Below, piece by piece: positions 1 to 64,000 of a stretch of 64,000 bases of DNA. This DNA is from a virus. Location of the stretch: IMG/VR virus record IMGVR_UViG_3300031963_012969; one strand, written 5' to 3'. Positions within the stretch are counted from its first letter, which is position 1; each line of letters starts with the position of its first letter. Made by a program: the position numbers and the translations under genes. The notes beneath the pieces were generated by a model. That model did not search any database. It worked only from the letters and a program-made list of their open reading frames with translations, and was not told where the DNA came from.

Positions 1-101
1 GTGAAGTCAGTTGCGACTTCAGCAGCCTTATTGAGATCGTTCGAGGCGATCTTCTCCATGAATTTATCATTAATAAGTTTAGCTGGGATATTAGTATTCA
101 T
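1..101 (-). CDS. Probable major capsid protein, N-terminus only (runs off the window)
   Basis: Manual translation from ATG at 101: MNTNIPAKLINDKFMEKIASNDLNKAAEVATDF. Strong GGAGGA RBS at 111-116. Last in the order protease-scaffold-decoration-capsid. Confidence 0.6.
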   Translation of the reverse strand, partial: MNTNIPAKLINDKFMEKIASNDLNKAAEVATDF

Positions 102-118
102 TTTAAATTATCCTCCAA

Positions 119-595
119 TTATTTGGTTCTGTTTTCTCTTGGAACAAACGTAAGATACGTTTTTGTACCCAAGGAGTATGGTGCACGTGTAACAGTACCA
201 ATAACAACTTCAGTGCTGGCAGCAGCGCAAAGTTGACCATTTTTGGCGGTAAGCTCTGTTCCAACATTGAATGTGTCAGAGGTCTTATAATTGGTTGTTT
301 CGATTTCGAGGGCATTGTTAAACCCAATTCCATGAATAGCGCCATATGGTAATTGACGGTAGCTGGATGGGCTGTGAGATCCACGATTTGTGGATGGGTC
401 TGCGCTATCAACCATTATGATAAATGGAAGAGCGCTGATTGTTGTCGTAGCTGGTTTAGACCATTTGCCTGTTGAATCCACAACAGCGACATCACCCTGA
501 GAGAGGGTAACACCTGTAGCGGCTGCAAGGCTTTTCTCTACGACGGAAGGATTTGGCCAACCCTTCACGATATTTACATTAACTTCGAGAGACAT
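119..595 (-). CDS. Probable capsid decoration/cement protein
   Basis: 158 aa, beta-rich, immediately upstream of the putative capsid gene; 'F-NVGTELTAKNGQL...VIGTV' resembles beta-tulip decoration proteins. Confidence 0.55.
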   Translation of the reverse strand: MSLEVNVNIVKGWPNPSVVEKSLAAATGVTLSQGDVAVVDSTGKWSKPATTTISALPFIIMVDSADPSTNRGSHSPSSYRQLPYGAIHGIGFNNALEIETTNYKTSDTFNVGTELTAKNGQLCAAASTEVVIGTVTRAPYSLGTKTYLTFVPRENRTK

Positions 596-631
596 TTTTT
601 GTTTCCTTTTTTTAAGTTTTGCTCCTACTTC

Positions 632-670
632 ATGTTACTCATGTAACATCGTCTCGTGAGCCTGACGAGA
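632..670 (-). promoter_or_regulatory. Two tandem hairpins in the leader of the decoration/capsid genes
   Basis: atgttac-tcat-gtaacat (632-649) and tctcgt-gagcctg-acgaga (652-670). Confidence 0.4.
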
Positions 671-741
671 TCAACTTAAACTCTTGAATAAATTGATTTT
701 TAATATTTTGTTATATTAATTAAAAATAATCAATACTTTTA

Positions 742-1134
742 TTATCCTTCCATCACTAATTTCTCAAATGGATCTAATTCCGAAAGAGACTGCAAGTTGC
801 TTGGTTGCCCAAAGCTTTCGGCTTTAAGCTCAGAAGCAACTTTGTCTAACACGTTAAAGATTTCAGTTGGGTTATCAGCAATTGAAGAAACAAATGCTAC
901 TTTATTCGACTCCTCTAATATACCTCTTGTAACTAAAGTGTCGGCTATTTTATTTAATCCAGATCTAAAGCTTTCTTTCTCAGAAGAAGCAATTTTTTCG
1001 AGTTGTTCGGCTTTTTTTACTGCACTTTCATAAAGCGGCTCGATTTGCTTGAGTTTTTCTTGATCCTTAAATGCTGGGATAGCTTGTTCAGCAAGCTTCG
1101 CAGCATTTTCGATTAATTCTTTAAAATTATTCAT
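742..1134 (-). CDS. Helical head-assembly (scaffold-like) protein
   Basis: 130 aa, coiled-coil-like, with KLA/KIAS/KIAD/KVAS motifs; located in the head module. Confidence 0.5.
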   Translation of the reverse strand: MNNFKELIENAAKLAEQAIPAFKDQEKLKQIEPLYESAVKKAEQLEKIASSEKESFRSGLNKIADTLVTRGILEESNKVAFVSSIADNPTEIFNVLDKVASELKAESFGQPSNLQSLSELDPFEKLVMEG

Positions 1135-1155
1135 ATTTATTTAACTCCTTTTTAA

Positions 1156-2814
1156 TTAAGCAGCCTGTGGTGGAACTGGAGCTTGGGCCTCAGGTTCAGC
1201 TGGGGCGGATTGAGCTTCTTCGCCTCCACCAGATAATCCTAACTCTTGTAACACCTGCATAGCTTCTTCTTCGCTAATTTGTCCAGATTGAAGAAGTGCT
1301 TCAAGAGCTTGAAGAATTTGCTGAACTTCAGGTGGAACATTAGCTATTTTTTGCTCTCTCTCTTGAGCCACCTTGCTCAAAATGGCGTTCTGAATATTTT
1401 CCTGTTCCATTGCCGACTTGATCAATTTAGCGTCTTCAATGGCTGCCTGATTAAGGTAATCAGTGATTTCAGAATCTGTTTTTCCAGCTTCTTTCAATTC
1501 AGCAACTTTATCGCAAACCATTTTATCAATAGCTTGATTTAATTCATCTTGCTGTTGCGCTGTCTTAAAATATTCTTGTATTTCTTGAGTTGAATAACCA
1601 AGTTCAACAAGCGCAGCAAGTTTTCTATTTGCTTCATCAGCTGCTATATTTTGAGCTGTTTCTCCGTTAATAATTTGAGCGTCATTTTCAGCAGCTTGCT
1701 TAACAAGTTCTGTTATTTCTTCATCCGTTTTACCTTCGGAAACCCACTCAGCAACCTTGCTATTGATATTGGACTCAATCTCTTTGATCTCTTGTTCAGA
1801 AAAGATAGAAGCTGTCTTAGGTTCCTCTTCAGATTCCTCTTGTTCTGTAGCCTCCTCTTGTTCTGGAGCTTCTCCTTCTGGAGACTGACCGCCTTCAGTT
1901 GCGGCCTGAAGTTGCATCAAAACTTGTTGTGCTTGTTCCTCGGAGATTTGACCTTCTTGAACTAATTCCTGTAAGGCTTGCAAAATGAGCTCTATTTCAG
2001 ATCCTTCTTCTCCAGCTTGTGGAGCAGCCTCTTCTGGGGCAGCAGCTGCAGCTTCTTCAGCCATTTTGTCTTCAAGTGTCTTAAACAAGAATTTTCCTAA
2101 TTCATACCCAACAGAAACATTTCTGTAATGTGTCGCAATTTTTTCGGCTAATGCGTCTTCATCTATTTCAATTGCACTAGGCTCTTTAACATCTTCACTC
2201 GCAACCTTAGATTCATCCTTTTTTCTGAGGGCTTCCAGGTCTTTAGAGTCAATCTTGTTATTAGAATTTACGTCAATTTTTTTTTGAGCTTCTGTCAATT
2301 TTTTTTCAGTAGCCTCTTTATCTTCTTTCTTGCCTTCTTCCTTTTCTTCTTCCTTGTCTTCTTCAGTAGAATCACCTTCATCTTCGGATGACTCTTCTTT
2401 TTTTTCCTCAATTACTTTTTTTAATTGCTCTGGCATTTCAGCTTGTTTCTCAAGCTCCTCTGTGGCGAGCTTGATATTGCCTAAAAGTTTGTTGACAAGA
2501 TCAGCGGCAGATCCTTCTTCGGCTATTTTGCTAGAAGGTGAGCATTCTTTTCTGGAACGCTCTTCTGTAGATGGTTCTTTTGTTCCTGGAGCCTTCTCCG
2601 TAGCTTCGACACCCATGGTCAAACCCTTATCTGAGTTCGAACCGGTTGCTTTTCCAGATCCTGGTAAAACCTGGTTAACCTCGGAATCGCTAGTGCCTTT
2701 AGATACGGACGTTTCATTATTTCCTTGCGACTCTTCAGCTGTTTTAGATTCACCTATAAACCTGCGAAAGTCTTCAAGGACTGTATTAAATTTGGGAGCT
2801 TTTCTTTTACTCAT
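1156..2814 (-). CDS. Acidic scaffold/prohead core-like protein
   Basis: 552 aa, very E/Q-rich, with many KxA motifs and internal repeats; lies between the protease and capsid genes. Confidence 0.6.
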   Translation of the reverse strand: MSKRKAPKFNTVLEDFRRFIGESKTAEESQGNNETSVSKGTSDSEVNQVLPGSGKATGSNSDKGLTMGVEATEKAPGTKEPSTEERSRKECSPSSKIAEEGSAADLVNKLLGNIKLATEELEKQAEMPEQLKKVIEEKKEESSEDEGDSTEEDKEEEKEEGKKEDKEATEKKLTEAQKKIDVNSNNKIDSKDLEALRKKDESKVASEDVKEPSAIEIDEDALAEKIATHYRNVSVGYELGKFLFKTLEDKMAEEAAAAAPEEAAPQAGEEGSEIELILQALQELVQEGQISEEQAQQVLMQLQAATEGGQSPEGEAPEQEEATEQEESEEEPKTASIFSEQEIKEIESNINSKVAEWVSEGKTDEEITELVKQAAENDAQIINGETAQNIAADEANRKLAALVELGYSTQEIQEYFKTAQQQDELNQAIDKMVCDKVAELKEAGKTDSEITDYLNQAAIEDAKLIKSAMEQENIQNAILSKVAQEREQKIANVPPEVQQILQALEALLQSGQISEEEAMQVLQELGLSGGGEEAQSAPAEPEAQAPVPPQAA

Positions 2815-2874
2815 AATTTTTATATTTTTTGATTTTATTTTGTATTTAGTTTTGTGTCCACTCTTTTTTGAAGG

Positions 2875-4203
2875 TTAATTCAACATGAAAGCATTGAATA
2901 TTACATCATCATTAGCGGATATATCGTTTAAAGCAGCAACCTTGTAGGCTAGGTATTGTCTTACCATAGCACGAGACTCTGGCTTTATAGAAGTTTTTTT
3001 ATCATTTAACTCCTCGTTGTAAAGAACTGCTTTTTTTATTTTTTCGTCCTGAACATCGGGAGACAAGATAAATTTGTTTATTTCGTTTTTTGTGTTTTGG
3101 GTAATGGAAGTATTCCCATTACAAGATGAATCAAAATCATGAATAGATGCAATTTTTTCTAGATTAGAAGCCTCTTTCAACTCCAATCTTACACACTCAC
3201 TTATCACATCCTCTGTTTCGTCTATTAAATTTTTGAAATCATTAAATCTGGATCCAGAAGCAAGTTTATAAAAAACCCTAAACGGAAGTATAGATGCATT
3301 TTTAGATAAACAGCTAAACATATCTTTTGGGTTCTTTTTCTGTAGCTCCCTTATTGCAGACTCAGATAGATCTGTTTTATCTAAAACATTTTTAGGGGCA
3401 TTAATGCCGACTGCATCAATATATTTTTGTATCTTAGATAGCTTTTCGGCTATAGCTAACTTCGGGGTAGATAGAATTCTGTTTTCTATTAATTCCGCTA
3501 ATTCAGCCCCGCCCATTGGCTCACTTGTGTCAATACCAGCAATTTTAGCTAAATCCATAGCGATCATGTCTGCTCCGCGATCAACAAATGATATATCATT
3601 CCAATACCCATCTCTATTATATACAAAACATTTTCTTCCATCTGGCAATATCTTGTTTCTTCCAAATGGGTGAGGTGCCGCTTTTTTAACGTGAACACAG
3701 TATTCAGATGGCGCTTTACTTACATTTCCGCATATAGAACAAACATCATTATCACAATGCCACCCCATAGAAAACTTAACGTCTCCACCTCTTTCAACTC
3801 TACCAAGCCAATCAGCACACTTATCTATATTAGCTGCAATAGCTAATTCTACTCTTCCCATTTTTTCGTTATAAGCAGATTTAATTACGTCTCCATCTCT
3901 CTGCTCATGTGGGACTTTACTATTATGATGCCTGTATAATTTAGCTTTCTTCACGAAAGTTGGATGAGATTTTTTACAAACCTCCTCCTCAAAAGCATCA
4001 AAGTTTAAATTACTTCCAGTCTTCTCAAATGACCCTAAAGCAATTAGATGAATTATAGCGTGATTTTTAATTGGCTCTATGTCTCCCCAGCTATGTCTAA
4101 CAGACGAAGCTATCTTATCTCTCCTTTGTGGATCGTCAATTATTTGAACCAGATATTCTGCATCTGGATATTCGAATGAGTCGTTGAAAATTAATTTTCT
4201 CAT
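2875..4203 (-). CDS. Prohead maturation protease-like protein with a Zn-finger insert
   Basis: Motifs N-x-N-x-D-x-F, YRHH, FSMG..CSICGN..C.H and DISFV..GAD resemble herpes/HK97-fold prohead proteases; position next to the scaffold. Confidence 0.65.
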   Translation of the reverse strand: MRKLIFNDSFEYPDAEYLVQIIDDPQRRDKIASSVRHSWGDIEPIKNHAIIHLIALGSFEKTGSNLNFDAFEEEVCKKSHPTFVKKAKLYRHHNSKVPHEQRDGDVIKSAYNEKMGRVELAIAANIDKCADWLGRVERGGDVKFSMGWHCDNDVCSICGNVSKAPSEYCVHVKKAAPHPFGRNKILPDGRKCFVYNRDGYWNDISFVDRGADMIAMDLAKIAGIDTSEPMGGAELAELIENRILSTPKLAIAEKLSKIQKYIDAVGINAPKNVLDKTDLSESAIRELQKKNPKDMFSCLSKNASILPFRVFYKLASGSRFNDFKNLIDETEDVISECVRLELKEASNLEKIASIHDFDSSCNGNTSITQNTKNEINKFILSPDVQDEKIKKAVLYNEELNDKKTSIKPESRAMVRQYLAYKVAALNDISANDDVIFNAFMLN

Positions 4204-5151
4204 TTATTGAAATGCTGGTTGGTCAAAAAATTTATCCCCTAAATACAATTCATTTAAAGCCGGTAGTGCAGCGGCTCCAGCGATAGGAAGCAAACCCTTT
4301 CTTGATAGTGCACTCCGCAAAATCGAAAGAGTTGTTTTACTCAATGGACGTAAAATACTTGACTTTAGTCCACCCTTAAGTGCTTCACTAGCTGTAATTT
4401 TAACTCCACTAGCACGAGCCATTTCTTTGTACATTTTTTCCTTAATCGCTTTTGTATCTATTGAATTTATTAATTTATCTATTTTTTCTCCGCCAAAATA
4501 CGGGTGAGCGCCAACGGCTTTAATAAATTCATCTCCCCCATCTTTCCTGACGTTTTCCGGTAGTGCCGCCAAATTGTTTTTTGTTAAATAATTGTTTAAA
4601 AATCCACCGCCTGCAGCTCCACCAGTTGCTAATATTGTAGTGGGATTTATTATATCCTTTGCTTTATCTTTTAGAGTTTTTTTTTGCTCGCCTCCCCCAG
4701 ACACAAGGTTTTGTGTTACGCCGCCCAAGGTATTTAATATAGATGGAACAGATGCTCCAATAGCACCACCAGCAACCAATCCGCTAAGTGTTGAATTTCT
4801 TTTTCTTCTATTGAAATCTTCGTCTGTTTCGAATTCCCCCTTTGATGAAGAAAGATTTCCAAATAAACCACCCAATGCTGCTCCACCTAATCCACTCGCT
4901 ATATTTGCACCACCTGGAGTGTCTTTGATTTTATCTTTAGCGGAATTTAATCCACTCAATAAAATATTCTTTATTGAGTCTAGTTTGCCGGTTTGGGGGG
5001 ATCCAGCCGAATTGTCGGCTCTTTTTTGTCTTAAGCAGGTTAAAGCAAATTCACCCATTTCGGAGTCAAATTTTTGCATAGCTAATCCAATTTCATCACT
5101 GGCTAGTTTTTCATGCACTTTTGTCAAAACGTTTTCTAAGGTCATATACAT
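4204..5151 (-). CDS. Putative virion protein with glycine-zipper hydrophobic segments
   Basis: 315 aa; GLGGAALGGLFG, GLVAGGAIG, ATGGAAGGG; N-terminal EKLAS. Confidence 0.55.
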   Translation of the reverse strand: MYMTLENVLTKVHEKLASDEIGLAMQKFDSEMGEFALTCLRQKRADNSAGSPQTGKLDSIKNILLSGLNSAKDKIKDTPGGANIASGLGGAALGGLFGNLSSSKGEFETDEDFNRRKRNSTLSGLVAGGAIGASVPSILNTLGGVTQNLVSGGGEQKKTLKDKAKDIINPTTILATGGAAGGGFLNNYLTKNNLAALPENVRKDGGDEFIKAVGAHPYFGGEKIDKLINSIDTKAIKEKMYKEMARASGVKITASEALKGGLKSSILRPLSKTTLSILRSALSRKGLLPIAGAAALPALNELYLGDKFFDQPAFQ

Positions 5152-5167
5152 TTTGTAAAATTGTTAA

Positions 5168-5548
5168 TTAAATATTGGTTATAGATTCACTTGTATATGA
5201 ATCTTGTTGAGATCTAAGCACAGACATTGCATTTTGTATTCTTGTAGTTATTGTCTCAGCTAAATAATTAGCTCTGGTCTGAGCATCAGAAAATGACCTT
5301 TTATCAAAAAAACACACAAAAGGCAAAAACCCTCTTTTCACTTTTACAAATCTGTTTGGTAAAATCCAGTCAGCAGTTGGGCTAGGTGGCTGACCCTGTA
5401 CAGTTTCCTCTCCATAAAGACCTCCAACATTTATCTCGGGTTCACCAAATTTTTGAATTAGTTTATTGTCCTCCTCAGAAAAATCTTCATTTCTGATTTC
5501 TATAAAAAACTTTTGATCGGAAATATATTTTAATATTCTAGTCTTCAT
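5168..5548 (-). CDS. Hypothetical protein (structural module)
   Basis: 126 aa ORF with a 4-bp overlap with the upstream gene. Confidence 0.6.
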   Translation of the reverse strand: MKTRILKYISDQKFFIEIRNEDFSEEDNKLIQKFGEPEINVGGLYGEETVQGQPPSPTADWILPNRFVKVKRGFLPFVCFFDKRSFSDAQTRANYLAETITTRIQNAMSVLRSQQDSYTSESITNI

Positions 5549-7035
5549 TTTTGTGGAGTTTGACCTTGCCCAAGTTGTTTAGTTTTTAATAAATTGTTCT
5601 CTAATTCTACAAGTGAATTGGCAAAATGTGGATCAATTACTTGAGCTGTACCTTGTCTTAAGACAGACCTGGCTATATCCTTAATCATACTGGCATTAGG
5701 GGCTAACTGGATAAGTGCGTTGTAAGAGTTTTCTATTTCTGATGGATCTTGCTGAGATATAATATCGTCATTCATTAACTCCCTCAAGATAGCTTCTCTT
5801 TTTATGTTTTCTATCTCTTGTTTGTCTATTTGGTATTTTTTAGGATTATCTATTCCCCTTAATTTTAAGGAGTACCCATTTGCCGCTGTATCAGCCATAG
5901 CAGAATCTGAGGACATTAGTTGAGATTTAAAGTTGTTAGACATTTGATCTAACACCATTTTGCCTGGACTAAATATTTGTGGATATTCTGTGGGTTTTTT
6001 CTTTGTTTCCTTTTTGTCGCTACTATGTTTAGTGCTATTATTAACTAAATCTGAAGCGCTTTTGTTTAACTTAACTTCATTTTTTTTTAAATCACCAAAT
6101 ATAATTTGGTCAAAGTCAGAAATCAAATCTTCTGGGAATTCGGCAAATTTTTGAGTTGCTGCAATATTCCCTCTGCCTGGACTCCACAAGTAATTAGATG
6201 CTGATGCCTCTTTATTTATCCCGCTTGCATCGCAAATTAAGTTTCTCAATTCGGCTTCTTTTGCAGAACAATCTCTGACAAGACTATTAAATCCAGTCAC
6301 ACTGTTAGTGTACATGGACTCAGAATCAACCAACCCAGAGAAACACCTTAAAAATTTATTGTCATCGTAATTTACATCACCGGATAAATTCTCAGATAAA
6401 TCATCTATAGTTATTTTTGCAACCTTAGCTATCAAACCAAGTATTCTCCCAGCGGGTTTATTGTCTTGATACTCGTAAAAAATTTGAGCAGCATAATCGG
6501 CTACCTTCTCTCTCTCTTCGGTAAACTCAAGTATTTCTGAAGCTTCTTTCATGCCCTTGTAGAATGCCTCTCTGCTGTCTATGATTAAATCCCTCTTTTC
6601 ACTTAAATCCCTGTTTTGTTCATTAATAGCAAAGAACGCTGTTTTGATTCTGGATTCTAGTGGGATGGACGAGGTGCTTGCAATATCAAACTCTTCTTCT
6701 GAAGCGGTCTTAGACACTTCTTCAGTAGCAAGAAAATCATTCAAGTCCTCTTTCATTTCTGAAACAACAGAATTAGGAGCAATTTGAGTTTCGTTGAAGA
6801 CGCTATTTATTACTGTTTTTTTGTCTGCTATGTCAAAGTCTGCTGACTTGTCTTTAGCTATTTTTACATAAGCTTTTGTCTTCGCAGTATTGAAAGCTTC
6901 AATTACCCTGCTAATAGTCTCTGGGTTAAGTTCATGCTCTCTAGCTACTTTTATAATACTATCATTAGCATTTATACCAGAATTATGGAGTTTAATAGCA
7001 GAGTTAAGTGCTTTTTCAATACGCTCGTAAATCAT
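5545..7035 (-). CDS. Hypothetical virion-associated helical protein
   Basis: 496 aa; KVAR, KSAD, KTAS, KEAS, KFAE, KSAS motifs. Confidence 0.6.
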   Translation of the reverse strand: MIYERIEKALNSAIKLHNSGINANDSIIKVAREHELNPETISRVIEAFNTAKTKAYVKIAKDKSADFDIADKKTVINSVFNETQIAPNSVVSEMKEDLNDFLATEEVSKTASEEEFDIASTSSIPLESRIKTAFFAINEQNRDLSEKRDLIIDSREAFYKGMKEASEILEFTEEREKVADYAAQIFYEYQDNKPAGRILGLIAKVAKITIDDLSENLSGDVNYDDNKFLRCFSGLVDSESMYTNSVTGFNSLVRDCSAKEAELRNLICDASGINKEASASNYLWSPGRGNIAATQKFAEFPEDLISDFDQIIFGDLKKNEVKLNKSASDLVNNSTKHSSDKKETKKKPTEYPQIFSPGKMVLDQMSNNFKSQLMSSDSAMADTAANGYSLKLRGIDNPKKYQIDKQEIENIKREAILRELMNDDIISQQDPSEIENSYNALIQLAPNASMIKDIARSVLRQGTAQVIDPHFANSLVELENNLLKTKQLGQGQTPQK

Positions 7036-7059
7036 AAGTGTTTATTATATTAAGATAAA

Positions 7060-7956
7060 TTATAATGGTTGTGGAGAAAAATATGTCAATTCTTTAATTT
7101 CTTTTTTGTCTACTCCTCTTGATTCTCTTTCTTTATCTCCAATTATTTTTCTAACTGGGTCATCGTAGCTAAGCGTCGATGACACCTCTGTTATGCTTTC
7201 CCAAAGTGCTTTTCTGAATAAATCTGAATTTAAATTTTCGTCTCCTTGTTTTGTCTGCTCGGATAGACTTAATGCATTCGTATAGGATATGTGTCTATCG
7301 AAGTCACTTGGTCTAGCGTGATTTATTAATCTGACTCCAAGTATATATTCACTTGCCTGAAGCTCCAAGCAATTCTTCATTGAACTTACGAGCTTAGATG
7401 CAATGCTATCATTTACGTTTATTCTTCTCTGTAAAATATATTTAGCTGTTTCCCATCCAAACGCATATGAAATACCCATCCAAATTGAGCTTGCTACTAC
7501 ATCCTGTGGAGTTTCTTTCCATCTGTCGTACGGAGATATAATAGAATAAACAAAATTTTCGCTATCAAGGTACCTTGATACATCAAAAAATAATTTAAGG
7601 TAACAATCAATATTTTCTTCTTTTGTTTTAAACTCTGAAGATATTTCTTTAACTGTTTTTTTTCCAAGTAACATTGACTGTATTTGAGTTCCAAAACCCC
7701 TTGTGTGGTTACTTACAAAGCAGGAGTGAGCATATTTAACCTGTGGTAATCTACATGCCCCGTGAACTAGATACGAAAAATAGTCTATTACGTATTGGTC
7801 ATCCTCATCTTCTGGGATAACAACAAAATTTTCTTCTCCTCTAGTTAACAATTCTCTGTGAACTCTTCTATACTCAAAAGCTTGATTAGCCCTCCATGAT
7901 GGAGAGTAATCTGGGTCATCACTAAAATCTCTTGAAAATCTTTTAATGTTACTCAT
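7060..7956 (-). CDS. Hypothetical protein
   Basis: 298 aa ORF tightly packed in the operon; no motif recognised. Confidence 0.6.
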   Translation of the reverse strand: MSNIKRFSRDFSDDPDYSPSWRANQAFEYRRVHRELLTRGEENFVVIPEDEDDQYVIDYFSYLVHGACRLPQVKYAHSCFVSNHTRGFGTQIQSMLLGKKTVKEISSEFKTKEENIDCYLKLFFDVSRYLDSENFVYSIISPYDRWKETPQDVVASSIWMGISYAFGWETAKYILQRRINVNDSIASKLVSSMKNCLELQASEYILGVRLINHARPSDFDRHISYTNALSLSEQTKQGDENLNSDLFRKALWESITEVSSTLSYDDPVRKIIGDKERESRGVDKKEIKELTYFSPQPL

Positions 7957-9005
7957 GAATTTGTCCAGTCGCCAAGAACCCTCTGAGGAATATTTGTATT
8001 GTCTTTGAGGTGTTGGAAGACCCTTAGTTTATCCTTAGACGATAGTCCAGATATTTCATTTACTAGGTCTTTTCCAATTATGTCACCAAAAAGGCTACTA
8101 TCCATCATTGAATTCATTTGGCCACTTGGGCTATGTGAGTACATTAACGAGCCTGCTCCAGATAATCCCAGGCCAGCTGTTATATTGGGCGCTGAGTTGC
8201 CCACCATTTTTATCGCATTTCCACCCAGTCTAAGTAAGTTCGATGGGTTTAAAGAATTTTTACCAGGTTGAGGCTTGGTATATTTAAAAATGTTTTTGTT
8301 TCCAGTCAGAGTATTTAAAACTGGAGTTCTCTTAAGAAGGGTTATTGGCGCTCTCAAAAACTTTGAGGAAACGGCTCCAGCTCTATTAATTTTATTCGCG
8401 GCGTTAGTTAATTTTAAGGCTTTTGCCCCAGCTCCAGTGAATTTACTTAATAGCCGAATTCCCTTACCTGCAGTCCCCAGTGCGGGAATAAAAGACGAAC
8501 CAGCTAGTAAAGCATTACCAACACCAGAAAGAAGCTTTCCCCCAGCTCCAGCAGAGTCTCCAGAATAAACTAAGTTTGCTGATGACGACAAATCTTTTAC
8601 AGCGTCCACGGGTGGATCTAATACTATCTCTTTTGTTAATTGACCTAAAAACCCAGGAGTACTTTGACCTCCTGCAATTGATTGATCGTTTCCACTCTTC
8701 TTATAACTTTTTGACTCAACCATTTTTCCGAATCTAGATCCAACAGCCGTTCCAATAGAAGAAGAGATTAACGCCTTAATTAATATTTTTTGAACCTGCT
8801 TTTTGGAAGTAGGTAATATGCCCTTAGACATGAGCATACCTATTGGTGCCGTTATGCCGCCAGTACTGCCGTAAGCACCAAGTACATCTGCGCCCTGCCT
8901 CACAGACATTCCGCTTGGAGGCTCCATTCCACCATATATTGATCCACCAAATACTGGAATGAAAGACGCCGCGCTGGCTAAAAAATCTGATTTTTTATTT
9001 ATCAA
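7953..9005 (-). CDS. Basic Gly-rich protein with hydrophobic/amphipathic segments
   Basis: 350 aa; SFIPVFGG and SFIPALGTAGKG repeats, GLGLSGAG. Confidence 0.55.
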   Translation of the reverse strand: MINKKSDFLASAASFIPVFGGSIYGGMEPPSGMSVRQGADVLGAYGSTGGITAPIGMLMSKGILPTSKKQVQKILIKALISSSIGTAVGSRFGKMVESKSYKKSGNDQSIAGGQSTPGFLGQLTKEIVLDPPVDAVKDLSSSANLVYSGDSAGAGGKLLSGVGNALLAGSSFIPALGTAGKGIRLLSKFTGAGAKALKLTNAANKINRAGAVSSKFLRAPITLLKRTPVLNTLTGNKNIFKYTKPQPGKNSLNPSNLLRLGGNAIKMVGNSAPNITAGLGLSGAGSLMYSHSPSGQMNSMMDSSLFGDIIGKDLVNEISGLSSKDKLRVFQHLKDNTNIPQRVLGDWTNS

Positions 9006-9010
9006 TTTTG

Positions 9011-9850
9011 TTACCTTGTTCTTTTATTTCTGTTTAAGAAATTTTGATAATCTTGAATGTATCTTTTGTCGGCGTATATTTGATTTGGAGTTACATTTGA
9101 ATTCTCTTTGTATATTTGTCTAACTATGTCAGCCCTTCTTCTATCTGCAACAGATTTAGAATTGTAGCTTCCCATGACTTTAGACAAAAAGGCATCAGTT
9201 GGACCAGTAGATGTATTTACTCCAGCAGCAGATTGTTGATCTTTCCTGACTGGCTGCGCTCTTCTTACTTCAACCATTCCGTTTGTGGTATTCATTTTTG
9301 GGGACGTACCCACTGCTTTAGGTAAAAAGCCAGGTGCATCGTTTATAGCGGAATTTATATTTGCCTCGTTCTGAGTATTATATTGCTGTGTAGCATTTTC
9401 AACTAAAGAAGACCCTGAATTTCCTCCAAAAAATGAAACAGCGCCAGATGGAAGATTCTTATTTAAGCTACCCTTCATTGGAGACGCATCTGCAACCGGT
9501 AAATTATTTTTGAGGTAATTTCTTCTTTTTTCTAATCTTTTATTTTCGAGTCCCATTATAGCGCCTCTTGCAGCATCAGTGGGGCTTTCTTTACCGTACA
9601 GGTTGTACGCAAAATCTCTTGCTTTTCCAAGCATAGTATCCGTTCCAGTAAGTTGATCATAGAGTCCAACTCCACCAGCTCCAGTAACAGCTGCGCCGCC
9701 AATTCCAGCCATTAGCTTAGGGTTAGAGGAAATAGCCCCTCTTGCAGCGCTTATGGCCGGAGAAATAAATGGTTTAGCAGCACTAAATATAGATGCTGTT
9801 TTGGCTTCTTTAGTTAATGTATTTTTATATGTTTCGGTATATTTATTCAT
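9011..9850 (-). CDS. Putative virion cargo protein (MNKY-leader family)
   Basis: 279 aa; leader MNKYTETYKNTLTKEAKTA followed by GIGGAAVTGAGGVG. Confidence 0.55.
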   Translation of the reverse strand: MNKYTETYKNTLTKEAKTASIFSAAKPFISPAISAARGAISSNPKLMAGIGGAAVTGAGGVGLYDQLTGTDTMLGKARDFAYNLYGKESPTDAARGAIMGLENKRLEKRRNYLKNNLPVADASPMKGSLNKNLPSGAVSFFGGNSGSSLVENATQQYNTQNEANINSAINDAPGFLPKAVGTSPKMNTTNGMVEVRRAQPVRKDQQSAAGVNTSTGPTDAFLSKVMGSYNSKSVADRRRADIVRQIYKENSNVTPNQIYADKRYIQDYQNFLNRNKRTR

Positions 9851-9852
9851 AG

Positions 9853-10191
9853 CTAATTTAATGATGCAGTGGTTAAACCACTTAATTCTTGTAATCTATC
9901 TCTTAGCAATCTTGCATAATCAGACTGAAGGGATCTAGTAAAAACTGTATCTTTTTTAACGCCGTCTTCTAGTATCATGTCCTTTAGACTATTTGCGGTT
10001 CCGGTAATCTTATCTATTGGCTTAGTCAGGTCAATCATTTTTCCATGTGTTCTAGAGAAAATAGATTTAGGAGTATTTTTTACGGCATTATATGCGGTTC
10101 CAATAAGTTTAAGTGCCATATCACCTCTACCAGCCGTTTTATTAAGCTCTATGTCAAGCCTACTCAAATATGTATGTGTATCTTTGTTCAT
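9853..10191 (-). CDS. Putative virion cargo protein
   Basis: 112 aa; leader MNKDTHTYLSRLDIELNKTAG. Confidence 0.5.
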   Translation of the reverse strand: MNKDTHTYLSRLDIELNKTAGRGDMALKLIGTAYNAVKNTPKSIFSRTHGKMIDLTKPIDKITGTANSLKDMILEDGVKKDTVFTRSLQSDYARLLRDRLQELSGLTTASLN

Positions 10192-10751
10192 CTATATTTA
10201 ATGCTTCTTATGTTTATGTCACTCCATAAATTATTTTGAGTTTCGTCTTGATTTTGTGGCTGATCTCCAAATGCCGAATCAATACCTGTATCAATAGCGT
10301 TATTGATAGCCAATCCAGGTGTTGCAACACCAAATACGGTTCCAATATCTTTAGCAGATATATTCTTGATTCCTCCCCTTTCCTTCGCTATTGCAGTGGC
10401 TGTGTTCCATGGCTGAGTAAATGTATTACTCATTATCGACATTGCCTTATTTTTAATTGGCTGATTTGATTCTAATATGCCCCTATACCCTCTTGCCATT
10501 GATCCAATGCCTCCTGTAATTCCGCTACTTAGATTGCCAACGCTTTTTATTGTTTTTTGCGTTAATGGCTTTGCTGCACTAACGCCTTTTTGAATTGCGC
10601 TAGAAACTATTGGCTTGGCTGTATTTAATAAATTTTTTACACCAGCGGAAACAATTGGTTTTGCTGCAGAAAATGCGGCCCTGGCGGCTGGCACCACAAA
10701 TGCATTTTTTTGATTTAATTCATTAAAATAGATTTTTGAGTATTTATTCAT
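10188..10751 (-). CDS. Putative virion cargo protein (MNKY-leader family)
   Basis: Start moved to the ATG at 10751 (MNKYSKIYFNELNQKNAF), which removes the overlap with the upstream gene; AKP repeats. Confidence 0.55.
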   Translation of the reverse strand: MNKYSKIYFNELNQKNAFVVPAARAAFSAAKPIVSAGVKNLLNTAKPIVSSAIQKGVSAAKPLTQKTIKSVGNLSSGITGGIGSMARGYRGILESNQPIKNKAMSIMSNTFTQPWNTATAIAKERGGIKNISAKDIGTVFGVATPGLAINNAIDTGIDSAFGDQPQNQDETQNNLWSDINIRSIKYR

Positions 10752-10752
10752 A

Positions 10753-12960
10753 TTACTGAAGTACGTCTGTACCACTGGATGAGCTCTCTACAGCTCTTTG
10801 CTTAAGGAATAAAACAACTTTAGCTGTTGATTTTATTGTGGATAAAATTAAATCCTCAAAATCCGCCATTTCATCGATACCATATTCTTCTGCGAAGTCC
10901 GAATTGTGCCAATAAAATAAAAGAAGCAATCTGCACATTCTATCTAAGTTATCTACTAGTTCGGGGATATATTCCTGAACTATAGACTGAGACCTAGATG
11001 TTCTAACGATCACCCCTATCATTGCTGGGTCAAAAACCTGTCTAGAATTGCTATCGCTTGCTCTTTCCAAGAATTTCAAATCTTCATCAGTAATTTGATT
11101 CCATAAACCAATGTCCATGTCTGTTGCTGGCCTTGGTCCAGGGCTTGACTCAGTCATTTGAGTTCTCAATTGTTGCTGTGTTTGAACTGGAGTGCCATCC
11201 CTATTTACCCCAGCTGCACCGTCTGGGGTTTCAAAAGACGGGAACGCTAGTTTTTTATTTGTTCTTGGTAAGTACCACCCAGAAACTCTAGCCTTCTTTT
11301 TGTCAAATATCTCTGATGCCACTTTTTCTGAGTCTTGTTGAGAGAACCCAGCTCTATTCATTAAATCAACAACCACTTCGCTTTTGTCTCTATAGGACAA
11401 AGAAGAACCGTCAACAAATACGTTAATGTCGAATGCAGCAGATTTTTCTACCAAAATCTCTCCAGCTCCCCTACCAATTAACAAAGATTGAAGAGTTTTG
11501 TCATCACCTGGCTTGACGTCATTTATTTTGCTTGAGTCAAATTCTGGAGTCTTAACCTCAATAACCTTGCAACACTTAGGTACAAACACTACATTGCCTT
11601 TGGTGAACTCAGGCAATCCATGATCTTTATCTATTGATCTAAGGTACCCCTTATCCCCCCAGCAATGACCGCAACATCCAGACGACAAACAAGAAGAATT
11701 TCCACCATCGGTTAAGAAATTACTATTGCTGAATGGCACATAGTCTTGTTCGACAAGTACAGTTGTCCTTTTATTTTCTGTTATTTTGTTTGTAACATTA
11801 AATGGACCATAAACACTTAATTCATGATCTACCAAGAAATACTTTTTGCCAACAACACATGAATTAAGATCTTTTCCTGTATTTTTAAGAATTTCATCTT
11901 TCTCTTCTTTTGTTAGTTCCTGTGTGGTACCTGAATTAGACTTGTAGTAAACAGGCTGCTTTGCCCACTCCATATTTCCATTACTTGGGTCAATAACAAC
12001 CTGTGGAGAATAAGATTTGCCCATTGAATGCATGGACTGGTCATTTGATCCAGTATTGATCGCCCTTGCAGAAACAAAAACCATCGCCTTAATAATGTCG
12101 CCGTTATGGTTTAGAATATCATATAGACCAGTTTCGGTAACTTGACCAAATTCTTTTCTATAATCCCCTAAGTATAAATCGCTTTTATCCTTTTCGTCCC
12201 TGTTGTCGTCAATTCTATATCCATTTTTAATTATTTCAGTTTTTTCTTCTGTGGAAAGATTTGACAGCTTTAGCAGAGCGTCACCAGACTTAATCAACGT
12301 TATTGGGTCTTTTGTGTCTTCTTGCTTTGCCTCTTTTTTAGACTCAAAAGTTATCTTAAGGTCATCCAGTTCATAAAACTTAGATATATATGAAAATATT
12401 TCTGGAGTCTCAAGAGCGTATTTTATGAAATTATCATAATTCTCTTTTCCAGACTTTTGAAGAAAATCGATTAAATCACTATCAGTTTCAGATAGTGCCA
12501 TTTTTGTATCAATAAAGTCATCAACAGTTATGTCATAAAAATTCTCCAAAGATGCAGCTTTGCTGTTTGCACTAGCTGGTGGTCTTGAAAATATTCTTAA
12601 TGTGTTACTCGTTTCCCCATCTATTACAGGACTTTGTTTGGCTGGTTCACCAATGTCTTCTGGGTTTTGACCGGATAGATAGTTAACCCATTGTTCGTTG
12701 TTTGCTACAAATGTATCAGAATTTTTTAGATACATAACCTCCATTCCCTTTACCTTTCCATTAAGGAAAAATACTGGAATGTAGATTAGTTGTCCGCCTA
12801 ACTTGAAGCCCATTATACCAGCGGCTCTTGTGCCATCATCATTTTTGTCTATGATGTCAAAACCCAAGTAGTGGTTCAATAAGTTGGGGTTTTTTTCTGA
12901 TATTTTAGCTACTGCTATTTCGGATAAATTTTGTTCAACCTGTTGTAATGGAGTCGGCAT
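10753..12960 (-). CDS. Large hypothetical virion-associated protein
   Basis: 735 aa; domains separated by KAAS/KMAL/KEAK/KSAA/KVAS/KLAF. Confidence 0.6.
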   Translation of the reverse strand: MPTPLQQVEQNLSEIAVAKISEKNPNLLNHYLGFDIIDKNDDGTRAAGIMGFKLGGQLIYIPVFFLNGKVKGMEVMYLKNSDTFVANNEQWVNYLSGQNPEDIGEPAKQSPVIDGETSNTLRIFSRPPASANSKAASLENFYDITVDDFIDTKMALSETDSDLIDFLQKSGKENYDNFIKYALETPEIFSYISKFYELDDLKITFESKKEAKQEDTKDPITLIKSGDALLKLSNLSTEEKTEIIKNGYRIDDNRDEKDKSDLYLGDYRKEFGQVTETGLYDILNHNGDIIKAMVFVSARAINTGSNDQSMHSMGKSYSPQVVIDPSNGNMEWAKQPVYYKSNSGTTQELTKEEKDEILKNTGKDLNSCVVGKKYFLVDHELSVYGPFNVTNKITENKRTTVLVEQDYVPFSNSNFLTDGGNSSCLSSGCCGHCWGDKGYLRSIDKDHGLPEFTKGNVVFVPKCCKVIEVKTPEFDSSKINDVKPGDDKTLQSLLIGRGAGEILVEKSAAFDINVFVDGSSLSYRDKSEVVVDLMNRAGFSQQDSEKVASEIFDKKKARVSGWYLPRTNKKLAFPSFETPDGAAGVNRDGTPVQTQQQLRTQMTESSPGPRPATDMDIGLWNQITDEDLKFLERASDSNSRQVFDPAMIGVIVRTSRSQSIVQEYIPELVDNLDRMCRLLLLFYWHNSDFAEEYGIDEMADFEDLILSTIKSTAKVVLFLKQRAVESSSSGTDVLQ

Positions 12961-13016
12961 ATTTTTAGTTATTCTTACTGATAATCTTCACAAAAGAAAG
13001 AAGTTTTTTGTAATTA

Positions 13017-13039
13017 TTAGCTAGTAGCTAAAAAAAAGC
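13017..13039. repeat. 23-bp dispersed repeat with palindromic core, copy 1
   Basis: ttagctagtagctaaaaaaaagc, identical at 61170-61192; core TTAGCTA-G-TAGCTAA. Confidence 0.75.
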
Positions 13040-13066
13040 GAGAACATTTTGTGTTCTCGCTTTTTT
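13030..13066. terminator. Intrinsic terminator, potentially bidirectional
   Basis: A-tract, gcgagaaca / tgttctcgc stem, T-tract; lies directly after the small-gene cassette. Confidence 0.8.
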
Positions 13067-13069
13067 CGT

Positions 13070-13420
13070 TTAAAACATAGAAGCAATTGGATTTGCTTCT
13101 ATGTTTCGTTTTCTTATGTTTCGTACCTTATCTTTTATTGTTAAGATACTGTCTGGTTTTATTCCTAAGTTTATACATCTCATCGTTGCTGCCTCCTCTG
13201 CAAGAAACCATTGGTCCTCTGAGAGTACTACATTACTAAGCTCATTGATTAGAGTGAACAGGAAGACTAATATCTCCTTGTCTAATGAGCTCAATGATTC
13301 TTGACCTTTCTGTATTGAAGAGTGGTTGACAGCATCCAGCTCCAAAAGCTGGATAGATCTCCCAGTCTGGTACACTTTGCTTAATTTTTTGGTAATTTCC
13401 GCATTCATATACGGTAACAT
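13070..13420 (-). CDS. Hypothetical protein, start uncertain
   Basis: ORF ends just before the terminator but overlaps 13242-13529 heavily; probably only the 3' part is coding. Confidence 0.3.
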   Translation of the reverse strand: MLPYMNAEITKKLSKVYQTGRSIQLLELDAVNHSSIQKGQESLSSLDKEILVFLFTLINELSNVVLSEDQWFLAEEAATMRCINLGIKPDSILTIKDKVRNIRKRNIEANPIASMF

Positions 13421-13529
13421 TTTTTATGTGATGTTTTACTTTGAGATGTTTGCATTTTGTTTTATCATTATTCCATTCGCCGTAAGCGCATGGAATCCGA
13501 CAACAATGGCCGGATCCCATGCAACTCAT
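13242..13529 (-). CDS. Small Cys-rich protein, similar to CxxCxxCC Zn/Fe-chelating proteins
   Basis: MSCMGSGHCCRIPC...KCKHL...YECGNY...GAGCC; ATGA overlap with the upstream ORF. Confidence 0.55.
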   Translation of the reverse strand: MSCMGSGHCCRIPCAYGEWNNDKTKCKHLKVKHHIKNVTVYECGNYQKIKQSVPDWEIYPAFGAGCCQPLFNTERSRIIELIRQGDISLPVHSNQ

Positions 13530-13714
13530 TTTGGTATTTCTCCTGGCATCCTAGCACTATTCATCATTGCGCTATTACAGACTGGACACTTATATATTCC
13601 AGGCCATGTATAGCTCTGAACTATTCTATCAATTGGGCAATAATATATGTATATCATTGATGCCATGCAAGCACTTGTTGATAATGCTATTACACTTAAT
13701 ATAAATGTTTTCAT
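13526..13714 (-). CDS. Small protein with signal-peptide-like N-terminus and CPID/CPVC Zn-ribbon-like motifs
   Basis: Likely start MKTFILSVIALSTSACMA at 13714. Confidence 0.5.
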   Translation of the reverse strand: MKTFILSVIALSTSACMASMIYIYYCPIDRIVQSYTWPGIYKCPVCNSAMMNSARMPGEIPK

Positions 13715-13721
13715 ATTAATA

Positions 13722-13928
13722 TTAATTTTTATTGTTATCTTTTTCGGTAATAAATAAAGTAAAACCATAAATGGCTGTAAGTACTAGTACCCAGAACATC
13801 AATGGTAGAACCAGACTTATTACTTTTATTAAAGCCTTTATAGCTATAACTATTATTAAAGCAATAAACGCAATTTTTGAAATTGCCTTTATTACTGTGA
13901 TTACTGTGATCACTTCTTCTTTTTTCAT
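13722..13928 (-). CDS. Small membrane protein
   Basis: 68 aa, almost entirely hydrophobic; first gene after the repeated promoter-like motif. Confidence 0.5.
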   Translation of the reverse strand: MKKEEVITVITVIKAISKIAFIALIIVIAIKALIKVISLVLPLMFWVLVLTAIYGFTLFITEKDNNKN

Positions 13929-13962
13929 AGGATTTATGATTTATAGAATGAGGTACATCCTA

Positions 13963-14002
13963 CAATATATTATGGCTTTTATTTGTATTGTTTTAGGTAC
14001 CC
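13963..14002 (-). promoter_or_regulatory. Putative phage-specific promoter, copy 1
   Basis: Minus strand GGGTACC-N19-GCCATAATATATTG; both boxes recur at 26968-27006. Confidence 0.6.
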
Positions 14003-14014
14003 ATACATAAATAT

Positions 14015-14047
14015 AAAACACAACCACAATAAACATGGTTGTGTTTT
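14015..14047. terminator. Hairpin/terminator downstream of the oxygenase gene
   Basis: 12-bp inverted repeat aaaacacaacca / tggttgtgtttt. Confidence 0.55.
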
Positions 14048-14070
14048 ACTTTGGAGGGAAATTTATTTTA

Positions 14071-14661
14071 TTATCTAAAATGATTGCCGCCAACCCATAA
14101 TACTAGACTTTTTCTTATCCCAGACACTACTGGCGTAACCCTATGTAGCAAATAAGACGGAAATAAAATAACTGCACCTTTGTCTTTTGGCAAGTCTTGT
14201 GACATTGATGACTTCATTATTTGTAAAACTCCACCTTCGTATTCGGTTGGATCAGATAACTGTACAACCATACTTAATTTTCTTCTTGAAGTTAATCCTG
14301 GACCCAAGTCAAGATGCCAACCAAAATGACCGCCACCTCCCAGATACTTTGTATATTGTATCGATTCATTTATACAATGAATATCAAAGTTCCATAAATC
14401 TTTGTTTGCTCTAAATGCGAGGTCGATCATTTTATCATATAGCCACACAAAATTAGGATCTTCTTGGGGGATCCAACTAATTTTACTGTTTCTATGTTGC
14501 AAATTGGGTTTATCTGCACCGTAAGTAACAGCATCCTGAGTCTCGACCCCTGAGAGTGATTCTTCAATTTTCTGTATTTCTTCTAAAGAAAACCCTGTTT
14601 TATACCAATACCAATTAGAAATATCTATATCTTTTTGAGGAAAAATTGCTCTTTTGTCCAT
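14071..14661 (-). CDS. 2OG-Fe(II) oxygenase (prolyl-4-hydroxylase/PKHD-type)
   Basis: HxD (WHLD), RKLS, YEGG, distal His in LLHRVTPV, R-x-S in GIRKSLV. Confidence 0.9.
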   Translation of the reverse strand: MDKRAIFPQKDIDISNWYWYKTGFSLEEIQKIEESLSGVETQDAVTYGADKPNLQHRNSKISWIPQEDPNFVWLYDKMIDLAFRANKDLWNFDIHCINESIQYTKYLGGGGHFGWHLDLGPGLTSRRKLSMVVQLSDPTEYEGGVLQIMKSSMSQDLPKDKGAVILFPSYLLHRVTPVVSGIRKSLVLWVGGNHFR

Positions 14662-14725
14662 ATATTTAATGTTGTTGTGTTTTATTAATTGGGTATATAT
14701 AAAAAATAATTTAATTCAAGTGTTT

Positions 14726-16582
14726 TTAATAACCAATTACATTCTTTGGCGGTTTACCAAATTCTTTGCCGTACGCTAATCCTGGTAACGGATTAGTACC
14801 ATGTATATTAGATGTTACGTCACCCTTTATGATATTTTTCTTTAAATTTTTTTGAACATAAGATGTTCCAAGTTGAGACATCCAATCTTTATCGTGAGAT
14901 GGATTCTCCATTAATCTAACCATATTTGGCTTAAAGCTTGGTTCGTGATCTGAAACCAAAACTTGTTTTTCCTCCATGTCATTCAATTCCTTCGCTACAC
15001 TTTTAGTGATCTTTGTTCCAATGCTATAATTTAGTACTGGTGCTTCTAGAAATTTTCCAATAGCTTTTTGTGGCTCCAAATTTAATGAATCTTGCCTAGG
15101 AACATAGCTTTTACTGAAAGAGCTATACTCTACAACCTCATCCGGTAAGTAATGACTAGATTCATCAGCATCAGTAACTGTAACGTGATCAACAACGGCT
15201 CTAGCTACTAACTCAGCATTTCTCCTGGATACATCTATACCATTATCTTTGAATGTATCCTGTATTTGCTTCAGTAAGCTTAATCTTCCAGCACCAATAC
15301 CCTTTAATCTTACTACGTCAGCTGGGTTCATCAATCCGCTTGACAGTCTGTCTCCTGGTTCTACCGTGTCTCCCCTTTTTACTAAAATTTGGTGATCTGG
15401 GGATACATAGTGTTCTTTTCCAGATACAATAATACTTGATCCGCCTTGAGGTAATTTATCTACTCTATCAACTACGCCATCCGTCTCAGAAATAGAAGCT
15501 TTGTCTGGAAAAGTTTCCGGTACCTGAAATAGTGCGTTTATTGCTTTAAAGCCAGTTACTTTTGCCACATTGGCTACGCCAGCTGAGTGCTTAGTGGAAA
15601 GAAGACTTTGGCTAAGTGGCTCCGTTAATGCACTTGCAGCAGAAAGACCAACGGCATCCGATAAACTTGGCAACGTCCCACGCTCTCTGATACCACAGCA
15701 CTTTGAGCATACACCGTTGTGCGCGTTGCACGTCATTGCAGACCTAACCAATATTTTGCTTTTTCCCTGTTTTTGTATATCTTTTATAATTTTGGGGGTA
15801 ATCAATGTGCCCGCAGGATATCCAGAAATGCCCTTAGCCAAAACAGATCCAGCATTGTCCTTGTCATCAATTGTAACTGGAATACCTGAAGAAGTTTTGC
15901 AGTCGTCTTCAGTGACCAATAAATCCATGGCAGCTGCATTTATCTGTTTCGCTAAAAACCCAGAATTTTGAGTGGAGAATTTTGTAGCTATCAATCCGGC
16001 TCTAGTTCCATAACTAGCAGCGAAGTATTCAGCTGGGGTCATCCCTTGCGTGTAGGAACTTTTTATTCCTATAGGGACTGGAGTATTTGTTTGGTCCATA
16101 ACCAAGAAGTCGGCACCTATATTACTATTTAATTGACTCTTGTTTCCTCTTGCTCCAGATGCAACCATTTTTGCCAAATTTGAACCCCTTTTAAGAGACG
16201 CGTCAAATATCATATCTGGCATTTTTGATGAATATTTGTTGTACAACTTAATTAACTTATTTTCCTTCTCTTCCTGTGTCAAAGTTTTGTCCGAAAAAAT
16301 ACTATTTTCTTCGGTCGTAACTTGGTCCATCAAACTTTTTTTATCTATAGGAGATTCAAGGTCTTTCATCGAGAAAGAGCTTCCAGTCTCCACCGCCCCT
16401 TTAGATCCTAGTCTAAGTAACTTAAAAGATATATCTCTATATTTTTCTGGTTCGTTTTCGGCTATTCTTTGTAGGACATCTTTAACCTCTTTGCTACCAA
16501 TAGGCCTATCGTCAGGAATATCATTTCTGAACCCTTCTGGGACAATAGAATTAAAAATAAGTCTAGCTACTGTAGTAGTCAT
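14726..16582 (-). CDS. DNA-directed RNA polymerase beta' subunit, C-terminal part (phage-encoded)
   Basis: SGARGN; bridge helix GLIATKFSTQNSGFLAKQI; Zn site DDC..RSAMTC...VCSKCCG; trigger loop EPLSQSLLSTKHSAG. Confidence 0.92.
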   Translation of the reverse strand: MTTTVARLIFNSIVPEGFRNDIPDDRPIGSKEVKDVLQRIAENEPEKYRDISFKLLRLGSKGAVETGSSFSMKDLESPIDKKSLMDQVTTEENSIFSDKTLTQEEKENKLIKLYNKYSSKMPDMIFDASLKRGSNLAKMVASGARGNKSQLNSNIGADFLVMDQTNTPVPIGIKSSYTQGMTPAEYFAASYGTRAGLIATKFSTQNSGFLAKQINAAAMDLLVTEDDCKTSSGIPVTIDDKDNAGSVLAKGISGYPAGTLITPKIIKDIQKQGKSKILVRSAMTCNAHNGVCSKCCGIRERGTLPSLSDAVGLSAASALTEPLSQSLLSTKHSAGVANVAKVTGFKAINALFQVPETFPDKASISETDGVVDRVDKLPQGGSSIIVSGKEHYVSPDHQILVKRGDTVEPGDRLSSGLMNPADVVRLKGIGAGRLSLLKQIQDTFKDNGIDVSRRNAELVARAVVDHVTVTDADESSHYLPDEVVEYSSFSKSYVPRQDSLNLEPQKAIGKFLEAPVLNYSIGTKITKSVAKELNDMEEKQVLVSDHEPSFKPNMVRLMENPSHDKDWMSQLGTSYVQKNLKKNIIKGDVTSNIHGTNPLPGLAYGKEFGKPPKNVIGY

Positions 16583-16592
16583 TTAAAGTAAA

Positions 16593-17897
16593 CTATACCC
16601 TATGGTAATATATACACTCAAGTCCCTTATTTTTGTCATACAAAAAAGCTTGAGCACACCTATTTGATGTAACATACCCAGAGTTGCTATGCCAAGCATC
16701 AGGTGCAGATAAACTTGGAATAACTCTTGCTATCACTCCACCCTCTTCAATTGAAGACTCTCTATGTAAATGGCCAAGATGCCACTCACAATAAACTGTT
16801 TTTCCCCACAGCTCTCTTTGTTCAACTTGAGCTATTCTAGTGAGTTGATTTAATTTTATTTTATCTCCGTGAGTGAAACACAAAAGCGTATTTCCAACTG
16901 CATGATATTTTCTAGATGTAGCTGCATTATCTATTGATATGGTTTTAGAACCCTTGAAAAATGCTCCAAGGAACTCACCTAAATAAAAAGTTCTCTCTAT
17001 GTCGTGGTTTCCTGGAACTATAATAACCTTTACTGGTGCAATTGAGTTGCATTGATTTATTGCCCATGTAGACAATTCACAACCTCTTCTAAAAGATTTT
17101 TGCCAACGACTATCTTCGTTCTGTGGAGTTCCATTACCTGTAGTATTTTCCTTGTTATTTACATTAAAGAAATCATTACCTATTGGTAGAATTATCTCCG
17201 ATATTTTTTCGCCTTTGACTTTATCTAAAAAATCCAGCAAAGCTGATCTAAATTTTTCTATAGCCTCTGCAGAATTATAATTACTGTGTCCTGTTTCTTC
17301 TTCCCAAGCAAGTTTCCCCAAGTGTAGATCTGGGATTGAAATTTCAAAAACCTTTCCACCAGAAACATTGTGCTTCTTTTGTGTAGTTAAAGAATTTTTT
17401 ATGCCAGATATACAGCTATTAAAAATATCCGAAATGTTTTCTCGAGTTAATTGATTTCTTTTGAGCTGTGCTTTTACTTGGTACAAGTTCTTAGTTACAA
17501 CGTCTCCGTCCTTTGATTTCATTCCAACTGGCCAAGTGTTAGCTGTCCACCTTTCGATTTGCCATTTTTTTAGGTCTATATTACAGGCGCTAATCAAGTC
17601 CTCCAATGTTTTAATATCTTCTGTTACCGACTCTGCCTCCATTTCGTTCTCGTCTCCAACGCATCTAGTTTTGCTTTGTTTTTGAGGTACATGTTGTAAT
17701 CCTTCCTTGGCGAACTCAAACGATTGTGAAAATTTTTCAAATAAATTAGATGAAGGTCTAAGTGCGTGTTCCACAGAGCTAAAACTACGCATTAATTTTT
17801 TTGCTATTTTGTCATACGTCAGACCATTGTTTTTGTAGTTGCAGGCTTTTTCAAACTCGTTTTTTGTCCAGGATGTGTTGTTTTTTTTGTTTATCAT
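16593..17897 (-). CDS. Calcineurin-like metallophosphoesterase with N-terminal HTH
   Basis: DLHLG, GND, PGNHD, THGD and GHLH motifs; N-terminal WT..E......GLTYDKIAKKLMRS. Confidence 0.85.
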   Translation of the reverse strand: MINKKNNTSWTKNEFEKACNYKNNGLTYDKIAKKLMRSFSSVEHALRPSSNLFEKFSQSFEFAKEGLQHVPQKQSKTRCVGDENEMEAESVTEDIKTLEDLISACNIDLKKWQIERWTANTWPVGMKSKDGDVVTKNLYQVKAQLKRNQLTRENISDIFNSCISGIKNSLTTQKKHNVSGGKVFEISIPDLHLGKLAWEEETGHSNYNSAEAIEKFRSALLDFLDKVKGEKISEIILPIGNDFFNVNNKENTTGNGTPQNEDSRWQKSFRRGCELSTWAINQCNSIAPVKVIIVPGNHDIERTFYLGEFLGAFFKGSKTISIDNAATSRKYHAVGNTLLCFTHGDKIKLNQLTRIAQVEQRELWGKTVYCEWHLGHLHRESSIEEGGVIARVIPSLSAPDAWHSNSGYVTSNRCAQAFLYDKNKGLECIYYHRV

Positions 17898-17898
17898 C

Positions 17899-18123
17899 TT
17901 ATTGTTCTTTTATTTTTATACCTAAATTTTTAGCCACTTGGTCAAAATCTTCCTGATCATCTCTTGATATAATCATTACTGGGCTTGGAGGCATTAACAA
18001 TACTAACGCAACAAGGGTATTTGTATTATCCCTTATCTCTATTGTTTTAACCTCTTTTGTATCTAGCAGTGGCTCTTCTAGGGGGTTATTTTTTGCAATA
18101 ACTCTCAAAGAATAATCTGGCAT
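17899..18123 (-). CDS. Hypothetical protein
   Basis: 74 aa ORF packed in the operon. Confidence 0.55.
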   Translation of the reverse strand: MPDYSLRVIAKNNPLEEPLLDTKEVKTIEIRDNTNTLVALVLLMPPSPVMIISRDDQEDFDQVAKNLGIKIKEQ

Positions 18124-18128
18124 GTTTT

Positions 18129-18587
18129 TTATTGTGCTGGTTGTACCTCAGTATTTGCTTGAGCCTGTTGATCGGCTGAAGCAGATTGCTGCTCTTGTTG
18201 AGCTGCTGCTTGCTGTGGATCTGCACCAGTTATTTGTGCCATCATTTGCTCTATTTGGTCAAGTCTTTCTTGAACACTTTTTTTCTTTTCCCCCTTACCA
18301 CCCATTTTCATTGCCTGTAATTCCATACCAATTTGTTGAACAATTTGCATTGTTTGCTGCTGCATTTGTGCTAACTGCTCTAGCCCTCCCTGTATTAATT
18401 GTGCAAGCTCTGGAAATCCTATCTGAGGCTGACCATCAGTTCCTGGAGCTGGTGGAGGTGGCTGAGGAATTGATCCTTCTTGTTGAGCCTGTGCTATTGC
18501 TTGTTGTGTTTGGGGAGAGGACACAAAAGCTTTTTTATCTATCTTGTTTAATATTTCGTTTAATAACTCTGTATTAAAATTTAACAT
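18129..18587 (-). CDS. Q/P-rich putative virion protein
   Basis: 152 aa; leader ends at DKKAF, followed by low-complexity Q-rich sequence. Confidence 0.55.
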   Translation of the reverse strand: MLNFNTELLNEILNKIDKKAFVSSPQTQQAIAQAQQEGSIPQPPPPAPGTDGQPQIGFPELAQLIQGGLEQLAQMQQQTMQIVQQIGMELQAMKMGGKGEKKKSVQERLDQIEQMMAQITGADPQQAAAQQEQQSASADQQAQANTEVQPAQ

Positions 18588-18598
18588 ATATTTATTCC

Positions 18599-19216
18599 TT
18601 ATCTAAAAAGTAACCTACAGGTCATAAATTCTCCTGGGGATGTGTCGGCTACAGAAATTACCTTCAATCTTATTTGATCCTGTGGGTAAAATTCTTTTTC
18701 TTTTGTAAAAATCTCGTAATAAAATAACTTACTATCTTCTATTATAGTTTCATTTATAGTTGAGTTTGTATTCTCCTCTTTTAGTTGTATTACAGTAGAG
18801 CCGCCAACTGGGCTCATAAAAAAACTTACCTGCATTCCGTAACAGATCAATGATTGTGTCCCAGGTATGTCAAAATAACCAAAAGTTTTCCCAGCAAATA
18901 AAGCTCCAGGAAAATAAAAATCTACAAATCCAGGGGCCGAAGCAGAACCAGATGTAGTTCCTGGACCGGCACTCAGTGTTACTAATGAATTTATTGGTCT
19001 CCATACCACATTTCCGTCTAAGTCTAGTGTCGGAACCCAACCCTCGGTAGCCAAAGAAGATGGCTGACTTATGAACTCTTTCCAAACCTTACCGCCATCT
19101 TTTGTGTATTGTATAGAAAGAGACCCAGAGGAGGGGTTCCTATAAAATCTAGTTTTTTGGCTATCGACCAATGGGTTTGGTATAAAATGTTGGTCCCCTA
19201 AAATTGGATCTGGCAT
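18599..19216 (-). CDS. Hypothetical protein
   Basis: 205 aa ORF with a beta-rich C-terminus. Confidence 0.55.
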   Translation of the reverse strand: MPDPILGDQHFIPNPLVDSQKTRFYRNPSSGSLSIQYTKDGGKVWKEFISQPSSLATEGWVPTLDLDGNVVWRPINSLVTLSAGPGTTSGSASAPGFVDFYFPGALFAGKTFGYFDIPGTQSLICYGMQVSFFMSPVGGSTVIQLKEENTNSTINETIIEDSKLFYYEIFTKEKEFYPQDQIRLKVISVADTSPGEFMTCRLLFR

Positions 19217-19219
19217 ACC

Positions 19220-19867
19220 TTAAATATTGAATAATTTTTTAATTAAACCCTTTGGTTTTTCTTCTTGTTTACTTAAATCCTCTGATTCTTCTTCTGGAAG
19301 ATCTATTACCCCCACATTCAAATCAGTGTCTTGATTTGGTCTCTTTCTAAGACTTGTGCTAACCCTAATAACTTTCCCTTCCCCTACCCTCTTGGCCGCT
19401 CTACTCATGTTTAATATCATGGGGATTAAAGCAGCAGTCCCAAGTACCCCAGCTCCACCAATAATTGTTTTTTCTGTGGGGGACAATTTATCTAGGAATG
19501 GTTTTCTTATATGTTCTTGTGTTTTTGCAATTTCATCTTGTGATTTTTGCAGTCCATGTAATGCAGGAATCGCTGCTAGAGCCACATCTTTTGTGGGTGC
19601 CAATAGAACAGTTCCAAGTCCTTTTGTTACATCACCTTTTCTAATTAGATTACCACCAAGGGCTCCCGTAAGTAGATTGACTACACCGAGCCCAATTCTG
19701 GATGGGGTTACATCGCTATAGTTGTCTTTATTCTGAAGGTAATCCAGTCCGCCAGCGGTTACACCACCTGTAATTAATGGGGTAAGCAAATTCTTAGCAA
19801 CAGATGCATTTTTACCAAATAACACTGAGGGCTTCGTATTCATTTTTATATTATGCACTAATTTCAA
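19220..19867 (-). CDS. Putative virion protein with glycine-zipper hydrophobic segments
   Basis: GKNAS leader end; LITGGVTAGG, GLGVVNLLTGALGG, IIGGAGVLGTAALIP; true start may be the second Met. Confidence 0.55.
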   Translation of the reverse strand: MKLVHNIKMNTKPSVLFGKNASVAKNLLTPLITGGVTAGGLDYLQNKDNYSDVTPSRIGLGVVNLLTGALGGNLIRKGDVTKGLGTVLLAPTKDVALAAIPALHGLQKSQDEIAKTQEHIRKPFLDKLSPTEKTIIGGAGVLGTAALIPMILNMSRAAKRVGEGKVIRVSTSLRKRPNQDTDLNVGVIDLPEEESEDLSKQEEKPKGLIKKLFNI

Positions 19868-22800
19868 CTGGTGTGTCGATTGATATTTCTCCCCTTCTGT
19901 ATGCAGATATTACTTCTGATGCGTCTTTGAATTTTACTGAAGGTTTATTTTTGTCTATATTCGTTGTGTTGTAAAGTCCTAAAACAAATTCCTGAGATGG
20001 GGTATAAAATATCTTATTATCTTTTATTGATAGTAAGTTTTTCGACGGCATTAATTTTTTATTAGCCTCTTGTATGGCGTCATCGGATACAGGTACATGT
20101 ACATTCATTTGATCTCCATCAAAATCTAAGTTAAATCCTTTGACTATTAATGGGCTAACCTGAATAGAATCTCCTGTAACGAGTCTTGGGGTAGCGGCCA
20201 TAATATTGAATCTATGTAGAGCTGGTGCTCTATTGTATAGAACTGGCCTTTCGGACATTTCATCAAGCAAGAATTTTTTAGCATAATCGCTTTTTCTTTC
20301 GACGTTTAATGCTGCTTGAGTAGATGGCATCCCATTCTTAACCATTCTTCTCATCACAAATGGAGCATATAATTTCCATGCCATTTTTTCTGGAATACCT
20401 ATGCTGTCCATATCTAGGTCGTCACTAGGAATTGTCACACCTCTACCGACTGTATTTACGGTGTGCCCAATTACCTTAGATAAAAACATTCCAGTCTTTG
20501 GGCCACCAGATCCTGCTAGTGATTTTATAAAACCTTTTACACCTTTTTGCTGTAATTTTGGGTGAAGTGGATCTCCAAGCCCCATCACAGCAGTTAATGC
20601 GTCATATACAGAAAGTTTTTCATCTCCAGCCTCTGATTCTCCAAACGCATCTTTAGATTCTCTATGAAGATCTCTAGCTGTCATTAAGTCTTTATATAAA
20701 TAATTTGCATCAGCACTTAACATCATTTTACCAGCCATCGATACAGGTCTATAGCTTGGGGGCAACACAGGAACTTTTTTCATAAAAAAGTCATCTTTAT
20801 CTAATCCCTGTTTTCTTATTCCAGATAAAATATTTAATTTTTTTACTGCATCATTCCTAGATGTTTTTGATCCATTTCTTATTGCGGATCTCAAGTCTTC
20901 TTCCATTCTATTGAAGTCTATAGATTGGTATGCATTAACTAATGCCTCGGGTCCAGTTCTTCCATCAATCATTTCTTTTCCAGATAGAACGTCCCTCATT
21001 TTGTTCTCAGTGAGCCCAAGTAATTTTCTTAGTGGTTCTTCTAATATTGGATTTGGAATTGGCTCGTCCAATGATATGAAGCTCCAGTTTTTACCGTCTA
21101 TGCCGTGCAACGATTGATCCATTAGACCACCTTTTACGGGCTCCCCAGTTCTAGGGTTTATTGTTTCAGCATTGCTAAGTTCTCTGTTTTCAACTAATGA
21201 ATCTATGTCCGCTTTTTTTAAAGCTTTTATTGTTATATTTGCTCCCCTTTTGTCTGGATTGATTCCAGCCGCTTTTAGTGTGTTGGTGAATTTTTCATAG
21301 ATAAAGGGGGTTTTTGGTGCTGGTAATGACATGCCCATTTTTATAGATCTCCACATATCCACGTTTGCACCCGTCCTATAATTCTGAATATCGAATAAAT
21401 TTTTAACAGCACCATGAGAAAGTAATGCCATTGTATCTAACATACCTATTCTTTTTGCACTTTCTGATCCACCTGGTTTACCTGGTTGTTCGTTTAGGTC
21501 TGGATTACCCTCATCTATCGCGCTAAGCTTTGCGTCTGCTGTATGCTCTAGCTTTAGAAAATTTTGTATACCAGTGAGAACTTTTGGTATTACTTTATTT
21601 GTTTCTGGGTCCAGTAAGTCTTCTGTATCTGATACCTGATTAAGCTCTAATTCATTTTTTACGAAGTCGTGAAACGAGTCAGAAGAAAAGGATGGAAGTG
21701 TATATCTTTTTCCAGTCTTTGTGGCGACTTTTCCTAACAAAGCTTCATATACCATGCCTGGGTTAACTCTTCCAATCATGGCAGCTGGATTGATCAATAT
21801 ATCCACTGTGTTTCCGTCTTTATCCTTAAACATCTTATCATCAGGAATTATTCGACCAATAACCCCCTTAGCAGCAAATCTAGATGATATTTTATCCCCA
21901 GGCTTTGCTGGAAAATTTGCTGATATGTTTACAGACAAACCTCTTCTTGTTTCTATGGCATCTATAACGTTACCATTTACGTTTTTTTCCCATGTTTGGC
22001 TTTTATCTATAAAAGATTTTTTGAGAATTTTATGTAGATTTCCCTTAGCTCTGTCTTCTGCCCTTAGAATCCTAGGAGCAACAGATAAAAATACTGGATC
22101 ACCAGGATTTATTTCTGCGCCTGGTTTAATCATTCCATTGTCGTCTATCTTGTTTAGCTGTTCCTTTGTGTATTTATTTGGGAACAATTGTATAAATTTA
22201 TTTTTATTGGAAACTACTCCGTCCTTATTCTCTACATCAAATCCATATAAATGCGATGACGTAAGTTTAGATGCAGCGCCTTCACTAATTGTAATAGAGT
22301 CCTCAAACGTACCGCCCTGTTTTCCTGGCATAAAAGCTACCCTAAGATTCTTGCCTATAGATAGTTCTCCATCTTTATTTACATAATTTGAATGAGCTAA
22401 TGCTTGTCCGGTTTTAACTTGATCGCCTGGCTTAACTAATGGAGTATCTGTAGTAAATGTCTTTCTGTTGTGTGGATAAAAATATCTTAACTCCATGTCC
22501 ACATCTTTTTTGTCTAACCCAGTTATTGTTATTCTATCGTTTGTTATTTTTTTAACTACCCCGTCAGTTGGGGACGCGACAACCCCTATTTTAGACCCTA
22601 TGGTCTTTTCTAGTGGTTGTTCATTGTCTTCGTCTAATGACATTACAAGAGGTGGCTCTGGTTGTGCCATCGGCAAAGCTTGAGTAAAATACTTGCCAGC
22701 CATAAATGCTCTAGCCCCCTTCATTGTACTAAACATTGGGGCTAGATTAATAGAGTCTGTATACACGTGCGAAGGGGACAATATTTTGTATTCCACTTCG

Positions 22801-22943
22801 TCTGGGGTAGCATAAGTTAACTTACCCTTTTTCATTGCTGGAACCGGGTAAGACGATTTTGATCCGTTAGGATCTATTACTTGTGGTAACGCATTCTTCT
22901 GGACAAAGTCTGGAAAAAGCTCTGAAAACAAATCTTTTTTCAT
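19851..22943 (-). CDS. RNA polymerase fusion subunit: beta C-terminal part + beta' N-terminal (catalytic) part
   Basis: beta motifs RAFMAGKYFTQA, TFEDSI, GDKISSRFAAKGVI, KLEH, RIGMLD..AL..HGA; beta' motifs ETINPRT, PVLPPSYRP, NRAPALHR and catalytic NLDFDGDQM. Confidence 0.95.
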   Translation of the reverse strand: MKKDLFSELFPDFVQKNALPQVIDPNGSKSSYPVPAMKKGKLTYATPDEVEYKILSPSHVYTDSINLAPMFSTMKGARAFMAGKYFTQALPMAQPEPPLVMSLDEDNEQPLEKTIGSKIGVVASPTDGVVKKITNDRITITGLDKKDVDMELRYFYPHNRKTFTTDTPLVKPGDQVKTGQALAHSNYVNKDGELSIGKNLRVAFMPGKQGGTFEDSITISEGAASKLTSSHLYGFDVENKDGVVSNKNKFIQLFPNKYTKEQLNKIDDNGMIKPGAEINPGDPVFLSVAPRILRAEDRAKGNLHKILKKSFIDKSQTWEKNVNGNVIDAIETRRGLSVNISANFPAKPGDKISSRFAAKGVIGRIIPDDKMFKDKDGNTVDILINPAAMIGRVNPGMVYEALLGKVATKTGKRYTLPSFSSDSFHDFVKNELELNQVSDTEDLLDPETNKVIPKVLTGIQNFLKLEHTADAKLSAIDEGNPDLNEQPGKPGGSESAKRIGMLDTMALLSHGAVKNLFDIQNYRTGANVDMWRSIKMGMSLPAPKTPFIYEKFTNTLKAAGINPDKRGANITIKALKKADIDSLVENRELSNAETINPRTGEPVKGGLMDQSLHGIDGKNWSFISLDEPIPNPILEEPLRKLLGLTENKMRDVLSGKEMIDGRTGPEALVNAYQSIDFNRMEEDLRSAIRNGSKTSRNDAVKKLNILSGIRKQGLDKDDFFMKKVPVLPPSYRPVSMAGKMMLSADANYLYKDLMTARDLHRESKDAFGESEAGDEKLSVYDALTAVMGLGDPLHPKLQQKGVKGFIKSLAGSGGPKTGMFLSKVIGHTVNTVGRGVTIPSDDLDMDSIGIPEKMAWKLYAPFVMRRMVKNGMPSTQAALNVERKSDYAKKFLLDEMSERPVLYNRAPALHRFNIMAATPRLVTGDSIQVSPLIVKGFNLDFDGDQMNVHVPVSDDAIQEANKKLMPSKNLLSIKDNKIFYTPSQEFVLGLYNTTNIDKNKPSVKFKDASEVISAYRRGEISIDTPVEISA

Positions 22944-22946
22944 GTA

Positions 22947-23552
22947 TTAATAAATTAAATATCTACGTATAAACATATTCAAAGAGTTCAAACATCTTTC
23001 AGATCTATATATTAAATAACTTATAGATTTCCAGAAATGTTTCCAGCCAGCTTTATTTAGCAACTTCCTAAATCTATTTATTAGTTTTTTATCCTTTTCC
23101 TTTTGTTCATGTATTAGTCTTTCAAAGCTAATTGAATGTTTTTCGGTTGTTTTTACCTCAACTAATAAAATCTTATCTAATTTCCCGTAAATAAAGTATG
23201 CATCAAAATCCATCCAGGTTTCCTCTGTGTCGGATGAGTCTATGCTACTATAAAATGTTATTTTGCCGTGATAGTCTATTTTCTTTGTATATCTATCTTT
23301 CTCTATTACTTCTTTCCAGATATTCCACGGTCTAACGTCTTTACTTTTTCTCTCTTCTTCAGAGAATGGTATGTATTCTCTTTCTACTATCTCTTCTACT
23401 AGATCTCCAGTTTCTGTTATGAAGTATTGACTTAAACAATTATCTAAGTCTTTTGTTTGAAAATTTATTTCACTCCAATTAATTGAATGTTTCTTTAATT
23501 CGTCATTAAGTGGTAATTCTACACTGACTTTAATTTCATCGAACATCCCCAT
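22947..23552 (-). CDS. Conserved phage hypothetical protein
   Basis: MGMFDEI...FQTKDLDNCLSQY.I...G pattern, which I recognise from phage hypotheticals. Confidence 0.6.
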   Translation of the reverse strand: MGMFDEIKVSVELPLNDELKKHSINWSEINFQTKDLDNCLSQYFITETGDLVEEIVEREYIPFSEEERKSKDVRPWNIWKEVIEKDRYTKKIDYHGKITFYSSIDSSDTEETWMDFDAYFIYGKLDKILLVEVKTTEKHSISFERLIHEQKEKDKKLINRFRKLLNKAGWKHFWKSISYLIYRSERCLNSLNMFIRRYLIY

Positions 23553-23557
23553 ATGTA

Positions 23558-24556
23558 TTAAGTTATATTTGCTGTGTTTATTGAATTATTGGAAACATTC
23601 TTAAATGCATCTGGATTCCTAATTATAGCGTCTATTATTGTTTTTTTAGGAACTTTGTTTCTTAGAGAATTTAAGTATGGATCTGGATTTTGCTGAGCTT
23701 TTCTTGCTACAGTTCTCGCAAGGAACCCAGGAACGCCTGGTATTTTCCAGTCGTGTTTTATAGCGTTATTAAAGAATTGGTCAACGTTTAAATTTTTAGA
23801 CAAAATTCTTTTGTATAATCCCTCTGGTGTTTCATTTGGAATACTGGTCTGAAGTTGCGGCAATTGAGCGTTAGACTTTTTCTGGAACGGTTGTCCAACT
23901 GGCTGAAATTGATTTGCCTGTTGAGGCATTTGTTTCATGGGAACAGACACATTAGATGGAATACCTGGTCCAGTGGATGTAGCGCTAGATGTATAAGTTG
24001 GTGTATAATTTTGATTTATCTGTCCAGGATTACGCGCAGCCTCGTCCATGGAGTTTTGAACATTAAGTTTACCTAGCTCGCCTAACATTTGTCCTGTACC
24101 TGCTATAGTTTTAATAGGGTTAGCAAATCCATGCCAAGCTCTACCCATGACACCTTTATCTGCAACCTGTTGAGTTTCTGCTAAATTTTTTGCGGGATCC
24201 ATTGCGACATCTACCCCTTGCAACGCCATATTTCCGGCCCATGCCCATGGTGCCGCTTTAGAAGCAAATCCCAATGCTTTCCCAGCCACTCCAGCTGCGT
24301 TAGATGATTGAGCCATCGCTCCAATTGCGTTATTCATTCTAGGAGCAACCTTTGACAAGTGATGACGTCCTTCGTGCAACAAACTGCTGGCTCCTGTACC
24401 GCCTTCGGCAATACTAACTGCTTGATGTAGTCCATGCCCGTGTCCAGTGTTTGCTACGGCAAGACCGTCACTTACAGCAGAAATTGGCTGACTAATTAAT
24501 CTTGGAATGCTGCCAAATCCAGCCTTTTTACTTAACAAAGATAATATTTTTTTCAT
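23558..24556 (-). CDS. Putative virion cargo protein, Ala/Gly-rich amphipathic
   Basis: 332 aa; leader MKKILSLLSKKAG. Confidence 0.55.
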   Translation of the reverse strand: MKKILSLLSKKAGFGSIPRLISQPISAVSDGLAVANTGHGHGLHQAVSIAEGGTGASSLLHEGRHHLSKVAPRMNNAIGAMAQSSNAAGVAGKALGFASKAAPWAWAGNMALQGVDVAMDPAKNLAETQQVADKGVMGRAWHGFANPIKTIAGTGQMLGELGKLNVQNSMDEAARNPGQINQNYTPTYTSSATSTGPGIPSNVSVPMKQMPQQANQFQPVGQPFQKKSNAQLPQLQTSIPNETPEGLYKRILSKNLNVDQFFNNAIKHDWKIPGVPGFLARTVARKAQQNPDPYLNSLRNKVPKKTIIDAIIRNPDAFKNVSNNSINTANIT

Positions 24557-24568
24557 ACAATAATGTCA

Positions 24569-25501
24569 TTAACTGCATCTGCATCTCCACTTCCTTAGAG
24601 CTTTGTTTATTCTACTATCTGGATCATTTTTTGTTTCAGCCCCAGTTCTTCTTTTTTTCATCCCACACATTCTGGAGCAGAAACTGTTTTGTCTGCTTTC
24701 TCTTTTACCTTTTGGATTTTTTTCAGTAACTGGAGCTTTTAGGTTGCCGCCAGTTTGTTTATTGTAACTTGCTCTACCTTTTGCATTTAATCCGCCCTCC
24801 GAGTTTTTCCCTTCAGATCTTTGCCACGCCGGAGACTTTGCCATCTTATCTGGCAAAAAAGTTACAGCTTGTTCAGCCGATTTCGTCAATCTATTCCACT
24901 GCTTTTTGTCTGGATAATCTTTATCCCCAGGTTTAGCTGGTTTTTCGCCCCTTTGTCTTTTTGCTCTTATGTTTGCCCAAAGGCCAGGTTTTTCATCTTT
25001 TGCTAACTTGGGAAGAAAACTAACTTTATTCATATTTTTATTATATTTCTTGGTTTTATATTCGTCCATAAGAACTTTTAATGCTTCTGGGTCTTTTACT
25101 AATTTAGTTGGGTCAATGGCCCAATTCCTCAGTGCATACGCTCTTCTTGGGGTTGGATTAGACTGAAACATTTTACCGCCGTGCCTAGCCTTAAAAGCAA
25201 TCCACCTTTTAATTTGCCTTTTGTCGTCTTCCATTCTTCTGCCCTCGGAGTATCTTTTGTACCACTGCAGCCACCCATGAGGATCAGCTGGATGGTACCA
25301 GTGTTGTGGCCACTCAGGTAAACTCGCTAGTCTTGGTGCATCCTGGGGGCCGTATACCTCTCCGTATACCCCTATTTCCTTAAGTTGATCTGGAGTAAAA
25401 TCTGGCAAAAAACTGGTTTCTACGTCTTGCTGCTTTTCTTTATTGTCTTCTGGATTGCTCATTAAACAGATTAAATTAACACATTTAATGTATATATACA
25501 A
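24569..25501 (-). CDS. Multi-module basic protein (polyprotein-like; C-terminal DUF6321-like module)
   Basis: Modules DPHGWLQWY.RY..GRR..D.RQI.RW / GLWANIRAKR.RGEKPAKPGDKDYP / AWQR.EGKN..GGLN.KGR..SFC.RM..SRINKALRKW.C; true start probably MSNPED. Confidence 0.65.
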   Translation of the reverse strand: MYIYIKCVNLICLMSNPEDNKEKQQDVETSFLPDFTPDQLKEIGVYGEVYGPQDAPRLASLPEWPQHWYHPADPHGWLQWYKRYSEGRRMEDDKRQIKRWIAFKARHGGKMFQSNPTPRRAYALRNWAIDPTKLVKDPEALKVLMDEYKTKKYNKNMNKVSFLPKLAKDEKPGLWANIRAKRQRGEKPAKPGDKDYPDKKQWNRLTKSAEQAVTFLPDKMAKSPAWQRSEGKNSEGGLNAKGRASYNKQTGGNLKAPVTEKNPKGKRESRQNSFCSRMCGMKKRRTGAETKNDPDSRINKALRKWRCRCS

Positions 25502-25519
25502 ATAAGATATCTGTCATCT

Positions 25520-25562
25520 AAAAAAAAGGTGGAAGGAGCTTTCGCCCCTTCCACACTTTTTT
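25520..25562. terminator. Intrinsic terminator ending the small-gene cassette
   Basis: A-tract, gtggaagg / ccttccac stem, T-tract. Confidence 0.7.
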
Positions 25563-25719
25563 AGCTCAACTGTTTTATTCCCAGTATTGTAATTGGGAAT
25601 TTTTTGTTGAGCTGTTTCCAGGCCTGGGCAACATGCCCACGGCTTTCTCCATACCTAACTGCCTTAAGTAGTTTAATGGGGTTAGGCTGTTGTCTATATG
25701 ATATTTCAAATAGCTTCAT
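25561..25719 (-). CDS. Small basic hypothetical protein (52 aa, not in the ORF track)
   Basis: Manual translation MKLFEISYRQQPNPIKLLKAVRYGESRGHVAQAWKQLNKKFPITILGIKQLS; fills the gap up to the terminator. Confidence 0.5.
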   Translation of the reverse strand: MKLFEISYRQQPNPIKLLKAVRYGESRGHVAQAWKQLNKKFPITILGIKQLS

Positions 25720-26146
25720 CTTTTTCATATAGTATTGTGCAAGTTGACCATACTACAGACGCCAAAAATACATTAACAATCAAATAGATGGATAATGTAA
25801 TTGGTGACAGTAGTGCGATTACTGCTCCCCAAAGGGCCACTGCGGGTACCTCTGTGTAGCAGATTTCGTCTGCTATCTTTCGGCACATCCACCCTGGGAC
25901 ATTGTATTTGTCTAGTCTTTTGCCTAGAAAAATAACAATTGCTATTAATGGGGTAAAAACCCCAACTAGTATTGAGGGTACAAAACCAATCTTCAGTAAA
26001 TCTACTGCAGATTGCCATGTGTCGTTAATGGCAGTGTATCTCATTATAATACCAGATATAATACTTATTATAAGTACATAAGGAAAATACAATGCTAACT
26101 TTTTTGCTATTTTCATGTTTTTATTTTGTAGCCGTATTCTGCGCAT
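25706..26146 (-). CDS. Membrane protein (3-4 TM)
   Basis: Several hydrophobic stretches; true start probably MKIAKK. Confidence 0.55.
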   Translation of the reverse strand: MRRIRLQNKNMKIAKKLALYFPYVLIISIISGIIMRYTAINDTWQSAVDLLKIGFVPSILVGVFTPLIAIVIFLGKRLDKYNVPGWMCRKIADEICYTEVPAVALWGAVIALLSPITLSIYLIVNVFLASVVWSTCTILYEKDEAI

Positions 26147-26319
26147 AGATCCGCAAACGCAGATACGCAGTACCCAGCAATAAAGTCACTTGCGTGACTT
26201 TCTTCCCAGTGAGGATGTCTCTCAAGCAAAATGGTTTTAAAGTTTTGGATGTTTTCACATCCAAAATCATTTGCCAGCTCTTGCTCTATTACATTATATG
26301 TTTTTTGAATACTACTCAT
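26113..26319 (-). CDS. Hypothetical protein
   Basis: 68 aa, coupled to neighbouring genes by ATGA-type overlaps. Confidence 0.5.
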   Translation of the reverse strand: MSSIQKTYNVIEQELANDFGCENIQNFKTILLERHPHWEESHASDFIAGYCVSAFADLCAEYGYKIKT

Positions 26320-26477
26320 TTTGTGTAATATCTATACATGTTACCCTGTCTACTGATTTGCTGTAGCCATGTCTCCGACCCGAAAGTATAAACGGGTCTC
26401 GGATCTGGATTCCTGAATGGAAATAATTTTTCCATTCCTCTTGTCACGGCAAACACTAATATGTTTTTGATCTTCAT
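26316..26477 (-). CDS. Small hypothetical protein (53 aa, not in the ORF track)
   Basis: MKIKNILVFAVTRGMEKLFPFRNPDPRPVYTFGSETWLQQISRQGNMYRYYTK; ATGA overlaps at both ends. Confidence 0.55.
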   Translation of the reverse strand: MKIKNILVFAVTRGMEKLFPFRNPDPRPVYTFGSETWLQQISRQGNMYRYYTK

Positions 26478-26824
26478 AATGAGACAATGTATGTTTTAAC
26501 TTTATTGTATGTATCTATGCACTTATCCTTGATGTGACTTACAATACCGCTATCATCTTTTTGAAGGCGGATTGTCTGTATTGCCAATTTTTCATTAGCA
26601 GTTAGATTGTTTAGATCCAACTTATTGAACTCCTCACTGGAGCCCTGTGAAGCTACGGTGAGCGCGACTTTAAAGTCGCCGCTAACCGTGTTGTCTTTGA
26701 TTTGATTGTTTACGCTGTAAATGTACAGCACTGCACTGAACAATAGGCAGAGTACTGCGCTATTGACTAGGATTACGTTGCTCATCATTTTAGCTATTTT
26801 TATTACTGGTTTCATGGTGTTCAT
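26474..26824 (-). CDS. Membrane-anchored hypothetical protein
   Basis: 116 aa with one N-terminal TM; first gene after promoter motif copy 2. Confidence 0.55.
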   Translation of the reverse strand: MNTMKPVIKIAKMMSNVILVNSAVLCLLFSAVLYIYSVNNQIKDNTVSGDFKVALTVASQGSSEEFNKLDLNNLTANEKLAIQTIRLQKDDSGIVSHIKDKCIDTYNKVKTYIVSL

Positions 26825-26967
26825 GTTGTTTGGTTTTGTTGTTGGTTGTTATATAAAAAAAATCGAGTTTTGCCACTGGCCGATTTTTTAGAGCCAGCTA
26901 TTATTTTTAGGACACTTTTAAATCTTTTTTAGGGATCCGATAGGGTGTATCCTAGAATATTTCCTAT

Positions 26968-27006
26968 CAATATATTATGGCTAAAAACACCTGTTTTTTG
27001 GTACCC
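26968..27006 (-). promoter_or_regulatory. Putative phage-specific promoter, copy 2
   Basis: Minus strand GGGTACC-N18-GCCATAATATATTG. Confidence 0.6.
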
Positions 27007-27009
27007 CTA

Positions 27010-27037
27010 TTGACTTTTTCGATATAACTGATATGGT
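27010..27037 (+). promoter_or_regulatory. Possible sigma70-like promoter for tRNA-Gln and the glycosyltransferase
   Basis: TTGACT-N16-TATGGT, 17 nt upstream of the tRNA. Confidence 0.35.
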
Positions 27038-27054
27038 TTTCTAATTACCACCAG

Positions 27055-27127
27055 TGCCCTCTGGGGGAATGGTAGACCCAACCGGCTTTGAACCGGTCTT
27101 TTCTAGGTTCGAGTCCTAGGGGGGCAG
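27055..27127 (+). tRNA. tRNA-Gln (UUG)
   Basis: Acceptor TGCCCTC/GGGGGCA; anticodon arm ACCGG-CTTTGAA-CCGGT; T-arm CTAGG-TTCGAGT-CCTAG; CCA not encoded. Confidence 0.9.
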
Positions 27128-27143
27128 CATACAAAAACAAAAC

Positions 27144-28154
27144 ATGAAAAAAGTATTATTTTGGCCATATAAATATAATAATATGGGAGCAGATTGGTCT
27201 ATTCCAGTATTGCACTTAATTAATTGCTTTAAATCTCACAATTTTCAAGTGTTAAGACATCCTAACTTTAAATTTACTAATGACATAGATACAGAAATTT
27301 ATGACTTCAATAAACACAGGGATGATATAGATATTTGTATATACAATCATACAGATATATCTTTAATAATTGGAAACGTAATAAAATGCCGCAAAAATTT
27401 ATTTTTTAAGCCCACAGTCCCTGAGCGCGGCTATACAACATTAGATGAATTAGGGTATGGGCCGTATTCCTCAATTACATACGAAAAACCAAAATTTGAT
27501 ATTTATTCAACGGAAGAAATAAATAATTTTTACGAAACTGAAGTTAAAAACTGGATAGACATGAGGTCCAATAAATGGTTTAAAGATTTTAATCCTGTAG
27601 AAAAAACAATAGAAGAAGATGATTACTATTTAATAGTAGGACAATGTTATGGGGATGAAGTCATAAAAAGACATGAATTTGGATCATACAAAGAAAAAGT
27701 AGAACAAATCATAAAAGAAATAAGTAGAATAGATACAACCAGAAAAATTATTGTTAAACTTCATCCATACGTCAATGGGGCAAAAGAACCAATGGTGGGT
27801 GGATTTGGCGAGCAAATAAAAAGTGAAATAGAAAAAATTTCAAGCTCTGTAGTTGTATATACAGGCAATTTAAGTATTCATGATTTTTTACCTAAAGCTC
27901 GTTGTGTATTTATTGCTAATTCTGGGGCTGGGATAGAAGCGATGATGCATAACAAGCCAATAGTTTCTTGGGGAAACCCAGAATATCACTGGGCAACATA
28001 TAGACTTATTCACCTAGCAGACATAATAAGAGCTATTCGAGTAGAGGACTGGTTCGATAAATTTAAGCAACAACAATTTTTGTATTGGTATACAAAACAC
28101 TACTGCTTCTATAATTATGAAAGTTGTTATAGAAGAGTAGGAGAAGTTATTTAA
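27144..28154 (+). CDS. Capsule-synthesis (KpsS/KpsC-like) GT-B glycosyltransferase
   Basis: GQ..GD, IVKLHP, NSGAGIEAMMHNKPIVSWG motifs; the only convincing plus-strand CDS. Confidence 0.7.
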   Translation: MKKVLFWPYKYNNMGADWSIPVLHLINCFKSHNFQVLRHPNFKFTNDIDTEIYDFNKHRDDIDICIYNHTDISLIIGNVIKCRKNLFFKPTVPERGYTTLDELGYGPYSSITYEKPKFDIYSTEEINNFYETEVKNWIDMRSNKWFKDFNPVEKTIEEDDYYLIVGQCYGDEVIKRHEFGSYKEKVEQIIKEISRIDTTRKIIVKLHPYVNGAKEPMVGGFGEQIKSEIEKISSSVVVYTGNLSIHDFLPKARCVFIANSGAGIEAMMHNKPIVSWGNPEYHWATYRLIHLADIIRAIRVEDWFDKFKQQQFLYWYTKHYCFYNYESCYRRVGEVI

Positions 28155-29592
28155 ATTTTAGGTATTGAGTTGCTCCAGGAGTCAAACCAGAAACAGAGTC
28201 TAATGGAGCCTGGGTTAGTATCTTTCTAGATTCGGGGAATGCAACAACCGATTGGCTCATCTTAATTGCATTAATATATTCGTTTTTACCAGTTTTAACA
28301 TTCTGTACCGGAAAATATATATTCCCATCGCTACCTTTTTTAGCAACCATTGAAAATCTCTGGTCTACTCCAATGTTTTTAGATTCAGAGCTTCTTATTG
28401 GGTCTATAACCATAACCTGGCTGGGAGAAACATTTCTGCTTGAGACAGGTATTGCGTCAGAAGACGTAATAGCTCCCTCCCCTGTCTGCACAACCCTTTT
28501 TTGGTAGTCGTATATCTCAATGGGATTTATCCCAGCTATATGATTGCTCAAGCTATTCCCCACAATAAGTCCCTCTAGTTGCGGAGAAAAATATCCAGCA
28601 CGCAATCCCTTAAGAGTTCTGTTATATGTGGACCTATACAATAATGTAGATGCCAGCTTACCAGTATCTTTAGATACCCTCTCGGAAAATAGATCTTCTG
28701 GACCAACAAAATTTTTGTTAGCCATGCTATCTCTGTCATCCTCGTCTTCTAGCCCCTTTTGTATATTAAGTAGTTTTTGACTAGCTCTAAGCATCATCAT
28801 TGGAGATAGATTTTTATCGCTAGTACCAAGCGTTCTTTGTCCTACCTCTGGATCTATCTCTGATTTATTTAATTCTGAAATTAGGTCTTTTAATTTTGTT
28901 TTATCGTCTGCATCTGGATTAGCTTTTCTGCCTAGTAATTTGTCGTAAAACTTATAGAAAGACCTATCATCATCTTGCCCCTTATTAACATCCAGGATTT
29001 CAGGACCCCAAAATTTCATTATCTGATCATCATCTACTCCCATTCCCTTTAAGACTGGATATAGCTTGATTCTGCTTTTTCCTATCATAACTCTATACAC
29101 ACCCGTTTCTGGTTCCATAAATATTCTCATTCCAGATCCAGTTCCGGCTACAGTATTTACGTGACTCTCTAGCTCCCCGTTGTCTTTTCTCCTAGCGTAC
29201 ACTCCAGGCTTAAGTCTTTGCTGGCCAGCAACCAAACTATATTCACTACCTCCATTTATAAAAGTACCCCTATGAGTCATCCACGGGACTCTCGCAAGCA
29301 CACCATCAAATTGGTCTAATACTTCATTATTTTTTTTATCTATCAGTGATACCTTTCCGTAAAGAGGAACAGATAGTTTATCCCCCATCAATAACGCCCT
29401 TTTTTCGTCTGAAAGAGAAAAAGGTTTTTTTAAATCATATCTAATGTCAGAAGCCTCTATTCTTACTTTATCATTTTCTAGCGGAAATCTGTTTTGATAA
29501 GCAGATAAAACTCTATCCAAAATGTCTTGTCTGAGAGACGATGGATTATCGAATCCCCTAAGTTTTACTCCTTTGGGTTCTTGTATTACCAT
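28147..29592 (-). CDS. DNA-directed RNA polymerase beta subunit, N-terminal part
   Basis: VPWMTHRGTFINGGSEY...Q.R.KPGVY; DDRDSMANK; INPIE....KR; RNVSPSQ...IDPIRSSESKNIGV (equivalent to CPIETPEGPNIGL). Confidence 0.9.
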   Translation of the reverse strand: MVIQEPKGVKLRGFDNPSSLRQDILDRVLSAYQNRFPLENDKVRIEASDIRYDLKKPFSLSDEKRALLMGDKLSVPLYGKVSLIDKKNNEVLDQFDGVLARVPWMTHRGTFINGGSEYSLVAGQQRLKPGVYARRKDNGELESHVNTVAGTGSGMRIFMEPETGVYRVMIGKSRIKLYPVLKGMGVDDDQIMKFWGPEILDVNKGQDDDRSFYKFYDKLLGRKANPDADDKTKLKDLISELNKSEIDPEVGQRTLGTSDKNLSPMMMLRASQKLLNIQKGLEDEDDRDSMANKNFVGPEDLFSERVSKDTGKLASTLLYRSTYNRTLKGLRAGYFSPQLEGLIVGNSLSNHIAGINPIEIYDYQKRVVQTGEGAITSSDAIPVSSRNVSPSQVMVIDPIRSSESKNIGVDQRFSMVAKKGSDGNIYFPVQNVKTGKNEYINAIKMSQSVVAFPESRKILTQAPLDSVSGLTPGATQYLKFK

Positions 29593-29604
29593 TTATAATT
29601 AAGA

Positions 29605-30639
29605 TTAAGAATTAAATCCTACTGCAAAACTTTCGAGTATTCTCTTTTTGTATTTCTCAAGCTTTGCTAAAGCCTCTGGATCAAGAGCGTCCAATTGAAC
29701 ATTACCGGAGTCAGTGGTCATAACCATAGTGTTAGGGTCAACTTTTTGAATATCCTCGCTTGAAACTATTGGGTTTCCCCTTCTGCTTTCTCTGGCTTTC
29801 TCTTGTGGGTCCTGTTCACGACTATTTAAGTTGGAATCGGGATTAACAACTTTTTCAATTGTATCTATAATTGATGTTGAGGCGCCTTTTGTTAACAACA
29901 TGTCTTGTTCAGATTCTTCTTGGACTGGCTTTGAGACTATTTTTACAAATTTAGGGGCACTCTTCATCTCAGAAGCTTCCTCTTTTTCAATAGCTCTATC
30001 TATATTTTTTTGTCTATTGTAATAATAATTATGAGCGCCTATTCCAGCAAGTAATGCAGCAACTCCAGGTAAACTTGTTAAAATCGTACCAACTGTCTCT
30101 CTACCTGATCCATCGCTAGGATTAGCTTTTTTTATTAAATCTTGAGCAGCATTCTTTCGGTAATCCTCAGAAGGAGTTCTGTGAACTTTGTCAGCAATAG
30201 ATAAAATCAAACCATCTAGCACTGGATACTCTGCTGTCTTTGAGTCAACAGTCATTTGCTGTGACATGTAATCAGCATATTGTTTTTTAAGCGACTCCAG
30301 TTCATTATCTAGTTGTTTCTGCCTCTGTTTCTTTAATATACTGTTTACAATCGCGTATCCAGCGCTGCCGCCAGCCAATGCAGATCCAGCAGCAAGTGGA
30401 GCGTCCCATAAATATTGTCCAAGTTCTGGAGCGGCTGTTTTAGACGGTACCTCTATCACAATGGTGTCTCCGTCTTGCTTTTTTTTAGTTGCCTCCTCTT
30501 GTCTTTTTTTTAACGCTAGTATGTGGGCTACTCCAGCTAACCCAGCACCAATTCCTGCTGCAGGTAATCCGTGTCTAGATAAACTATCCTTTAACATATC
30601 AAATGTTAATCCTGGTACTGATGCTGCTTCTTTTCTCAT
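29605..30639 (-). CDS. Putative virion protein with three KxA + hydrophobic-helix units
   Basis: KEAA..AAGIGAGLAGV; KTAA..LAAGSALAGGSAGY; KKAN..GVAALLAGIGAH. Confidence 0.6.
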   Translation of the reverse strand: MRKEAASVPGLTFDMLKDSLSRHGLPAAGIGAGLAGVAHILALKKRQEEATKKKQDGDTIVIEVPSKTAAPELGQYLWDAPLAAGSALAGGSAGYAIVNSILKKQRQKQLDNELESLKKQYADYMSQQMTVDSKTAEYPVLDGLILSIADKVHRTPSEDYRKNAAQDLIKKANPSDGSGRETVGTILTSLPGVAALLAGIGAHNYYYNRQKNIDRAIEKEEASEMKSAPKFVKIVSKPVQEESEQDMLLTKGASTSIIDTIEKVVNPDSNLNSREQDPQEKARESRRGNPIVSSEDIQKVDPNTMVMTTDSGNVQLDALDPEALAKLEKYKKRILESFAVGFNS

Positions 30640-30685
30640 AATTTAAAGTACATTTTATATTTAAACTTTATTCATTTCAATAAAG

Positions 30686-31180
30686 TTATTTCTTTTTAAC
30701 TACAGTATATCCTGTTCCGCTCTTTTTGTAGCACTCTATTGGTTTAGTTGTTTTTATAGTTATTAAAGCTCTGAATCCTTGTGGTGCAGTTTGATCTAGT
30801 AAATAGTGCGGCTCTTTAATTGGCTCCACCAATTGTACCCCGCTCTCTGGATCAAAAACTGAGTCTAGTATTTGTTCATATTTTTCTAGATCTGATTTTT
30901 GAGTTATATCTAATAAAAAAATCTGGTTATTCGTGAATTTGACAAATTTCTCAATCGGGTCCTTTTTTTTGACGAATTCTTCTTGAGAGCTTTTGCCAGC
31001 AAATGCAGCTCCCTTAAAGTTCGGAGCAGCCTGAGGATTTGGCGTGAATTCTTCATCAAATGACTTTGGCCTATTTCCAACAATTACTGTTAAAGCCTCT
31101 CTAATTTCTTCGGGAAAATCTTTTTCGTCTATTTCGTCTACTGGGTCTTGTGTTTTTTTACTGTTTGTTGTTTTGCTCAT
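30686..31180 (-). CDS. Hypothetical protein
   Basis: 164 aa ORF. Confidence 0.55.
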   Translation of the reverse strand: MSKTTNSKKTQDPVDEIDEKDFPEEIREALTVIVGNRPKSFDEEFTPNPQAAPNFKGAAFAGKSSQEEFVKKKDPIEKFVKFTNNQIFLLDITQKSDLEKYEQILDSVFDPESGVQLVEPIKEPHYLLDQTAPQGFRALITIKTTKPIECYKKSGTGYTVVKKK

Positions 31181-31182
31181 AC

Positions 31183-31626
31183 TTAAATTAATCCACTAGT
31201 GTCTAGTTCTTCTTTGTGTGTATTCAAGTTTTTTTCGTCTCTAAAATTTTGTATCATTTTTTTGTAAGCTTCGACCTTAGCCTTTGTAGCTTTGATGTCT
31301 TGAGTCTCCGTACCCTTTACGGCTTTTTCCATTTTATCTCTGATCATTGCAGTACCAACCCCAGTTAAAGCACCTGCACCAGTTAAGAACACTGCATACT
31401 GTTTAGCTAAATCAACTGGATCAAGTGCCACTTTGGATAGCATTTCATTTGCCTCTTTTGGAGTAAAACCTTTTTCGCTTAATATTTTGCAGAAACCTAA
31501 TTTAATTGATCTGTAGCATTGAGCCTTGTTATCTTCTTCTATAATTTGTTTAGCAATTTTATTCATATATTTAATAAGTATAGTAACCTTTTGAGTTAAA
31601 TTGTGGACCACCCTTTCTACCCCCAA
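31183..31626 (-). CDS. Putative virion protein with one glycine-zipper helix
   Basis: SKVAL...LTGAGALTGVGTA; true start probably MNKIAK. Confidence 0.55.
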   Translation of the reverse strand: MGVERVVHNLTQKVTILIKYMNKIAKQIIEEDNKAQCYRSIKLGFCKILSEKGFTPKEANEMLSKVALDPVDLAKQYAVFLTGAGALTGVGTAMIRDKMEKAVKGTETQDIKATKAKVEAYKKMIQNFRDEKNLNTHKEELDTSGLI

Positions 31627-33043
31627 ATGTGCTTCCTATCGCGCCACCAATCGCACTAGACACAATAGCGCCCATTCCTCCAAATCCCATAACCTTTGAC
31701 ATTATGTATCCAGCAAGCATACCCAAGCCCATATTCTGCAAAGAACCAACGGAGGCCCTCCCACCAGAAGATTGCATAGCTCTTCTAGCTTGCTGTATTA
31801 ATATGTTCCTATCTCCCTGGGTTAGGCTAGGGTCTGCACCTAGAATACTTTGAAGCGCTATCAAATCAACAACTTGATTACCTGTGCCAAAAGCAAGTTT
31901 GTTTCTTTCTTGGCTTTTCTGGATTGCGTACTCTTGTTTTATAGCTTTTTGTCTGGTTGGGTGCCTACCTAAAACTTTTTTATTATCTTTTGTGTACAGT
32001 ATGTACTCTCCGTCTTCCTTTTTTATTACAGCAATTTTTTCATCCAAGCACTGTTGAGCTTTTTTTGCTCTGTTCAGCAGTTCAAGATAGTTTGGATCTT
32101 TAAACATTTTTTCTTGAAACACCATTGGTTTATTGACGTCCATGTTATCAGACATCAATTTTTTGTTCATCTTAGTCATTATAGGGCTATTTGGGGAACC
32201 AAGTAGCTGGAATAATGCTGAACCACCGCCTCCTATCGCTGCGCCAGTTAGTAAATCTCTAATCATGGATGGAGATTCTTTTCCAAGAGCTTTCTGTCCC
32301 AAATTCTTTAGACCCATGGCTGCAGCGCCTATCCCGGCTGCTACCGGCAATGAACCTATTCCACCAGTAAGTGGATAAGTAAGAGTATCTACACTAGGTA
32401 ATTTAAACTTAGTAGTTTTTATCTTATCCCAAATAGACGTATCTATATTGTTAGTTAAACCAGTATTTTGATTAACGTTTTTTATTTCCTTTATTACTCT
32501 ATTTAAGTCGTAAGATGCTGATTTTTTTTGTTTTATTGATTTAGATATATTTTTCTCTAGAATAGCGTTAACAAATGTCTTAATATTAGCTTCAGGATGT
32601 TTACGAGGGTGCACAGTCCAACTATCCCCATTTTCGGAAGACTTTGAAAGTTCAAAAGTCATATTGTTCTTTCCAGTTTGGAAAGTTCCTACAACTTTTG
32701 AGGGAGAAGACTTGTGTATCTGAGCCCGTCCCTTAAATGAGTTTCCACCGACACCAAAGTCACCGGATTCTGTATCTGGCAATCTTGTTGCTGATATTGA
32801 TCCACCTAATTTCTCGGGCTCTGCTAAGCGGAAATTAACTGCCCTATTGTTGACTAAGAAAGACAATAACCTATTGCCACTGCCATCTTCAGTAATTGAG
32901 AAATCCCACATCTTGGATTTATCATGAGATGGAATACCGCTATACACACTCCTAGAACTTTCTCCAGGGGATAACATAAAAGAACCTAACTCCACTGGAG
33001 ACAGTAGAGACTTTATTTCTTTATCGTCTATCAACTGAGCCAT
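31571..33043 (-). CDS. Multi-module putative virion protein with glycine zippers
   Basis: 490 aa; KSAS/KKAQ/KIAV/KLAF junctions; AAGIGAAAMG, GAAIGGGG, GLGMLAG..GFGGMGAIVSSAIGGAIG. Confidence 0.6.
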   Translation of the reverse strand: MAQLIDDKEIKSLLSPVELGSFMLSPGESSRSVYSGIPSHDKSKMWDFSITEDGSGNRLLSFLVNNRAVNFRLAEPEKLGGSISATRLPDTESGDFGVGGNSFKGRAQIHKSSPSKVVGTFQTGKNNMTFELSKSSENGDSWTVHPRKHPEANIKTFVNAILEKNISKSIKQKKSASYDLNRVIKEIKNVNQNTGLTNNIDTSIWDKIKTTKFKLPSVDTLTYPLTGGIGSLPVAAGIGAAAMGLKNLGQKALGKESPSMIRDLLTGAAIGGGGSALFQLLGSPNSPIMTKMNKKLMSDNMDVNKPMVFQEKMFKDPNYLELLNRAKKAQQCLDEKIAVIKKEDGEYILYTKDNKKVLGRHPTRQKAIKQEYAIQKSQERNKLAFGTGNQVVDLIALQSILGADPSLTQGDRNILIQQARRAMQSSGGRASVGSLQNMGLGMLAGYIMSKVMGFGGMGAIVSSAIGGAIGSTFGGRKGGPQFNSKGYYTY

Positions 33044-33052
33044 ATAAATACT

Positions 33053-33739
33053 CTATTGCTGTCTATTTACTGGTGTACTTTTGAATGTGTCTGCAATTTG
33101 CTTTCTTAAGGAATCAAGTGCGGCTCTGCCCGAATTTGTTATAGAATCTTTATTTTCCGATACATATCTACCTAATAAAGCTCCACCTGCTGCACCGAGC
33201 CCAGACGCAATGGGTCCCCCGCCAAATGCTTTGGGCGCAAAAGCTCCTACCAATCCACCAGCCAACATCGGAGCAACATTGGTTAAAAATTCTGGGCTCT
33301 TTAAATAAGACCACGCTTTATCTCCGTACTGCTTAGCTCCACCCAATACTTGCTGTATCTTTTCGTTGGCTATATCATTCATGGAAGATCTCATTTTGGG
33401 TTCAACAAATGGTCTCCAGAGTGGCGAAGTTTTGTCAATCACTCCCTGAACCAGTCTGTCTTTAGCTTTACCGATGCTGTCCATTACTCCTTCTTGTGCA
33501 TCTTTTTTGGGCATCACATAATTTTCTGAAAGCCACTCTGCACCTTTATCACAAAATGACTCTATTATTCCAAGTGCCATATCACACGAGACATTTGCCT
33601 CTTTATGTAGATAATCTACAAAACCCCTACAGAGTTGCACTTGAGAATCATTTGACTCAAAATTTAAATCTGTTTTGGCTAGTTTTCCTAACTTTAAAAA
33701 AACTTTATCTGTAAATTCTGGAGTAATACTAAAAGTCAT
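33053..33739 (-). CDS. Putative virion protein with a glycine-zipper hairpin
   Basis: LAGGLVGAFAPKAFGGGPIASGLGAAGGALLG; KLAK/KEAN/KGAE/KDAQ. Confidence 0.6.
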   Translation of the reverse strand: MTFSITPEFTDKVFLKLGKLAKTDLNFESNDSQVQLCRGFVDYLHKEANVSCDMALGIIESFCDKGAEWLSENYVMPKKDAQEGVMDSIGKAKDRLVQGVIDKTSPLWRPFVEPKMRSSMNDIANEKIQQVLGGAKQYGDKAWSYLKSPEFLTNVAPMLAGGLVGAFAPKAFGGGPIASGLGAAGGALLGRYVSENKDSITNSGRAALDSLRKQIADTFKSTPVNRQQ

Positions 33740-33782
33740 AAGATATATAATGCACTATTTTTGATGTTGTTTCTATAAAAAT

Positions 33783-35516
33783 TTATTGCCCTTGCTGATT
33801 TTGTACAATTTGAGGTAATGCTTGATCCATTCCAACTGATCTAGCTTGGTTCCTGTACTGATCCATCTTCTTAAGAACCAAAGCATGAAGCGTGTCGTTG
33901 TTATTTCTTATAGAAGTGAGCTGTCTCTTTCTCTCTGTTTCTGGCATCTGGAGCAATTGTTTAGCCATCTCATCCGCTTCTTGGTTTATATCTCCAGGTG
34001 TAGATCCACCACCAGAATCTCCAGAAGATGGGTCCTCTTCGTTAATAAGTCCCATTTGAGCCATTTGCATTTCCTCTTGCATCTTTCTTGACTGCTCCTC
34101 TTCTTTTCTTTGCTCCTCAAGTATTTTTTTATGTTCTTCGGCTGGATCAGAAATGCCCATGGGGGCCATTGCAGTTTCTTTGCTAAGTATATTTGCAGAC
34201 ATAGCTTGCAATCTCCATGCTTTATTCTCAATGTCGTCAATTATTCTTACGGATTCAAGTTCACACTCATAGTCTCCACTGCCCATATACGATGACACCT
34301 TGGAGACACAATCCTGAGCCAGAAGATTAAATCCTCTAACTAAACTGGACCAACCTCTCTCAAACACACGCAAACTAATAGGAGCAGCTTGAAGAGTCAT
34401 TGTGCTTCTATATAGCTCTGGAGGTATGCCTCTACCATTTAACATTCTATCCTCTTCGTCTTTAATTAAGTCTACTGGAGTAAGTTGTCTTCCTTCGCCT
34501 CCTACCGCTTGGTACGTAACCGGAAAAGGAAAGAAGTTCCAATCTGTTCCATCCTGTCTGTGCCTTACAACTGCGTCTTGCATCTCAGAGACCCAATTTC
34601 TCATAAGATTGTTGTAGATGGAATTTCCCTCTGCGTAATTGCCTTGAGAAGGGCTAATTATTCTAAGTGGGACAATATAATCCATCATTAATACTTCGTT
34701 GTATCTTCTTAATACCTGAAGTCTGAAGAAATTTTTAAAAGACGAAAGTATTGCTGGAAGACCCCAACCACCAAGCCATAAACCAGCCAAATATGGTTCT
34801 CTCAAGTGGTGTACATGATTAGACTTAAATTTAAACTGTGACTGATTTTTTATTGCTTGTAGAAATGGCAATGGAGTACTTTTTAAGTAAAATTTATCCT
34901 GATTTAATACACCAGTTTTAATTTCATTTGGGATCTCGGTATAATATTCAATATGGTGTGTAAGTCTATTAGCTTTTATGGTAATATGCTTTGGGTTCCA
35001 TCTAACGAGTTTAATCCCTTTACTATCCTTCTTTTTGTAGTCCCTCGCAAAATGTTTTGTATCAGAGGAACACTTGCCACAGAATGTAGTAAAAGAGCCA
35101 TCCTCAGCATTGTATGAAAAATCTACATGATCTATATTCACCTCTCTTTTGCACTTTTGGCAAACAAGGACACGAGTAAACGGTAACGATATTGTAGCAA
35201 ATGAATTTCCGTAGCACATGAAATCATTTCCAACTGCTTGCAAAGACCCAGACAAATCAAAATCGTTTTTAATTAATTTTTCAAATTTTTTTCTTTCGTC
35301 GTCTGCTTGACCCATGAACTTTAAATCAGTCAAAAAATAATTAACAATTCTTTCACTGGCTTTTCTATATGTTGAATCATTAACATATAGAAATTCGCAT
35401 AACTCAAGTGCACTGACAATTGTTCTGGGTGCATAACTAGATGCCAAGTCAATCCATGGGTTCATGAACCCATTATTTGTTCCATTGATCTTCCCACCTA
35501 TAATATCTATATTCAT
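33783..35516 (-). CDS. Probable portal protein
   Basis: 577 aa; D...YGNSF motif, HHLR..GWGLP.I, long helical core, Q/E-rich tail; CxxC..CxxC insert. Confidence 0.6.
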   Translation of the reverse strand: MNIDIIGGKINGTNNGFMNPWIDLASSYAPRTIVSALELCEFLYVNDSTYRKASERIVNYFLTDLKFMGQADDERKKFEKLIKNDFDLSGSLQAVGNDFMCYGNSFATISLPFTRVLVCQKCKREVNIDHVDFSYNAEDGSFTTFCGKCSSDTKHFARDYKKKDSKGIKLVRWNPKHITIKANRLTHHIEYYTEIPNEIKTGVLNQDKFYLKSTPLPFLQAIKNQSQFKFKSNHVHHLREPYLAGLWLGGWGLPAILSSFKNFFRLQVLRRYNEVLMMDYIVPLRIISPSQGNYAEGNSIYNNLMRNWVSEMQDAVVRHRQDGTDWNFFPFPVTYQAVGGEGRQLTPVDLIKDEEDRMLNGRGIPPELYRSTMTLQAAPISLRVFERGWSSLVRGFNLLAQDCVSKVSSYMGSGDYECELESVRIIDDIENKAWRLQAMSANILSKETAMAPMGISDPAEEHKKILEEQRKEEEQSRKMQEEMQMAQMGLINEEDPSSGDSGGGSTPGDINQEADEMAKQLLQMPETERKRQLTSIRNNNDTLHALVLKKMDQYRNQARSVGMDQALPQIVQNQQGQ

Positions 35517-35522
35517 TTGTAT

Positions 35523-35696
35523 TTATTTTGTGTTGTCGAGAAATGTTCCAAGCTTAGATTCGCTTTCAATAATCTCTTCAGCTTTTTTAATTAACGTGCT
35601 TTCTCCTTTTTCTTTGTTGTCACACTCAAATGTAGTAACGCCATTGTCTGTCTCGTGTGGAGTTACGTCTTCTCGCACTATTCCTAATTTATTCAT
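35523..35696 (-). CDS. Small hypothetical protein (57 aa, not in the ORF track)
   Basis: MNKLGIVREDVTPHETDNG...IKKAEEII...; fills the gap upstream of the portal gene. Confidence 0.5.
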   Translation of the reverse strand: MNKLGIVREDVTPHETDNGVTTFECDNKEKGESTLIKKAEEIIESESKLGTFLDNTK

Positions 35697-35697
35697 G

Positions 35698-35958
35698 TCA
35701 ATTTACTAACCCTAATTGATTAGCTTTTTCTATTTTTTCTTCTCTATTGGGGTTTTCTTTAGTTGATAATAGAAAGCTTGTTAAATTGTTACTGAAAGTT
35801 TGGCTGTCGCCTTCGCTATCTAGATTGGCCAGACTTGGTTTATCTCTATCTTTAGAGCTAGTGTCTCCAACATTTTCAGCTGTAGATTGACTAGAGCTAC
35901 TTGATGTTTTTTGCTTTTGGATTTCTTCAATCAAATCAACAGGAAAGATAGGATTCAT
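35698..35958 (-). CDS. Hypothetical protein
   Basis: 86 aa ORF. Confidence 0.5.
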   Translation of the reverse strand: MNPIFPVDLIEEIQKQKTSSSSSQSTAENVGDTSSKDRDKPSLANLDSEGDSQTFSNNLTSFLLSTKENPNREEKIEKANQLGLVN

Positions 35959-35986
35959 TTTACAAATAGTTTAATTACTTAAATTA

Positions 35987-36523
35987 CTACGATTCGAGAG
36001 TTTCGTCCATAATAAAAAAAATAGACAAAATTGAGTCTAAATTCTTTATAGGTATATATAAACCAGATGAATATATTTCATATTTTATATCGTCTATGAC
36101 TACAAACAATTTTGCTCCTCTCTCTGGTCTGACCTTGACCCTATCATTTGATGACGTTACGACAGAGATTATACTTTCGTCTATATAGTACTCAATGCAG
36201 TCTACAGTTATTTCAGTGTATGGCGTGATAAATAACAACTCCTTAGTCTCCACTATTGGCGTTTCTATTGGTTGTGTGATCTGTACTATGTTGTTTTCAA
36301 GTATTCGATCAGGTACACCATTTAAATTATTTTCTTCTTTCGGTTTTTTGTTTTTTTTCTTGGCCTTAATGGTTGTATTAGGATCTTTGTTTTCAATTAA
36401 CAACTCAGTTCTAGACATATTTTTCATGTCAAATATTTCAAACTTATCTATAGCGGTATCATTTCTCTCCGCTAATGTTTGACTTGCTTTTTTTATTACT
36501 GTGTAGCCTGGTAGTGATGACAT
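35987..36523 (-). CDS. Hypothetical protein
   Basis: 178 aa ORF. Confidence 0.55.
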   Translation of the reverse strand: MSSLPGYTVIKKASQTLAERNDTAIDKFEIFDMKNMSRTELLIENKDPNTTIKAKKKNKKPKEENNLNGVPDRILENNIVQITQPIETPIVETKELLFITPYTEITVDCIEYYIDESIISVVTSSNDRVKVRPERGAKLFVVIDDIKYEIYSSGLYIPIKNLDSILSIFFIMDETLES

Positions 36524-36530
36524 ATAATAT

Positions 36531-36824
36531 TTACCAAAAATAAATTTCTACTGAATTAAGCACAGTTGACGGTTTGCTCTTTAGTATGGAGTCCATCTCA
36601 TTAACTATCTGACTCGATAGTTTTATGCAAGTATTTTTATATTTTGTTGTATACTGGATGGTTACAGTATTTTGTCCATTTGATATATTTAAATCGCTAG
36701 ACGCATATGAACCAGTTATCTTAACTGATTGGCATGAGCAAAGATACAGACAAACAGAAACTAAAGGAAGCAGACTTAGTCTATTGATATACTTCTTTTT
36801 TGTTGCTCTACTTTGTTTTTGCAT
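36531..36824 (-). CDS. Possible lipoprotein
   Basis: Basic N-terminus, hydrophobic stretch and lipobox-like LCS-C. Confidence 0.4.
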   Translation of the reverse strand: MQKQSRATKKKYINRLSLLPLVSVCLYLCSCQSVKITGSYASSDLNISNGQNTVTIQYTTKYKNTCIKLSSQIVNEMDSILKSKPSTVLNSVEIYFW

Positions 36825-37471
36825 ATCTTGTTTGGTATTTTTATTTCAGATGCGTTACTAAAACATATATCAATAGACATATCATTTATCTTTTTCAATA
36901 AAGCAGTCGATGGCAAAAAAATTAAAAAAGTTTTATCCCACTGTATTCCGTTTGATTCGTCTTGAAATACTCCACCTCTTGTGGACCAAATATCTAGTCC
37001 AATAGGTATTATTGTGTGATCTTCGTTGATTTTAACCCACTTGAGCTGTTTTTCGCTAGATAAGCTTGTGTCTTTATCGGAAGAGAATACTAGCATTTTA
37101 GATATATGTATATCAACTTCATTGAAAAGAGACATTGACCAATATCTCACCCTTTTCTTTATTTCTAAATAATTTTCTGGATTATTTGAGTTTTCGTTGT
37201 TGAATAGATTTTTTTTGTTTCTAGGAATTGAATTTATAAAGCTTCTAAATACATGCGATCTATTTTTTATCAAAATTGATGAATTTTTTTCTTCTTCTAG
37301 TTTTATACCTATTGTTGAAGTAGTCATGCTTGCATCGTGAATCGTGTCAGGTGAAAAATTATCCCAATAAGTAGTAGTTGTTAATTGTGATGTCACAGCT
37401 AAGTCCGAAAGTGGCTGCCATGAAGAAGAAGGCTGCCATGAAGAAGAATAATTATAGTTATTATTACTCAT
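36776..37471 (-). CDS. Hypothetical protein
   Basis: 231 aa ORF. Confidence 0.5.
   Translation of the reverse strand: MSNNNYNYSSSWQPSSSWQPLSDLAVTSQLTTTTYWDNFSPDTIHDASMTTSTIGIKLEEEKNSSILIKNRSHVFRSFINSIPRNKKNLFNNENSNNPENYLEIKKRVRYWSMSLFNEVDIHISKMLVFSSDKDTSLSSEKQLKWVKINEDHTIIPIGLDIWSTRGGVFQDESNGIQWDKTFLIFLPSTALLKKINDMSIDICFSNASEIKIPNKICKNKVEQQKRSISID
37413..37448. repeat. 18-bp perfect tandem duplication, in frame (SSSWQP x2)
   Basis: ggctgccatgaagaagaa repeated twice. Confidence 0.85.
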
Positions 37472-37498
37472 GCATTTATACCCATTTTTTTTATTTAC

Positions 37499-38434
37499 TT
37501 AGAATATTTGTCTACTCTTCATTTCAGAAAGAATAGCTGCGACACCTATTTGGTCTCTTGATGCATTAATATCATACTTTCCATCGCTTACATATTTACC
37601 TGATACCCAAAATTGAGTACCGCTCCATAAATATGGAGAATTATTATTCTTGTATAAACGATATCCCCAACCATTGTATCTTTCAGCTTGAAACAACATA
37701 CCAGATATAGACCAGTCAAACCATTTATCTATCGATTTTATAAATAGTGCATCTCTTGCACTTACATCCCATGCGTATCCGCCTATTGTAGTTGGCTGTC
37801 CTTTCGGCCTTCCAGCTGGAACATTCACTGTTCTAGCGGTAAGCGGGTCTCCATTATGTAAGTGAGTTTTAAAATTAAGTGAAGCCTCTCTGTGGTGTAT
37901 ACATCCGATCCAGTACCAAGGAGCAATATCTATTTTTTGATAATTTTCTTTGTTTTTTATTATTTTGTCTACTACTTTAGAAACAGAATCTTTGTCTTTA
38001 ATTGTTACATCTGAAAACATTTTTTGATACTCTTCTTTTATCTTAGAGTAATCATTACTTTTGATTGGAGGAGGAATCTTCATTTTTCTTATGTTTTTTT
38101 GAGTTGAACTATGACCCTTGGGGGACATTCCAAGTGCTGCTGCTGAATCTAATTGACTGTGTATTTTTCTGTATCCATTTTCCCATAAAAAATTAGAAAA
38201 GAAAACAGCTAAATCGTAAACTTCTTCCTCACTCCAGTCAGTAAATAATATATGCAATGACTCGTGAATTAATGTGTCCAAATATTCTTTTGGCGACTGA
38301 GTAGGATCTATTTTAATTAATCCATTATCTTTATACGCTAAACCAAAATATTTTCTTCCATTAGGTTTTTCCAATAGATCAGTGTTTTCCACTATTATTT
38401 TATTTGGAAAATTTATTTTTGTTTTTTGTGGCAT
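37499..38434 (-). CDS. Lysozyme-family endolysin-like protein with an N-terminal HExxH module
   Basis: DTLIHESLH; C-terminal IHHREAS..HLHNGDPL..VPAGRP..ERYNGWGY..SPYLWSGT..GKYVSDG..Q.GVAA (COG5526-like). Confidence 0.75.
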   Translation of the reverse strand: MPQKTKINFPNKIIVENTDLLEKPNGRKYFGLAYKDNGLIKIDPTQSPKEYLDTLIHESLHILFTDWSEEEVYDLAVFFSNFLWENGYRKIHSQLDSAAALGMSPKGHSSTQKNIRKMKIPPPIKSNDYSKIKEEYQKMFSDVTIKDKDSVSKVVDKIIKNKENYQKIDIAPWYWIGCIHHREASLNFKTHLHNGDPLTARTVNVPAGRPKGQPTTIGGYAWDVSARDALFIKSIDKWFDWSISGMLFQAERYNGWGYRLYKNNNSPYLWSGTQFWVSGKYVSDGKYDINASRDQIGVAAILSEMKSRQIF

Positions 38435-38436
38435 AA

Positions 38437-41244
38437 TTATGTCTTATTTACCGGACCCCACAAATTAATTGGGCATGATTCGCTTGCTAATCTTAATTTT
38501 GCCTGAGTTGAACAACCGCATAATCTGCATCTTCCAGTTCCGCCCAGTGCTTGAGAATCCCACTCTTTGCAAGATTTACAAGTCTCAAGCCTTTTTTTGA
38601 ATTCTTCTGAGTCATCGCTAAGAGTTTCAAACCCAGACTTTGCCCAACCTATCATACTTTTGCCCAAATTTTTGGCCATGTTAAACACAGTCGGATAATT
38701 TGTTTTTTGTATTTTATCGTCTTGTGTATCTAAATTGTCTTTATTTATTTGGTATTGTACTTCTTCTATAGGAATTGGTATCTGGTATCTTTCGTCAAGT
38801 ATAACTCTTTTATTGTAATAATTTAAATCAACTCCCTTAAGCCAGTAAGGGATTTGAAGTTTTTTATTTGCTTTCTCTATCAAAGCTATATTTTCGTTGT
38901 GTAAATTAAAAATATTTGTTGTATCTGGTCCTTGATAGTTTGAATTACTTTGTTTATCGTTATCTAAATGGTCTTTAAGTTTTTGTATTTTAACTGGTGA
39001 ATCAAAGAAAGAGTGATCAATAGAAATTGTCTTTGTACCATTTTCTTCTTCCTTTATTATTGTAAATGGCAAGTAGCTGGCAGTTTTATTTTGATCTACT
39101 CCATGAATACTATACTGGGAGGCACTTGGGTCCCCCAGCATCCCTGGTGTATACTCTTGCCCTAAATGATTTTTAGCCCATTTACATGGAACTGCTGGTA
39201 AGTCTATACCGCCTGGTTTAGTGACTACTGGGTCTGTCCAGGTTCCTTGTGCTGTCTGTGTATTAGGGTTTATAATATAAGGATCCGGCACTGTATAAAC
39301 CCTGTCTTTTGTTTGACGATATTGAGCTCCTTCTCCAGGTGCAGGTGATGGATCGCCAAATTTTGCTTCACATTTAGGTCCACAGGAGTACTGCCCACCC
39401 CAAAAATAATGATTTGGGCAAAAACAGTCTGCCGGTAATCCTAGCTCACTACATGTAGTAACTCGCGCATATGTATTGTAACTCTCCACATAAAATCCAG
39501 CTGGCTGTGCATTACACCACTGGGAACCTTTGAATGGATTAATAATAGCACAGTAACTCATGCACCCGCAACCGTCCGCTTGTTTTACTCCAACCCCCTT
39601 GGTAAAATTTGGAGGTCCATACCATTTTCCATTAGATATATAAGGATGATTTTGGCATCTGTTGCATATAGCATTTTGCATTACTAATGAGGTACCGCAC
39701 CCACTAAGTCCTTGATATACCCCGCAGCAACCCGCACGACAATATGCATATAATGTATCTTCAGTTCTTGCATTTTTGAATGGTCCCAAATAACCATTAT
39801 TACTCCATAATTCTATTAGGGCCCCTAAAAGCTCATTAAATTGATTTGAGCATATTAATTGCCCGGTTGCAGGAAGATCCGCTAATTGACCGGTGTCGCA
39901 TTTTCCTTCTGGGTGAGAAAAACCACTAACTACGAGTCCAGTGTTAATTACAATATCGTCAAAACTCGAGGGGGTATTAACTGTCTTACCTCTTTTCCTT
40001 AAAGTATCAAAACCTAGCCTTTGTTGATATCCAGTAACCTTATTTTTCCATGAACACTGGGCACATGCTGTGTGCCATCCATCTGCACATTGCTCGGCTG
40101 AAAGATATTGGCAAGCCCTGACAGTTAAATCTAAGGTTCTAATTGTGTCCCACATGTAGTTCAATTGAGAGGCCTTTATCGGTTGTGTTACATGGCCATC
40201 AAAACCATAGTGTAAATCTATATGTTTTATCCTTCTCCTAACCTTTATTGGACCCAATTTCTGGTCTTCATCGCATTTTAATACACTTGTTCCTTGGTCC
40301 ATTGGATCCCATTCCTCTGTCCAAAAAGCTTTTGCCGTTTTACCACAACACAAAGTTTCTTGTGTTACATATGTATCAGATTGAAGGGCACATTTTGTTT
40401 TTACCCTAAAATGTTCAATAGCTTTATTAAAATGACTTAAACCAGCATTAGATCTCCACTCAAGCACAATATTACATATACCTGGATGACCAGCCAAAAC
40501 ACTAGGGGACGCTGGGTTATATAATGGTTGCCAATGCCTATTAATTGGACACGCATCAAAAGCTCCTAAATTATAGTGGTCCTCCAAAACATCTACTACT
40601 TGTGATTGATATACTATGTCTTCTTTTCTGGTGTCACAAACAGGGCTCAATTGAAACGCTGAACACCCATTACATGGATCCTTAAAGACAGCAGCCCATT
40701 GACCCATTCCCCTATTTTTTGTAGCATCATATTCATATTGTGCTATATTTGTGCATCCACCACACGTTCCGCTATTGCAAGCAGTTCTTGTTTTTTCTAG
40801 CCTACCTAATATATCTCCACCAGTTATGACGAATGACGCTGAGTCTAAAGACCCGTTGGGGGTTAACCTCAAGCTAATGAACCCATTTATTTTTGCGTTT
40901 TTCTCTAATTCCTCCATTCTCCCCCAACAAGCATCATAGCTAGAATCGTAAAAACCTGAGCACGGCCCATCAATACTTCCCGCTCTTTTTATCCATAGTG
41001 GGTTTCCAGGTTCTCGTGCCTGGCCAAATGGATATCTTTGCTTTGATATAAGGGGTCCGTCTGCTGCCATGTAACGTCCCTCCCACACCATATTATACCA
41101 AAATCTTAACCTTCTTAAATACTTCCAAGACACACATTCTTGTTTGCACGCAAAAAATGGAATAGGTATGCCCCCCATTCCGCCCATTGGAGAAACATTA
41201 CAACCACCTCCAACCCAATCTTTATCATCAAAGCAAAAAGACAT
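38437..41244 (-). CDS. Large Cys-rich protein, probably a virion appendage
   Basis: 935 aa with dozens of Cys; C-terminal RLETCKSC..RCRLCGC...K.RLASESCP..LW. Confidence 0.65.
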   Translation of the reverse strand: MSFCFDDKDWVGGGCNVSPMGGMGGIPIPFFACKQECVSWKYLRRLRFWYNMVWEGRYMAADGPLISKQRYPFGQAREPGNPLWIKRAGSIDGPCSGFYDSSYDACWGRMEELEKNAKINGFISLRLTPNGSLDSASFVITGGDILGRLEKTRTACNSGTCGGCTNIAQYEYDATKNRGMGQWAAVFKDPCNGCSAFQLSPVCDTRKEDIVYQSQVVDVLEDHYNLGAFDACPINRHWQPLYNPASPSVLAGHPGICNIVLEWRSNAGLSHFNKAIEHFRVKTKCALQSDTYVTQETLCCGKTAKAFWTEEWDPMDQGTSVLKCDEDQKLGPIKVRRRIKHIDLHYGFDGHVTQPIKASQLNYMWDTIRTLDLTVRACQYLSAEQCADGWHTACAQCSWKNKVTGYQQRLGFDTLRKRGKTVNTPSSFDDIVINTGLVVSGFSHPEGKCDTGQLADLPATGQLICSNQFNELLGALIELWSNNGYLGPFKNARTEDTLYAYCRAGCCGVYQGLSGCGTSLVMQNAICNRCQNHPYISNGKWYGPPNFTKGVGVKQADGCGCMSYCAIINPFKGSQWCNAQPAGFYVESYNTYARVTTCSELGLPADCFCPNHYFWGGQYSCGPKCEAKFGDPSPAPGEGAQYRQTKDRVYTVPDPYIINPNTQTAQGTWTDPVVTKPGGIDLPAVPCKWAKNHLGQEYTPGMLGDPSASQYSIHGVDQNKTASYLPFTIIKEEENGTKTISIDHSFFDSPVKIQKLKDHLDNDKQSNSNYQGPDTTNIFNLHNENIALIEKANKKLQIPYWLKGVDLNYYNKRVILDERYQIPIPIEEVQYQINKDNLDTQDDKIQKTNYPTVFNMAKNLGKSMIGWAKSGFETLSDDSEEFKKRLETCKSCKEWDSQALGGTGRCRLCGCSTQAKLRLASESCPINLWGPVNKT

Positions 41245-41247
41245 GTC

Positions 41248-41523
41248 TTACTTTATTTTTATCAATTTATAACTACCATTAATTTTTACTTCTTTTCCGG
41301 TATTCACATCAATAAAGCTTAAGACATCATTTTTTATGTCTATTTTTATGGACCCTTTTTTAGGTAGCCAAGTTCTAAAATCTTTTCCGTATTCGTCTAG
41401 TTGAACAATATAAGAATAATAATTAATTGATATTATCTCTTCTGTAAAATTTTGAGAACATCCACAAAAAGATGAAAACAAAAATAAAATTACAAATAAT
41501 GGTATTATTTTAAAGCGCTGCAT
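41248..41523 (-). CDS. Possible lipoprotein
   Basis: MQRFKIIPLFVILFLFSSFCG-C signal with a lipobox-like site. Confidence 0.45.
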   Translation of the reverse strand: MQRFKIIPLFVILFLFSSFCGCSQNFTEEIISINYYSYIVQLDEYGKDFRTWLPKKGSIKIDIKNDVLSFIDVNTGKEVKINGSYKLIKIK

Positions 41524-42188
41524 AATTGTGCTCCTTGATCTATTAGTTTTTGCATGTCACTAAATTTTACAAAAAATCTTCCATTTTTGCCAAATGACTG
41601 TCCCCAGCTATTTACGCAGAAAAAAGTTTCCCATTGACAATCAACTCCATATATCATCCAAGCATGTCCGCCTTCATAGTTTGATATTGGCCTAGCGAAT
41701 CCGTTTTGGTCTGGATTAGTCATTCCATGATACCACCTACTACTAACAACTATTGGTCCATTTTCAGATATAAATTTTGCTGCATCTTCTACGCTATACC
41801 CCCAAACATAACTTGATATTAAATCTAATTCCTTTAAAACATTTGCGCCAGCTCTTATGCTGCTTCCGTAATACATTGGCTCTGATCCCGGCCACTCATC
41901 TATTTCCTGAGACTTTTTGTATATTTCTTCTGGAAGTATTTTAGGTTTGTCTTCGTGCGACCATGGTTGAGTTTGCAGAAATTGTGCCCATGAATATCCC
42001 ACACATTGACTTGAGGTTCCCTGATTCAGTACGTTGCCTATCTTCCATGAGTGTCTAATTGTGTCGTCTATCTTGGGCTTATTAGCAAACATTGAGAACT
42101 TTTTATCTCTTTCGTCGTAACTAAATAAAAGACCTTTTCCTATTAGTGGTTGCTCTGATTTATATAAACTATTTTGGTATTGTTGCAT
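41505..42188 (-). CDS. Papain-like cysteine peptidase (family C1)
   Basis: NQG...QCVG (oxyanion Gln and catalytic Cys), GGHAW, NSWG..FG.NG.F. Confidence 0.85.
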   Translation of the reverse strand: MQQYQNSLYKSEQPLIGKGLLFSYDERDKKFSMFANKPKIDDTIRHSWKIGNVLNQGTSSQCVGYSWAQFLQTQPWSHEDKPKILPEEIYKKSQEIDEWPGSEPMYYGSSIRAGANVLKELDLISSYVWGYSVEDAAKFISENGPIVVSSRWYHGMTNPDQNGFARPISNYEGGHAWMIYGVDCQWETFFCVNSWGQSFGKNGRFFVKFSDMQKLIDQGAQLCSALK

Positions 42189-42259
42189 TTTAATTAATTA
42201 TTGGAATTAAGCTCATAAGATGCAAATAAAATAAATAACAGTCAAGAATAAATTGATAA

Positions 42260-42283
42260 GCGGAGAGGGTTGCCCCTCTCCGC
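42260..42283 (-). terminator. GC-rich hairpin with GCAA tetraloop
   Basis: GCGGAGAGGG-GCAA-CCCTCTCCGC on the minus strand; weak U-tract. Confidence 0.55.
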
Positions 42284-42376
42284 CATTAACAACAACACAA
42301 ACAACAAACAAGACGGATAAATCCGCCAAAAACAATACTACTAAATTTTTATTACTTAATCAACAACTATTTTTAA

Positions 42377-42868
42377 TTAAGAAGCTATATGATAGATAAC
42401 TGGGTCTAGAATGGATGGAGTATTGTGTAAATTTGGTAATGGCGGTTTCCACATCATCATAACTAATCCATTTATAAATGGCTGATGAAATGTATTCGGT
42501 TTGTGTTCTATCGTCTCCCCTGACGAATAAACTTTCTTTGTCGTCATCTCTTGAACATAACCATCAATCACTTTTATTTTTTCGTAATAAGTGTGATAGT
42601 GTTTTGGACTAACTGTATTTGACTGACACAGGGCTCTAGTCCAACCAGAATCATCGTCAATTAGCATCATTTTAACCCCATCAAATAATTCTATCCATAA
42701 CCCTCTGACTAATTTTTTTTCTATTACCTCTTCTTCATTTTTGTCGTTTTTTTCGAAAGAAGACAACAACCTAGAATCATCTATAATACTTGAAGCAGCA
42801 CGCTGAGAAGCTTCCCTTAGTTTATTGTGGGCCTCAAGTAACTGCAATTTAGTATTTTGCTCTAACAT
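42377..42868 (-). CDS. Cupin-like domain protein
   Basis: HYH...E...V.DG and GE.....PN..H motifs. Confidence 0.6.
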   Translation of the reverse strand: MLEQNTKLQLLEAHNKLREASQRAASSIIDDSRLLSSFEKNDKNEEEVIEKKLVRGLWIELFDGVKMMLIDDDSGWTRALCQSNTVSPKHYHTYYEKIKVIDGYVQEMTTKKVYSSGETIEHKPNTFHQPFINGLVMMMWKPPLPNLHNTPSILDPVIYHIAS

Positions 42869-42870
42869 TT

Positions 42871-43215
42871 TTACTGAGTCTCCTTATTTAATATTTTCTC
42901 AAGTATGGAGCACTGATTATTTATATGCTCCTTTATTCTAAGGACTGATGTTTCGAGGTTATTTTTATTGTCATTAGAGCTTACAGTTATTGCAGGAGCA
43001 ATGGCTTCTACAACCTGAGTAAGTGAATGCATTGTCGCAATATTCTCTTTAGATAAATCAAGAAGCTCCTTTGCATAATTTCTTTCTTTTTCTTTATAGT
43101 CTTTTACTTCTTTGAGTAAAAAATAAATCCATCCACACATTGCTGCTACACCTAAACCAAAGGTATTTGCTAATTCGATAAGTGTATTTGGATTAGATGT
43201 TACGTCTGGAGCCAT
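42871..43215 (-). CDS. Single-TM coiled-coil membrane protein (holin/anti-holin-like)
   Basis: FGLGVAAMCGWIYFLL followed by a charged coiled coil. Confidence 0.45.
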   Translation of the reverse strand: MAPDVTSNPNTLIELANTFGLGVAAMCGWIYFLLKEVKDYKEKERNYAKELLDLSKENIATMHSLTQVVEAIAPAITVSSNDNKNNLETSVLRIKEHINNQCSILEKILNKETQ

Positions 43216-43282
43216 GTGGTTAAAAAAATAAATTAATTGTTATTACGTTGAATAATACATGAAATATCTTTATACAACAAAT

Positions 43283-43312
43283 AAAAAAGCGAGACCAAAA
43301 ATCTCGCTTTTT
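43283..43312. terminator. Intrinsic terminator, potentially bidirectional
   Basis: aaaaaagcgaga-ccaaaaa-tctcgcttttt; same stem base as the terminator at 13030. Confidence 0.75.
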
Positions 43313-43335
43313 TATTTTTGTTTTTAACTATTTAT

Positions 43336-43785
43336 TTATCTAACTTTATAATTGTTTGAGAACGCTGGAGATTTTCTTTTGTTTGAATTATTCTTAGTTT
43401 TTACTTGATGTAAAGATTTTTGCTTTAATGTAGTGGATTGCTGTTTTTTGACCAATTCCCCTGCAGCATCTGCCGTCTTAGATAGAGCGAGACCATCAAT
43501 TTTAAGTGGCTTGCCTGCCAGAGCGAGAGAGGTTTGGATATTTTGACCGTATTTCTTAATGATGTTTGATGGCAAGAGATTGATCAAACTATCAATCACT
43601 GTCCAGATAATCCCAGTTATTACGGCCACATCTAAGTGAGCCTCAATACCTGGAACTTTTTGAGACAGTAAAGCAACAAGATATGCAGCAAGCAAAGACA
43701 CACCCTTTTGTATAAAAGGTCCTGACTTACTTAAGGCAAACTTGACGATATAAGTTTCGATGAATGATGGTAATTTAAGTTTCAT
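43336..43785 (-). CDS. Two-TM membrane protein (holin-like)
   Basis: Two hydrophobic helices and a basic C-terminal tail. Confidence 0.45.
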   Translation of the reverse strand: MKLKLPSFIETYIVKFALSKSGPFIQKGVSLLAAYLVALLSQKVPGIEAHLDVAVITGIIWTVIDSLINLLPSNIIKKYGQNIQTSLALAGKPLKIDGLALSKTADAAGELVKKQQSTTLKQKSLHQVKTKNNSNKRKSPAFSNNYKVR

Positions 43786-43805
43786 ATATTTTAGTAGAGA
43801 ACAAA

Positions 43806-43834
43806 TATGTATTTCATTTATTCTATACTGTCAA
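43806..43834 (-). promoter_or_regulatory. Sigma70-like promoter
   Basis: TTGACA-N17-TACATA, about 20 nt upstream of the ATG at 43785. Confidence 0.4.
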
Positions 43835-43876
43835 TTATTTTGTTGAATGTTTTTAAAGCAAGAAATGGGTATACTA

Positions 43877-46800
43877 TTAAAAAGGCAGAGGAGGTTCTCC
43901 GTCGTCGCCCCCACCCATAGAATAATACACAAAAGTAGAAACAGTGTTCGATTCAGGTGACATTGTTTCATCAACAAAAACCGCTCTAAGCTTGACTCTG
44001 AGTTCCCCACCTGCACCCATTATTTGCCACCAAGGCCTATTAAATGTTGTAATAAATAATAAACCACTATTATACTGTTGTCCTAATCCTATATCTGTCC
44101 AATCTTCGTTTTCATCCCAATAATTAAATTTGAAATTTGCTTCATAACGTAATACACCACTTATATAGTTAGATTGCTCTATTTTTATTGTCCACGTAAT
44201 ACCATTACTTACCATAGTATATGAAAGCTGAGACACGGAGCTTAGTACAGGACCCCCCAAAGGAATAGTAGTATAAAATGATGCAGTATTTGAGTCGTCG
44301 CTGTATTTAACTAGAGAGTTGGTGTAAACCAACCCAAGTGAAATTTTTATGTATTGAGCCTCTTCAATAACATTATTGTATTGTGGAATAGTTACTGAGT
44401 ATGAATTTTGCTGAGTTTCGGATTTTGAAACAGAAGATGCTGCGTGAGACCATTCTGTATCATTATTTAATTTATACCTAATTACAGTCCTGTTGTAGTT
44501 TGGATAATAAACTCCAGAATAGTTAAAAGAAATAGATAAATTATACGTAGTATGACTCCAGCTAACATTTGTTATTTCTGGAGTTGTCGGACTTGGCAAT
44601 AAAAGAGGTCCTGTGTTTCCGATAGCGATATCGCTATTTAATCCCCATACTGTTGTATACCTTGACTGGAATTCGGTATACTCATCAATGTTAACAAATT
44701 TTTCAAATTTTGCTATCTTGTCATTTATCTCTACTGCGTCTATTCCCGTCCATGAGTTACTTGAGCTAGGCTTAAATTGAAATCCATTTGGAGTAATTGA
44801 TTTGAAATCTAAGAAATAAGAAAGAATTTTTCTAGGCGGAAGATTATCAGAAACAGAGTAAAAAAGATGGTCAATTAATAAGGTACAATTACTAATAGAT
44901 GGAACATCTAAATTAAATTCAATTAATTTACTTTCAGAAGCCAATGAATATTTATTGTCATTTTTAAGTATTCTAACTTTAACTCCCAAATTTTTATCTA
45001 CATCTATCCCATAATTTGAAGGATACATAGTTATAAATGTTCCGCTTACATCCTCTGCCGGTATCCCTACAAAATCTAGTGTATTATTCACTGAATATTC
45101 ATACGATTGTATTTCCTGTGGATTTGCATAAGAAATATTCGCTTTTAGGATTTTATCAATATATGAAATTGGTATCAATGACTCTATATTAGGTATTACT
45201 GAAAAATTCTCTATTTTAAGTGTATTAGAAACTTGATTGTATATTTTATTTTGTTTGTTTATTCTGGCTATAATATATCTAACTTCATATTGAGGAACAT
45301 TTAAATTAAAAATTTGGTTGCTTCCTCCACTCCATGATAAATCTTGCCAAGTTATACCGCTGTCTGTGCTTATCTCAATTTTATCTGTACTTGCCGATAT
45401 GTTCCCAATTTTTCCATACTCAAATTCAACCGCAAATGATGTTGTAGTTAATTGAGTATAGTCTATCAGAAATAATCTTGAATACTGCCCAGAAATAAAA
45501 CTCCAATTACTCTTTGCTAATCTCATTCCATATCTAATATCTTTGGTTGAGGGGGACGAATAAATAGATGTTCTATTTGACAGCAACATGTCTGAGGCAT
45601 TTGACAAATAGTTACCTCCTCTTAGTAGTCTTTGCTTGCTGTCGCTTGGAATTAAGTTACTCCAAATTTGATTGGAATATTCTTGAGTAGGTACAGAAAA
45701 ATCAGATGTATATCTTACTGAAGAAGTGAAATTTAATTCATCTATATATCCATCAAAAGAGTCGTTTAACCATGAGTTCTGGCCTTTGGAAATTTTTATA
45801 TATTTTTCATCACCTGAGTCTGTTACCACAATTCTTTGTTTTAAGGACCCCTGGCTATTCCCATCTAAATAAATTACATTATTGTAAGTTTCTGGAAAAT
45901 AGCACCAAGCTACGTGTTGCCATTGATTCAAAGATATTGGAGTAGTACCTATTATTCTTTTTGAATCATCATTGTTGCAGCAATAAGATAAATACCAAAG
46001 ACCGTCACTTTGATTGTAATACACAGTCATTGCATATAATAAATTACCAATCTGAAGTTCTATTAATACTTGCTCTTTTGTAGATAAAAAACCTGTTGGG
46101 TAAATCCACATGTCTATCGAAAATCCATTACAAAAATCATAGATATTTTTACTATAAAAAATTAATCCAAGTTTTCTTTGGTTGCTACTAGATAGGAGTG
46201 AATATCCACCAAATTTAGAGACTGTATTGACAGTTATAGGATAAGATGAGCCATACGAACTATAATTATACGGAGATAAATTATATAAACTGCTGTCAAC
46301 AACATTATTATTGAAATGCAACAATAAAACTGTAGATAGGTAATGTGGGTTTGGCTGACTACTTGGCACTGGATCCGATTGGGAATAATTATCCAAAACC
46401 CATTCAGATACGTTTCCAGACATATCATATATTGCTATCTCGTTTGGTGATTTTAACCCAACTTGTTTTATTGAATTACCTGAGTTGACTGATGACCAGG
46501 CTACATCATTTAATGTGTTGCTGCCACTATATACATAGTTTTTACTGAAAGCTCCGCCCCTTGCCGCATAATCCCATTCAACTTCAATCGGTAATCTGTA
46601 CCCGTCACTCGTCCAATAAACAATTGGAGATGTTTCTCCAGACCTATAAACTGTTCCATTGGAGTTTCTGTAAACTGGAGACAACCAGTTCATTTCACTC
46701 TTTGCGTTGCAAAATTTTATCGCGTCATACCAATTAATATTTGATATTGGTTCGTTTAACGAAGAATACACAGAAGCGTCAACCAGGTCATAACCAAGAT

Positions 46801-49800
46801 TGCGTTCATTTACATATGTAACCACCTCTTTCCATTCTTTTACTGTAACCTCTTTACTGCAAATAAAAAATGGATTAATTGATTTGAACCCCAAAAAGTC
46901 CATCAAAGAAGTATTTACATAAACAAAGTCATTTAATAGATTTATTGGATAAGCGTTAAAGTTTAATGTTATGTTTCTTACATCTGAGGAGAATTTGTAC
47001 TCTATTTTTGTTACATTTTTGTTTTGAGTTAAAAAAGATATTGATTGAGATAATAGCCCCAATGGATTTGTTACCATGTAGGAGCTTTTATTTATTGAAT
47101 AAGAAAAATAATATTCTTGAGCTCCTCTTACGTAAAGTCTTACATAGAAATCATCTTTTTGCGGATTCAGCTCTCTAATTAAAGTAATCGATCCACTATT
47201 TCCATATAATGTGTTTAATAGTGTTCCAAGCCCATTAGAGATAGACATAAAAGGAGAGGAGCTTGAATTGTCTACGCTAAAACCTAAAGAATCTGAGCCA
47301 AGAAAACTGTTTTCATAGGATAGAGTAATTGGCTCTATGGTAGTGGTCGCTGTTTTTACAGCAGAGTAATCTCCCGACTCATTTTCTTTTTTGTGTTTTA
47401 TCCTATAATAATATGTTGTGGCTTCCTGTAAGTAACCGTCACCTGGTCTGATATTTTGATTGCTTACATCAAAATATCTATTAGAACCAGAATCAGGAAA
47501 AGAAGATACTACAGTTCCAGTACAATCAAGATTTGATCTTATTATGTTTGTAAAATCTAAATCTGTAGATATATCCATCGTTGCACCAGTAATTTCAGCC
47601 GATCTAGACCATTTTGCCCTAAAGGAATCATAGCTTGCGTTACTGGTTAAGACCCTGATCGGTTTAAATGGCTTTGAGTAATCTAGTGTTTTTGGTCCAA
47701 CAATTAAATTAATGTCACTTACGCATGCAGATGAATTAAAGCAGACGCCGACATATTTATTTATAAAAATATAATCTTCTATTGTCGCACTGCCGATTGA
47801 TCCATCTGGGGGATACGTATATCCGTCTTTTATTTCTATTTTATTGCCGGTTCGTTTTATTGATCTATATACAGAATAAGTTGGGATCTCTTGCGTGGTG
47901 CTACTAGGGGGGGTGTGGGATAAAAATGTTGTGTTTGTTTCGTAATTATATAATTGCACTTTATTAACTATATAAAACGGTGATCGATTAGTTATTCCAA
48001 TAACTCCATTTGTGCCGGAAGATTTTATCCCACCCATGCTGCTGTTACCGTAATTGATAAAAAAATCCAAGCTAGATGCATGAAACATTCCCGCATCAAA
48101 CGCCGTAGTAAAAGTGGTATACCCAGAATCAGTAAGTTTAAAATAAAACTCAAAATCGTTATAAGCTATTGAATCAGCTAAATCAAATAATACAAGACAG
48201 TTAAGATTACTAAAAGACGGGAAGGATGAGGCTCCTTGGGTAAAATAATCCGAAGCTGTGCTAGACAAATATGAATTAGGGAGAATTGTTACATATTTTT
48301 GCTCATTAACAAAGTCCTTGTAAATATAACTTTTTCGGTCAAATAAAATAGGCCTCTTAAAAAAATTACTAGTATGGACAAGGTTTTGAGTTATGTTTAC
48401 GGAACCACTTAAAAAATTACATTCGCTATATACAGAGGTGTCTCCGTTCTTTATTTGTTTTATGTCTTTTCCCCATCTAATATGTTTTATAAAAGAGCTA
48501 GGCAGAGAAGGACTACTAGATATTGTCGTTCCAGAAATTTGTTTATCTCCACTAATCAATTGGTTGCTTGAGCCAACTATAACATTAAACGTTTTAATTA
48601 ATTCAAATCCCTGAGAATAACAAACCCCCGTAAAGGTATATTCACCAGGAATTTTGGGCAACTTCCTTTTTCCGTCATAGTCTATATTAATGTATAGACC
48701 ATCTACATTAGCAGAGCTTTGGTTTCCGTATAATCCATTAATTGATTGTGGGTAAAAATTACCTCCCAATACAACAGTATTCAGCAAATCAGGAAAAATT
48801 CCACTTATTTGTTTTGTAGAAGAATCATAATAAGCATAAAGAAAATCATCATAAAGTCTTTCTTGTGCTGATGCCATTGGGGACCCAACATTAAGGTATG
48901 TTGTTATATCTATAATTGCTTTGTAAAATAGAATAGGAGCATACTCTGACAAGAAATTATTAATTGACACATATATTGTATGACTCCCTGCCTTGAATGT
49001 TGACCCTGAAATTTTGCCTCTATCAGTTGTTCTATAGCTGTCAGTACCGGATTCATAACAAAGTGTTCCCTGTGGCAACCCCTTAATTATAATTATTGAA
49101 GTTGGTGACACATAAGTACTGTCTTTTATTAAGCAAGTTGAATTAGTATTAAATGAGTCTTTAATTATACCCAAAGCTCCCATAGACATATTCGGATACG
49201 GGGTTATCTCGCTGTAACTATAAGCATCAGTTAAAGGTGGGTAATTATTGAATGCATTGGGTATTTCTGTTTTATAGAAATAAAGGTCTTTCATCCAATT
49301 TATTGGTTTCGCTTTATTTGAATAACTACCAGAGCTTGTTGGCATTAACCCAACTATTCCTCTTTTTGTTAAAACCAAAAAATGGCATGTTGTAACACCG
49401 TCAACAAAATTGTGTATTCTTGCAGTAGAAGAAATAGATACAACATCTCTAACTGGTGAATTTAATAATTGATTTAGATAGGTATAGTTTCCAGACAAAG
49501 CTGACTCACCTGTTGCGAGTTTTAAGGTCCCCGAAGAATCTATTTCAAAGCCGTATTGAAGCATTGGGGGTCTGTCTAAAACAGACTCAAAAACTGGTCT
49601 GTTAGTTGTATCAGTTCCTGATCCATGCCATCCAGTGGTACCATCAAATTTTTTGTATACAGCGCAACCAGCTGTAACAGGTGGAAAATCGTAGAAATAT
49701 GAACCACCACTAGAAAAATATTGATAATAACTACCAGCATCATTGCTTATAAATCTTGTGGTGTTTGTAGTTAAAGAAGTGTTGGGTAATACTGTATTTA

Positions 49801-51598
49801 AAGGTGTCGGAGTAAATGTTTCGTTTTGTAATTTTTTTTCTCCATATTTTATTTGGTAATTTCTTATATATCCATTAAATTTGTATGTAGTTGAATCATT
49901 GTCCCATCTTCTACCTATTTTCAAAGAGTTTGAGCTAGGAATGCTACCCTGCGCTACATATGCATATGAATTTATAGTGCTTCCTGAACACACCGGAGCT
50001 AAAAATGAATGCTCAGCTGAAGATTGATGGACTCCATTTAAATATACCCTTGTTTCATATTTCCAACCACTAGTAATTGGTTTACTTAAGTATGTTCCAC
50101 CTGATGGAGTTGAAGTCATTTCAATTGAAACTAATACATGATTCCACTTATTTAAATCAACTGTTCCAGCAGATTGTGTATACCACTGATAGGATGAATA
50201 GTTTGCTGTACATCCAGTGTAAGAAGATATCTTTCTGTTATAAAAACCAAATTTAAACCCTGTGCCAGCTCCTGTACCTTCGTTGTTAAACCAAGCTAAA
50301 ACAAAATTAGACTGACTGCTGCTCAATGTGTCAGCCAATAAAGTTCTTCCAGTTAGTTGGTTTTGGGATGTAGCTATGGGGTAAAACCAAAGCTCAAGAG
50401 TGAATGACGACAAGACTCCAGAACTTGCAGTTGATTGCGTTAGACTTGATATACTAAAATTTGTTAAATTACTTGTATTGCTACTGTTTAAGTATAAACC
50501 TACAGATGGTGGAGTATATACTGAAGAAGCGCTTACATTTTGTGAGTCAAATACTTTAAATTTTTCTACATTGCTATCTACAAGTGTTCCTGGATGATTT
50601 ATACTACCGCTAACGCCGTGAAAGAATAAATCACCCACACTAGTTAATACATAACTTGTGTCACCATATGCCTCTATCCTTGGAGTAACAGCATTAGACT
50701 GATAAATTGATATTTTTTTTAAGCTATCTAATATCCGTGATTCCCACTGTCCCCACGTTACGATTGATCCATCATTTTTTATTACCAGTGAATTAAACGC
50801 CCCAGCGCAAATTGAATTAACATTATTTAATCCAACTGGAATATTACACTGGCCATATGTATTGTCTCCCCAAGCAACAACAGTTCCGTCAGATTTTAAC
50901 GCAAGGCAATGAGAAAAACCTGCTGATATTTTTGTAACGTTTGTCAGGTTTTGTGGGACTAATAATCCGGCTTCTTGGTGAAGTATATTATATTCTAATG
51001 AATAATCAGTTATTTTTCCCCAACCAATTACTGTTCCATCATTTATTAAAGCCAATGAATGAAAACCTTTTGTAGATATATCGGTTACAATTTTACCTAA
51101 AATAGAGGATGGAGTAGATCCAATAGGATCTCCCCAAGACAAAACTGATCCAGATTCCATTAAAGCCAATGAATGCTTGAATCCAGCAGCTACTTTTGAC
51201 ACTGGTTGATTTAAGTATTCAATTCCTTCTATAGATTCTGGAATACTGCATTGATTGTGTTCATTTGATCCCCAGGCTATTACAGATTTATTTTTACCCT
51301 CTACTGCAAGCGTGTGTTTAGCTCCAGCAGATATGTGCACAATGTTTTTTAGTCCTGCGGGTGGAACAAAATCTACATTCATTCCTTGTATAAAGCTGAC
51401 GGATCCATCTTTTTTTAAAGCTAAGCTATAATTTTCGCTATAAAAACCTTGTTCTGATGAAGAAGGATTAGCGAAATATCCAGAAGATATTTGTGTAACT
51501 AAATCAGGGTCAGAACAAATTGCTGATCCAAAACCATACAAAAGATTATCCCTTTTCCCTATAAAAAATGCGCTATATGGATTCAAGGCAATATTCAT
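43877..51598 (-). CDS. Giant mosaic adhesin/fibre protein: RCC1-like repeats, LamG, FN3-like and FGE-sulfatase domains
   Basis: ISAG..H.LAL..DGTVVAWG.N..GQ repeats; FTLELWFYP..NKWNHV..FNGYI (LamG); YYYRIK (FN3-like); NWYDAIKFCN..YRLP.E.EW.YAARGG..YDMSGNVSEW..RGG..GMR (FGE). Confidence 0.8.
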   Translation of the reverse strand: MNIALNPYSAFFIGKRDNLLYGFGSAICSDPDLVTQISSGYFANPSSSEQGFYSENYSLALKKDGSVSFIQGMNVDFVPPAGLKNIVHISAGAKHTLAVEGKNKSVIAWGSNEHNQCSIPESIEGIEYLNQPVSKVAAGFKHSLALMESGSVLSWGDPIGSTPSSILGKIVTDISTKGFHSLALINDGTVIGWGKITDYSLEYNILHQEAGLLVPQNLTNVTKISAGFSHCLALKSDGTVVAWGDNTYGQCNIPVGLNNVNSICAGAFNSLVIKNDGSIVTWGQWESRILDSLKKISIYQSNAVTPRIEAYGDTSYVLTSVGDLFFHGVSGSINHPGTLVDSNVEKFKVFDSQNVSASSVYTPPSVGLYLNSSNTSNLTNFSISSLTQSTASSGVLSSFTLELWFYPIATSQNQLTGRTLLADTLSSSQSNFVLAWFNNEGTGAGTGFKFGFYNRKISSYTGCTANYSSYQWYTQSAGTVDLNKWNHVLVSIEMTSTPSGGTYLSKPITSGWKYETRVYLNGVHQSSAEHSFLAPVCSGSTINSYAYVAQGSIPSSNSLKIGRRWDNDSTTYKFNGYIRNYQIKYGEKKLQNETFTPTPLNTVLPNTSLTTNTTRFISNDAGSYYQYFSSGGSYFYDFPPVTAGCAVYKKFDGTTGWHGSGTDTTNRPVFESVLDRPPMLQYGFEIDSSGTLKLATGESALSGNYTYLNQLLNSPVRDVVSISSTARIHNFVDGVTTCHFLVLTKRGIVGLMPTSSGSYSNKAKPINWMKDLYFYKTEIPNAFNNYPPLTDAYSYSEITPYPNMSMGALGIIKDSFNTNSTCLIKDSTYVSPTSIIIIKGLPQGTLCYESGTDSYRTTDRGKISGSTFKAGSHTIYVSINNFLSEYAPILFYKAIIDITTYLNVGSPMASAQERLYDDFLYAYYDSSTKQISGIFPDLLNTVVLGGNFYPQSINGLYGNQSSANVDGLYINIDYDGKRKLPKIPGEYTFTGVCYSQGFELIKTFNVIVGSSNQLISGDKQISGTTISSSPSLPSSFIKHIRWGKDIKQIKNGDTSVYSECNFLSGSVNITQNLVHTSNFFKRPILFDRKSYIYKDFVNEQKYVTILPNSYLSSTASDYFTQGASSFPSFSNLNCLVLFDLADSIAYNDFEFYFKLTDSGYTTFTTAFDAGMFHASSLDFFINYGNSSMGGIKSSGTNGVIGITNRSPFYIVNKVQLYNYETNTTFLSHTPPSSTTQEIPTYSVYRSIKRTGNKIEIKDGYTYPPDGSIGSATIEDYIFINKYVGVCFNSSACVSDINLIVGPKTLDYSKPFKPIRVLTSNASYDSFRAKWSRSAEITGATMDISTDLDFTNIIRSNLDCTGTVVSSFPDSGSNRYFDVSNQNIRPGDGYLQEATTYYYRIKHKKENESGDYSAVKTATTTIEPITLSYENSFLGSDSLGFSVDNSSSSPFMSISNGLGTLLNTLYGNSGSITLIRELNPQKDDFYVRLYVRGAQEYYFSYSINKSSYMVTNPLGLLSQSISFLTQNKNVTKIEYKFSSDVRNITLNFNAYPINLLNDFVYVNTSLMDFLGFKSINPFFICSKEVTVKEWKEVVTYVNERNLGYDLVDASVYSSLNEPISNINWYDAIKFCNAKSEMNWLSPVYRNSNGTVYRSGETSPIVYWTSDGYRLPIEVEWDYAARGGAFSKNYVYSGSNTLNDVAWSSVNSGNSIKQVGLKSPNEIAIYDMSGNVSEWVLDNYSQSDPVPSSQPNPHYLSTVLLLHFNNNVVDSSLYNLSPYNYSSYGSSYPITVNTVSKFGGYSLLSSSNQRKLGLIFYSKNIYDFCNGFSIDMWIYPTGFLSTKEQVLIELQIGNLLYAMTVYYNQSDGLWYLSYCCNNDDSKRIIGTTPISLNQWQHVAWCYFPETYNNVIYLDGNSQGSLKQRIVVTDSGDEKYIKISKGQNSWLNDSFDGYIDELNFTSSVRYTSDFSVPTQEYSNQIWSNLIPSDSKQRLLRGGNYLSNASDMLLSNRTSIYSSPSTKDIRYGMRLAKSNWSFISGQYSRLFLIDYTQLTTTSFAVEFEYGKIGNISASTDKIEISTDSGITWQDLSWSGGSNQIFNLNVPQYEVRYIIARINKQNKIYNQVSNTLKIENFSVIPNIESLIPISYIDKILKANISYANPQEIQSYEYSVNNTLDFVGIPAEDVSGTFITMYPSNYGIDVDKNLGVKVRILKNDNKYSLASESKLIEFNLDVPSISNCTLLIDHLFYSVSDNLPPRKILSYFLDFKSITPNGFQFKPSSSNSWTGIDAVEINDKIAKFEKFVNIDEYTEFQSRYTTVWGLNSDIAIGNTGPLLLPSPTTPEITNVSWSHTTYNLSISFNYSGVYYPNYNRTVIRYKLNNDTEWSHAASSVSKSETQQNSYSVTIPQYNNVIEEAQYIKISLGLVYTNSLVKYSDDSNTASFYTTIPLGGPVLSSVSQLSYTMVSNGITWTIKIEQSNYISGVLRYEANFKFNYWDENEDWTDIGLGQQYNSGLLFITTFNRPWWQIMGAGGELRVKLRAVFVDETMSPESNTVSTFVYYSMGGGDDGEPPLPF

Positions 51599-51602
51599 GT
51601 AC

Positions 51603-55184
<3,582 letters not shown>

Positions 55185-55224
55185 TTATTAGTCCATATAT
55201 AATGTTCATCCGCTGAATGCGGCA

Positions 55225-58200
55225 TCAGATCAAAGCGGCTTGGGTGATTTTCTTTTTGATCCGCGATTCCATCGCAGAGAGATCGGTGGTGGAGGGGGTG
55301 CCGTAAGTAGATAGCGCAGCGGCAACTTGGGGTTGCAGAAATTGAAGAAGGAAGCCAGTATCGTGGACGAGGCTACCTGTGCCCGAGCCTGCGCCAGTGC
55401 TAATGATGCTTACGCCGTCATCGCGGAAGATGCGGCCTCCGTTGATTACCACATCGGTTGAGCCTGTGTTTTGAATTTTGAGCGGAACGACTGAGGAGTT
55501 CACTTGGTAGTTCATCCTGTCGATCGGTGTGATGGCCCCAAAGAAGTTGGCGATACCTTGGGAGGTAGTGAGGAGATAAATGTAGTAGTTGTAGATACTC
55601 TGGGCGCTGATCTCGTAGGGGGCGGAGGAGTCGCTGAGGTCGATCTCGATGTTTGTGTAGTCGGGGGAGAGTGTGATGCCAGTGATTGCGGAGCCGTCGA
55701 TATTGTTGCCGATGTAGGTGGCGTCGTTTTCCTGCTCAGCGGCGAAAACGAGTCCCCCAGCGGTGAGGATACCGACGGATTCCAGCGGGGCTTTTGCGGT
55801 AAGCCCGCTTTGGTAGGCGGCGCGGAGGCTGATGGTATCGCCTACGGAGACGAGTGCGCCGAGGAGATCAAAGGTCTTTGAGAATCCGGCGCTGGCGAGG
55901 GTTTCGTTGGTGAGTTCGAGGTTTTTGGTCTCGTTGTAGAGCCGGACGCGTGTGCCTGCGATGAGACTGGGTGCTGAGATGGTGGCGGGCTTGATGAAAA
56001 ACTCGGCCTCATAGGCGGGATCGAGTGTGACATCGAGGGCCGCGCCTTGGAACGCGGCAGTGAGTGTATCGGTGGCCCCGGAACGCTCGGCGCGGACGAC
56101 GGTGAGGCGGAACTGCACTCGGTTCTGCGAGTCGGCGGGGAGGCTCGATAGGTCGCTAGAGAGGCCCGTGAGGGCGGCGGCTGGGATATATTCATCCTGG
56201 CCGGTCCAGACATTCGAGGCAGGGGTGTAACCGGTGGTGGTGTTGATGAGCGGGGCGGTGCTCACGGAGGAGGAGGCGAAGACGGGCCAGAGGGTGCCGT
56301 TGGAGGTGGTGATGTCGCGGATACGGATTTCGTTGGAACCAATGGAATCCACGATGCCCGTGAGCGTGACGGTTTGGCCGCTGATGGTGCGGGCCTGCGT
56401 GACGGTGTGGCCTGCGGAGTAATTCGCGGTCTGGTTGGAGCCCGTGAGCCGCACGCCAAACATCCTGCGGGTGGCTGTGTAGGTGCCAGCGGGGCGGCGC
56501 ATGGAGACACCGAGCGAGTAAGCGGCATCAAAGGTGGTCGCGGGGATGGAGCTATTGCCCGCATCTCGGAAATGGAAATTGGTAATGCCTGTGACGCCCC
56601 CGTAGGTGCGGGCCTCGTAGGTGGCCATGTCGCCAGAGTTTCGCAGGAATAGTCGGAGGCTGCTTTTTGTGAAAGCGGGGCCGACATTGCTGCTGCCGAG
56701 CGTGAATGCCGTGCTGTTTTTCTGGTAAAACGGCGCGATCTGCACGCGGCCTGCGGTCTTCGCGACATTTCGATAAACGAGCATCGAGGGAGTATCGACG
56801 CCGGTGGTGAGCGACAGGCCAAAAGCCGTCTCAGGCGTGGCGTGCTGGATGAGCACGCGATCTATGACGACATTCGAGGCTCCGTTGTAGCTGTTCCCAG
56901 AGCCTCCGGTGAAGGAGGTGAGCGTATCGTGAGTCCAGTTCGAGAAGACGGAGTTTGATGAGTCTGGGTCTGGGAAAATCACGCCGCCGCGATGCGCTCC
57001 GACGATCTGGAATTTATTAAATCGACTGCCGGGGCCGCGATCCAGAACGATGGATGAAGTCGCAGCGAGTGCCACAGTGCCTGTGCCAGTGGGCGCGGTG
57101 GAGTTTGCCGTGAAGGTGCCGCCAACAACGGGAGTTCCCGAGTAGCCGATCGCCTGCCACTGAGCGGTCGTCGTGGTGCCGAGGCTCTTGATGGCATACA
57201 CATGGCTGGCGCGGAGGCCGTCGGTGATCGGGAAGGTTGGGCCCTCGCCGACATACCATGTGCAGTCATTAAATGTGTTGCCGTAGGCCGTGGATTCACC
57301 ACCGAGGAGGACGCTGTAACCCCCGAGCACGGCGAGGTCGTTGAGGTTGGAGATTCTTTGGAAGAGGTTGCCGCCGTAGCCTGGTTGCAGGGATATGGCG
57401 TATCCCGTGCTGTTGTTGACCTGCGAAGTGTAAAACTTCGGCGAGATTTGCATCGTGTCGAAGGAGCTATTCGAGAGCGACATCGAGACAGAGACGGGTG
57501 CGGCATAGCGCACATCATTGATCGTGCTGCCGCTTCCGCCGAAACCGCTGCCGCCTTGGCCAGTGGTGGCATTTGTGAGCGCACACGCGAAGAGGACTTT
57601 CTCTACATTCATCACGCCTGCGGGCTGTGCAGAAAAAACGCTGCTGGTGTTCTTTCCTGTGAAGATGCAGTTTTTGAAGACGATATTGACGCAGGCGAAG
57701 CAATCGAGCGAAGCGTTTTCACACAAGAATGCGGTGCCTGTCATGGTGATGGTGCCGGGGGCTCTCCGCCAATTCAGTGTGCCGCTGCCGCCGCCGTGGC
57801 GCACACCGCAGTTGCGGAAGGTGCATTCCTGCGTGTTGCTGTTGTTCGACATGCTGTCGAACCGAGCAATCGAGGTGTAGTTGAACTCCGTTGGGCCGGA
57901 GAAAGTCATCCCTGTGGTTCCGCCCGCATCGCGGATTTGGATATTCGGAATCGTGATCGCTGCCCCTGCTGGCGGCGCGCTGCGGAAGGTGATCGTGTTC
58001 GCCACCGTGTCGTGCGTAAAGTGATCTTGGTAGGCCGTGACGAGATTAGTGAAAGAATCTACCTCGGAGTAGGTGCGGAGGTAGCCCGTGCCGTCGCGGA
58101 AGGTATCGCCGCGAGCGACCCAGCACACGCTGATGTTATCGTATTTGGAGCCGCCCGCGCCCGTGGGAAGCGCAAAGGTGGTAGTGCTGCCGTCTCCAGT

Positions 58201-58467
58201 GCCGATCTGGATCGGTGCGCCGAAAGTGCGAAGCTCGCCGTCGATGCTCACAGGGATCGAGCCTGTGACATTCACGAAAATCGGAGTAGTGGTGGAGGGG
58301 TTATTGACTACAACCTTACCGCCCGTGCCTGTGAAGCTAATACCCGCGATATTAACGGTGTTAGTGTCGATCGTGAGTGTGGCGAGCGAGTCCACGCTTA
58401 TCGTATCGCCGTTCGCGATTGCAAGCGTGCTGTAATTAGTATCCGTTGTAACTGAGATATTAGCCAT
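55225..58467 (-). CDS. Tail-spike/adhesin-like protein, probable beta-helix
   Basis: 1080 aa, rich in T/S/G/N, with CTFRNC/IVFKNCIF/NTFNDC beta-solenoid-like rungs. Confidence 0.65.
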   Translation of the reverse strand: MANISVTTDTNYSTLAIANGDTISVDSLATLTIDTNTVNIAGISFTGTGGKVVVNNPSTTTPIFVNVTGSIPVSIDGELRTFGAPIQIGTGDGSTTTFALPTGAGGSKYDNISVCWVARGDTFRDGTGYLRTYSEVDSFTNLVTAYQDHFTHDTVANTITFRSAPPAGAAITIPNIQIRDAGGTTGMTFSGPTEFNYTSIARFDSMSNNSNTQECTFRNCGVRHGGGSGTLNWRRAPGTITMTGTAFLCENASLDCFACVNIVFKNCIFTGKNTSSVFSAQPAGVMNVEKVLFACALTNATTGQGGSGFGGSGSTINDVRYAAPVSVSMSLSNSSFDTMQISPKFYTSQVNNSTGYAISLQPGYGGNLFQRISNLNDLAVLGGYSVLLGGESTAYGNTFNDCTWYVGEGPTFPITDGLRASHVYAIKSLGTTTTAQWQAIGYSGTPVVGGTFTANSTAPTGTGTVALAATSSIVLDRGPGSRFNKFQIVGAHRGGVIFPDPDSSNSVFSNWTHDTLTSFTGGSGNSYNGASNVVIDRVLIQHATPETAFGLSLTTGVDTPSMLVYRNVAKTAGRVQIAPFYQKNSTAFTLGSSNVGPAFTKSSLRLFLRNSGDMATYEARTYGGVTGITNFHFRDAGNSSIPATTFDAAYSLGVSMRRPAGTYTATRRMFGVRLTGSNQTANYSAGHTVTQARTISGQTVTLTGIVDSIGSNEIRIRDITTSNGTLWPVFASSSVSTAPLINTTTGYTPASNVWTGQDEYIPAAALTGLSSDLSSLPADSQNRVQFRLTVVRAERSGATDTLTAAFQGAALDVTLDPAYEAEFFIKPATISAPSLIAGTRVRLYNETKNLELTNETLASAGFSKTFDLLGALVSVGDTISLRAAYQSGLTAKAPLESVGILTAGGLVFAAEQENDATYIGNNIDGSAITGITLSPDYTNIEIDLSDSSAPYEISAQSIYNYYIYLLTTSQGIANFFGAITPIDRMNYQVNSSVVPLKIQNTGSTDVVINGGRIFRDDGVSIISTGAGSGTGSLVHDTGFLLQFLQPQVAAALSTYGTPSTTDLSAMESRIKKKITQAALI

Positions 58468-58470
58468 AAA

Positions 58471-58935
58471 TTAAAGCGAGTAAAAGCGGGTCATGGTGGC
58501 GATGTCGCCAGACCCATTGTATGAAATTGTTTTGGTTAGTGATACGCCAGCATTTTGCTCATCGGTGGTTGTGACCGTTACGAGATTCCCGCTTCCGTCA
58601 TAGCTGTATGACCGCGTGAAAAGCAGCGTAGTGCCCACCGCATCGTCGTGGACTTGGATACTCGTGAGGTCGCCGGAGCCGGAATAGTTCAGCGTGTGGT
58701 AGTAATTCTCGAAGGCCGTCGAGAACATGGCATCGAGATCCACCGCAGTGCCAACCGGCCCGCCGCCGCCATCGCTGCCAGAGGCGAAGGTGACGATGGT
58801 GTTGTTGCCAGGATGGCGTCCGTAGATTTTGGCGTCCGCGTAATTCAGGCAAATCTCGCCTGGCTGGAGGTCCGAGATGGTCGGAACCTTGGATGCAATA
58901 ATGCTTTTCTTCGGGATAATTTTTGGAGATGCCAT
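58471..58935 (-). CDS. Short fibre-associated protein
   Basis: N-terminal VPT.SDLQPGEI.LNYAD.KIY anchor motif; C-terminal Y.GSG(D/N)L repeats (YD-like). Confidence 0.6.
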   Translation of the reverse strand: MASPKIIPKKSIIASKVPTISDLQPGEICLNYADAKIYGRHPGNNTIVTFASGSDGGGGPVGTAVDLDAMFSTAFENYYHTLNYSGSGDLTSIQVHDDAVGTTLLFTRSYSYDGSGNLVTVTTTDEQNAGVSLTKTISYNGSGDIATMTRFYSL

Positions 58936-58950
58936 TTATGGAAATGGGTT

Positions 58951-58980
58951 GCCCCTGCGGGATTGGAACCCGCAAGGGAC
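58951..58980 (-). other. Intergenic hairpin resembling a tRNA T-arm
   Basis: GTCCCTTGCGGG-TTCCAAT-CCCGCAGGGGC on the minus strand. Confidence 0.5.
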
Positions 58981-58996
58981 TTTGGGTTAGGGATTT

Positions 58997-60361
58997 TTAG
59001 TAAACTCCACCGTCGATGACGAAGTTTTCGAGCGTGGTTGTGCCAGACGCACTGCCTTTTACGGTGACTGCGTTAATCGTGACTTCCGTAGCGTCGTCCG
59101 TAGAGTTCCCAGTAGGAGGCCAAACACTCGGGTCGAAGCTGCCGCCGATGTTGACTTTTGAACCATTCAGAGTAAGATGGGTGAGATTTGGTCCGATCGC
59201 GCTAACTACCCCAAAGCCCCCACTTGCCGACAAGAACATCTCTTCATCTGTGGCATCTCCAACAATGATGCCGCGACCTCCGGGGGTTGCTTTGATAAAT
59301 GTAGCTCCCGTAGTGCCGTTAAGTTTAATATCCCCATTGATTTGTGTTGTTCCTGAAGTCGTGCCAGCAAGATCAATGTTCTGCGTCTTGGTTTCGAGGT
59401 CAGTGATGTCTGTCTCCGCTGTTAAAACGCGGCCAGAGAAAACAGGGTCAATCGAAACGGTGTAACCAACATTTTCGTCACCAGTTACGGCGATTTCGTT
59501 AGCAGTCGGAAGCACTTCGGCATCCACATTGTCGATCTTTTGCCAATCAGTTGTGGTTTTTACAAGGGCGTCTCCAGCTTTTAGCTGGAGCGTAACCATG
59601 GTTGCACCAGATGGGCCAGCACCGCCGCCATACTTAAATTCTCCTGTGCCTGTAATTCTGTAATAATCGCCCGTCGTAACATTTGACAAGTCAGTTTCAA
59701 TCCATGCTCCCGAGGACAAATTCATCTCTCCGACATAGTTGAACACCGATCCGAGAGCGGAAACGGCAGTATCGAGGTCAGTTTTGCGAACGGCATCATT
59801 GGCGCTGACTGGAGCGGACAGATTGGTAACGCGTCCAGCGTTCATGTCGATTAGGCCACTTCCAGACATCGTGATGTCGCCAGTGACATCAAGTTGCGTG
59901 AATTTACCCGTCGAAGGGGTAGTCGCGCCGATAGCTGAACTATCTATATCAGAGGTAGTTATAATTGCACCATTTATGCTGGGGGAGAAAAGATGCGCAA
60001 ATTGAAGTGTGCTACTGACGGCGTTGATTGTGCCAGAAAGGTCGGTTGCGGTCAGCGTGGTGAACGCACCCGTCGAAGGAGTGGTCGCGCCGATGGTGGT
60101 GCCGTCAATCGCCCCGCCAGTAATTGCGACAGCATCAGCGTTTTGCGTGGACATCGTGCCGAGCGAGCCTGTGCCTGCGGAAACTGCGCTATCCACATAG
60201 GTCTTGGTCGCAAAAGTGCCTTCGCCGCCGATTGCAATAGGCGCGTTAGACGAGTTACCCACATAGAAATTGTTATTTGTTAAATCAATCGCCAATTCAC
60301 CCGGTTGGAGAGTTGATGGGGCCGTTGAGCCTCTTTTAATTTTGATGATAGGATTAGCCAT
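58997..60361 (-). CDS. Tail-fibre-like protein with Mtd-N/hyaluronidase-type N-terminal motif
   Basis: IKIKRG...P.TLQPGELAID....FYVG; GTMSTQNA..V.ITGG; IGATTPSTG repeats; C-terminal IDGGVY. Confidence 0.7.
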   Translation of the reverse strand: MANPIIKIKRGSTAPSTLQPGELAIDLTNNNFYVGNSSNAPIAIGGEGTFATKTYVDSAVSAGTGSLGTMSTQNADAVAITGGAIDGTTIGATTPSTGAFTTLTATDLSGTINAVSSTLQFAHLFSPSINGAIITTSDIDSSAIGATTPSTGKFTQLDVTGDITMSGSGLIDMNAGRVTNLSAPVSANDAVRKTDLDTAVSALGSVFNYVGEMNLSSGAWIETDLSNVTTGDYYRITGTGEFKYGGGAGPSGATMVTLQLKAGDALVKTTTDWQKIDNVDAEVLPTANEIAVTGDENVGYTVSIDPVFSGRVLTAETDITDLETKTQNIDLAGTTSGTTQINGDIKLNGTTGATFIKATPGGRGIIVGDATDEEMFLSASGGFGVVSAIGPNLTHLTLNGSKVNIGGSFDPSVWPPTGNSTDDATEVTINAVTVKGSASGTTTLENFVIDGGVY

Positions 60362-60462
60362 ATATTATATTATTATTTTTTTGTATTTCTTTTTAAAAAA
60401 GAAAGTAAATTAATTGTTACTGCATTAATTATCTAATATCTATCTTAAAATATCAATATTTT

Positions 60463-60849
60463 TTAAAATTCTCCACAATCTATTGTTACAGATCCCGAAA
60501 TAGTTCCACCAGTTATATTAACATTTTCTTTGTTTTGAGTAGACATTGAGCCAAAACCAGTCAAAGGAATTTCTGGATGTGTGTGTGGAGGTGGAGGAAG
60601 TTGAATCCATTGCCTAGTGTCCCCGTCGTTATACAAAAAAAATTGCTGTAAATCAGTTTTTCTTATCCATACCTGGTTATCACTCAAATTAGAGACATCA
60701 GGCGAAACATCAGATACTATTACCTTTGATTGAGCCTGTATTAAAGTGCTACTTAATAGTGTCTCTTTTAAGGATCCATCTAATTGCTCCTGCAATACAA
60801 CTATATCATTATTTGCCATTACCAGGTTCCCATTCTTATCCTTCTCCAA
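60463..60849 (-). CDS. Short fibre-associated protein
   Basis: YNDGDTRQWI; GSMSTQN..NVNITGG..IDCGEF shared with the neighbouring gene; true start probably MANND. Confidence 0.55.
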   Translation of the reverse strand: MEKDKNGNLVMANNDIVVLQEQLDGSLKETLLSSTLIQAQSKVIVSDVSPDVSNLSDNQVWIRKTDLQQFFLYNDGDTRQWIQLPPPPHTHPEIPLTGFGSMSTQNKENVNITGGTISGSVTIDCGEF

Positions 60850-61124
60850 CTATTTGTTCCAATACAAATATAAAGGAAGTTATCTTGATAAGCGATTTGA
60901 CCCGTTATACCCGTACTACTTGGTGTTAGCGGAGGTGCACTAAACTTCAAGTATTGAGACATATTTAGGGCATTATACAGTATAGACGTATTGTTATTGT
61001 TAAAGAACAAAGACGTAAAAGAATCATTCGAGTCCAGTGTATATTTTGCTGTACCTGTTTCCTGTGCAAATGCTCCTAGGTTAAAAATAATTATAAAAAT
61101 TAAGTAAATACTATATTTGAGCAT
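60819..61124 (-). CDS. Signal-peptide-bearing protein with a phage fibre-type C-terminal motif
   Basis: MLKYSIYLIFIIIFNLGAFA-Q; P..PSSTG..GQIAY..NFLYICI.TNSWRR. Confidence 0.55.
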   Translation of the reverse strand: MLKYSIYLIFIIIFNLGAFAQETGTAKYTLDSNDSFTSLFFNNNNTSILYNALNMSQYLKFSAPPLTPSSTGITGQIAYQDNFLYICIGTNSWRRIRMGTW

Positions 61125-61169
61125 ATCGTAAAAAAGTTTGCCTTTATTATAACAGGATTAAATTATATT

Positions 61170-61192
61170 TTAGCTAGTAGCTAAAAAAAAGC
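61170..61192. repeat. 23-bp dispersed repeat with palindromic core, copy 2
   Basis: Identical to 13017-13039. Confidence 0.75.
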
Positions 61193-61398
61193 TATTTTTT
61201 ATTTAGAAACTTGTCCAACTGCTTCTTGATTGATGTCTCGCCATTCAAGTTTGGAATTACTTTTTTAAGTATATTATCTATGTCAGACACTTTACTTAAG
61301 TTACCTATTCTTGCATTGACGTCTTTCATCATTTTATCAACTTCATCGGTCTCTGCATTGCTAAGTGAAGTGATGTTTTCTATTTTATTTTTGTTCAT
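61192..61398 (-). CDS. Hypothetical protein
   Basis: 68 aa ORF. Confidence 0.45.
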   Translation of the reverse strand: MNKNKIENITSLSNAETDEVDKMMKDVNARIGNLSKVSDIDNILKKVIPNLNGETSIKKQLDKFLNKK

Positions 61399-61439
61399 AT
61401 TATTATTAAATATAGTAATTTTACCTAGTCAAGAAAACG

Positions 61440-61513
61440 TGTGCCCAGCTGGGATCGAACCAGCAACCTACGCTTTAGAAGAGCGTTGCTCTATCCAATT
61501 GAGCTATGGGCAC
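61440..61513 (-). tRNA. tRNA-Arg (UCU)
   Basis: GTGCCCATAGCTCAATTGGATAGAGC..ACGCT-CTTCTAA-AGCGT..GCTGG-TTCGATC-CCAGC-TGGGCAC; CCA not encoded. Confidence 0.93.
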
Positions 61514-61576
61514 CTATAAAATTAGGCAAACTATGACCGTGAGTGTTAAGCCCACGGCCATAATTTGAGTTAAATA

Positions 61577-62185
61577 CTAAACCTTTGTACTTATTAAATC
61601 CTTAAAGCAAACTCCGCAATAGTCAAGCATTGTAGAACAAATTGCTAGACACATTGAGCATTGCTTAACTATCTCAGCACAGTCAATTTCAATTGAATCG
61701 TTACATATCTGAGAAAGAATGTCTCCGGTTATTACTGTAAGTAATGACGCGGTATCTACCAATTCAAAAAGATATTTTACTTCATCGTGCTCAAAATCAA
61801 GAGATATAGTGGATGGAATATCTCCACATTTAACTAATGACTCTACCTCTAATACCTCAAAGATTTTGTGAATATCATGAACAACTTTGGAGACACCAGA
61901 AATTATGCTCTCTTCTGTCAGGGCTGAATCGTCTATGTGGTGTGCGCACCAGAATTGATTTAGAAGGGACGCAGAATTAGAGCTCAACCCAGCAGCAAGC
62001 TTAACAAGTCCAATGTCTGCCATGGACATATATGCATTAAGCTGTGGTTTGTGTTTTCTGATTCTTGTTATGTATTTTTGAAATAATGGATCAATAAAGC
62101 TGTATTCGTTGTCACATATCTCAATTTCATCAATCTCATCAGTAGAAGCTGTAGATTCTGCAACTTCTTTAGTTTCAGTTTTCAT
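61577..62185 (-). CDS. All-helical hypothetical protein
   Basis: 202 aa ORF coupled to the upstream gene. Confidence 0.55.
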   Translation of the reverse strand: MKTETKEVAESTASTDEIDEIEICDNEYSFIDPLFQKYITRIRKHKPQLNAYMSMADIGLVKLAAGLSSNSASLLNQFWCAHHIDDSALTEESIISGVSKVVHDIHKIFEVLEVESLVKCGDIPSTISLDFEHDEVKYLFELVDTASLLTVITGDILSQICNDSIEIDCAEIVKQCSMCLAICSTMLDYCGVCFKDLISTKV

Positions 62186-62576
62186 CTTTTGTACTATCTT
62201 CAGCTTTCGCTAATTCAAGTGCTCCTTGTTTTAGTTTTTCGTTATTCAGTTCAACATATTGATTTATAGATGTCTCTATAGAAAGAAGCATGTTGTAATT
62301 ATCCTCTGGAGTATAGACTTCAGAATTACCGTTAAGGTCTGAAGTGCTGTATTTTGCTGGCAACGCCTCAGGAATTCCAGGAACCACGCTACTTTCATTA
62401 TGATACCTAGTGTAAATTAATGGGGTCATTACCCCCGTTTCTTTGTCAGTGACTTCAATCTCAAAGACATTAAGAAACACTGTCTTTTGTTGATTGTTTT
62501 TAATGATTACATCATAATTTAGCTCCTGGACTTCAGATTCGTCTTCCGTCTTTTCTGTATTGATTTCTTCGCTCAT
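62175..62576 (-). CDS. Acidic hypothetical protein
   Basis: 133 aa ORF. Confidence 0.55.
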   Translation of the reverse strand: MSEEINTEKTEDESEVQELNYDVIIKNNQQKTVFLNVFEIEVTDKETGVMTPLIYTRYHNESSVVPGIPEALPAKYSTSDLNGNSEVYTPEDNYNMLLSIETSINQYVELNNEKLKQGALELAKAEDSTKDEN

Positions 62577-62584
62577 ATATATTT

Positions 62585-62890
62585 TTATTTAATTGTTTGC
62601 TTTTTTTTAGCTGACACAGCCGATTTCTTTTTTGTGGCTTCTTTCTTTACTTTAGTTATCTTAGAAGATTGCGCACGAATTTCTGAGTTATCTACTTCCT
62701 CGTAGAACTTATTTATCTTTTGTTTTATGGAAAACATGTCTCTTGCAGCAGCGTCATAAACATTTGCTCCAATTACAAAGGCTGACGTTACTGAATTAAG
62801 TTCACGAAGAATATTATTCTCACGAGTGAGTAAAATTAATTGTTTTTTGAGTTCTATTGTTTCTTTGTTGTTGTCTGTGTTTTTATTCAT
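62585..62890 (-). CDS. Hypothetical protein with a Lys-rich tail
   Basis: 101 aa ORF. Confidence 0.55.
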   Translation of the reverse strand: MNKNTDNNKETIELKKQLILLTRENNILRELNSVTSAFVIGANVYDAAARDMFSIKQKINKFYEEVDNSEIRAQSSKITKVKKEATKKKSAVSAKKKQTIK

Positions 62891-62895
62891 TTTTT

Positions 62896-63192
62896 TTATT
62901 TTGTGGTAATTTTATTCAACCAATCATCTGGCACAGTTTTTAAAGCTCTACCTAGGGCAATCTTGTTTCCAAGTTTTCTGTTCCAGTTATCTGCTTTGCT
63001 GCACAATGCTACTCCTCTATGTTCTACCCCTTCTGGGTCTCTAATCTCTATGCATGTTCCAATTTTAGAAAGATCTAAGGCTTTTTCATTAACATCAAAA
63101 GTGTGTGGGATAGTGTATGGGTCAGTATGAATAACCCTTACTTTGAATCCATTTTGCCTCAAGTCTTTAATTGTGATTTTGTCTTTTTGCAT
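62896..63192 (-). CDS. Conserved phage hypothetical protein
   Basis: G.A.CSK.DN.NRKLG..IALGRA motif. Confidence 0.6.
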   Translation of the reverse strand: MQKDKITIKDLRQNGFKVRVIHTDPYTIPHTFDVNEKALDLSKIGTCIEIRDPEGVEHRGVALCSKADNWNRKLGNKIALGRALKTVPDDWLNKITTK

Positions 63193-63193
63193 T

Positions 63194-63529
63194 TTATCTG
63201 TTATCTCCGCTACCGGAAATTGTGTTTCGTTCTGCTCTAGAATTTAGTTTTTCTAGGTTTTTTACGGCAAGTTCGTTCATATCTATTCCTAGGTCAGTTG
63301 CACATGCAGCTAAATACCACAGTACATCTCCTAGTTCTCTTGAGATACTATCCTTATCGTCGACATCTAACTTTCCGTCTTTGTCTCTTAGTATCTTCTT
63401 TACTTTGTTTGCAACCTCTCCAGCTTCCCCAACTAATCCAAGAACGGGATAAATTAATTTGTTCTTATATATAGCGGTTTTTGCTGCATCTTCTTGGTAT
63501 GAGTTAAAGGTATATTGTATGTTGTTCAT
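63194..63529 (-). CDS. mazG: MazG-like nucleotide pyrophosphohydrolase
   Basis: YQ..A..TA.Y, LGLVGEAGEVANKVKK, ELGDVLWY, NLEKL.SR..R..I.GSGDNR. Confidence 0.9.
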   Translation of the reverse strand: MNNIQYTFNSYQEDAAKTAIYKNKLIYPVLGLVGEAGEVANKVKKILRDKDGKLDVDDKDSISRELGDVLWYLAACATDLGIDMNELAVKNLEKLNSRAERNTISGSGDNR

Positions 63530-63620
63530 TTTTTTTTGCGCGTTACATAGGCCGCAATTAGTACTGAAATGGCCAAACTGAAGAAAGTAATGGCTAAAAT
63601 AGATTTAATTAAATATTCCA

Positions 63621-64000
63621 TTAGTCAAGTAATTCAGGGTTTTCATTGGCATTGCCTATAATCTCCATAGAGCTAAAAGGTTTTTGCTTAAATTCAAAAA
63701 TCGTTCCATTTTCAAACGAAAATGAACCATTCTTAAAGGCAACTTTTTTGACTACATTTTCGATATCGTCTGTTCCCTCTCCATAATGATATTTAAGATT
63801 TATAATATCGTTTTCAAAGATAGGTATCCCAGATTTATCATCGAATCCGCTATATTGCTCTATTGTGTATGTCTCGGTCAACAATGGGGACACAAAAATT
63901 TTTGCATCTTCAAAATACATAAGGTTAAGCCCGTCATCCGATAGAAAGACGTTGTTTTTATATGTATTTGTTTCATTGTTCCACGCTCTATATTTTATTT
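63621..64000 (-). CDS. YopX-family protein, 5'-truncated by the window edge
   Basis: Frame stays open to 64000 with IKYRAW; EQYSGFDDKSG..IFENDI; IIGN..ENPELL. Confidence 0.85.
   Translation of the reverse strand, partial: IKYRAWNNETNTYKNNVFLSDDGLNLMYFEDAKIFVSPLLTETYTIEQYSGFDDKSGIPIFENDIINLKYHYGEGTDDIENVVKKVAFKNGSFSFENGTIFEFKQKPFSSMEIIGNANENPELLD

Follow-up and report, generated by a model that had tools for sequence, protein, structure and literature searches.

A Lys-x-Ala motif in the head-assembly proteins of a large freshwater phage and its probable recognition by an assemblin-fold prohead protease

Multi-site head proteins and the capsid protein

The window, i.e. the whole stretch of 64,000 nucleotides analysed here (IMG/VR record IMGVR_UViG_3300031963_012969), comes from a large uncultured freshwater phage of an Arash/D69-like, not phiKZ-like, lineage. 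The following genes of its head module were considered for their content of Lys-x-Ala (KxA) tripeptides.

742..1134, minus strand: small protein, 130 aa, 6 KxA (1.4 expected)
1156..2814, minus strand: scaffold/core-like protein, 552 aa, 18 KxA (6.1 expected)
2875..4203, minus strand: predicted prohead (capsid maturation) protease, 442 aa, identified by structure and sequence matches
5545..7035, minus strand: second scaffold/core-like protein, 496 aa, 13 KxA (4.0 expected), homologue of Arash gp220 and D69 268
10753..12960, minus strand: head-module protein, 735 aa, 8 internal KxA (2.7 expected) and no N-terminal site
33783..35516, minus strand: portal protein, given for context (BLASTP to Arash portal gp204, E 6e-56)

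More than a dozen KxA(S/A/E/G/F) had been reported for the first scaffold-like protein (1156-2814); of its 18 KxA, 11 have S, A, E, G or F as the next residue. Cutting at all of these sites would give fragments of 5-83 residues, and the position of the first, ES-KTA-EE (K24, window 2737-2745), is kept in relatives of 28-54% identity. The sites of the small protein 742-1134 are kept in orthologues down to 28% identity, and three KxA sites of 5545-7035 coincide with those of Arash gp220 (BLASTP, E 3e-9). Orthologues of 10753-12960 were found in the loci L017, L011, L025 and L026. The portal protein contains no KxA (2.0 expected). The most strongly KxA-enriched proteins are helical and rich in Lys, Ala and Glu.

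The EKIAS site attributed to the capsid protein by the original prediction exists (FMEKIAS at residues 17-20), but the gene lies outside the window, to its left (L002:14173-15165). All 11 capsid proteins compared (24-87% identity) carry KxA 10-11 residues before the conserved LRE of the N-arm. The leader ahead of the motif is variable, the Lys and Ala of the motif do not vary, and the first fully conserved column of the alignment is that of Ala27. The capsid protein of phage G has no KxA; unlike that of the window phage, this 282-aa protein has neither the leader nor the Lys.

The prohead protease

A protease of the fold shared by T4 gp21 and herpesvirus assemblin is the supported model for gene 2875-4203. 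The top three of 48,161 chains in VIA-align were T4 gp21 (5jbl, Z 9.5), VZV (Z 7.3) and HCMV (Z 5.5) proteases, Foldseek matched T4 gp21 with probability 0.85, and the PHROG for head maturation protease was matched at E 7e-4. Relatives found by tblastn include phage G gp19, Arash gp222 and a Gordonia 'capsid maturation protease', whereas no curated Pfam family and no solved protease was matched by sequence. H52, H93 and S145 are invariant among the homologues and, by this conservation, candidate catalytic residues. An N-terminal catalytic core of assemblin fold (about 34-214) is followed by a C-terminal helical domain (243-442), and the whole protein contains 14 KxA (3.5 expected). Its sole two disordered stretches flank the core, each holding a conserved KxA.

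4108..4116, minus strand: K30-I-A32, candidate autoprocessing site at the end of the disordered 33-residue leader
3538..3546, minus strand: K220-I-A222, second conserved site, in the disordered 215-242 linker on the C-terminal side of the assemblin fold

Both stretches (residues 1-33 and 215-242) have pLDDT below 50. Nearly all of 120 homologues have a KxA near residue 30, as do 86 of a further 87 representatives. In alignment A2, K220 never varies and A222 hardly does, and the same KxA is conserved in alignment A1 too. The structural alignments with the VZV and HCMV proteases stop at model residue 221-222, i.e. at Ala222, and K220-I-A222 may be the analogue of the herpesvirus release (R) site. 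Profile searches of the head module found no protease besides 2875-4203.

Statistics of the KxA motif

Gapped dipeptides were counted against shuffles preserving the composition of each protein. K.A ranked first of 400 in the ORFs of positions 1-35,700 (117 against 71.6 expected, z 5.6) and 242nd, with no enrichment (23 against 25 expected), in those of the tail/fibre half, 35,700-64,000; the head excess anticipated by the original prediction is thus borne out. A.K, KA, AK, K..A, K...A, R.A, K.S and K.G were not over-represented, and x.E patterns were absent among the enriched dipeptides of the window ORFs. Across 13 data sets K.A[SGA] reached z 4-9, with no such excess of the mirror motif. 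As a control of the method, head proteins of phiKZ were put through the same count: the published S.E came second of 400 and K.A 28th.

KxA sites concentrate at residues 11-30 of unrelated proteins. Of 39 proteins, 20 have a KxA within their N-terminal 32 residues, against 6.5 expected, a count that none of 2000 shuffles attained, and M-x-K-x-A protein starts numbered 13 against 4.0 expected among 262 proteins. Chance is nevertheless expected to account for about one third of the N-terminal matches, and many single matches are fortuitous because the motif carries little information. Those near the N-termini of the accessory genes 14071, 16593, 13722, 25706 and 26474, which have no orthologues in the relative of 65% identity, are probably chance matches.

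The residues around KxA are also biased: P5 is hydrophobic in 56% of sites (against 26%), P1' is Ser, Gly or Ala in 59% (against 25%), mostly Ser, and Pro occupies P1' in only 1 of 147. The extended consensus reads (E/D)-x-(L/M/F)-E-K-(L/I/V)-A | (S/A/G)-A.

Leader-bearing proteins

A single site at the end of a short N-terminal leader was found in further proteins.

4204..5151, minus strand: 315-aa protein, 17-residue leader ending HE-KLA-SD (window 5101-5109)
9011..10775, minus strand: three adjacent fast-evolving Gly/Ala-rich proteins (9011-9850, 9853-10191, 10188-10775)
18129..18587, minus strand: 152-aa protein, leader end ID-KKA-FV (window 18528-18536)
19220..19867, minus strand: 215-aa protein, leader end FG-KNA-SV (window 19805-19813)
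19851..22943, minus strand: RNA polymerase beta/beta' fusion subunit, 1030 aa (RNAP PHROGs), 18-residue leader ending VQ-KNA-LP (window 22890-22898)
23558..24556, minus strand: uncertain site LS-KKA-GF at residue 10
29605..30639, minus strand: doubtful site M-R-K-E-A-A-S at the N-terminus, K-L-S-A in the 65% relative
31183..31626, minus strand: small protein, probable 5-residue leader M-N-K-I-A from an internal Met (window 31552-31560)

The N-termini listed by the original prediction are real, namely HEKLAS (4204), TKEAKTAS (9011), NKTAG (9853), QKNAF (10188/10751), DKKAF (18129), GKNAS (19220), SKKAG (23558), MRKEAA (29605) and QKNAL (RNAP fusion, 19851). Several recur in diverged orthologues: the 4204-5151 site as DQ-KLA-SQ at just 37% identity, that of 19220-19867 as FD-KKA-AS at 32%, and, in the 65% relative, those of 18129-18587 and the RNAP fusion as LS-KKA-FV and LL-KEA-GA. 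The Gly/Ala-rich trio has a common MNK(Y/D)xxxY...L leader ending in KxA (KTA|S, KTA|G, KNA|F). The 96% relative has these leaders too, and in locus L026, whose protease is 41% identical, a leader of this type ends in KKA or KRA. The third member of the trio probably begins at the internal ATG 10751. The real start of 31183-31626 is probably likewise the internal Met before N-K-I-A, as its orthologue in the 65% relative begins M-D-K-I-A. Apart from the site of the capsid protein, eight leader sites are conserved in that relative though their flanks have changed, whereas KxA is not conserved there at 29605 (MRKEAAS) and 33053 (GKLAK). For 23558-24556 an N-terminal orthologue was sought for comparison and none was found. 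Some members of the leader families end in K-x-S or K-x-I instead of KxA.

Of the ten sites listed, at least two (29605; also 33053) thus lack conservation. The claim that KxA identifies the packaged proteome overreaches: a tripeptide this frequent turns up by chance in about 6.5 of 39 N-termini, and conservation fails at those sites. N-terminal sites are also missing from the portal and from two of three RNAP pieces. The RNAPs of Arash and D69 begin MPK(S/K)AS, and in Arash virions no detected protein is more abundant than the RNAP (PMC10585845).

Distribution across the protease family

Some 4,700 cluster representatives make up the protease family, and KxA marks the head-assembly proteins of thousands of relatives. 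KxA was in excess in 120 homologues of 97-26% identity (z 4-8) and in 133 further representatives (ratio 3.7, with A.K depleted). Nine of 10 diverged metagenomic loci placed K.A first or second of 400, as did the cultured phages Arash and D69; its enrichment was weaker in phage G, which has a related protease (rank 4, z 3.1). The phages bearing the motif span GC contents of 0.37-0.63 and include phages of Salmonella and Vibrio. These sequence comparisons support co-occurrence of KxA with the protease family across very diverged phages; co-occurrence alone does not identify the reader of the motif, because the whole head module is common to these phages. No publication of the KxA motif was found in the literature, nor any published specificity for the capsid maturation proteases of phage G, Gordonia or Rhodococcus phages.

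Comparison with known systems

T4 gp21 is the best structural match of the window protease (Z 9.5), and several features are T4-like: a protease gene in the head module adjoining scaffold-like genes, many sites in core proteins (as in T4 gp22), sites on either side of the catalytic core, one site at the end of a short N-terminal leader on unrelated cargo proteins (in T4, the capsid targeting sequence of IPI-III), and a three-residue motif whose middle position is free. The T4 motif is I/L-x-E in the P3-x-P1 register (PMC12991175), whereas P1 would here be Ala instead of Glu and P3 Lys instead of Leu/Ile; the window protease further differs from gp21 in its 442 aa, long C-terminal helical domain and conserved Cys cluster, with no match at the sequence level.

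Like phiKZ and SPN3US, this phage is large and packages a multisubunit RNAP, one subunit of which has a leader, and extensive head-protein processing as performed by phiKZ gp175 and SPN3US gp245 is predicted for it, in the same register and with Ser preferred at P1'. In those phages inner-body proteins and virion RNAP subunits are processed at (S/A/G)-x-E, and SPN3US A-x-E provides a precedent for P3-x-P1 with P1' Ser (PMC10052503); the window motif reads K/A instead of A/E.

Herpesvirus assemblin (pUL26) has the same fold, with P1 Ala and a small P1', mostly Ser, and the same order of N-terminal protease core, linker with motif and C-terminal helical scaffold-like domain with further sites. 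Its P3 consensus is hydrophobic, while P3 is Lys in the window phage, a bacterial virus with dozens of candidate substrates against two for pUL26. In vivo, PrV assemblin ends at Ala225, i.e. with P1 Ala at the R site (PMC4498786).

Bacillus phage G gp19, annotated as head maturation protease (PMC12484599), and the Gordonia/Rhodococcus proteases have 31-32% tblastn identity over the catalytic core, and gp19 itself contains 8 KxA (2.4 expected).

Proposed mechanism and alternative explanations

We consider it likely that the phage's own prohead protease, the assemblin-fold product of 2875-4203, recognises KxA and cleaves after Ala. The KxA specificity originally proposed for this protease agrees with its fold, the co-occurrence, the site positions and the subsite profile, while cleavage, its agent and the bond are inferred by analogy with T4 gp21, phiKZ gp175/SPN3US gp245 and herpesvirus assemblin. 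With Lys at P3 and Ala at P1, cleavage would follow Ala and take place inside the assembled prohead. By cutting at K30-I-A32 and K220-I-A222 the protease would set its catalytic core free; it would also chop 1156-2814, 5545-7035, 742-1134 and its own C-terminal domain into short peptides, shorten the major capsid protein by a leader of 17-27 residues, and strip internal or cargo proteins, among them the RNAP fusion subunit and those with MNKY leaders, of leaders of 5-30 residues. P3-Lys/P1-Ala would be a new specificity for a known kind of prohead protease. In the paper on Arash virion mass spectrometry no protease is reported, and neither N-termini nor lists of peptides are given. Among the proteins detected in Arash particles are scaffold-like ones and the protease (PMC10585845), so that degradation, if any, stops short of complete loss.

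The same protease might read K-x-A in another register, cutting after Lys or one residue on, and mature N-termini would then begin elsewhere than at the residue following Ala. The cut position is taken from analogy, and conservation points to the residues that are read and says nothing of the bond that is broken; yet all three characterised relatives of the fold cut after the last residue of their P3-x-P1 motif, the residue after Ala prefers small side chains and avoids Pro as is typical of P1', and the assemblin-fold alignments end at Ala222 (221-222), making another register unlikely. That K-x-A is an uncleaved docking or capsid-targeting signal for scaffold, portal or protease, its leaders kept on mature proteins, is quite improbable. 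Unrelated proteins do have leaders ending in KxA in common, and Arash particles do contain the scaffold-like proteins and the protease, but a pure binding tag explains neither 13-18 copies per scaffold protein, nor conserved sites in both linkers flanking the protease core, nor the P1'-like small-residue, anti-Pro profile, and wherever systems with this protease fold have been characterised, targeting leaders are cleaved.

Host enzymes can act on phage heads, as in staphylococcal phage 80alpha, whose capsid and scaffold proteins are trimmed by Prp, and co-occurrence does not single out the protease within the common head module. Recognition of K-x-A by a host protease or another phage enzyme is very improbable even so: the motif persists in phages that include those of Salmonella and Vibrio and range in genome GC over 0.37-0.63, which makes one conserved host enzyme unlikely, the phage protease has conserved KxA at its own domain borders, and searches of the head module gave no other protease. 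The least credible view takes the excess for a by-product of the composition or structure of helical scaffold proteins, with no signal function. The most enriched proteins are indeed helical and rich in Lys, Ala and Glu, but the enrichment survives shuffles holding each protein's composition, A.K and the helix spacings i+1, i+3 and i+4 are flat or depleted, the sites gather at residues 11-30 of unrelated proteins and in disordered linkers, and the capsid leaders vary at every residue but the invariant Lys and Ala. The mirror and spacing controls largely refute a by-product.

Genomic setting of the protease candidate

The window has a GC content of 0.37, derives from an uncultured large freshwater phage and carries nearly all of its genes on the minus strand. 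Among cultured phages it is closest to Salmonella phage Arash and Vibrio phage D69, with ~33% RNA polymerase (RNAP) identity and identical gene order, and the head-module gene order of Arash matches that of the window. The protease candidate is located within this head module, with the portal on one side, the major capsid protein on the other and the scaffold-like protein 1156-2814 adjoining, and many head-module proteins without known function lie between portal and protease alongside the RNAP pieces. The features are listed in transcription order, from 35,516 down to 1.

Features of the head/RNAP module
33783-35516, minus strand, portal (E 6e-56 against the Arash portal)
28147-29592, one of three pieces of multisubunit RNA polymerase
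27144-28154, sole plus-strand gene, in a block without orthologue in the 65% relative
19851-22943, second piece of RNA polymerase (fusion subunit)
16593-17897, DNA repair exonuclease, a block without orthologue in the 65% relative
14726-16582, third piece of RNA polymerase
14071-14661, 2OG-Fe(II) oxygenase, in a block without orthologue in the 65% relative
2875-4203, minus strand, protease candidate
1156-2814, minus strand, scaffold-like protein
742-1134, minus strand, scaffold-like protein
just left of the window (L002:14173-15165 in the 96% relative), major capsid protein (PHROG major head protein, E 2.4e-6)

The model of the capsid protein matched the HK97/encapsulin fold (prob 1.00), and its low confidence (pLDDT 57) confines its use to the fold class.

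Enrichment of KxA in the head module

The test counted each of the 400 residue pairs with spacing 2, every protein being shuffled on its own. The original prediction had proposed Lys-x-Ala (KxA, K.A) as the code of the head protease and had listed N-termini bearing it, all of which were found present; the predicted excess over shuffles was also borne out, since K.A ranked 1st of 400 in the ORFs of 1-35,700 (117 observed, 71.6 expected, z 5.6). The tail/fibre half gave K.A as 242nd of 400 (23 against 25 expected). Within the first 32 residues, KxA occurred in 20 of the 39 proteins of 1-35,700 against 6.5 expected, a value reached by none of 2000 shuffles, and in 3 of 24 proteins of the tail half against 2.65 expected. 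Five ORFs showed marked excesses.

KxA sites observed and expected in individual ORFs
1156-2814, 18 against 6.1 expected
2875-4203, 14 against 3.5 expected
5545-7035, 13 against 4.0 expected
742-1134, 6 against 1.4 expected
10753-12960, 8 against 2.7 expected

The window and 12 further data sets showed enrichment of K then A at spacing 2 alone, while A.K, KA, AK, K..A, K...A, R.A, K.S and K.G were at or under expectation. K.A followed by S, G or A was enriched 2-4-fold (z 4-9), and the mirror image was not. KxA is therefore a directional and specific motif and not a composition effect.

Distribution of the motif across the protease family

Nearly all of 120 protease homologues (97-26% identity) carried KxA near residue 30, with a 3-5-fold excess (z 4-8). 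An exhaustive profile search yielded 4,702 cluster representatives, of which 2,372 were at E <= 1e-30; in 87 further normal-length representatives, KxA occurred 1152 times against 313 expected (ratio 3.7), the mirror A.K was depleted (201 against 316 expected), and 86 had KxA at residues 15-60. Head neighbourhoods of ten diverged loci, metagenomic or from IMG/VR (75-29% protease identity), placed K.A 1st or 2nd of 400 in nine cases, with z of 4.0-9.5, and most of the ten also showed N-terminal clustering of KxA. The rank of K.A was 1st in D69, 2nd in Arash and 4th in phage G. Across these comparisons the KxA motif travels with the protease family.

Several other sources of the excess were considered. 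Helical composition was rejected on the mirror and other-spacing controls, and Sec-type signal peptides were rejected because the KxA leaders are polar. A nucleotide-composition artefact was also rejected, since the motif is kept from GC 0.37 to 0.63, the range of the loci (0.30 with phage G counted), and the same spread speaks against one and the same host enzyme. Run on phiKZ head proteins as a positive control, the test returned the published S.E as 2nd of 400, with K.A 28th. The same test placed no x.E pattern among the top gapped dipeptides of the window head ORFs, which differ in this respect from systems with the Glu-specific motifs (I/L)-x-E of T4 and (S/A/G)-x-E of phiKZ/SPN3US.

Of the 150 top family representatives, about one third (P0121, P0123, P0150 and ~45 others) are 750-1300 aa long, because one or two inteins with Hint and LAGLIDADG/homing endonuclease domains interrupt the catalytic domain. 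These inteins sit near profile positions 68 and 150, which are the most conserved motifs.

Structure of the protease candidate

No Pfam family matched 2875-4203, a PDB profile search by sequence found no protease for it, and PHROG 18299 'head maturation protease' gave a weak match (E 7e-4). Its AlphaFold (AF2) model (pLDDT 79) was compared with 48,161 PDB chains, among which T4 gp21 (5jbl) was the best match (Z 9.5, rmsd 2.9 Å over 135 residues), followed by the VZV protease (1vzv, Z 7.3) and the HCMV protease (8j3s, Z 5.5), so that the predicted structure has the assemblin/gp21 fold. Foldseek returned gp21 with prob 0.85 and, searched with the whole 442-residue model, nothing at E <= 0.001, the kinship being clear only from the exhaustive structural aligner. 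In tblastn searches the protease core matched a Gordonia phage capsid maturation protease and gp19 of phage G, which is annotated as a head maturation protease (PMC12484599). The tie of 2875-4203 to prohead proteases is thus at the level of predicted fold together with tblastn matches to annotated phage proteases. Residues H52, H93 and S145, candidates for the catalytic His and Ser, do not vary among 32 homologues that share as little as 23% identity.

The model contains exactly two disordered stretches, residues 1-33 and 215-242, and inside them fall K30-x-A32 and K220-x-A222, the two KxA sites best conserved in the family. Structural alignments to the herpesvirus proteases stop at residue 221, at the second site. 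Taken together, these positions suggest a protease core, a cleavable linker and a C-terminal helical domain bearing additional sites, a layout like that of herpesvirus pUL26 (PMC4498786). We propose that 2875-4203 may process itself at the KxA sites in its predicted disordered linkers.

Just after Ser145, at window 3664-3741 (residues ~155-180), the homologue alignments A1 and A2 show an invariant Cys cluster (C155, C158, C169) and a nearly invariant H171, which in sequence looks like a zinc-binding insertion. We know of no such insertion in T4 gp21 or the herpesvirus proteases.

Capsid protein and N-terminal leaders

All 11 capsid proteins found with this protease (24-87% identity) carry K-x-A 10-11 residues ahead of a conserved N-arm motif, (Y/F)x(R/K)xxLRE. 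The 22-40 residues preceding it are freely variable, and the alignment has its first invariant column at Ala27. The capsid motif EKIAS cited in the original prediction is present (K17-I-A19) and is a second, upstream site of the subclade of the window, so that the deeper conserved site is K25-A-A27. The 282-aa capsid protein of phage G aligns at this site without Lys and without leader.

Compared with the 65% relative, so called from its protease identity, the position of the site was kept with changed flanks in 742-1134, 1156-2814, 2875-4203, 4204-5151, 5545-7035, 18129-18587, 19220-19867 and the RNAP fusion subunit, including proteins of only 37% (4204-5151) and 32% (19220-19867) identity. 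The site position was not conserved in the ORFs at 29605 and 33053. Arash gp220 (32% identity) has KxA sites at several of the positions seen in 5545-7035.

A common leader, MNK(Y/D)xxxY..L, was found on 9011-9850, 9853-10191, 10188-10775 and three proteins left of the window, a family of at least six small Gly/Ala-rich proteins (window 9011-10775; L002:15240-17506 in the 96% relative). Otherwise unrelated head-module proteins share such a short N-terminal leader, as in T4-type capsid targeting, where a short common leader likewise ends in the recognition motif. Here the ending is KxA in most members; two end in K-L-I or K-S-I, and some leaders in K-x-S or K-x-I. Analogous leaders occur in distant relatives, including the locus L026, whose protease is 41% identical. 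For 10188-10775 the internal ATG at 10751 is most likely the true start (MNKYSKIY..., as in the 96% relative), and for 31183-31626 the true start is most likely an internal Met giving MNKIAK, its orthologue beginning MDKIAE.

The original prediction held further that KxA identifies the packaged proteome, which the motif alone does not do: about one third of N-terminal matches are expected by chance, an N-terminal site is lacking in the portal and in two of the RNAP pieces, and leaders ending in K-x-S or K-x-I escape it. Matches in accessory genes that the 65% relative lacks (the 14071 oxygenase, the 16593 exonuclease and small membrane-like ORFs) are probably due to chance. In Arash virions, RNAP was the most abundant protein detected, with 3,516 spectra (PMC10585845), so this RNAP lineage is really packaged. 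The Arash paper mentions neither protease nor cleavage (PMC10585845); paper and supplement contain no peptide-level data, and the 'coverage' column cannot be taken as sequence coverage in the literal sense (2 peptides, for example, give 89.7%) and is therefore of no use for judging leader removal.

Proposed cleavage site and processing

T4 gp21 reads I/L-x-E and cuts after P1 (PMC12991175), SPN3US uses A-x-E with Ser at P1' (PMC10052503), and the herpesvirus assemblin cuts after Ala (PMC4498786). Since those enzymes with this fold that have been characterised recognise P3-x-P1 and cut after P1, K-x-A would correspond to P3-P2-P1, cut after Ala; this cut position, taken by analogy, is the weakest step of the proposal.

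A total of 147 N-terminal sites in relatives, with the window excluded, gave the consensus (E/D)-x-(L/M/F)-E-K-(L/I/V)-A-(S/A)-A. P5 was hydrophobic in 56% of sites (26% background), P1' was S, G or A in 59% (25% background; Ser 3.3-fold enriched), and Pro occupied P1' in 1 of 147 sites against a background of 5%. The first KxA peaked at residues 11-30 and fell sharply beyond. Starts of the form M-x-K-x-A were found in 13 proteins against 4.0 expected, and four of the 13 come from one leader family, so this excess is only suggestive. The herpesvirus assemblin consensus is hydrophobic-x-Ala followed, after the cut, by Ser. The KxA profile would match it in Ala at P1, by analogy, and in a small P1' residue, mainly Ser; it differs at P3, which is hydrophobic in the herpesvirus site and Lys here, with Arg no substitute (R.A not enriched).

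On this basis the protease would free its own catalytic core, the multi-site scaffold/core proteins would be chopped into ~5-80-residue peptides, the capsid protein would lose its leader, and single-site proteins, including the MNKY-leader family (9011, 9853, 10188 and three left of the window) and the RNAP fusion subunit, would shed short leaders.

To our knowledge, the specificity of the prohead protease has been established in just a handful of phages, which either cut after Glu (T4, phiKZ, SPN3US) or were solved case by case. Our literature search found no published Lys-x-Ala specificity for a capsid protease, and a report that it missed may exist. KxA would be a new specificity of a known kind of prohead protease, a reading well supported comparatively. 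Our wider reading is tentative, and we rate it somewhat below an even chance: a very large, almost wholly uncultured tailed-phage clade (~4,700 protease clusters) may use a previously undescribed Lys(P3)-x-Ala(P1) prohead protease, the first phage protease with the herpesvirus 'cut after Ala' rule, with the five residues hydrophobic-x-K-x-A doubling as an address tag that loads cargo, including a virion RNA polymerase, into the capsid through docking on protease or scaffold. If true, both the packaged proteome and the mature N-termini would be predictable from sequence in thousands of uncultured phages. A K-x-A rule for a family of thousands of members would let propeptides and candidates for injected cargo be predicted in large uncultured phages, link the specificity of phage and herpesvirus assemblins, and provide a short tag by which Arash and D69 capsids could be loaded with foreign proteins. 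It would also tell which protease-sensing immune loops could detect such phages; CBASS CD-NTases are activated when a prohead protease cleaves a motif-bearing loop (PMC12991175).

Other features of the window

The RNAP fusion ORF of the 65% relative (L043:5796-10808) encodes 1670 aa against 1030 aa at window 19851-22943, so the split of RNAP into pieces differs between close relatives; in Arash and D69 RNAP is one piece of ~1525 aa. The 65% relative lacks orthologues of blocks 13070-14661, 16593-17897, 22947-23552 and 24569-28154, all within the head/RNAP module; they seem to be accessory DNA inserted into a module that is conserved.

Window 43877-51598 is a single 2573-aa ORF in which KxA is not in excess (4 against 4.7 expected). 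Over 51603-60361, which holds three large ORFs of the minus strand (1187, 1080 and 454 aa), GC rises from ~0.33-0.36 to 0.52-0.56. The three ORFs are Ala/Gly/Thr-rich and Lys-poor, with G.T, P.G and A.G strongly over-represented (z 9-15). These are probably repeat-built tail fibres with a composition unlike that of the rest of the phage.

Follow-up and report, generated by a model that had tools for sequence, protein, structure and literature searches.

Three phage genes in line with one bacterial-type RNA polymerase core, with a beta-beta' fusion and a second cut in beta

The rpoB-rpoC fusions of Helicobacter and Wolbachia are natural beta-beta' fusions, and the split subunit B of archaea (B''/B') is a natural mid-cut of the second-largest subunit. 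All of these are full-size cellular enzymes with alpha (or D-L) and omega (or K). We know of no case in which a fusion is combined with cuts on both sides, leaving one chain that bears both catalytic barrels.

Several RNA polymerases (RNAPs) made of more than one subunit are encoded by phages. The RNAP of Salmonella phage Arash consists of gp206 (1525 aa) and gp216 (606 aa), with the sigma factors gp10 and gp196 (OQ632216; PMC10585845). In the Arash paper gp206 was labelled simply as beta and its fusion was not described (PMC10585845). The multi-subunit RNAP-encoding Caudovirales (mReC; Weinheimer & Aylward 2020, PMC7481178) have separate full-length genes for beta (~900-1520 aa) and beta' (~900-1390 aa), and no fusion or split in these phages is mentioned in that paper (PMC7481178). 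The phiKZ/AR9 enzymes are multisubunit, lack alpha and omega and have both beta and beta' divided into pieces; one set is packed in the virion (PMC7598289, PMC7824862).

The window analyzed here is the whole stretch of 64,000 nucleotides from the IMG/VR virus record IMGVR_UViG_3300031963_012969. The preliminary description of this DNA had proposed a phage RNAP in three collinear pieces parted by unrelated genes, aligning readily with bacterial RpoB/RpoC and compact in total (about 2130 aa). Three intact minus-strand ORFs (481 + 1030 + 618 aa) were found exactly where it had placed them (Table 1), adding up to 2129 aa, and ORFs, Pfam domains, PDB matches and motifs all agreed with the proposal. 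The genes parting the pieces do not belong to RNAP; they encode an exonuclease, a DUF6321 protein, a capsule-synthesis-like protein, tRNA-Gln and proteins of unknown function.

Table 1. Positions of the RNAP genes and neighbouring features in the window
Feature	Position	Strand	Remarks
beta'-C chain	14726..16582	-	618 aa; begins MTTTVARL (= TTVGR)
Block between middle chain and beta'-C	16593..19867	-	
Metallophosphoesterase / DNA-repair exonuclease	16593-17897	-	in middle/beta'-C block
Further genes in middle/beta'-C block	19220-19867, 18599-19216, 18129-18587, ~17899-18147	-	
Middle chain beta-C::beta'-N	19851..22943	-	1030 aa; both catalytic barrels in one polypeptide
Block splitting beta	22944..28146	mixed	5.2 kb
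Minus-strand genes in block splitting beta	22947-23552, 23558-24556, 25706-26146, 26474-26824	-	
DUF6321 gene	24569-25501	-	in block splitting beta
Strong intrinsic terminator	25529-25554	-	in block splitting beta
tRNA-Gln	27055-27128	+	in block splitting beta
Capsule-synthesis-like gene	27144-28154	+	in block splitting beta
beta-N chain	28147..29592	-	481 aa; protrusion/lobe/fork part of beta, to E. coli beta ~622
Portal-protein homologue	33783..35516	-	tblastn, 21-32% identity to Arash gp204 and to genes at the same position in relatives

The beta-N chain matched Rpb2 domain 2 (Rpb2_2) in Pfam, and in a PDB sequence search its residues 271-452 matched E. coli beta 429-618. Its last residues form a tail specific to the clade, with GATQYLKFK as the C-terminal motif, and the tail is kept in the relatives L005 and L016. 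The middle chain begins with a clade-specific leader of ~35 aa (MKKDLFSELFP...), followed by beta-C with its barrel and then by beta'-N with clamp helices, lid, rudder and the NLDFDGD barrel. Its Pfam matches were Rpb2 domain 6 (Rpb2_6, residues 126-482, E 1e-39) and Rpb1 domains 1, 2 and 3 (residues 691-1024; domain 2, E 6e-24). The beta'-C chain matched Rpb1 domains 4 and 5 (Rpb1_4/Rpb1_5, E 6.5e-26) and in the alignment displayed the F-loop, a bridge helix, the second Zn site, a trigger loop with its His and a lineage-specific C-terminus. Only bacterial beta and beta' were matched in the PDB search, the best E-values being 1.7e-15 for beta-N and 1e-54 (Thermus beta') for the middle chain.

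The catalytic motifs NLDFDGDQMNVHV, beta FED, GDK..KGV and the beta His were all kept in the alignment; NLDFDGDQMNVHV, FED and GDKISSRFAAKGV aligned to E. coli beta' 458-464 and beta 813-814, 1065 and 1073. The bridge helix, the trigger-loop His, the four Cys of the second Zn site and the clamp helices were likewise kept in the alignment blocks. All three genes were under strong purifying selection (dN/dS 0.03-0.07), with values of 0.034 for beta-N (L005 versus L016), 0.04 for the middle chain and 0.036 for beta'-C (both versus L004). On sequence grounds, the reading of the three genes as one complete, phage-encoded RNA polymerase core of bacterial type holds.

The beta-beta' junction (...AAGINP/DKRGANITIK) joins the equivalent of E. 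coli beta 1334-1339 to that of approximately beta' residue 23, where the first conserved beta' block begins. Beta' breaks off after ...PVEISA and resumes with MTTTVARLIFN; the break immediately precedes the TTVGR equivalent. As in the rpoC1/rpoC2 genes of cyanobacteria and plastids, beta' is cut after the catalytic barrel. However, the cut in the window is ~50-65 residues earlier (at approximately cyanobacterial gamma residue 560/625, corresponding to E. coli beta' ~565), and the alignment thus confirmed a break just ahead of a TTxGR-like motif, near but not at the rpoC1/C2 split, as had been described.

The lineage to which this enzyme belongs includes the cultured Arash and Vibrio phages D69, D148 and D181 and is otherwise mostly uncultured. 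It comprises more than 150 clusters (at 50% identity) with E < 1e-210. Its RNAPs occur as one chain (~2080 aa), two chains (~1500 + 610 aa) or three chains, with totals of ~2075-2136 aa. The beta-beta' junction and a 32-residue zinc-ribbon deletion were common to the window, Arash, D69 and the records L005, L006, L008, L014 and L015. The phage lineage lacks both the N-terminal beta' zinc ribbon and the inserts specific to lineages of cellular enzymes, and beta' is cut just ahead of TTVGR in most of its members.

Phylogenetic analysis (LG+G4, short search, archaeal outgroup left out, phage branches long) placed 29 bacteria from 11 phyla and the phage lineage on separate sides, with SH-aLRT 100 each. 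The best bacterial matches were 28-35% identical and were spread over many phyla. The three-chain sequences, from the window and four metagenomic relatives (47-96% identity), formed one clade (SH-aLRT 100) nested among two-chain sequences, with one-chain sequences as sister. On our trees, therefore, the three-chain form appears to be a single derived fission within the two-chain lineage. A phage rather than cellular origin and a little-studied lineage had both been proposed; the enzyme fell outside the bacteria sampled, and the family is large yet barely described in print. The layout had also been called unusual: the three-chain form is real, but it is a derived offshoot within a large family, some of whose members are in culture (Arash, D69/D181). 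The three-chain layout itself is a modest addition to a known family of fused phage RNAPs.

The window shares with Arash, D69, D148 and D181 the seamless junction, the zinc-ribbon loss, the beta' cut before TTVGR, a total of ~2130 aa, a place close to the portal gene within the head module and the lack of an alpha gene. In those four phages, however, beta is whole and joined to beta'-N, giving two chains instead of three, and identity to the window is 30-34%. The mReC enzymes are likewise phage-encoded, compact and bacterial-like, with beta and beta' branching away from all cellular clades. Cobetia phage Carin-5 and the Rhizobium Kleczkowskaviridae seem to belong here. Carin-5, in which a sigma gene adjoins the beta and beta' genes, was outside the lineage of the window in the tree, on a long branch. 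The RNAP of the window was rejected as mReC, as separate beta and beta' genes of at least 800 aa were absent from the window. The phiKZ/AR9 enzymes differ in consisting of four or five separate chains, with beta and beta' unfused (PMC7598289, PMC7824862). A sigma homologue is missing from them (gp68/gp226 take its place), each genome encodes two enzyme sets, and the sequences are far more diverged, whereas the window lineage has one set and a sigma-like factor and aligns easily to bacteria. The fusion, the single set per genome and the sigma-like factor in the lineage rule out assignment to this type.

The cut in beta falls in a surface loop (E. coli beta ~622-636), where a variable gene block of 3.4-5.9 kb is inserted. 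The three-chain layout is also present in L004, L005, L016 and L007 with differing spacer content; of the block in the window, only the two genes adjoining beta-C are shared with L005 and L016, and the remainder is variable. It could be argued that the beta halves are rejoined through a giant intron, trans-splicing or a split intein, so that the real product would be a two-chain enzyme. Indeed, Vibrio phage D181 has a spliced group I intron with a homing endonuclease in the same gene, ~40 aa downstream of the break in the window, and many LAGLIDADG inteins occur in the polymerase genes of relatives. However, an Rfam search of the window detected no group I intron, while the same search recovered that of D181, and a terminator, a tRNA and an opposite-strand gene sit in the gap. 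Among the contigs of two DNA runs and two RNA libraries, none joined the halves across the block. Contigs from independent studies, of DNA as well as of RNA libraries, bridged the gene ends and never skipped the block, the RNA-library contigs not being proof of transcription. At ~25 and ~35 aa, the tails on the new ends fall short of intein length, and residues of the intein blocks are missing from them (neither a Cys/Ser start nor HN ahead of the extein). The new termini are conserved among relatives and have ordinary stop and start codons. A group I/II intron or an intein at the break was rejected on the lack of an Rfam intron, of intein features and of joining contigs, and rejoining by any route is very improbable. 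Beta is genuinely split into two genes at this break, which is neither an intron or intein nor an error of assembly.

Splitting of a normally single gene can also signal decay, and the three genes might be what is left of a polymerase in decay, or else an artefact of cellular origin or of assembly. Against decay, the reading frames are intact, each catalytic motif is retained and dN/dS does not exceed 0.07; the layout is moreover maintained from 47% to 96% identity. Against an artefact, at least 10 studies yielded the layout in freshwater metagenomes, with contigs spanning the gene ends, and the neighbours are phage structural genes. Decay or artefact is thus scarcely credible.

The block between the middle chain and beta'-C also varies. 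L004 retains the first four genes of this block, L005 and L016 retain two or three of these, and the exonuclease recurs in L004 alone. Two-chain relatives have different genes, or none, between beta-beta'-N and beta'-C. The RNAP genes are located within the virion/head module, as in Arash, and the surrounding genes are of phage type, including tail fibres and the portal homologue, which matched Arash gp204 and the genes at the same position in D69, D181, L006, L008, L013 and L015 (tblastn).

No alpha, omega or sigma was detected in the window by Pfam analysis of 33 of its ORFs, as described before. Beyond the window, alpha and omega (PF01193, PF01000, PF01192) were not found in five lineage records, four of them complete, while 14/14 controls were recovered; each genome record had one RNAP set. 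This fits the earlier suggestion of a compact, possibly alpha-independent RNAP. The phage chains could instead be only the catalytic part of an enzyme assembling on a host alpha dimer (and omega), since the enzyme, at 28-35% identity to cellular beta/beta', is plainly of bacterial type and cellular enzymes of this type need alpha to assemble (PMC7598289); the Arash proteome listing covers phage proteins only (PMC10585845). However, host alpha would itself need packing if the enzyme enters the capsid before infection, and the phiKZ/AR9 enzymes are a precedent for activity without alpha (PMC7598289). The beta-beta' link, being universal in the lineage, would fit a replaced assembly platform. Dependence on host alpha is therefore unlikely.

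The preliminary description had recognised no sigma gene. In the window this stands, as phmmer with lineage sigma proteins against all ORFs of at least 60 aa found none, but a twin contig 96% identical to the window encodes a sigma-like protein of 237 aa from the Arash gp10 family (E 1.9e-41). This gene, known from the twin and not from the window, lies ~20 kb past the window edge. The protein reached Sigma70_r3 above the Pfam cut-off, and relatives also reached r4. In a complex model, it paired with beta'-N at ipSAE 0.75, compared with 0.00 for the best control; the ipSAE mark was reached by 58/80 solved complexes and 2/110 mismatched pairs. The model runs shared at least 59% of contacts, partner pLDDT was at least 73 and the interface was on the clamp helices. 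The model resembles solved sigma-core complexes, a textbook-like pair, and so shows likeness rather than binding. In the model, the gp10-family protein thus resembles a sigma factor docking on the beta' clamp helices.

We consider it likely that the three genes form one working, phage-owned RNAP core of the Arash lineage without alpha or omega genes, in which beta is split in addition to the lineage's own cut and the halves assemble non-covalently. In this freshwater clade beta would have been cut a second time in a variable surface loop, the gap being filled by a changeable gene block, and the halves would be transcribed and translated separately before assembling. The covalent tie between the two barrel-bearing halves may stand in, at least partly, for the alpha dimer in assembly. 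Promoters would be read with a gp10-family sigma-like factor bound to the beta' clamp helices.

Within the lineage, presence of the enzyme in virions is known for Arash alone, from mass spectrometry: gp206 gave more spectra than any other protein of the particles, and gp216 and the sigma factor gp10 were detected as well (PMC10585845), though the authors note that the virion enzymes could be preparation carry-over (PMC10585845). By analogy with this one distant relative (~30-33% identity), the enzyme may be packed in the capsid and start early transcription without the host polymerase. As the only phage RNAP in the genome, it probably also serves later transcription.

A more tentative reading, which we hold to be possible but rather doubtful, is that the barrel tie has replaced the alpha platform as the only obligatory covalent link. 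The 1030-aa chain would then be the assembly hub, with the lobe half of beta and the jaw/trigger half of beta' docking on it in trans, perhaps aided by the conserved end peptides GATQYLKF (C-end of beta-N) and MKKDLFSELFP (N-end of the middle chain). If so, the enzyme and its small sigma would together make up the smallest RNA polymerase of cellular type that is both self-contained and sigma-dependent.

Bacterial RNAP is thought to require the alpha dimer for uniting beta and beta'. Here is a large natural family in which sigma-type initiation appears to be kept, an alpha gene is lacking and beta is tied to beta' instead. A minimal cellular-type transcription machine and its assembly thus become directly testable, with Arash (Salmonella) and the D69 group (Vibrio) as cultured members. 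Together, the forms with one, two and three chains make up a natural series of cuts tolerated by the fold, and in the three-chain layout the barrel-to-barrel link is the only conserved link. The tolerated cut sites could be exploited to engineer split polymerases and to build orthogonal sigma-dependent expression systems. The family points to capsid-borne, host-polymerase-independent early transcription in widespread phages of freshwater, marine, gut and soil environments.

All three RNA polymerase (RNAP) genes were found in the window ORF table at exactly the positions claimed in the preliminary description, and together they encode 2129 aa. Their Pfam domains and PDB sequence matches identified them as beta-N, beta-C::beta'-N and beta'-C. 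Bacterial beta/beta' chains were the only matches in the PDB sequence search, in which the middle chain matched Thermus beta' with an E of 1e-54 and the best E for beta-N was 1.7e-15.

Location of the RNAP genes and of other features in the window and in related DNA records (L-handles)
Feature	Record	Position	Strand	Length	Remarks
beta-N	window	28147-29592	minus	481 aa	Pfam Rpb2 domain 2
beta-C::beta'-N	window	19851-22943	minus	1030 aa	Pfam Rpb2 domain 6 (residues 126-482, E 1e-39), then Rpb1 domains 1-3 (residues 691-1024)
beta'-C	window	14726-16582	minus	618 aa	Pfam Rpb1 domains 4-5
Regions 5' of RNAP genes	window	16583-16652, 22944-23013, 29593-29662			no Shine-Dalgarno
TTTTTTATATA, then ~25 nt to start codon	window	14662-14706, 26825-26860	minus		before two small genes
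415-nt skip in DUF6321 gene	window	24585-25001			beta spacer
2OG-Fe(II) oxygenase gene	window	14071-14661			downstream of beta'-C
Gene of same Pfam family	L005	6601-7179			within beta spacer
GC island	window	51603-58467			52-60% GC
Large ORF	window	43877-51598		2573 aa	kinase-like PHROG match, residues 1663-1742
beta-C::beta'-N	L134	10001-15457			39% identity
beta-N with insert	L007	4101-6515			in-frame insert in lobe region
InPase insert	L007	5031-5825			Pfam InPase PF18823, E 3e-50
RNAP genes crowded with mobile elements	L009	6488-14032
	L011	6080-14386
	L012	8516-14314
	L013	8345-15937
	L003	5604-6515
Second group I intron	L003	1807-2014			adjoins portal-like gene

Among GenBank phages, tblastn matched Salmonella phage Arash and Vibrio phages D69, D148 and D181 at about 30-34% identity; the next matches were bacterial contaminant records (27-30%). 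Megablast of 16 kb of window DNA against GenBank phages gave no match. In Arash and D69, a single gene (gp206, 1525 aa) encodes the whole beta together with beta'-N, and a separate second gene (gp216, 606 aa) encodes beta'-C. In IMG/VR, a three-gene layout like that of the window was found in L004 (96% identity), L005 (75%), L016 (74%) and L007 (47%). L009, L010, L011, L012, L014 and L015 displayed the two-gene layout as far as their contigs extend, while in L006, L008 and L013 the RNAP occupies one open frame of ~2080 aa, which an intein lengthens in L013. Total RNAP length was near-constant across these layouts (2075-2136 aa). P0064, which resembled a further three-chain case, is actually a two-chain gene interrupted by the contig end. 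An exhaustive phmmer search returned over 150 clusters (50% identity) at E < 1e-210, therefore the family is large. The middle gene of the window was present in freshwater metagenomes from at least ten studies and also in RNA libraries.

The concatenated window chains were aligned with eight relatives and with Salmonella RpoB and RpoC (E. coli numbering). The beta break falls in a loop at beta ~622-636, where the linker of the fused relatives is short and variable. At the beta-beta' junction, the beta C-terminal end (...AAGINP) directly continues into beta' at about residue 23, the start of the first conserved block, and about 25 residues are missing around this junction. The beta' zinc ribbon (C70-C88) is deleted and SI2 is absent. 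The beta motifs FED (beta 813-814), GDK..KGV (K1065, K1073) and the His near 1237 are kept, as are the beta' clamp helices, NLDFDGDQMNVHV, the bridge helix, the trigger loop and its His residue, and all four Cys that form the second Zn site. The beta' break (...PVEISA / MTTTVARL) lies immediately before TTVGR at beta' ~565. The alignment thus bears out the earlier placement of this break just before a TTxGR-like motif, near but not at the cyanobacterial split; cyanobacterial gamma ends about 50-65 residues further on.

Beta in the window has been split by gene fission, and the pieces are under purifying selection. The three-gene layout was repeated in four independent contigs, whose spacers vary in content and length (~3.4-5.9 kb). 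The window, L005 and L016 share both the C-terminal end of beta-N, GATQYL(K/N)(F/I), and the N-terminal end of the middle chain, MKKD(L/I)FSE(L/M)FP. An Rfam search of the window detected no intron, while the same search detected the group I intron in the orthologous gene of Vibrio phage D181, at a site ~40 residues downstream of where beta is broken in the window. The beta gap contains a strong terminator, a tRNA-Gln and an opposite-strand gene. In two DNA runs and two RNA libraries, which come from different studies, contigs span both gene ends and none of them skips the spacer block; the RNA-library contigs are no measure of transcription, its starts or its levels. For beta-N, dN/dS was 0.034 (L005 versus L016); comparison of the window with L004 gave a middle-gene value of 0.04 and a beta'-C value of 0.036. 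Decay, splicing and misassembly are excluded by this recurrent layout, the conserved ends, the lack of an intron, the gap content, the bridging contigs and the dN/dS values. A split intein and a giant intron were also rejected as the source of the beta break, and no homing endonucleases were found in the spacers of the window, L005 and L007. The three-chain RNAP of the window is genuine and maintained by selection, and it represents a version of the Arash-type fused phage enzyme.

The DUF6321 gene displayed its 415-nt skip in all four runs, in DNA and RNA libraries alike; this reflects length variation of a modular protein within the population and not splicing. The 2OG-Fe(II) oxygenase gene would relocate around the RNAP pieces if the genes of this Pfam family in the window and L005 were one and the same.

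A tree of beta plus beta' (39 rows, 2224 columns, LG+G4, short search) placed 29 bacteria from 11 phyla and nine lineage members on separate sides of a branch, with an SH-aLRT of 100 for each. The phylogeny proposed as a check in the preliminary description puts the concatenated RNAP outside these 29 bacteria. The best cellular matches among 185,579 species genomes had 28-35% identity and were scattered across many phyla. A second tree, of the lineage with bacteria as the root (LG+G4, short search), grouped all five three-chain rows in a single clade (100) lying within the two-chain rows, and the three one-chain rows in a sister clade (99). On these trees, which have long branches and an outgroup without archaea, the simplest history is a beta-beta' fusion, followed by a cut in beta' and, in the clade of the window, a cut in beta. 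The related record L134 encodes a beta-C::beta'-N protein which begins at the same beta loop as that of the window and has a C-terminal extension of 814 aa, which does not correspond to beta'-C. Neither beta-N nor beta'-C was found in the 10 kb upstream or in the ~5.5 kb downstream, where the contig ends. The layout of L134 indicates either an older or recurrent beta cut, or a wide scattering of the pieces.

Searches for alpha (PF01193, PF01000) and omega (PF01192) were positive in 14 of 14 control genomes and found neither in the 99-kb twin contig L050, two complete metagenomic genomes, Arash and D69. Each of these five lineage records contains a single beta' barrel, and thus one RNAP set per genome. 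The preliminary description had recognised no sigma gene, and a phmmer search of all window ORFs with Arash gp196, the sigma of D69 and proteins of the gp10 family agreed with this; however, the 96%-identical twin encodes a gp10-family sigma-like protein. Sigma70_r2 is clearly recognisable in Arash gp196 and in the D69 homologue. The second, more diverged sigma-like family, which includes Arash gp10, was found by profile and is conserved in 41%-identity relatives and in L050 (237 aa, E 1.9e-41), where its gene lies about 20 kb beyond the start of the window in contig coordinates. Members of this family exceed the Pfam cut-offs for Sigma70 regions 3 and 4. The Sigma70_r2 profile had no match in the records of five relatives at E 0.01, as this conserved family is too diverged in region 2.

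A complex model of the twin's sigma-like protein with the beta'-N part of the same contig reached an ipSAE of 0.75, whereas the best of three controls scored 0.00; the ipSAE mark was passed by 58 of 80 solved complexes and two of 110 mismatched pairs. Contact agreement between runs was at least 59%, partner pLDDT was at least 73, and the modelled interface consisted of the clamp helices and the N-terminal helices of the sigma-like protein. Since sigma-core complexes have already been solved, the model shows a predicted likeness to them and not binding. Sigma70-type promoter sites were fewer in the window than in shuffles (44 versus 58 +/- 7). The TTTTTTATATA 11-mer, with at most one mismatch, was enriched (22 versus 8.7 expected) and is a possible candidate for a phage promoter. 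The missing Shine-Dalgarno 5' of the ATG in the RNAP genes, the 36% GC and the freshwater origin hint at a Bacteroidota-like host. K-x-A was not enriched in the RNAP chains; one such site, at residues 16-18 of the middle-chain leader, is kept in L005 and L016.

Mobile elements are abundant in the RNAP genes of relatives. LAGLIDADG inteins number three or four per single gene, several of them at the GDK active-site motif, and the D181 RNAP gene carries its group I intron together with a homing endonuclease. In L007, an inorganic pyrophosphatase domain is inserted in beta-N, which makes this an RNAP subunit with a built-in enzyme for RNAP's own by-product. A pyrophosphatase, gp23, is also among the Arash virion proteins.

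The window RNAP genes sit in the virion module with a portal homologue upstream, and elsewhere in the window there are collagen-like tail fibres and a weak match to a head protease. Within the GC island, which stands out from the 36% GC of the window, lie a gene for a collagen-like (Gly-X-Y) tail fibre (PHROG tail fibre, E 1e-161) and, adjoining it, a 1080-aa ORF without a family match. In purified Arash particles, gp206 had the most spectra of all proteins, and gp216 and the sigma gp10 were also found (PMC10585845). From the virion proteins of this distant relative and the gene position in the virion module, we infer that a capsid-borne RNAP would start transcription without host polymerase. 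It is probably active later in infection too, because it is the only phage RNAP in the genome.

The Arash paper annotated beta, beta' and sigma and did not describe the fusion (PMC10585845), and jumbo-phage reviews cover only phiKZ/AR9-type enzymes (PMC7598289). Phages with a deeply branching RNAP were named mReC (multi-subunit RNAP-encoding Caudovirales) by Weinheimer and Aylward (2020; PMC7481178). In contrast to the present lineage, their table gives beta and beta' as separate genes of at least 800 aa each; their text does not mention fusion or split in those phages, and their supplement lists no metagenome ids of the window's relatives. Cobetia phage Carin-5 (sigma, beta' of 1083 aa, beta of 927 aa) and the Rhizobium Kleczkowskaviridae look mReC-type. 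A literature search for a beta-beta' fused-and-split phage RNAP found no paper describing such a layout. The main interest lies less in the extra cut of the window than in the family, an alpha-less, sigma-paired RNAP in which beta is tied to beta'.
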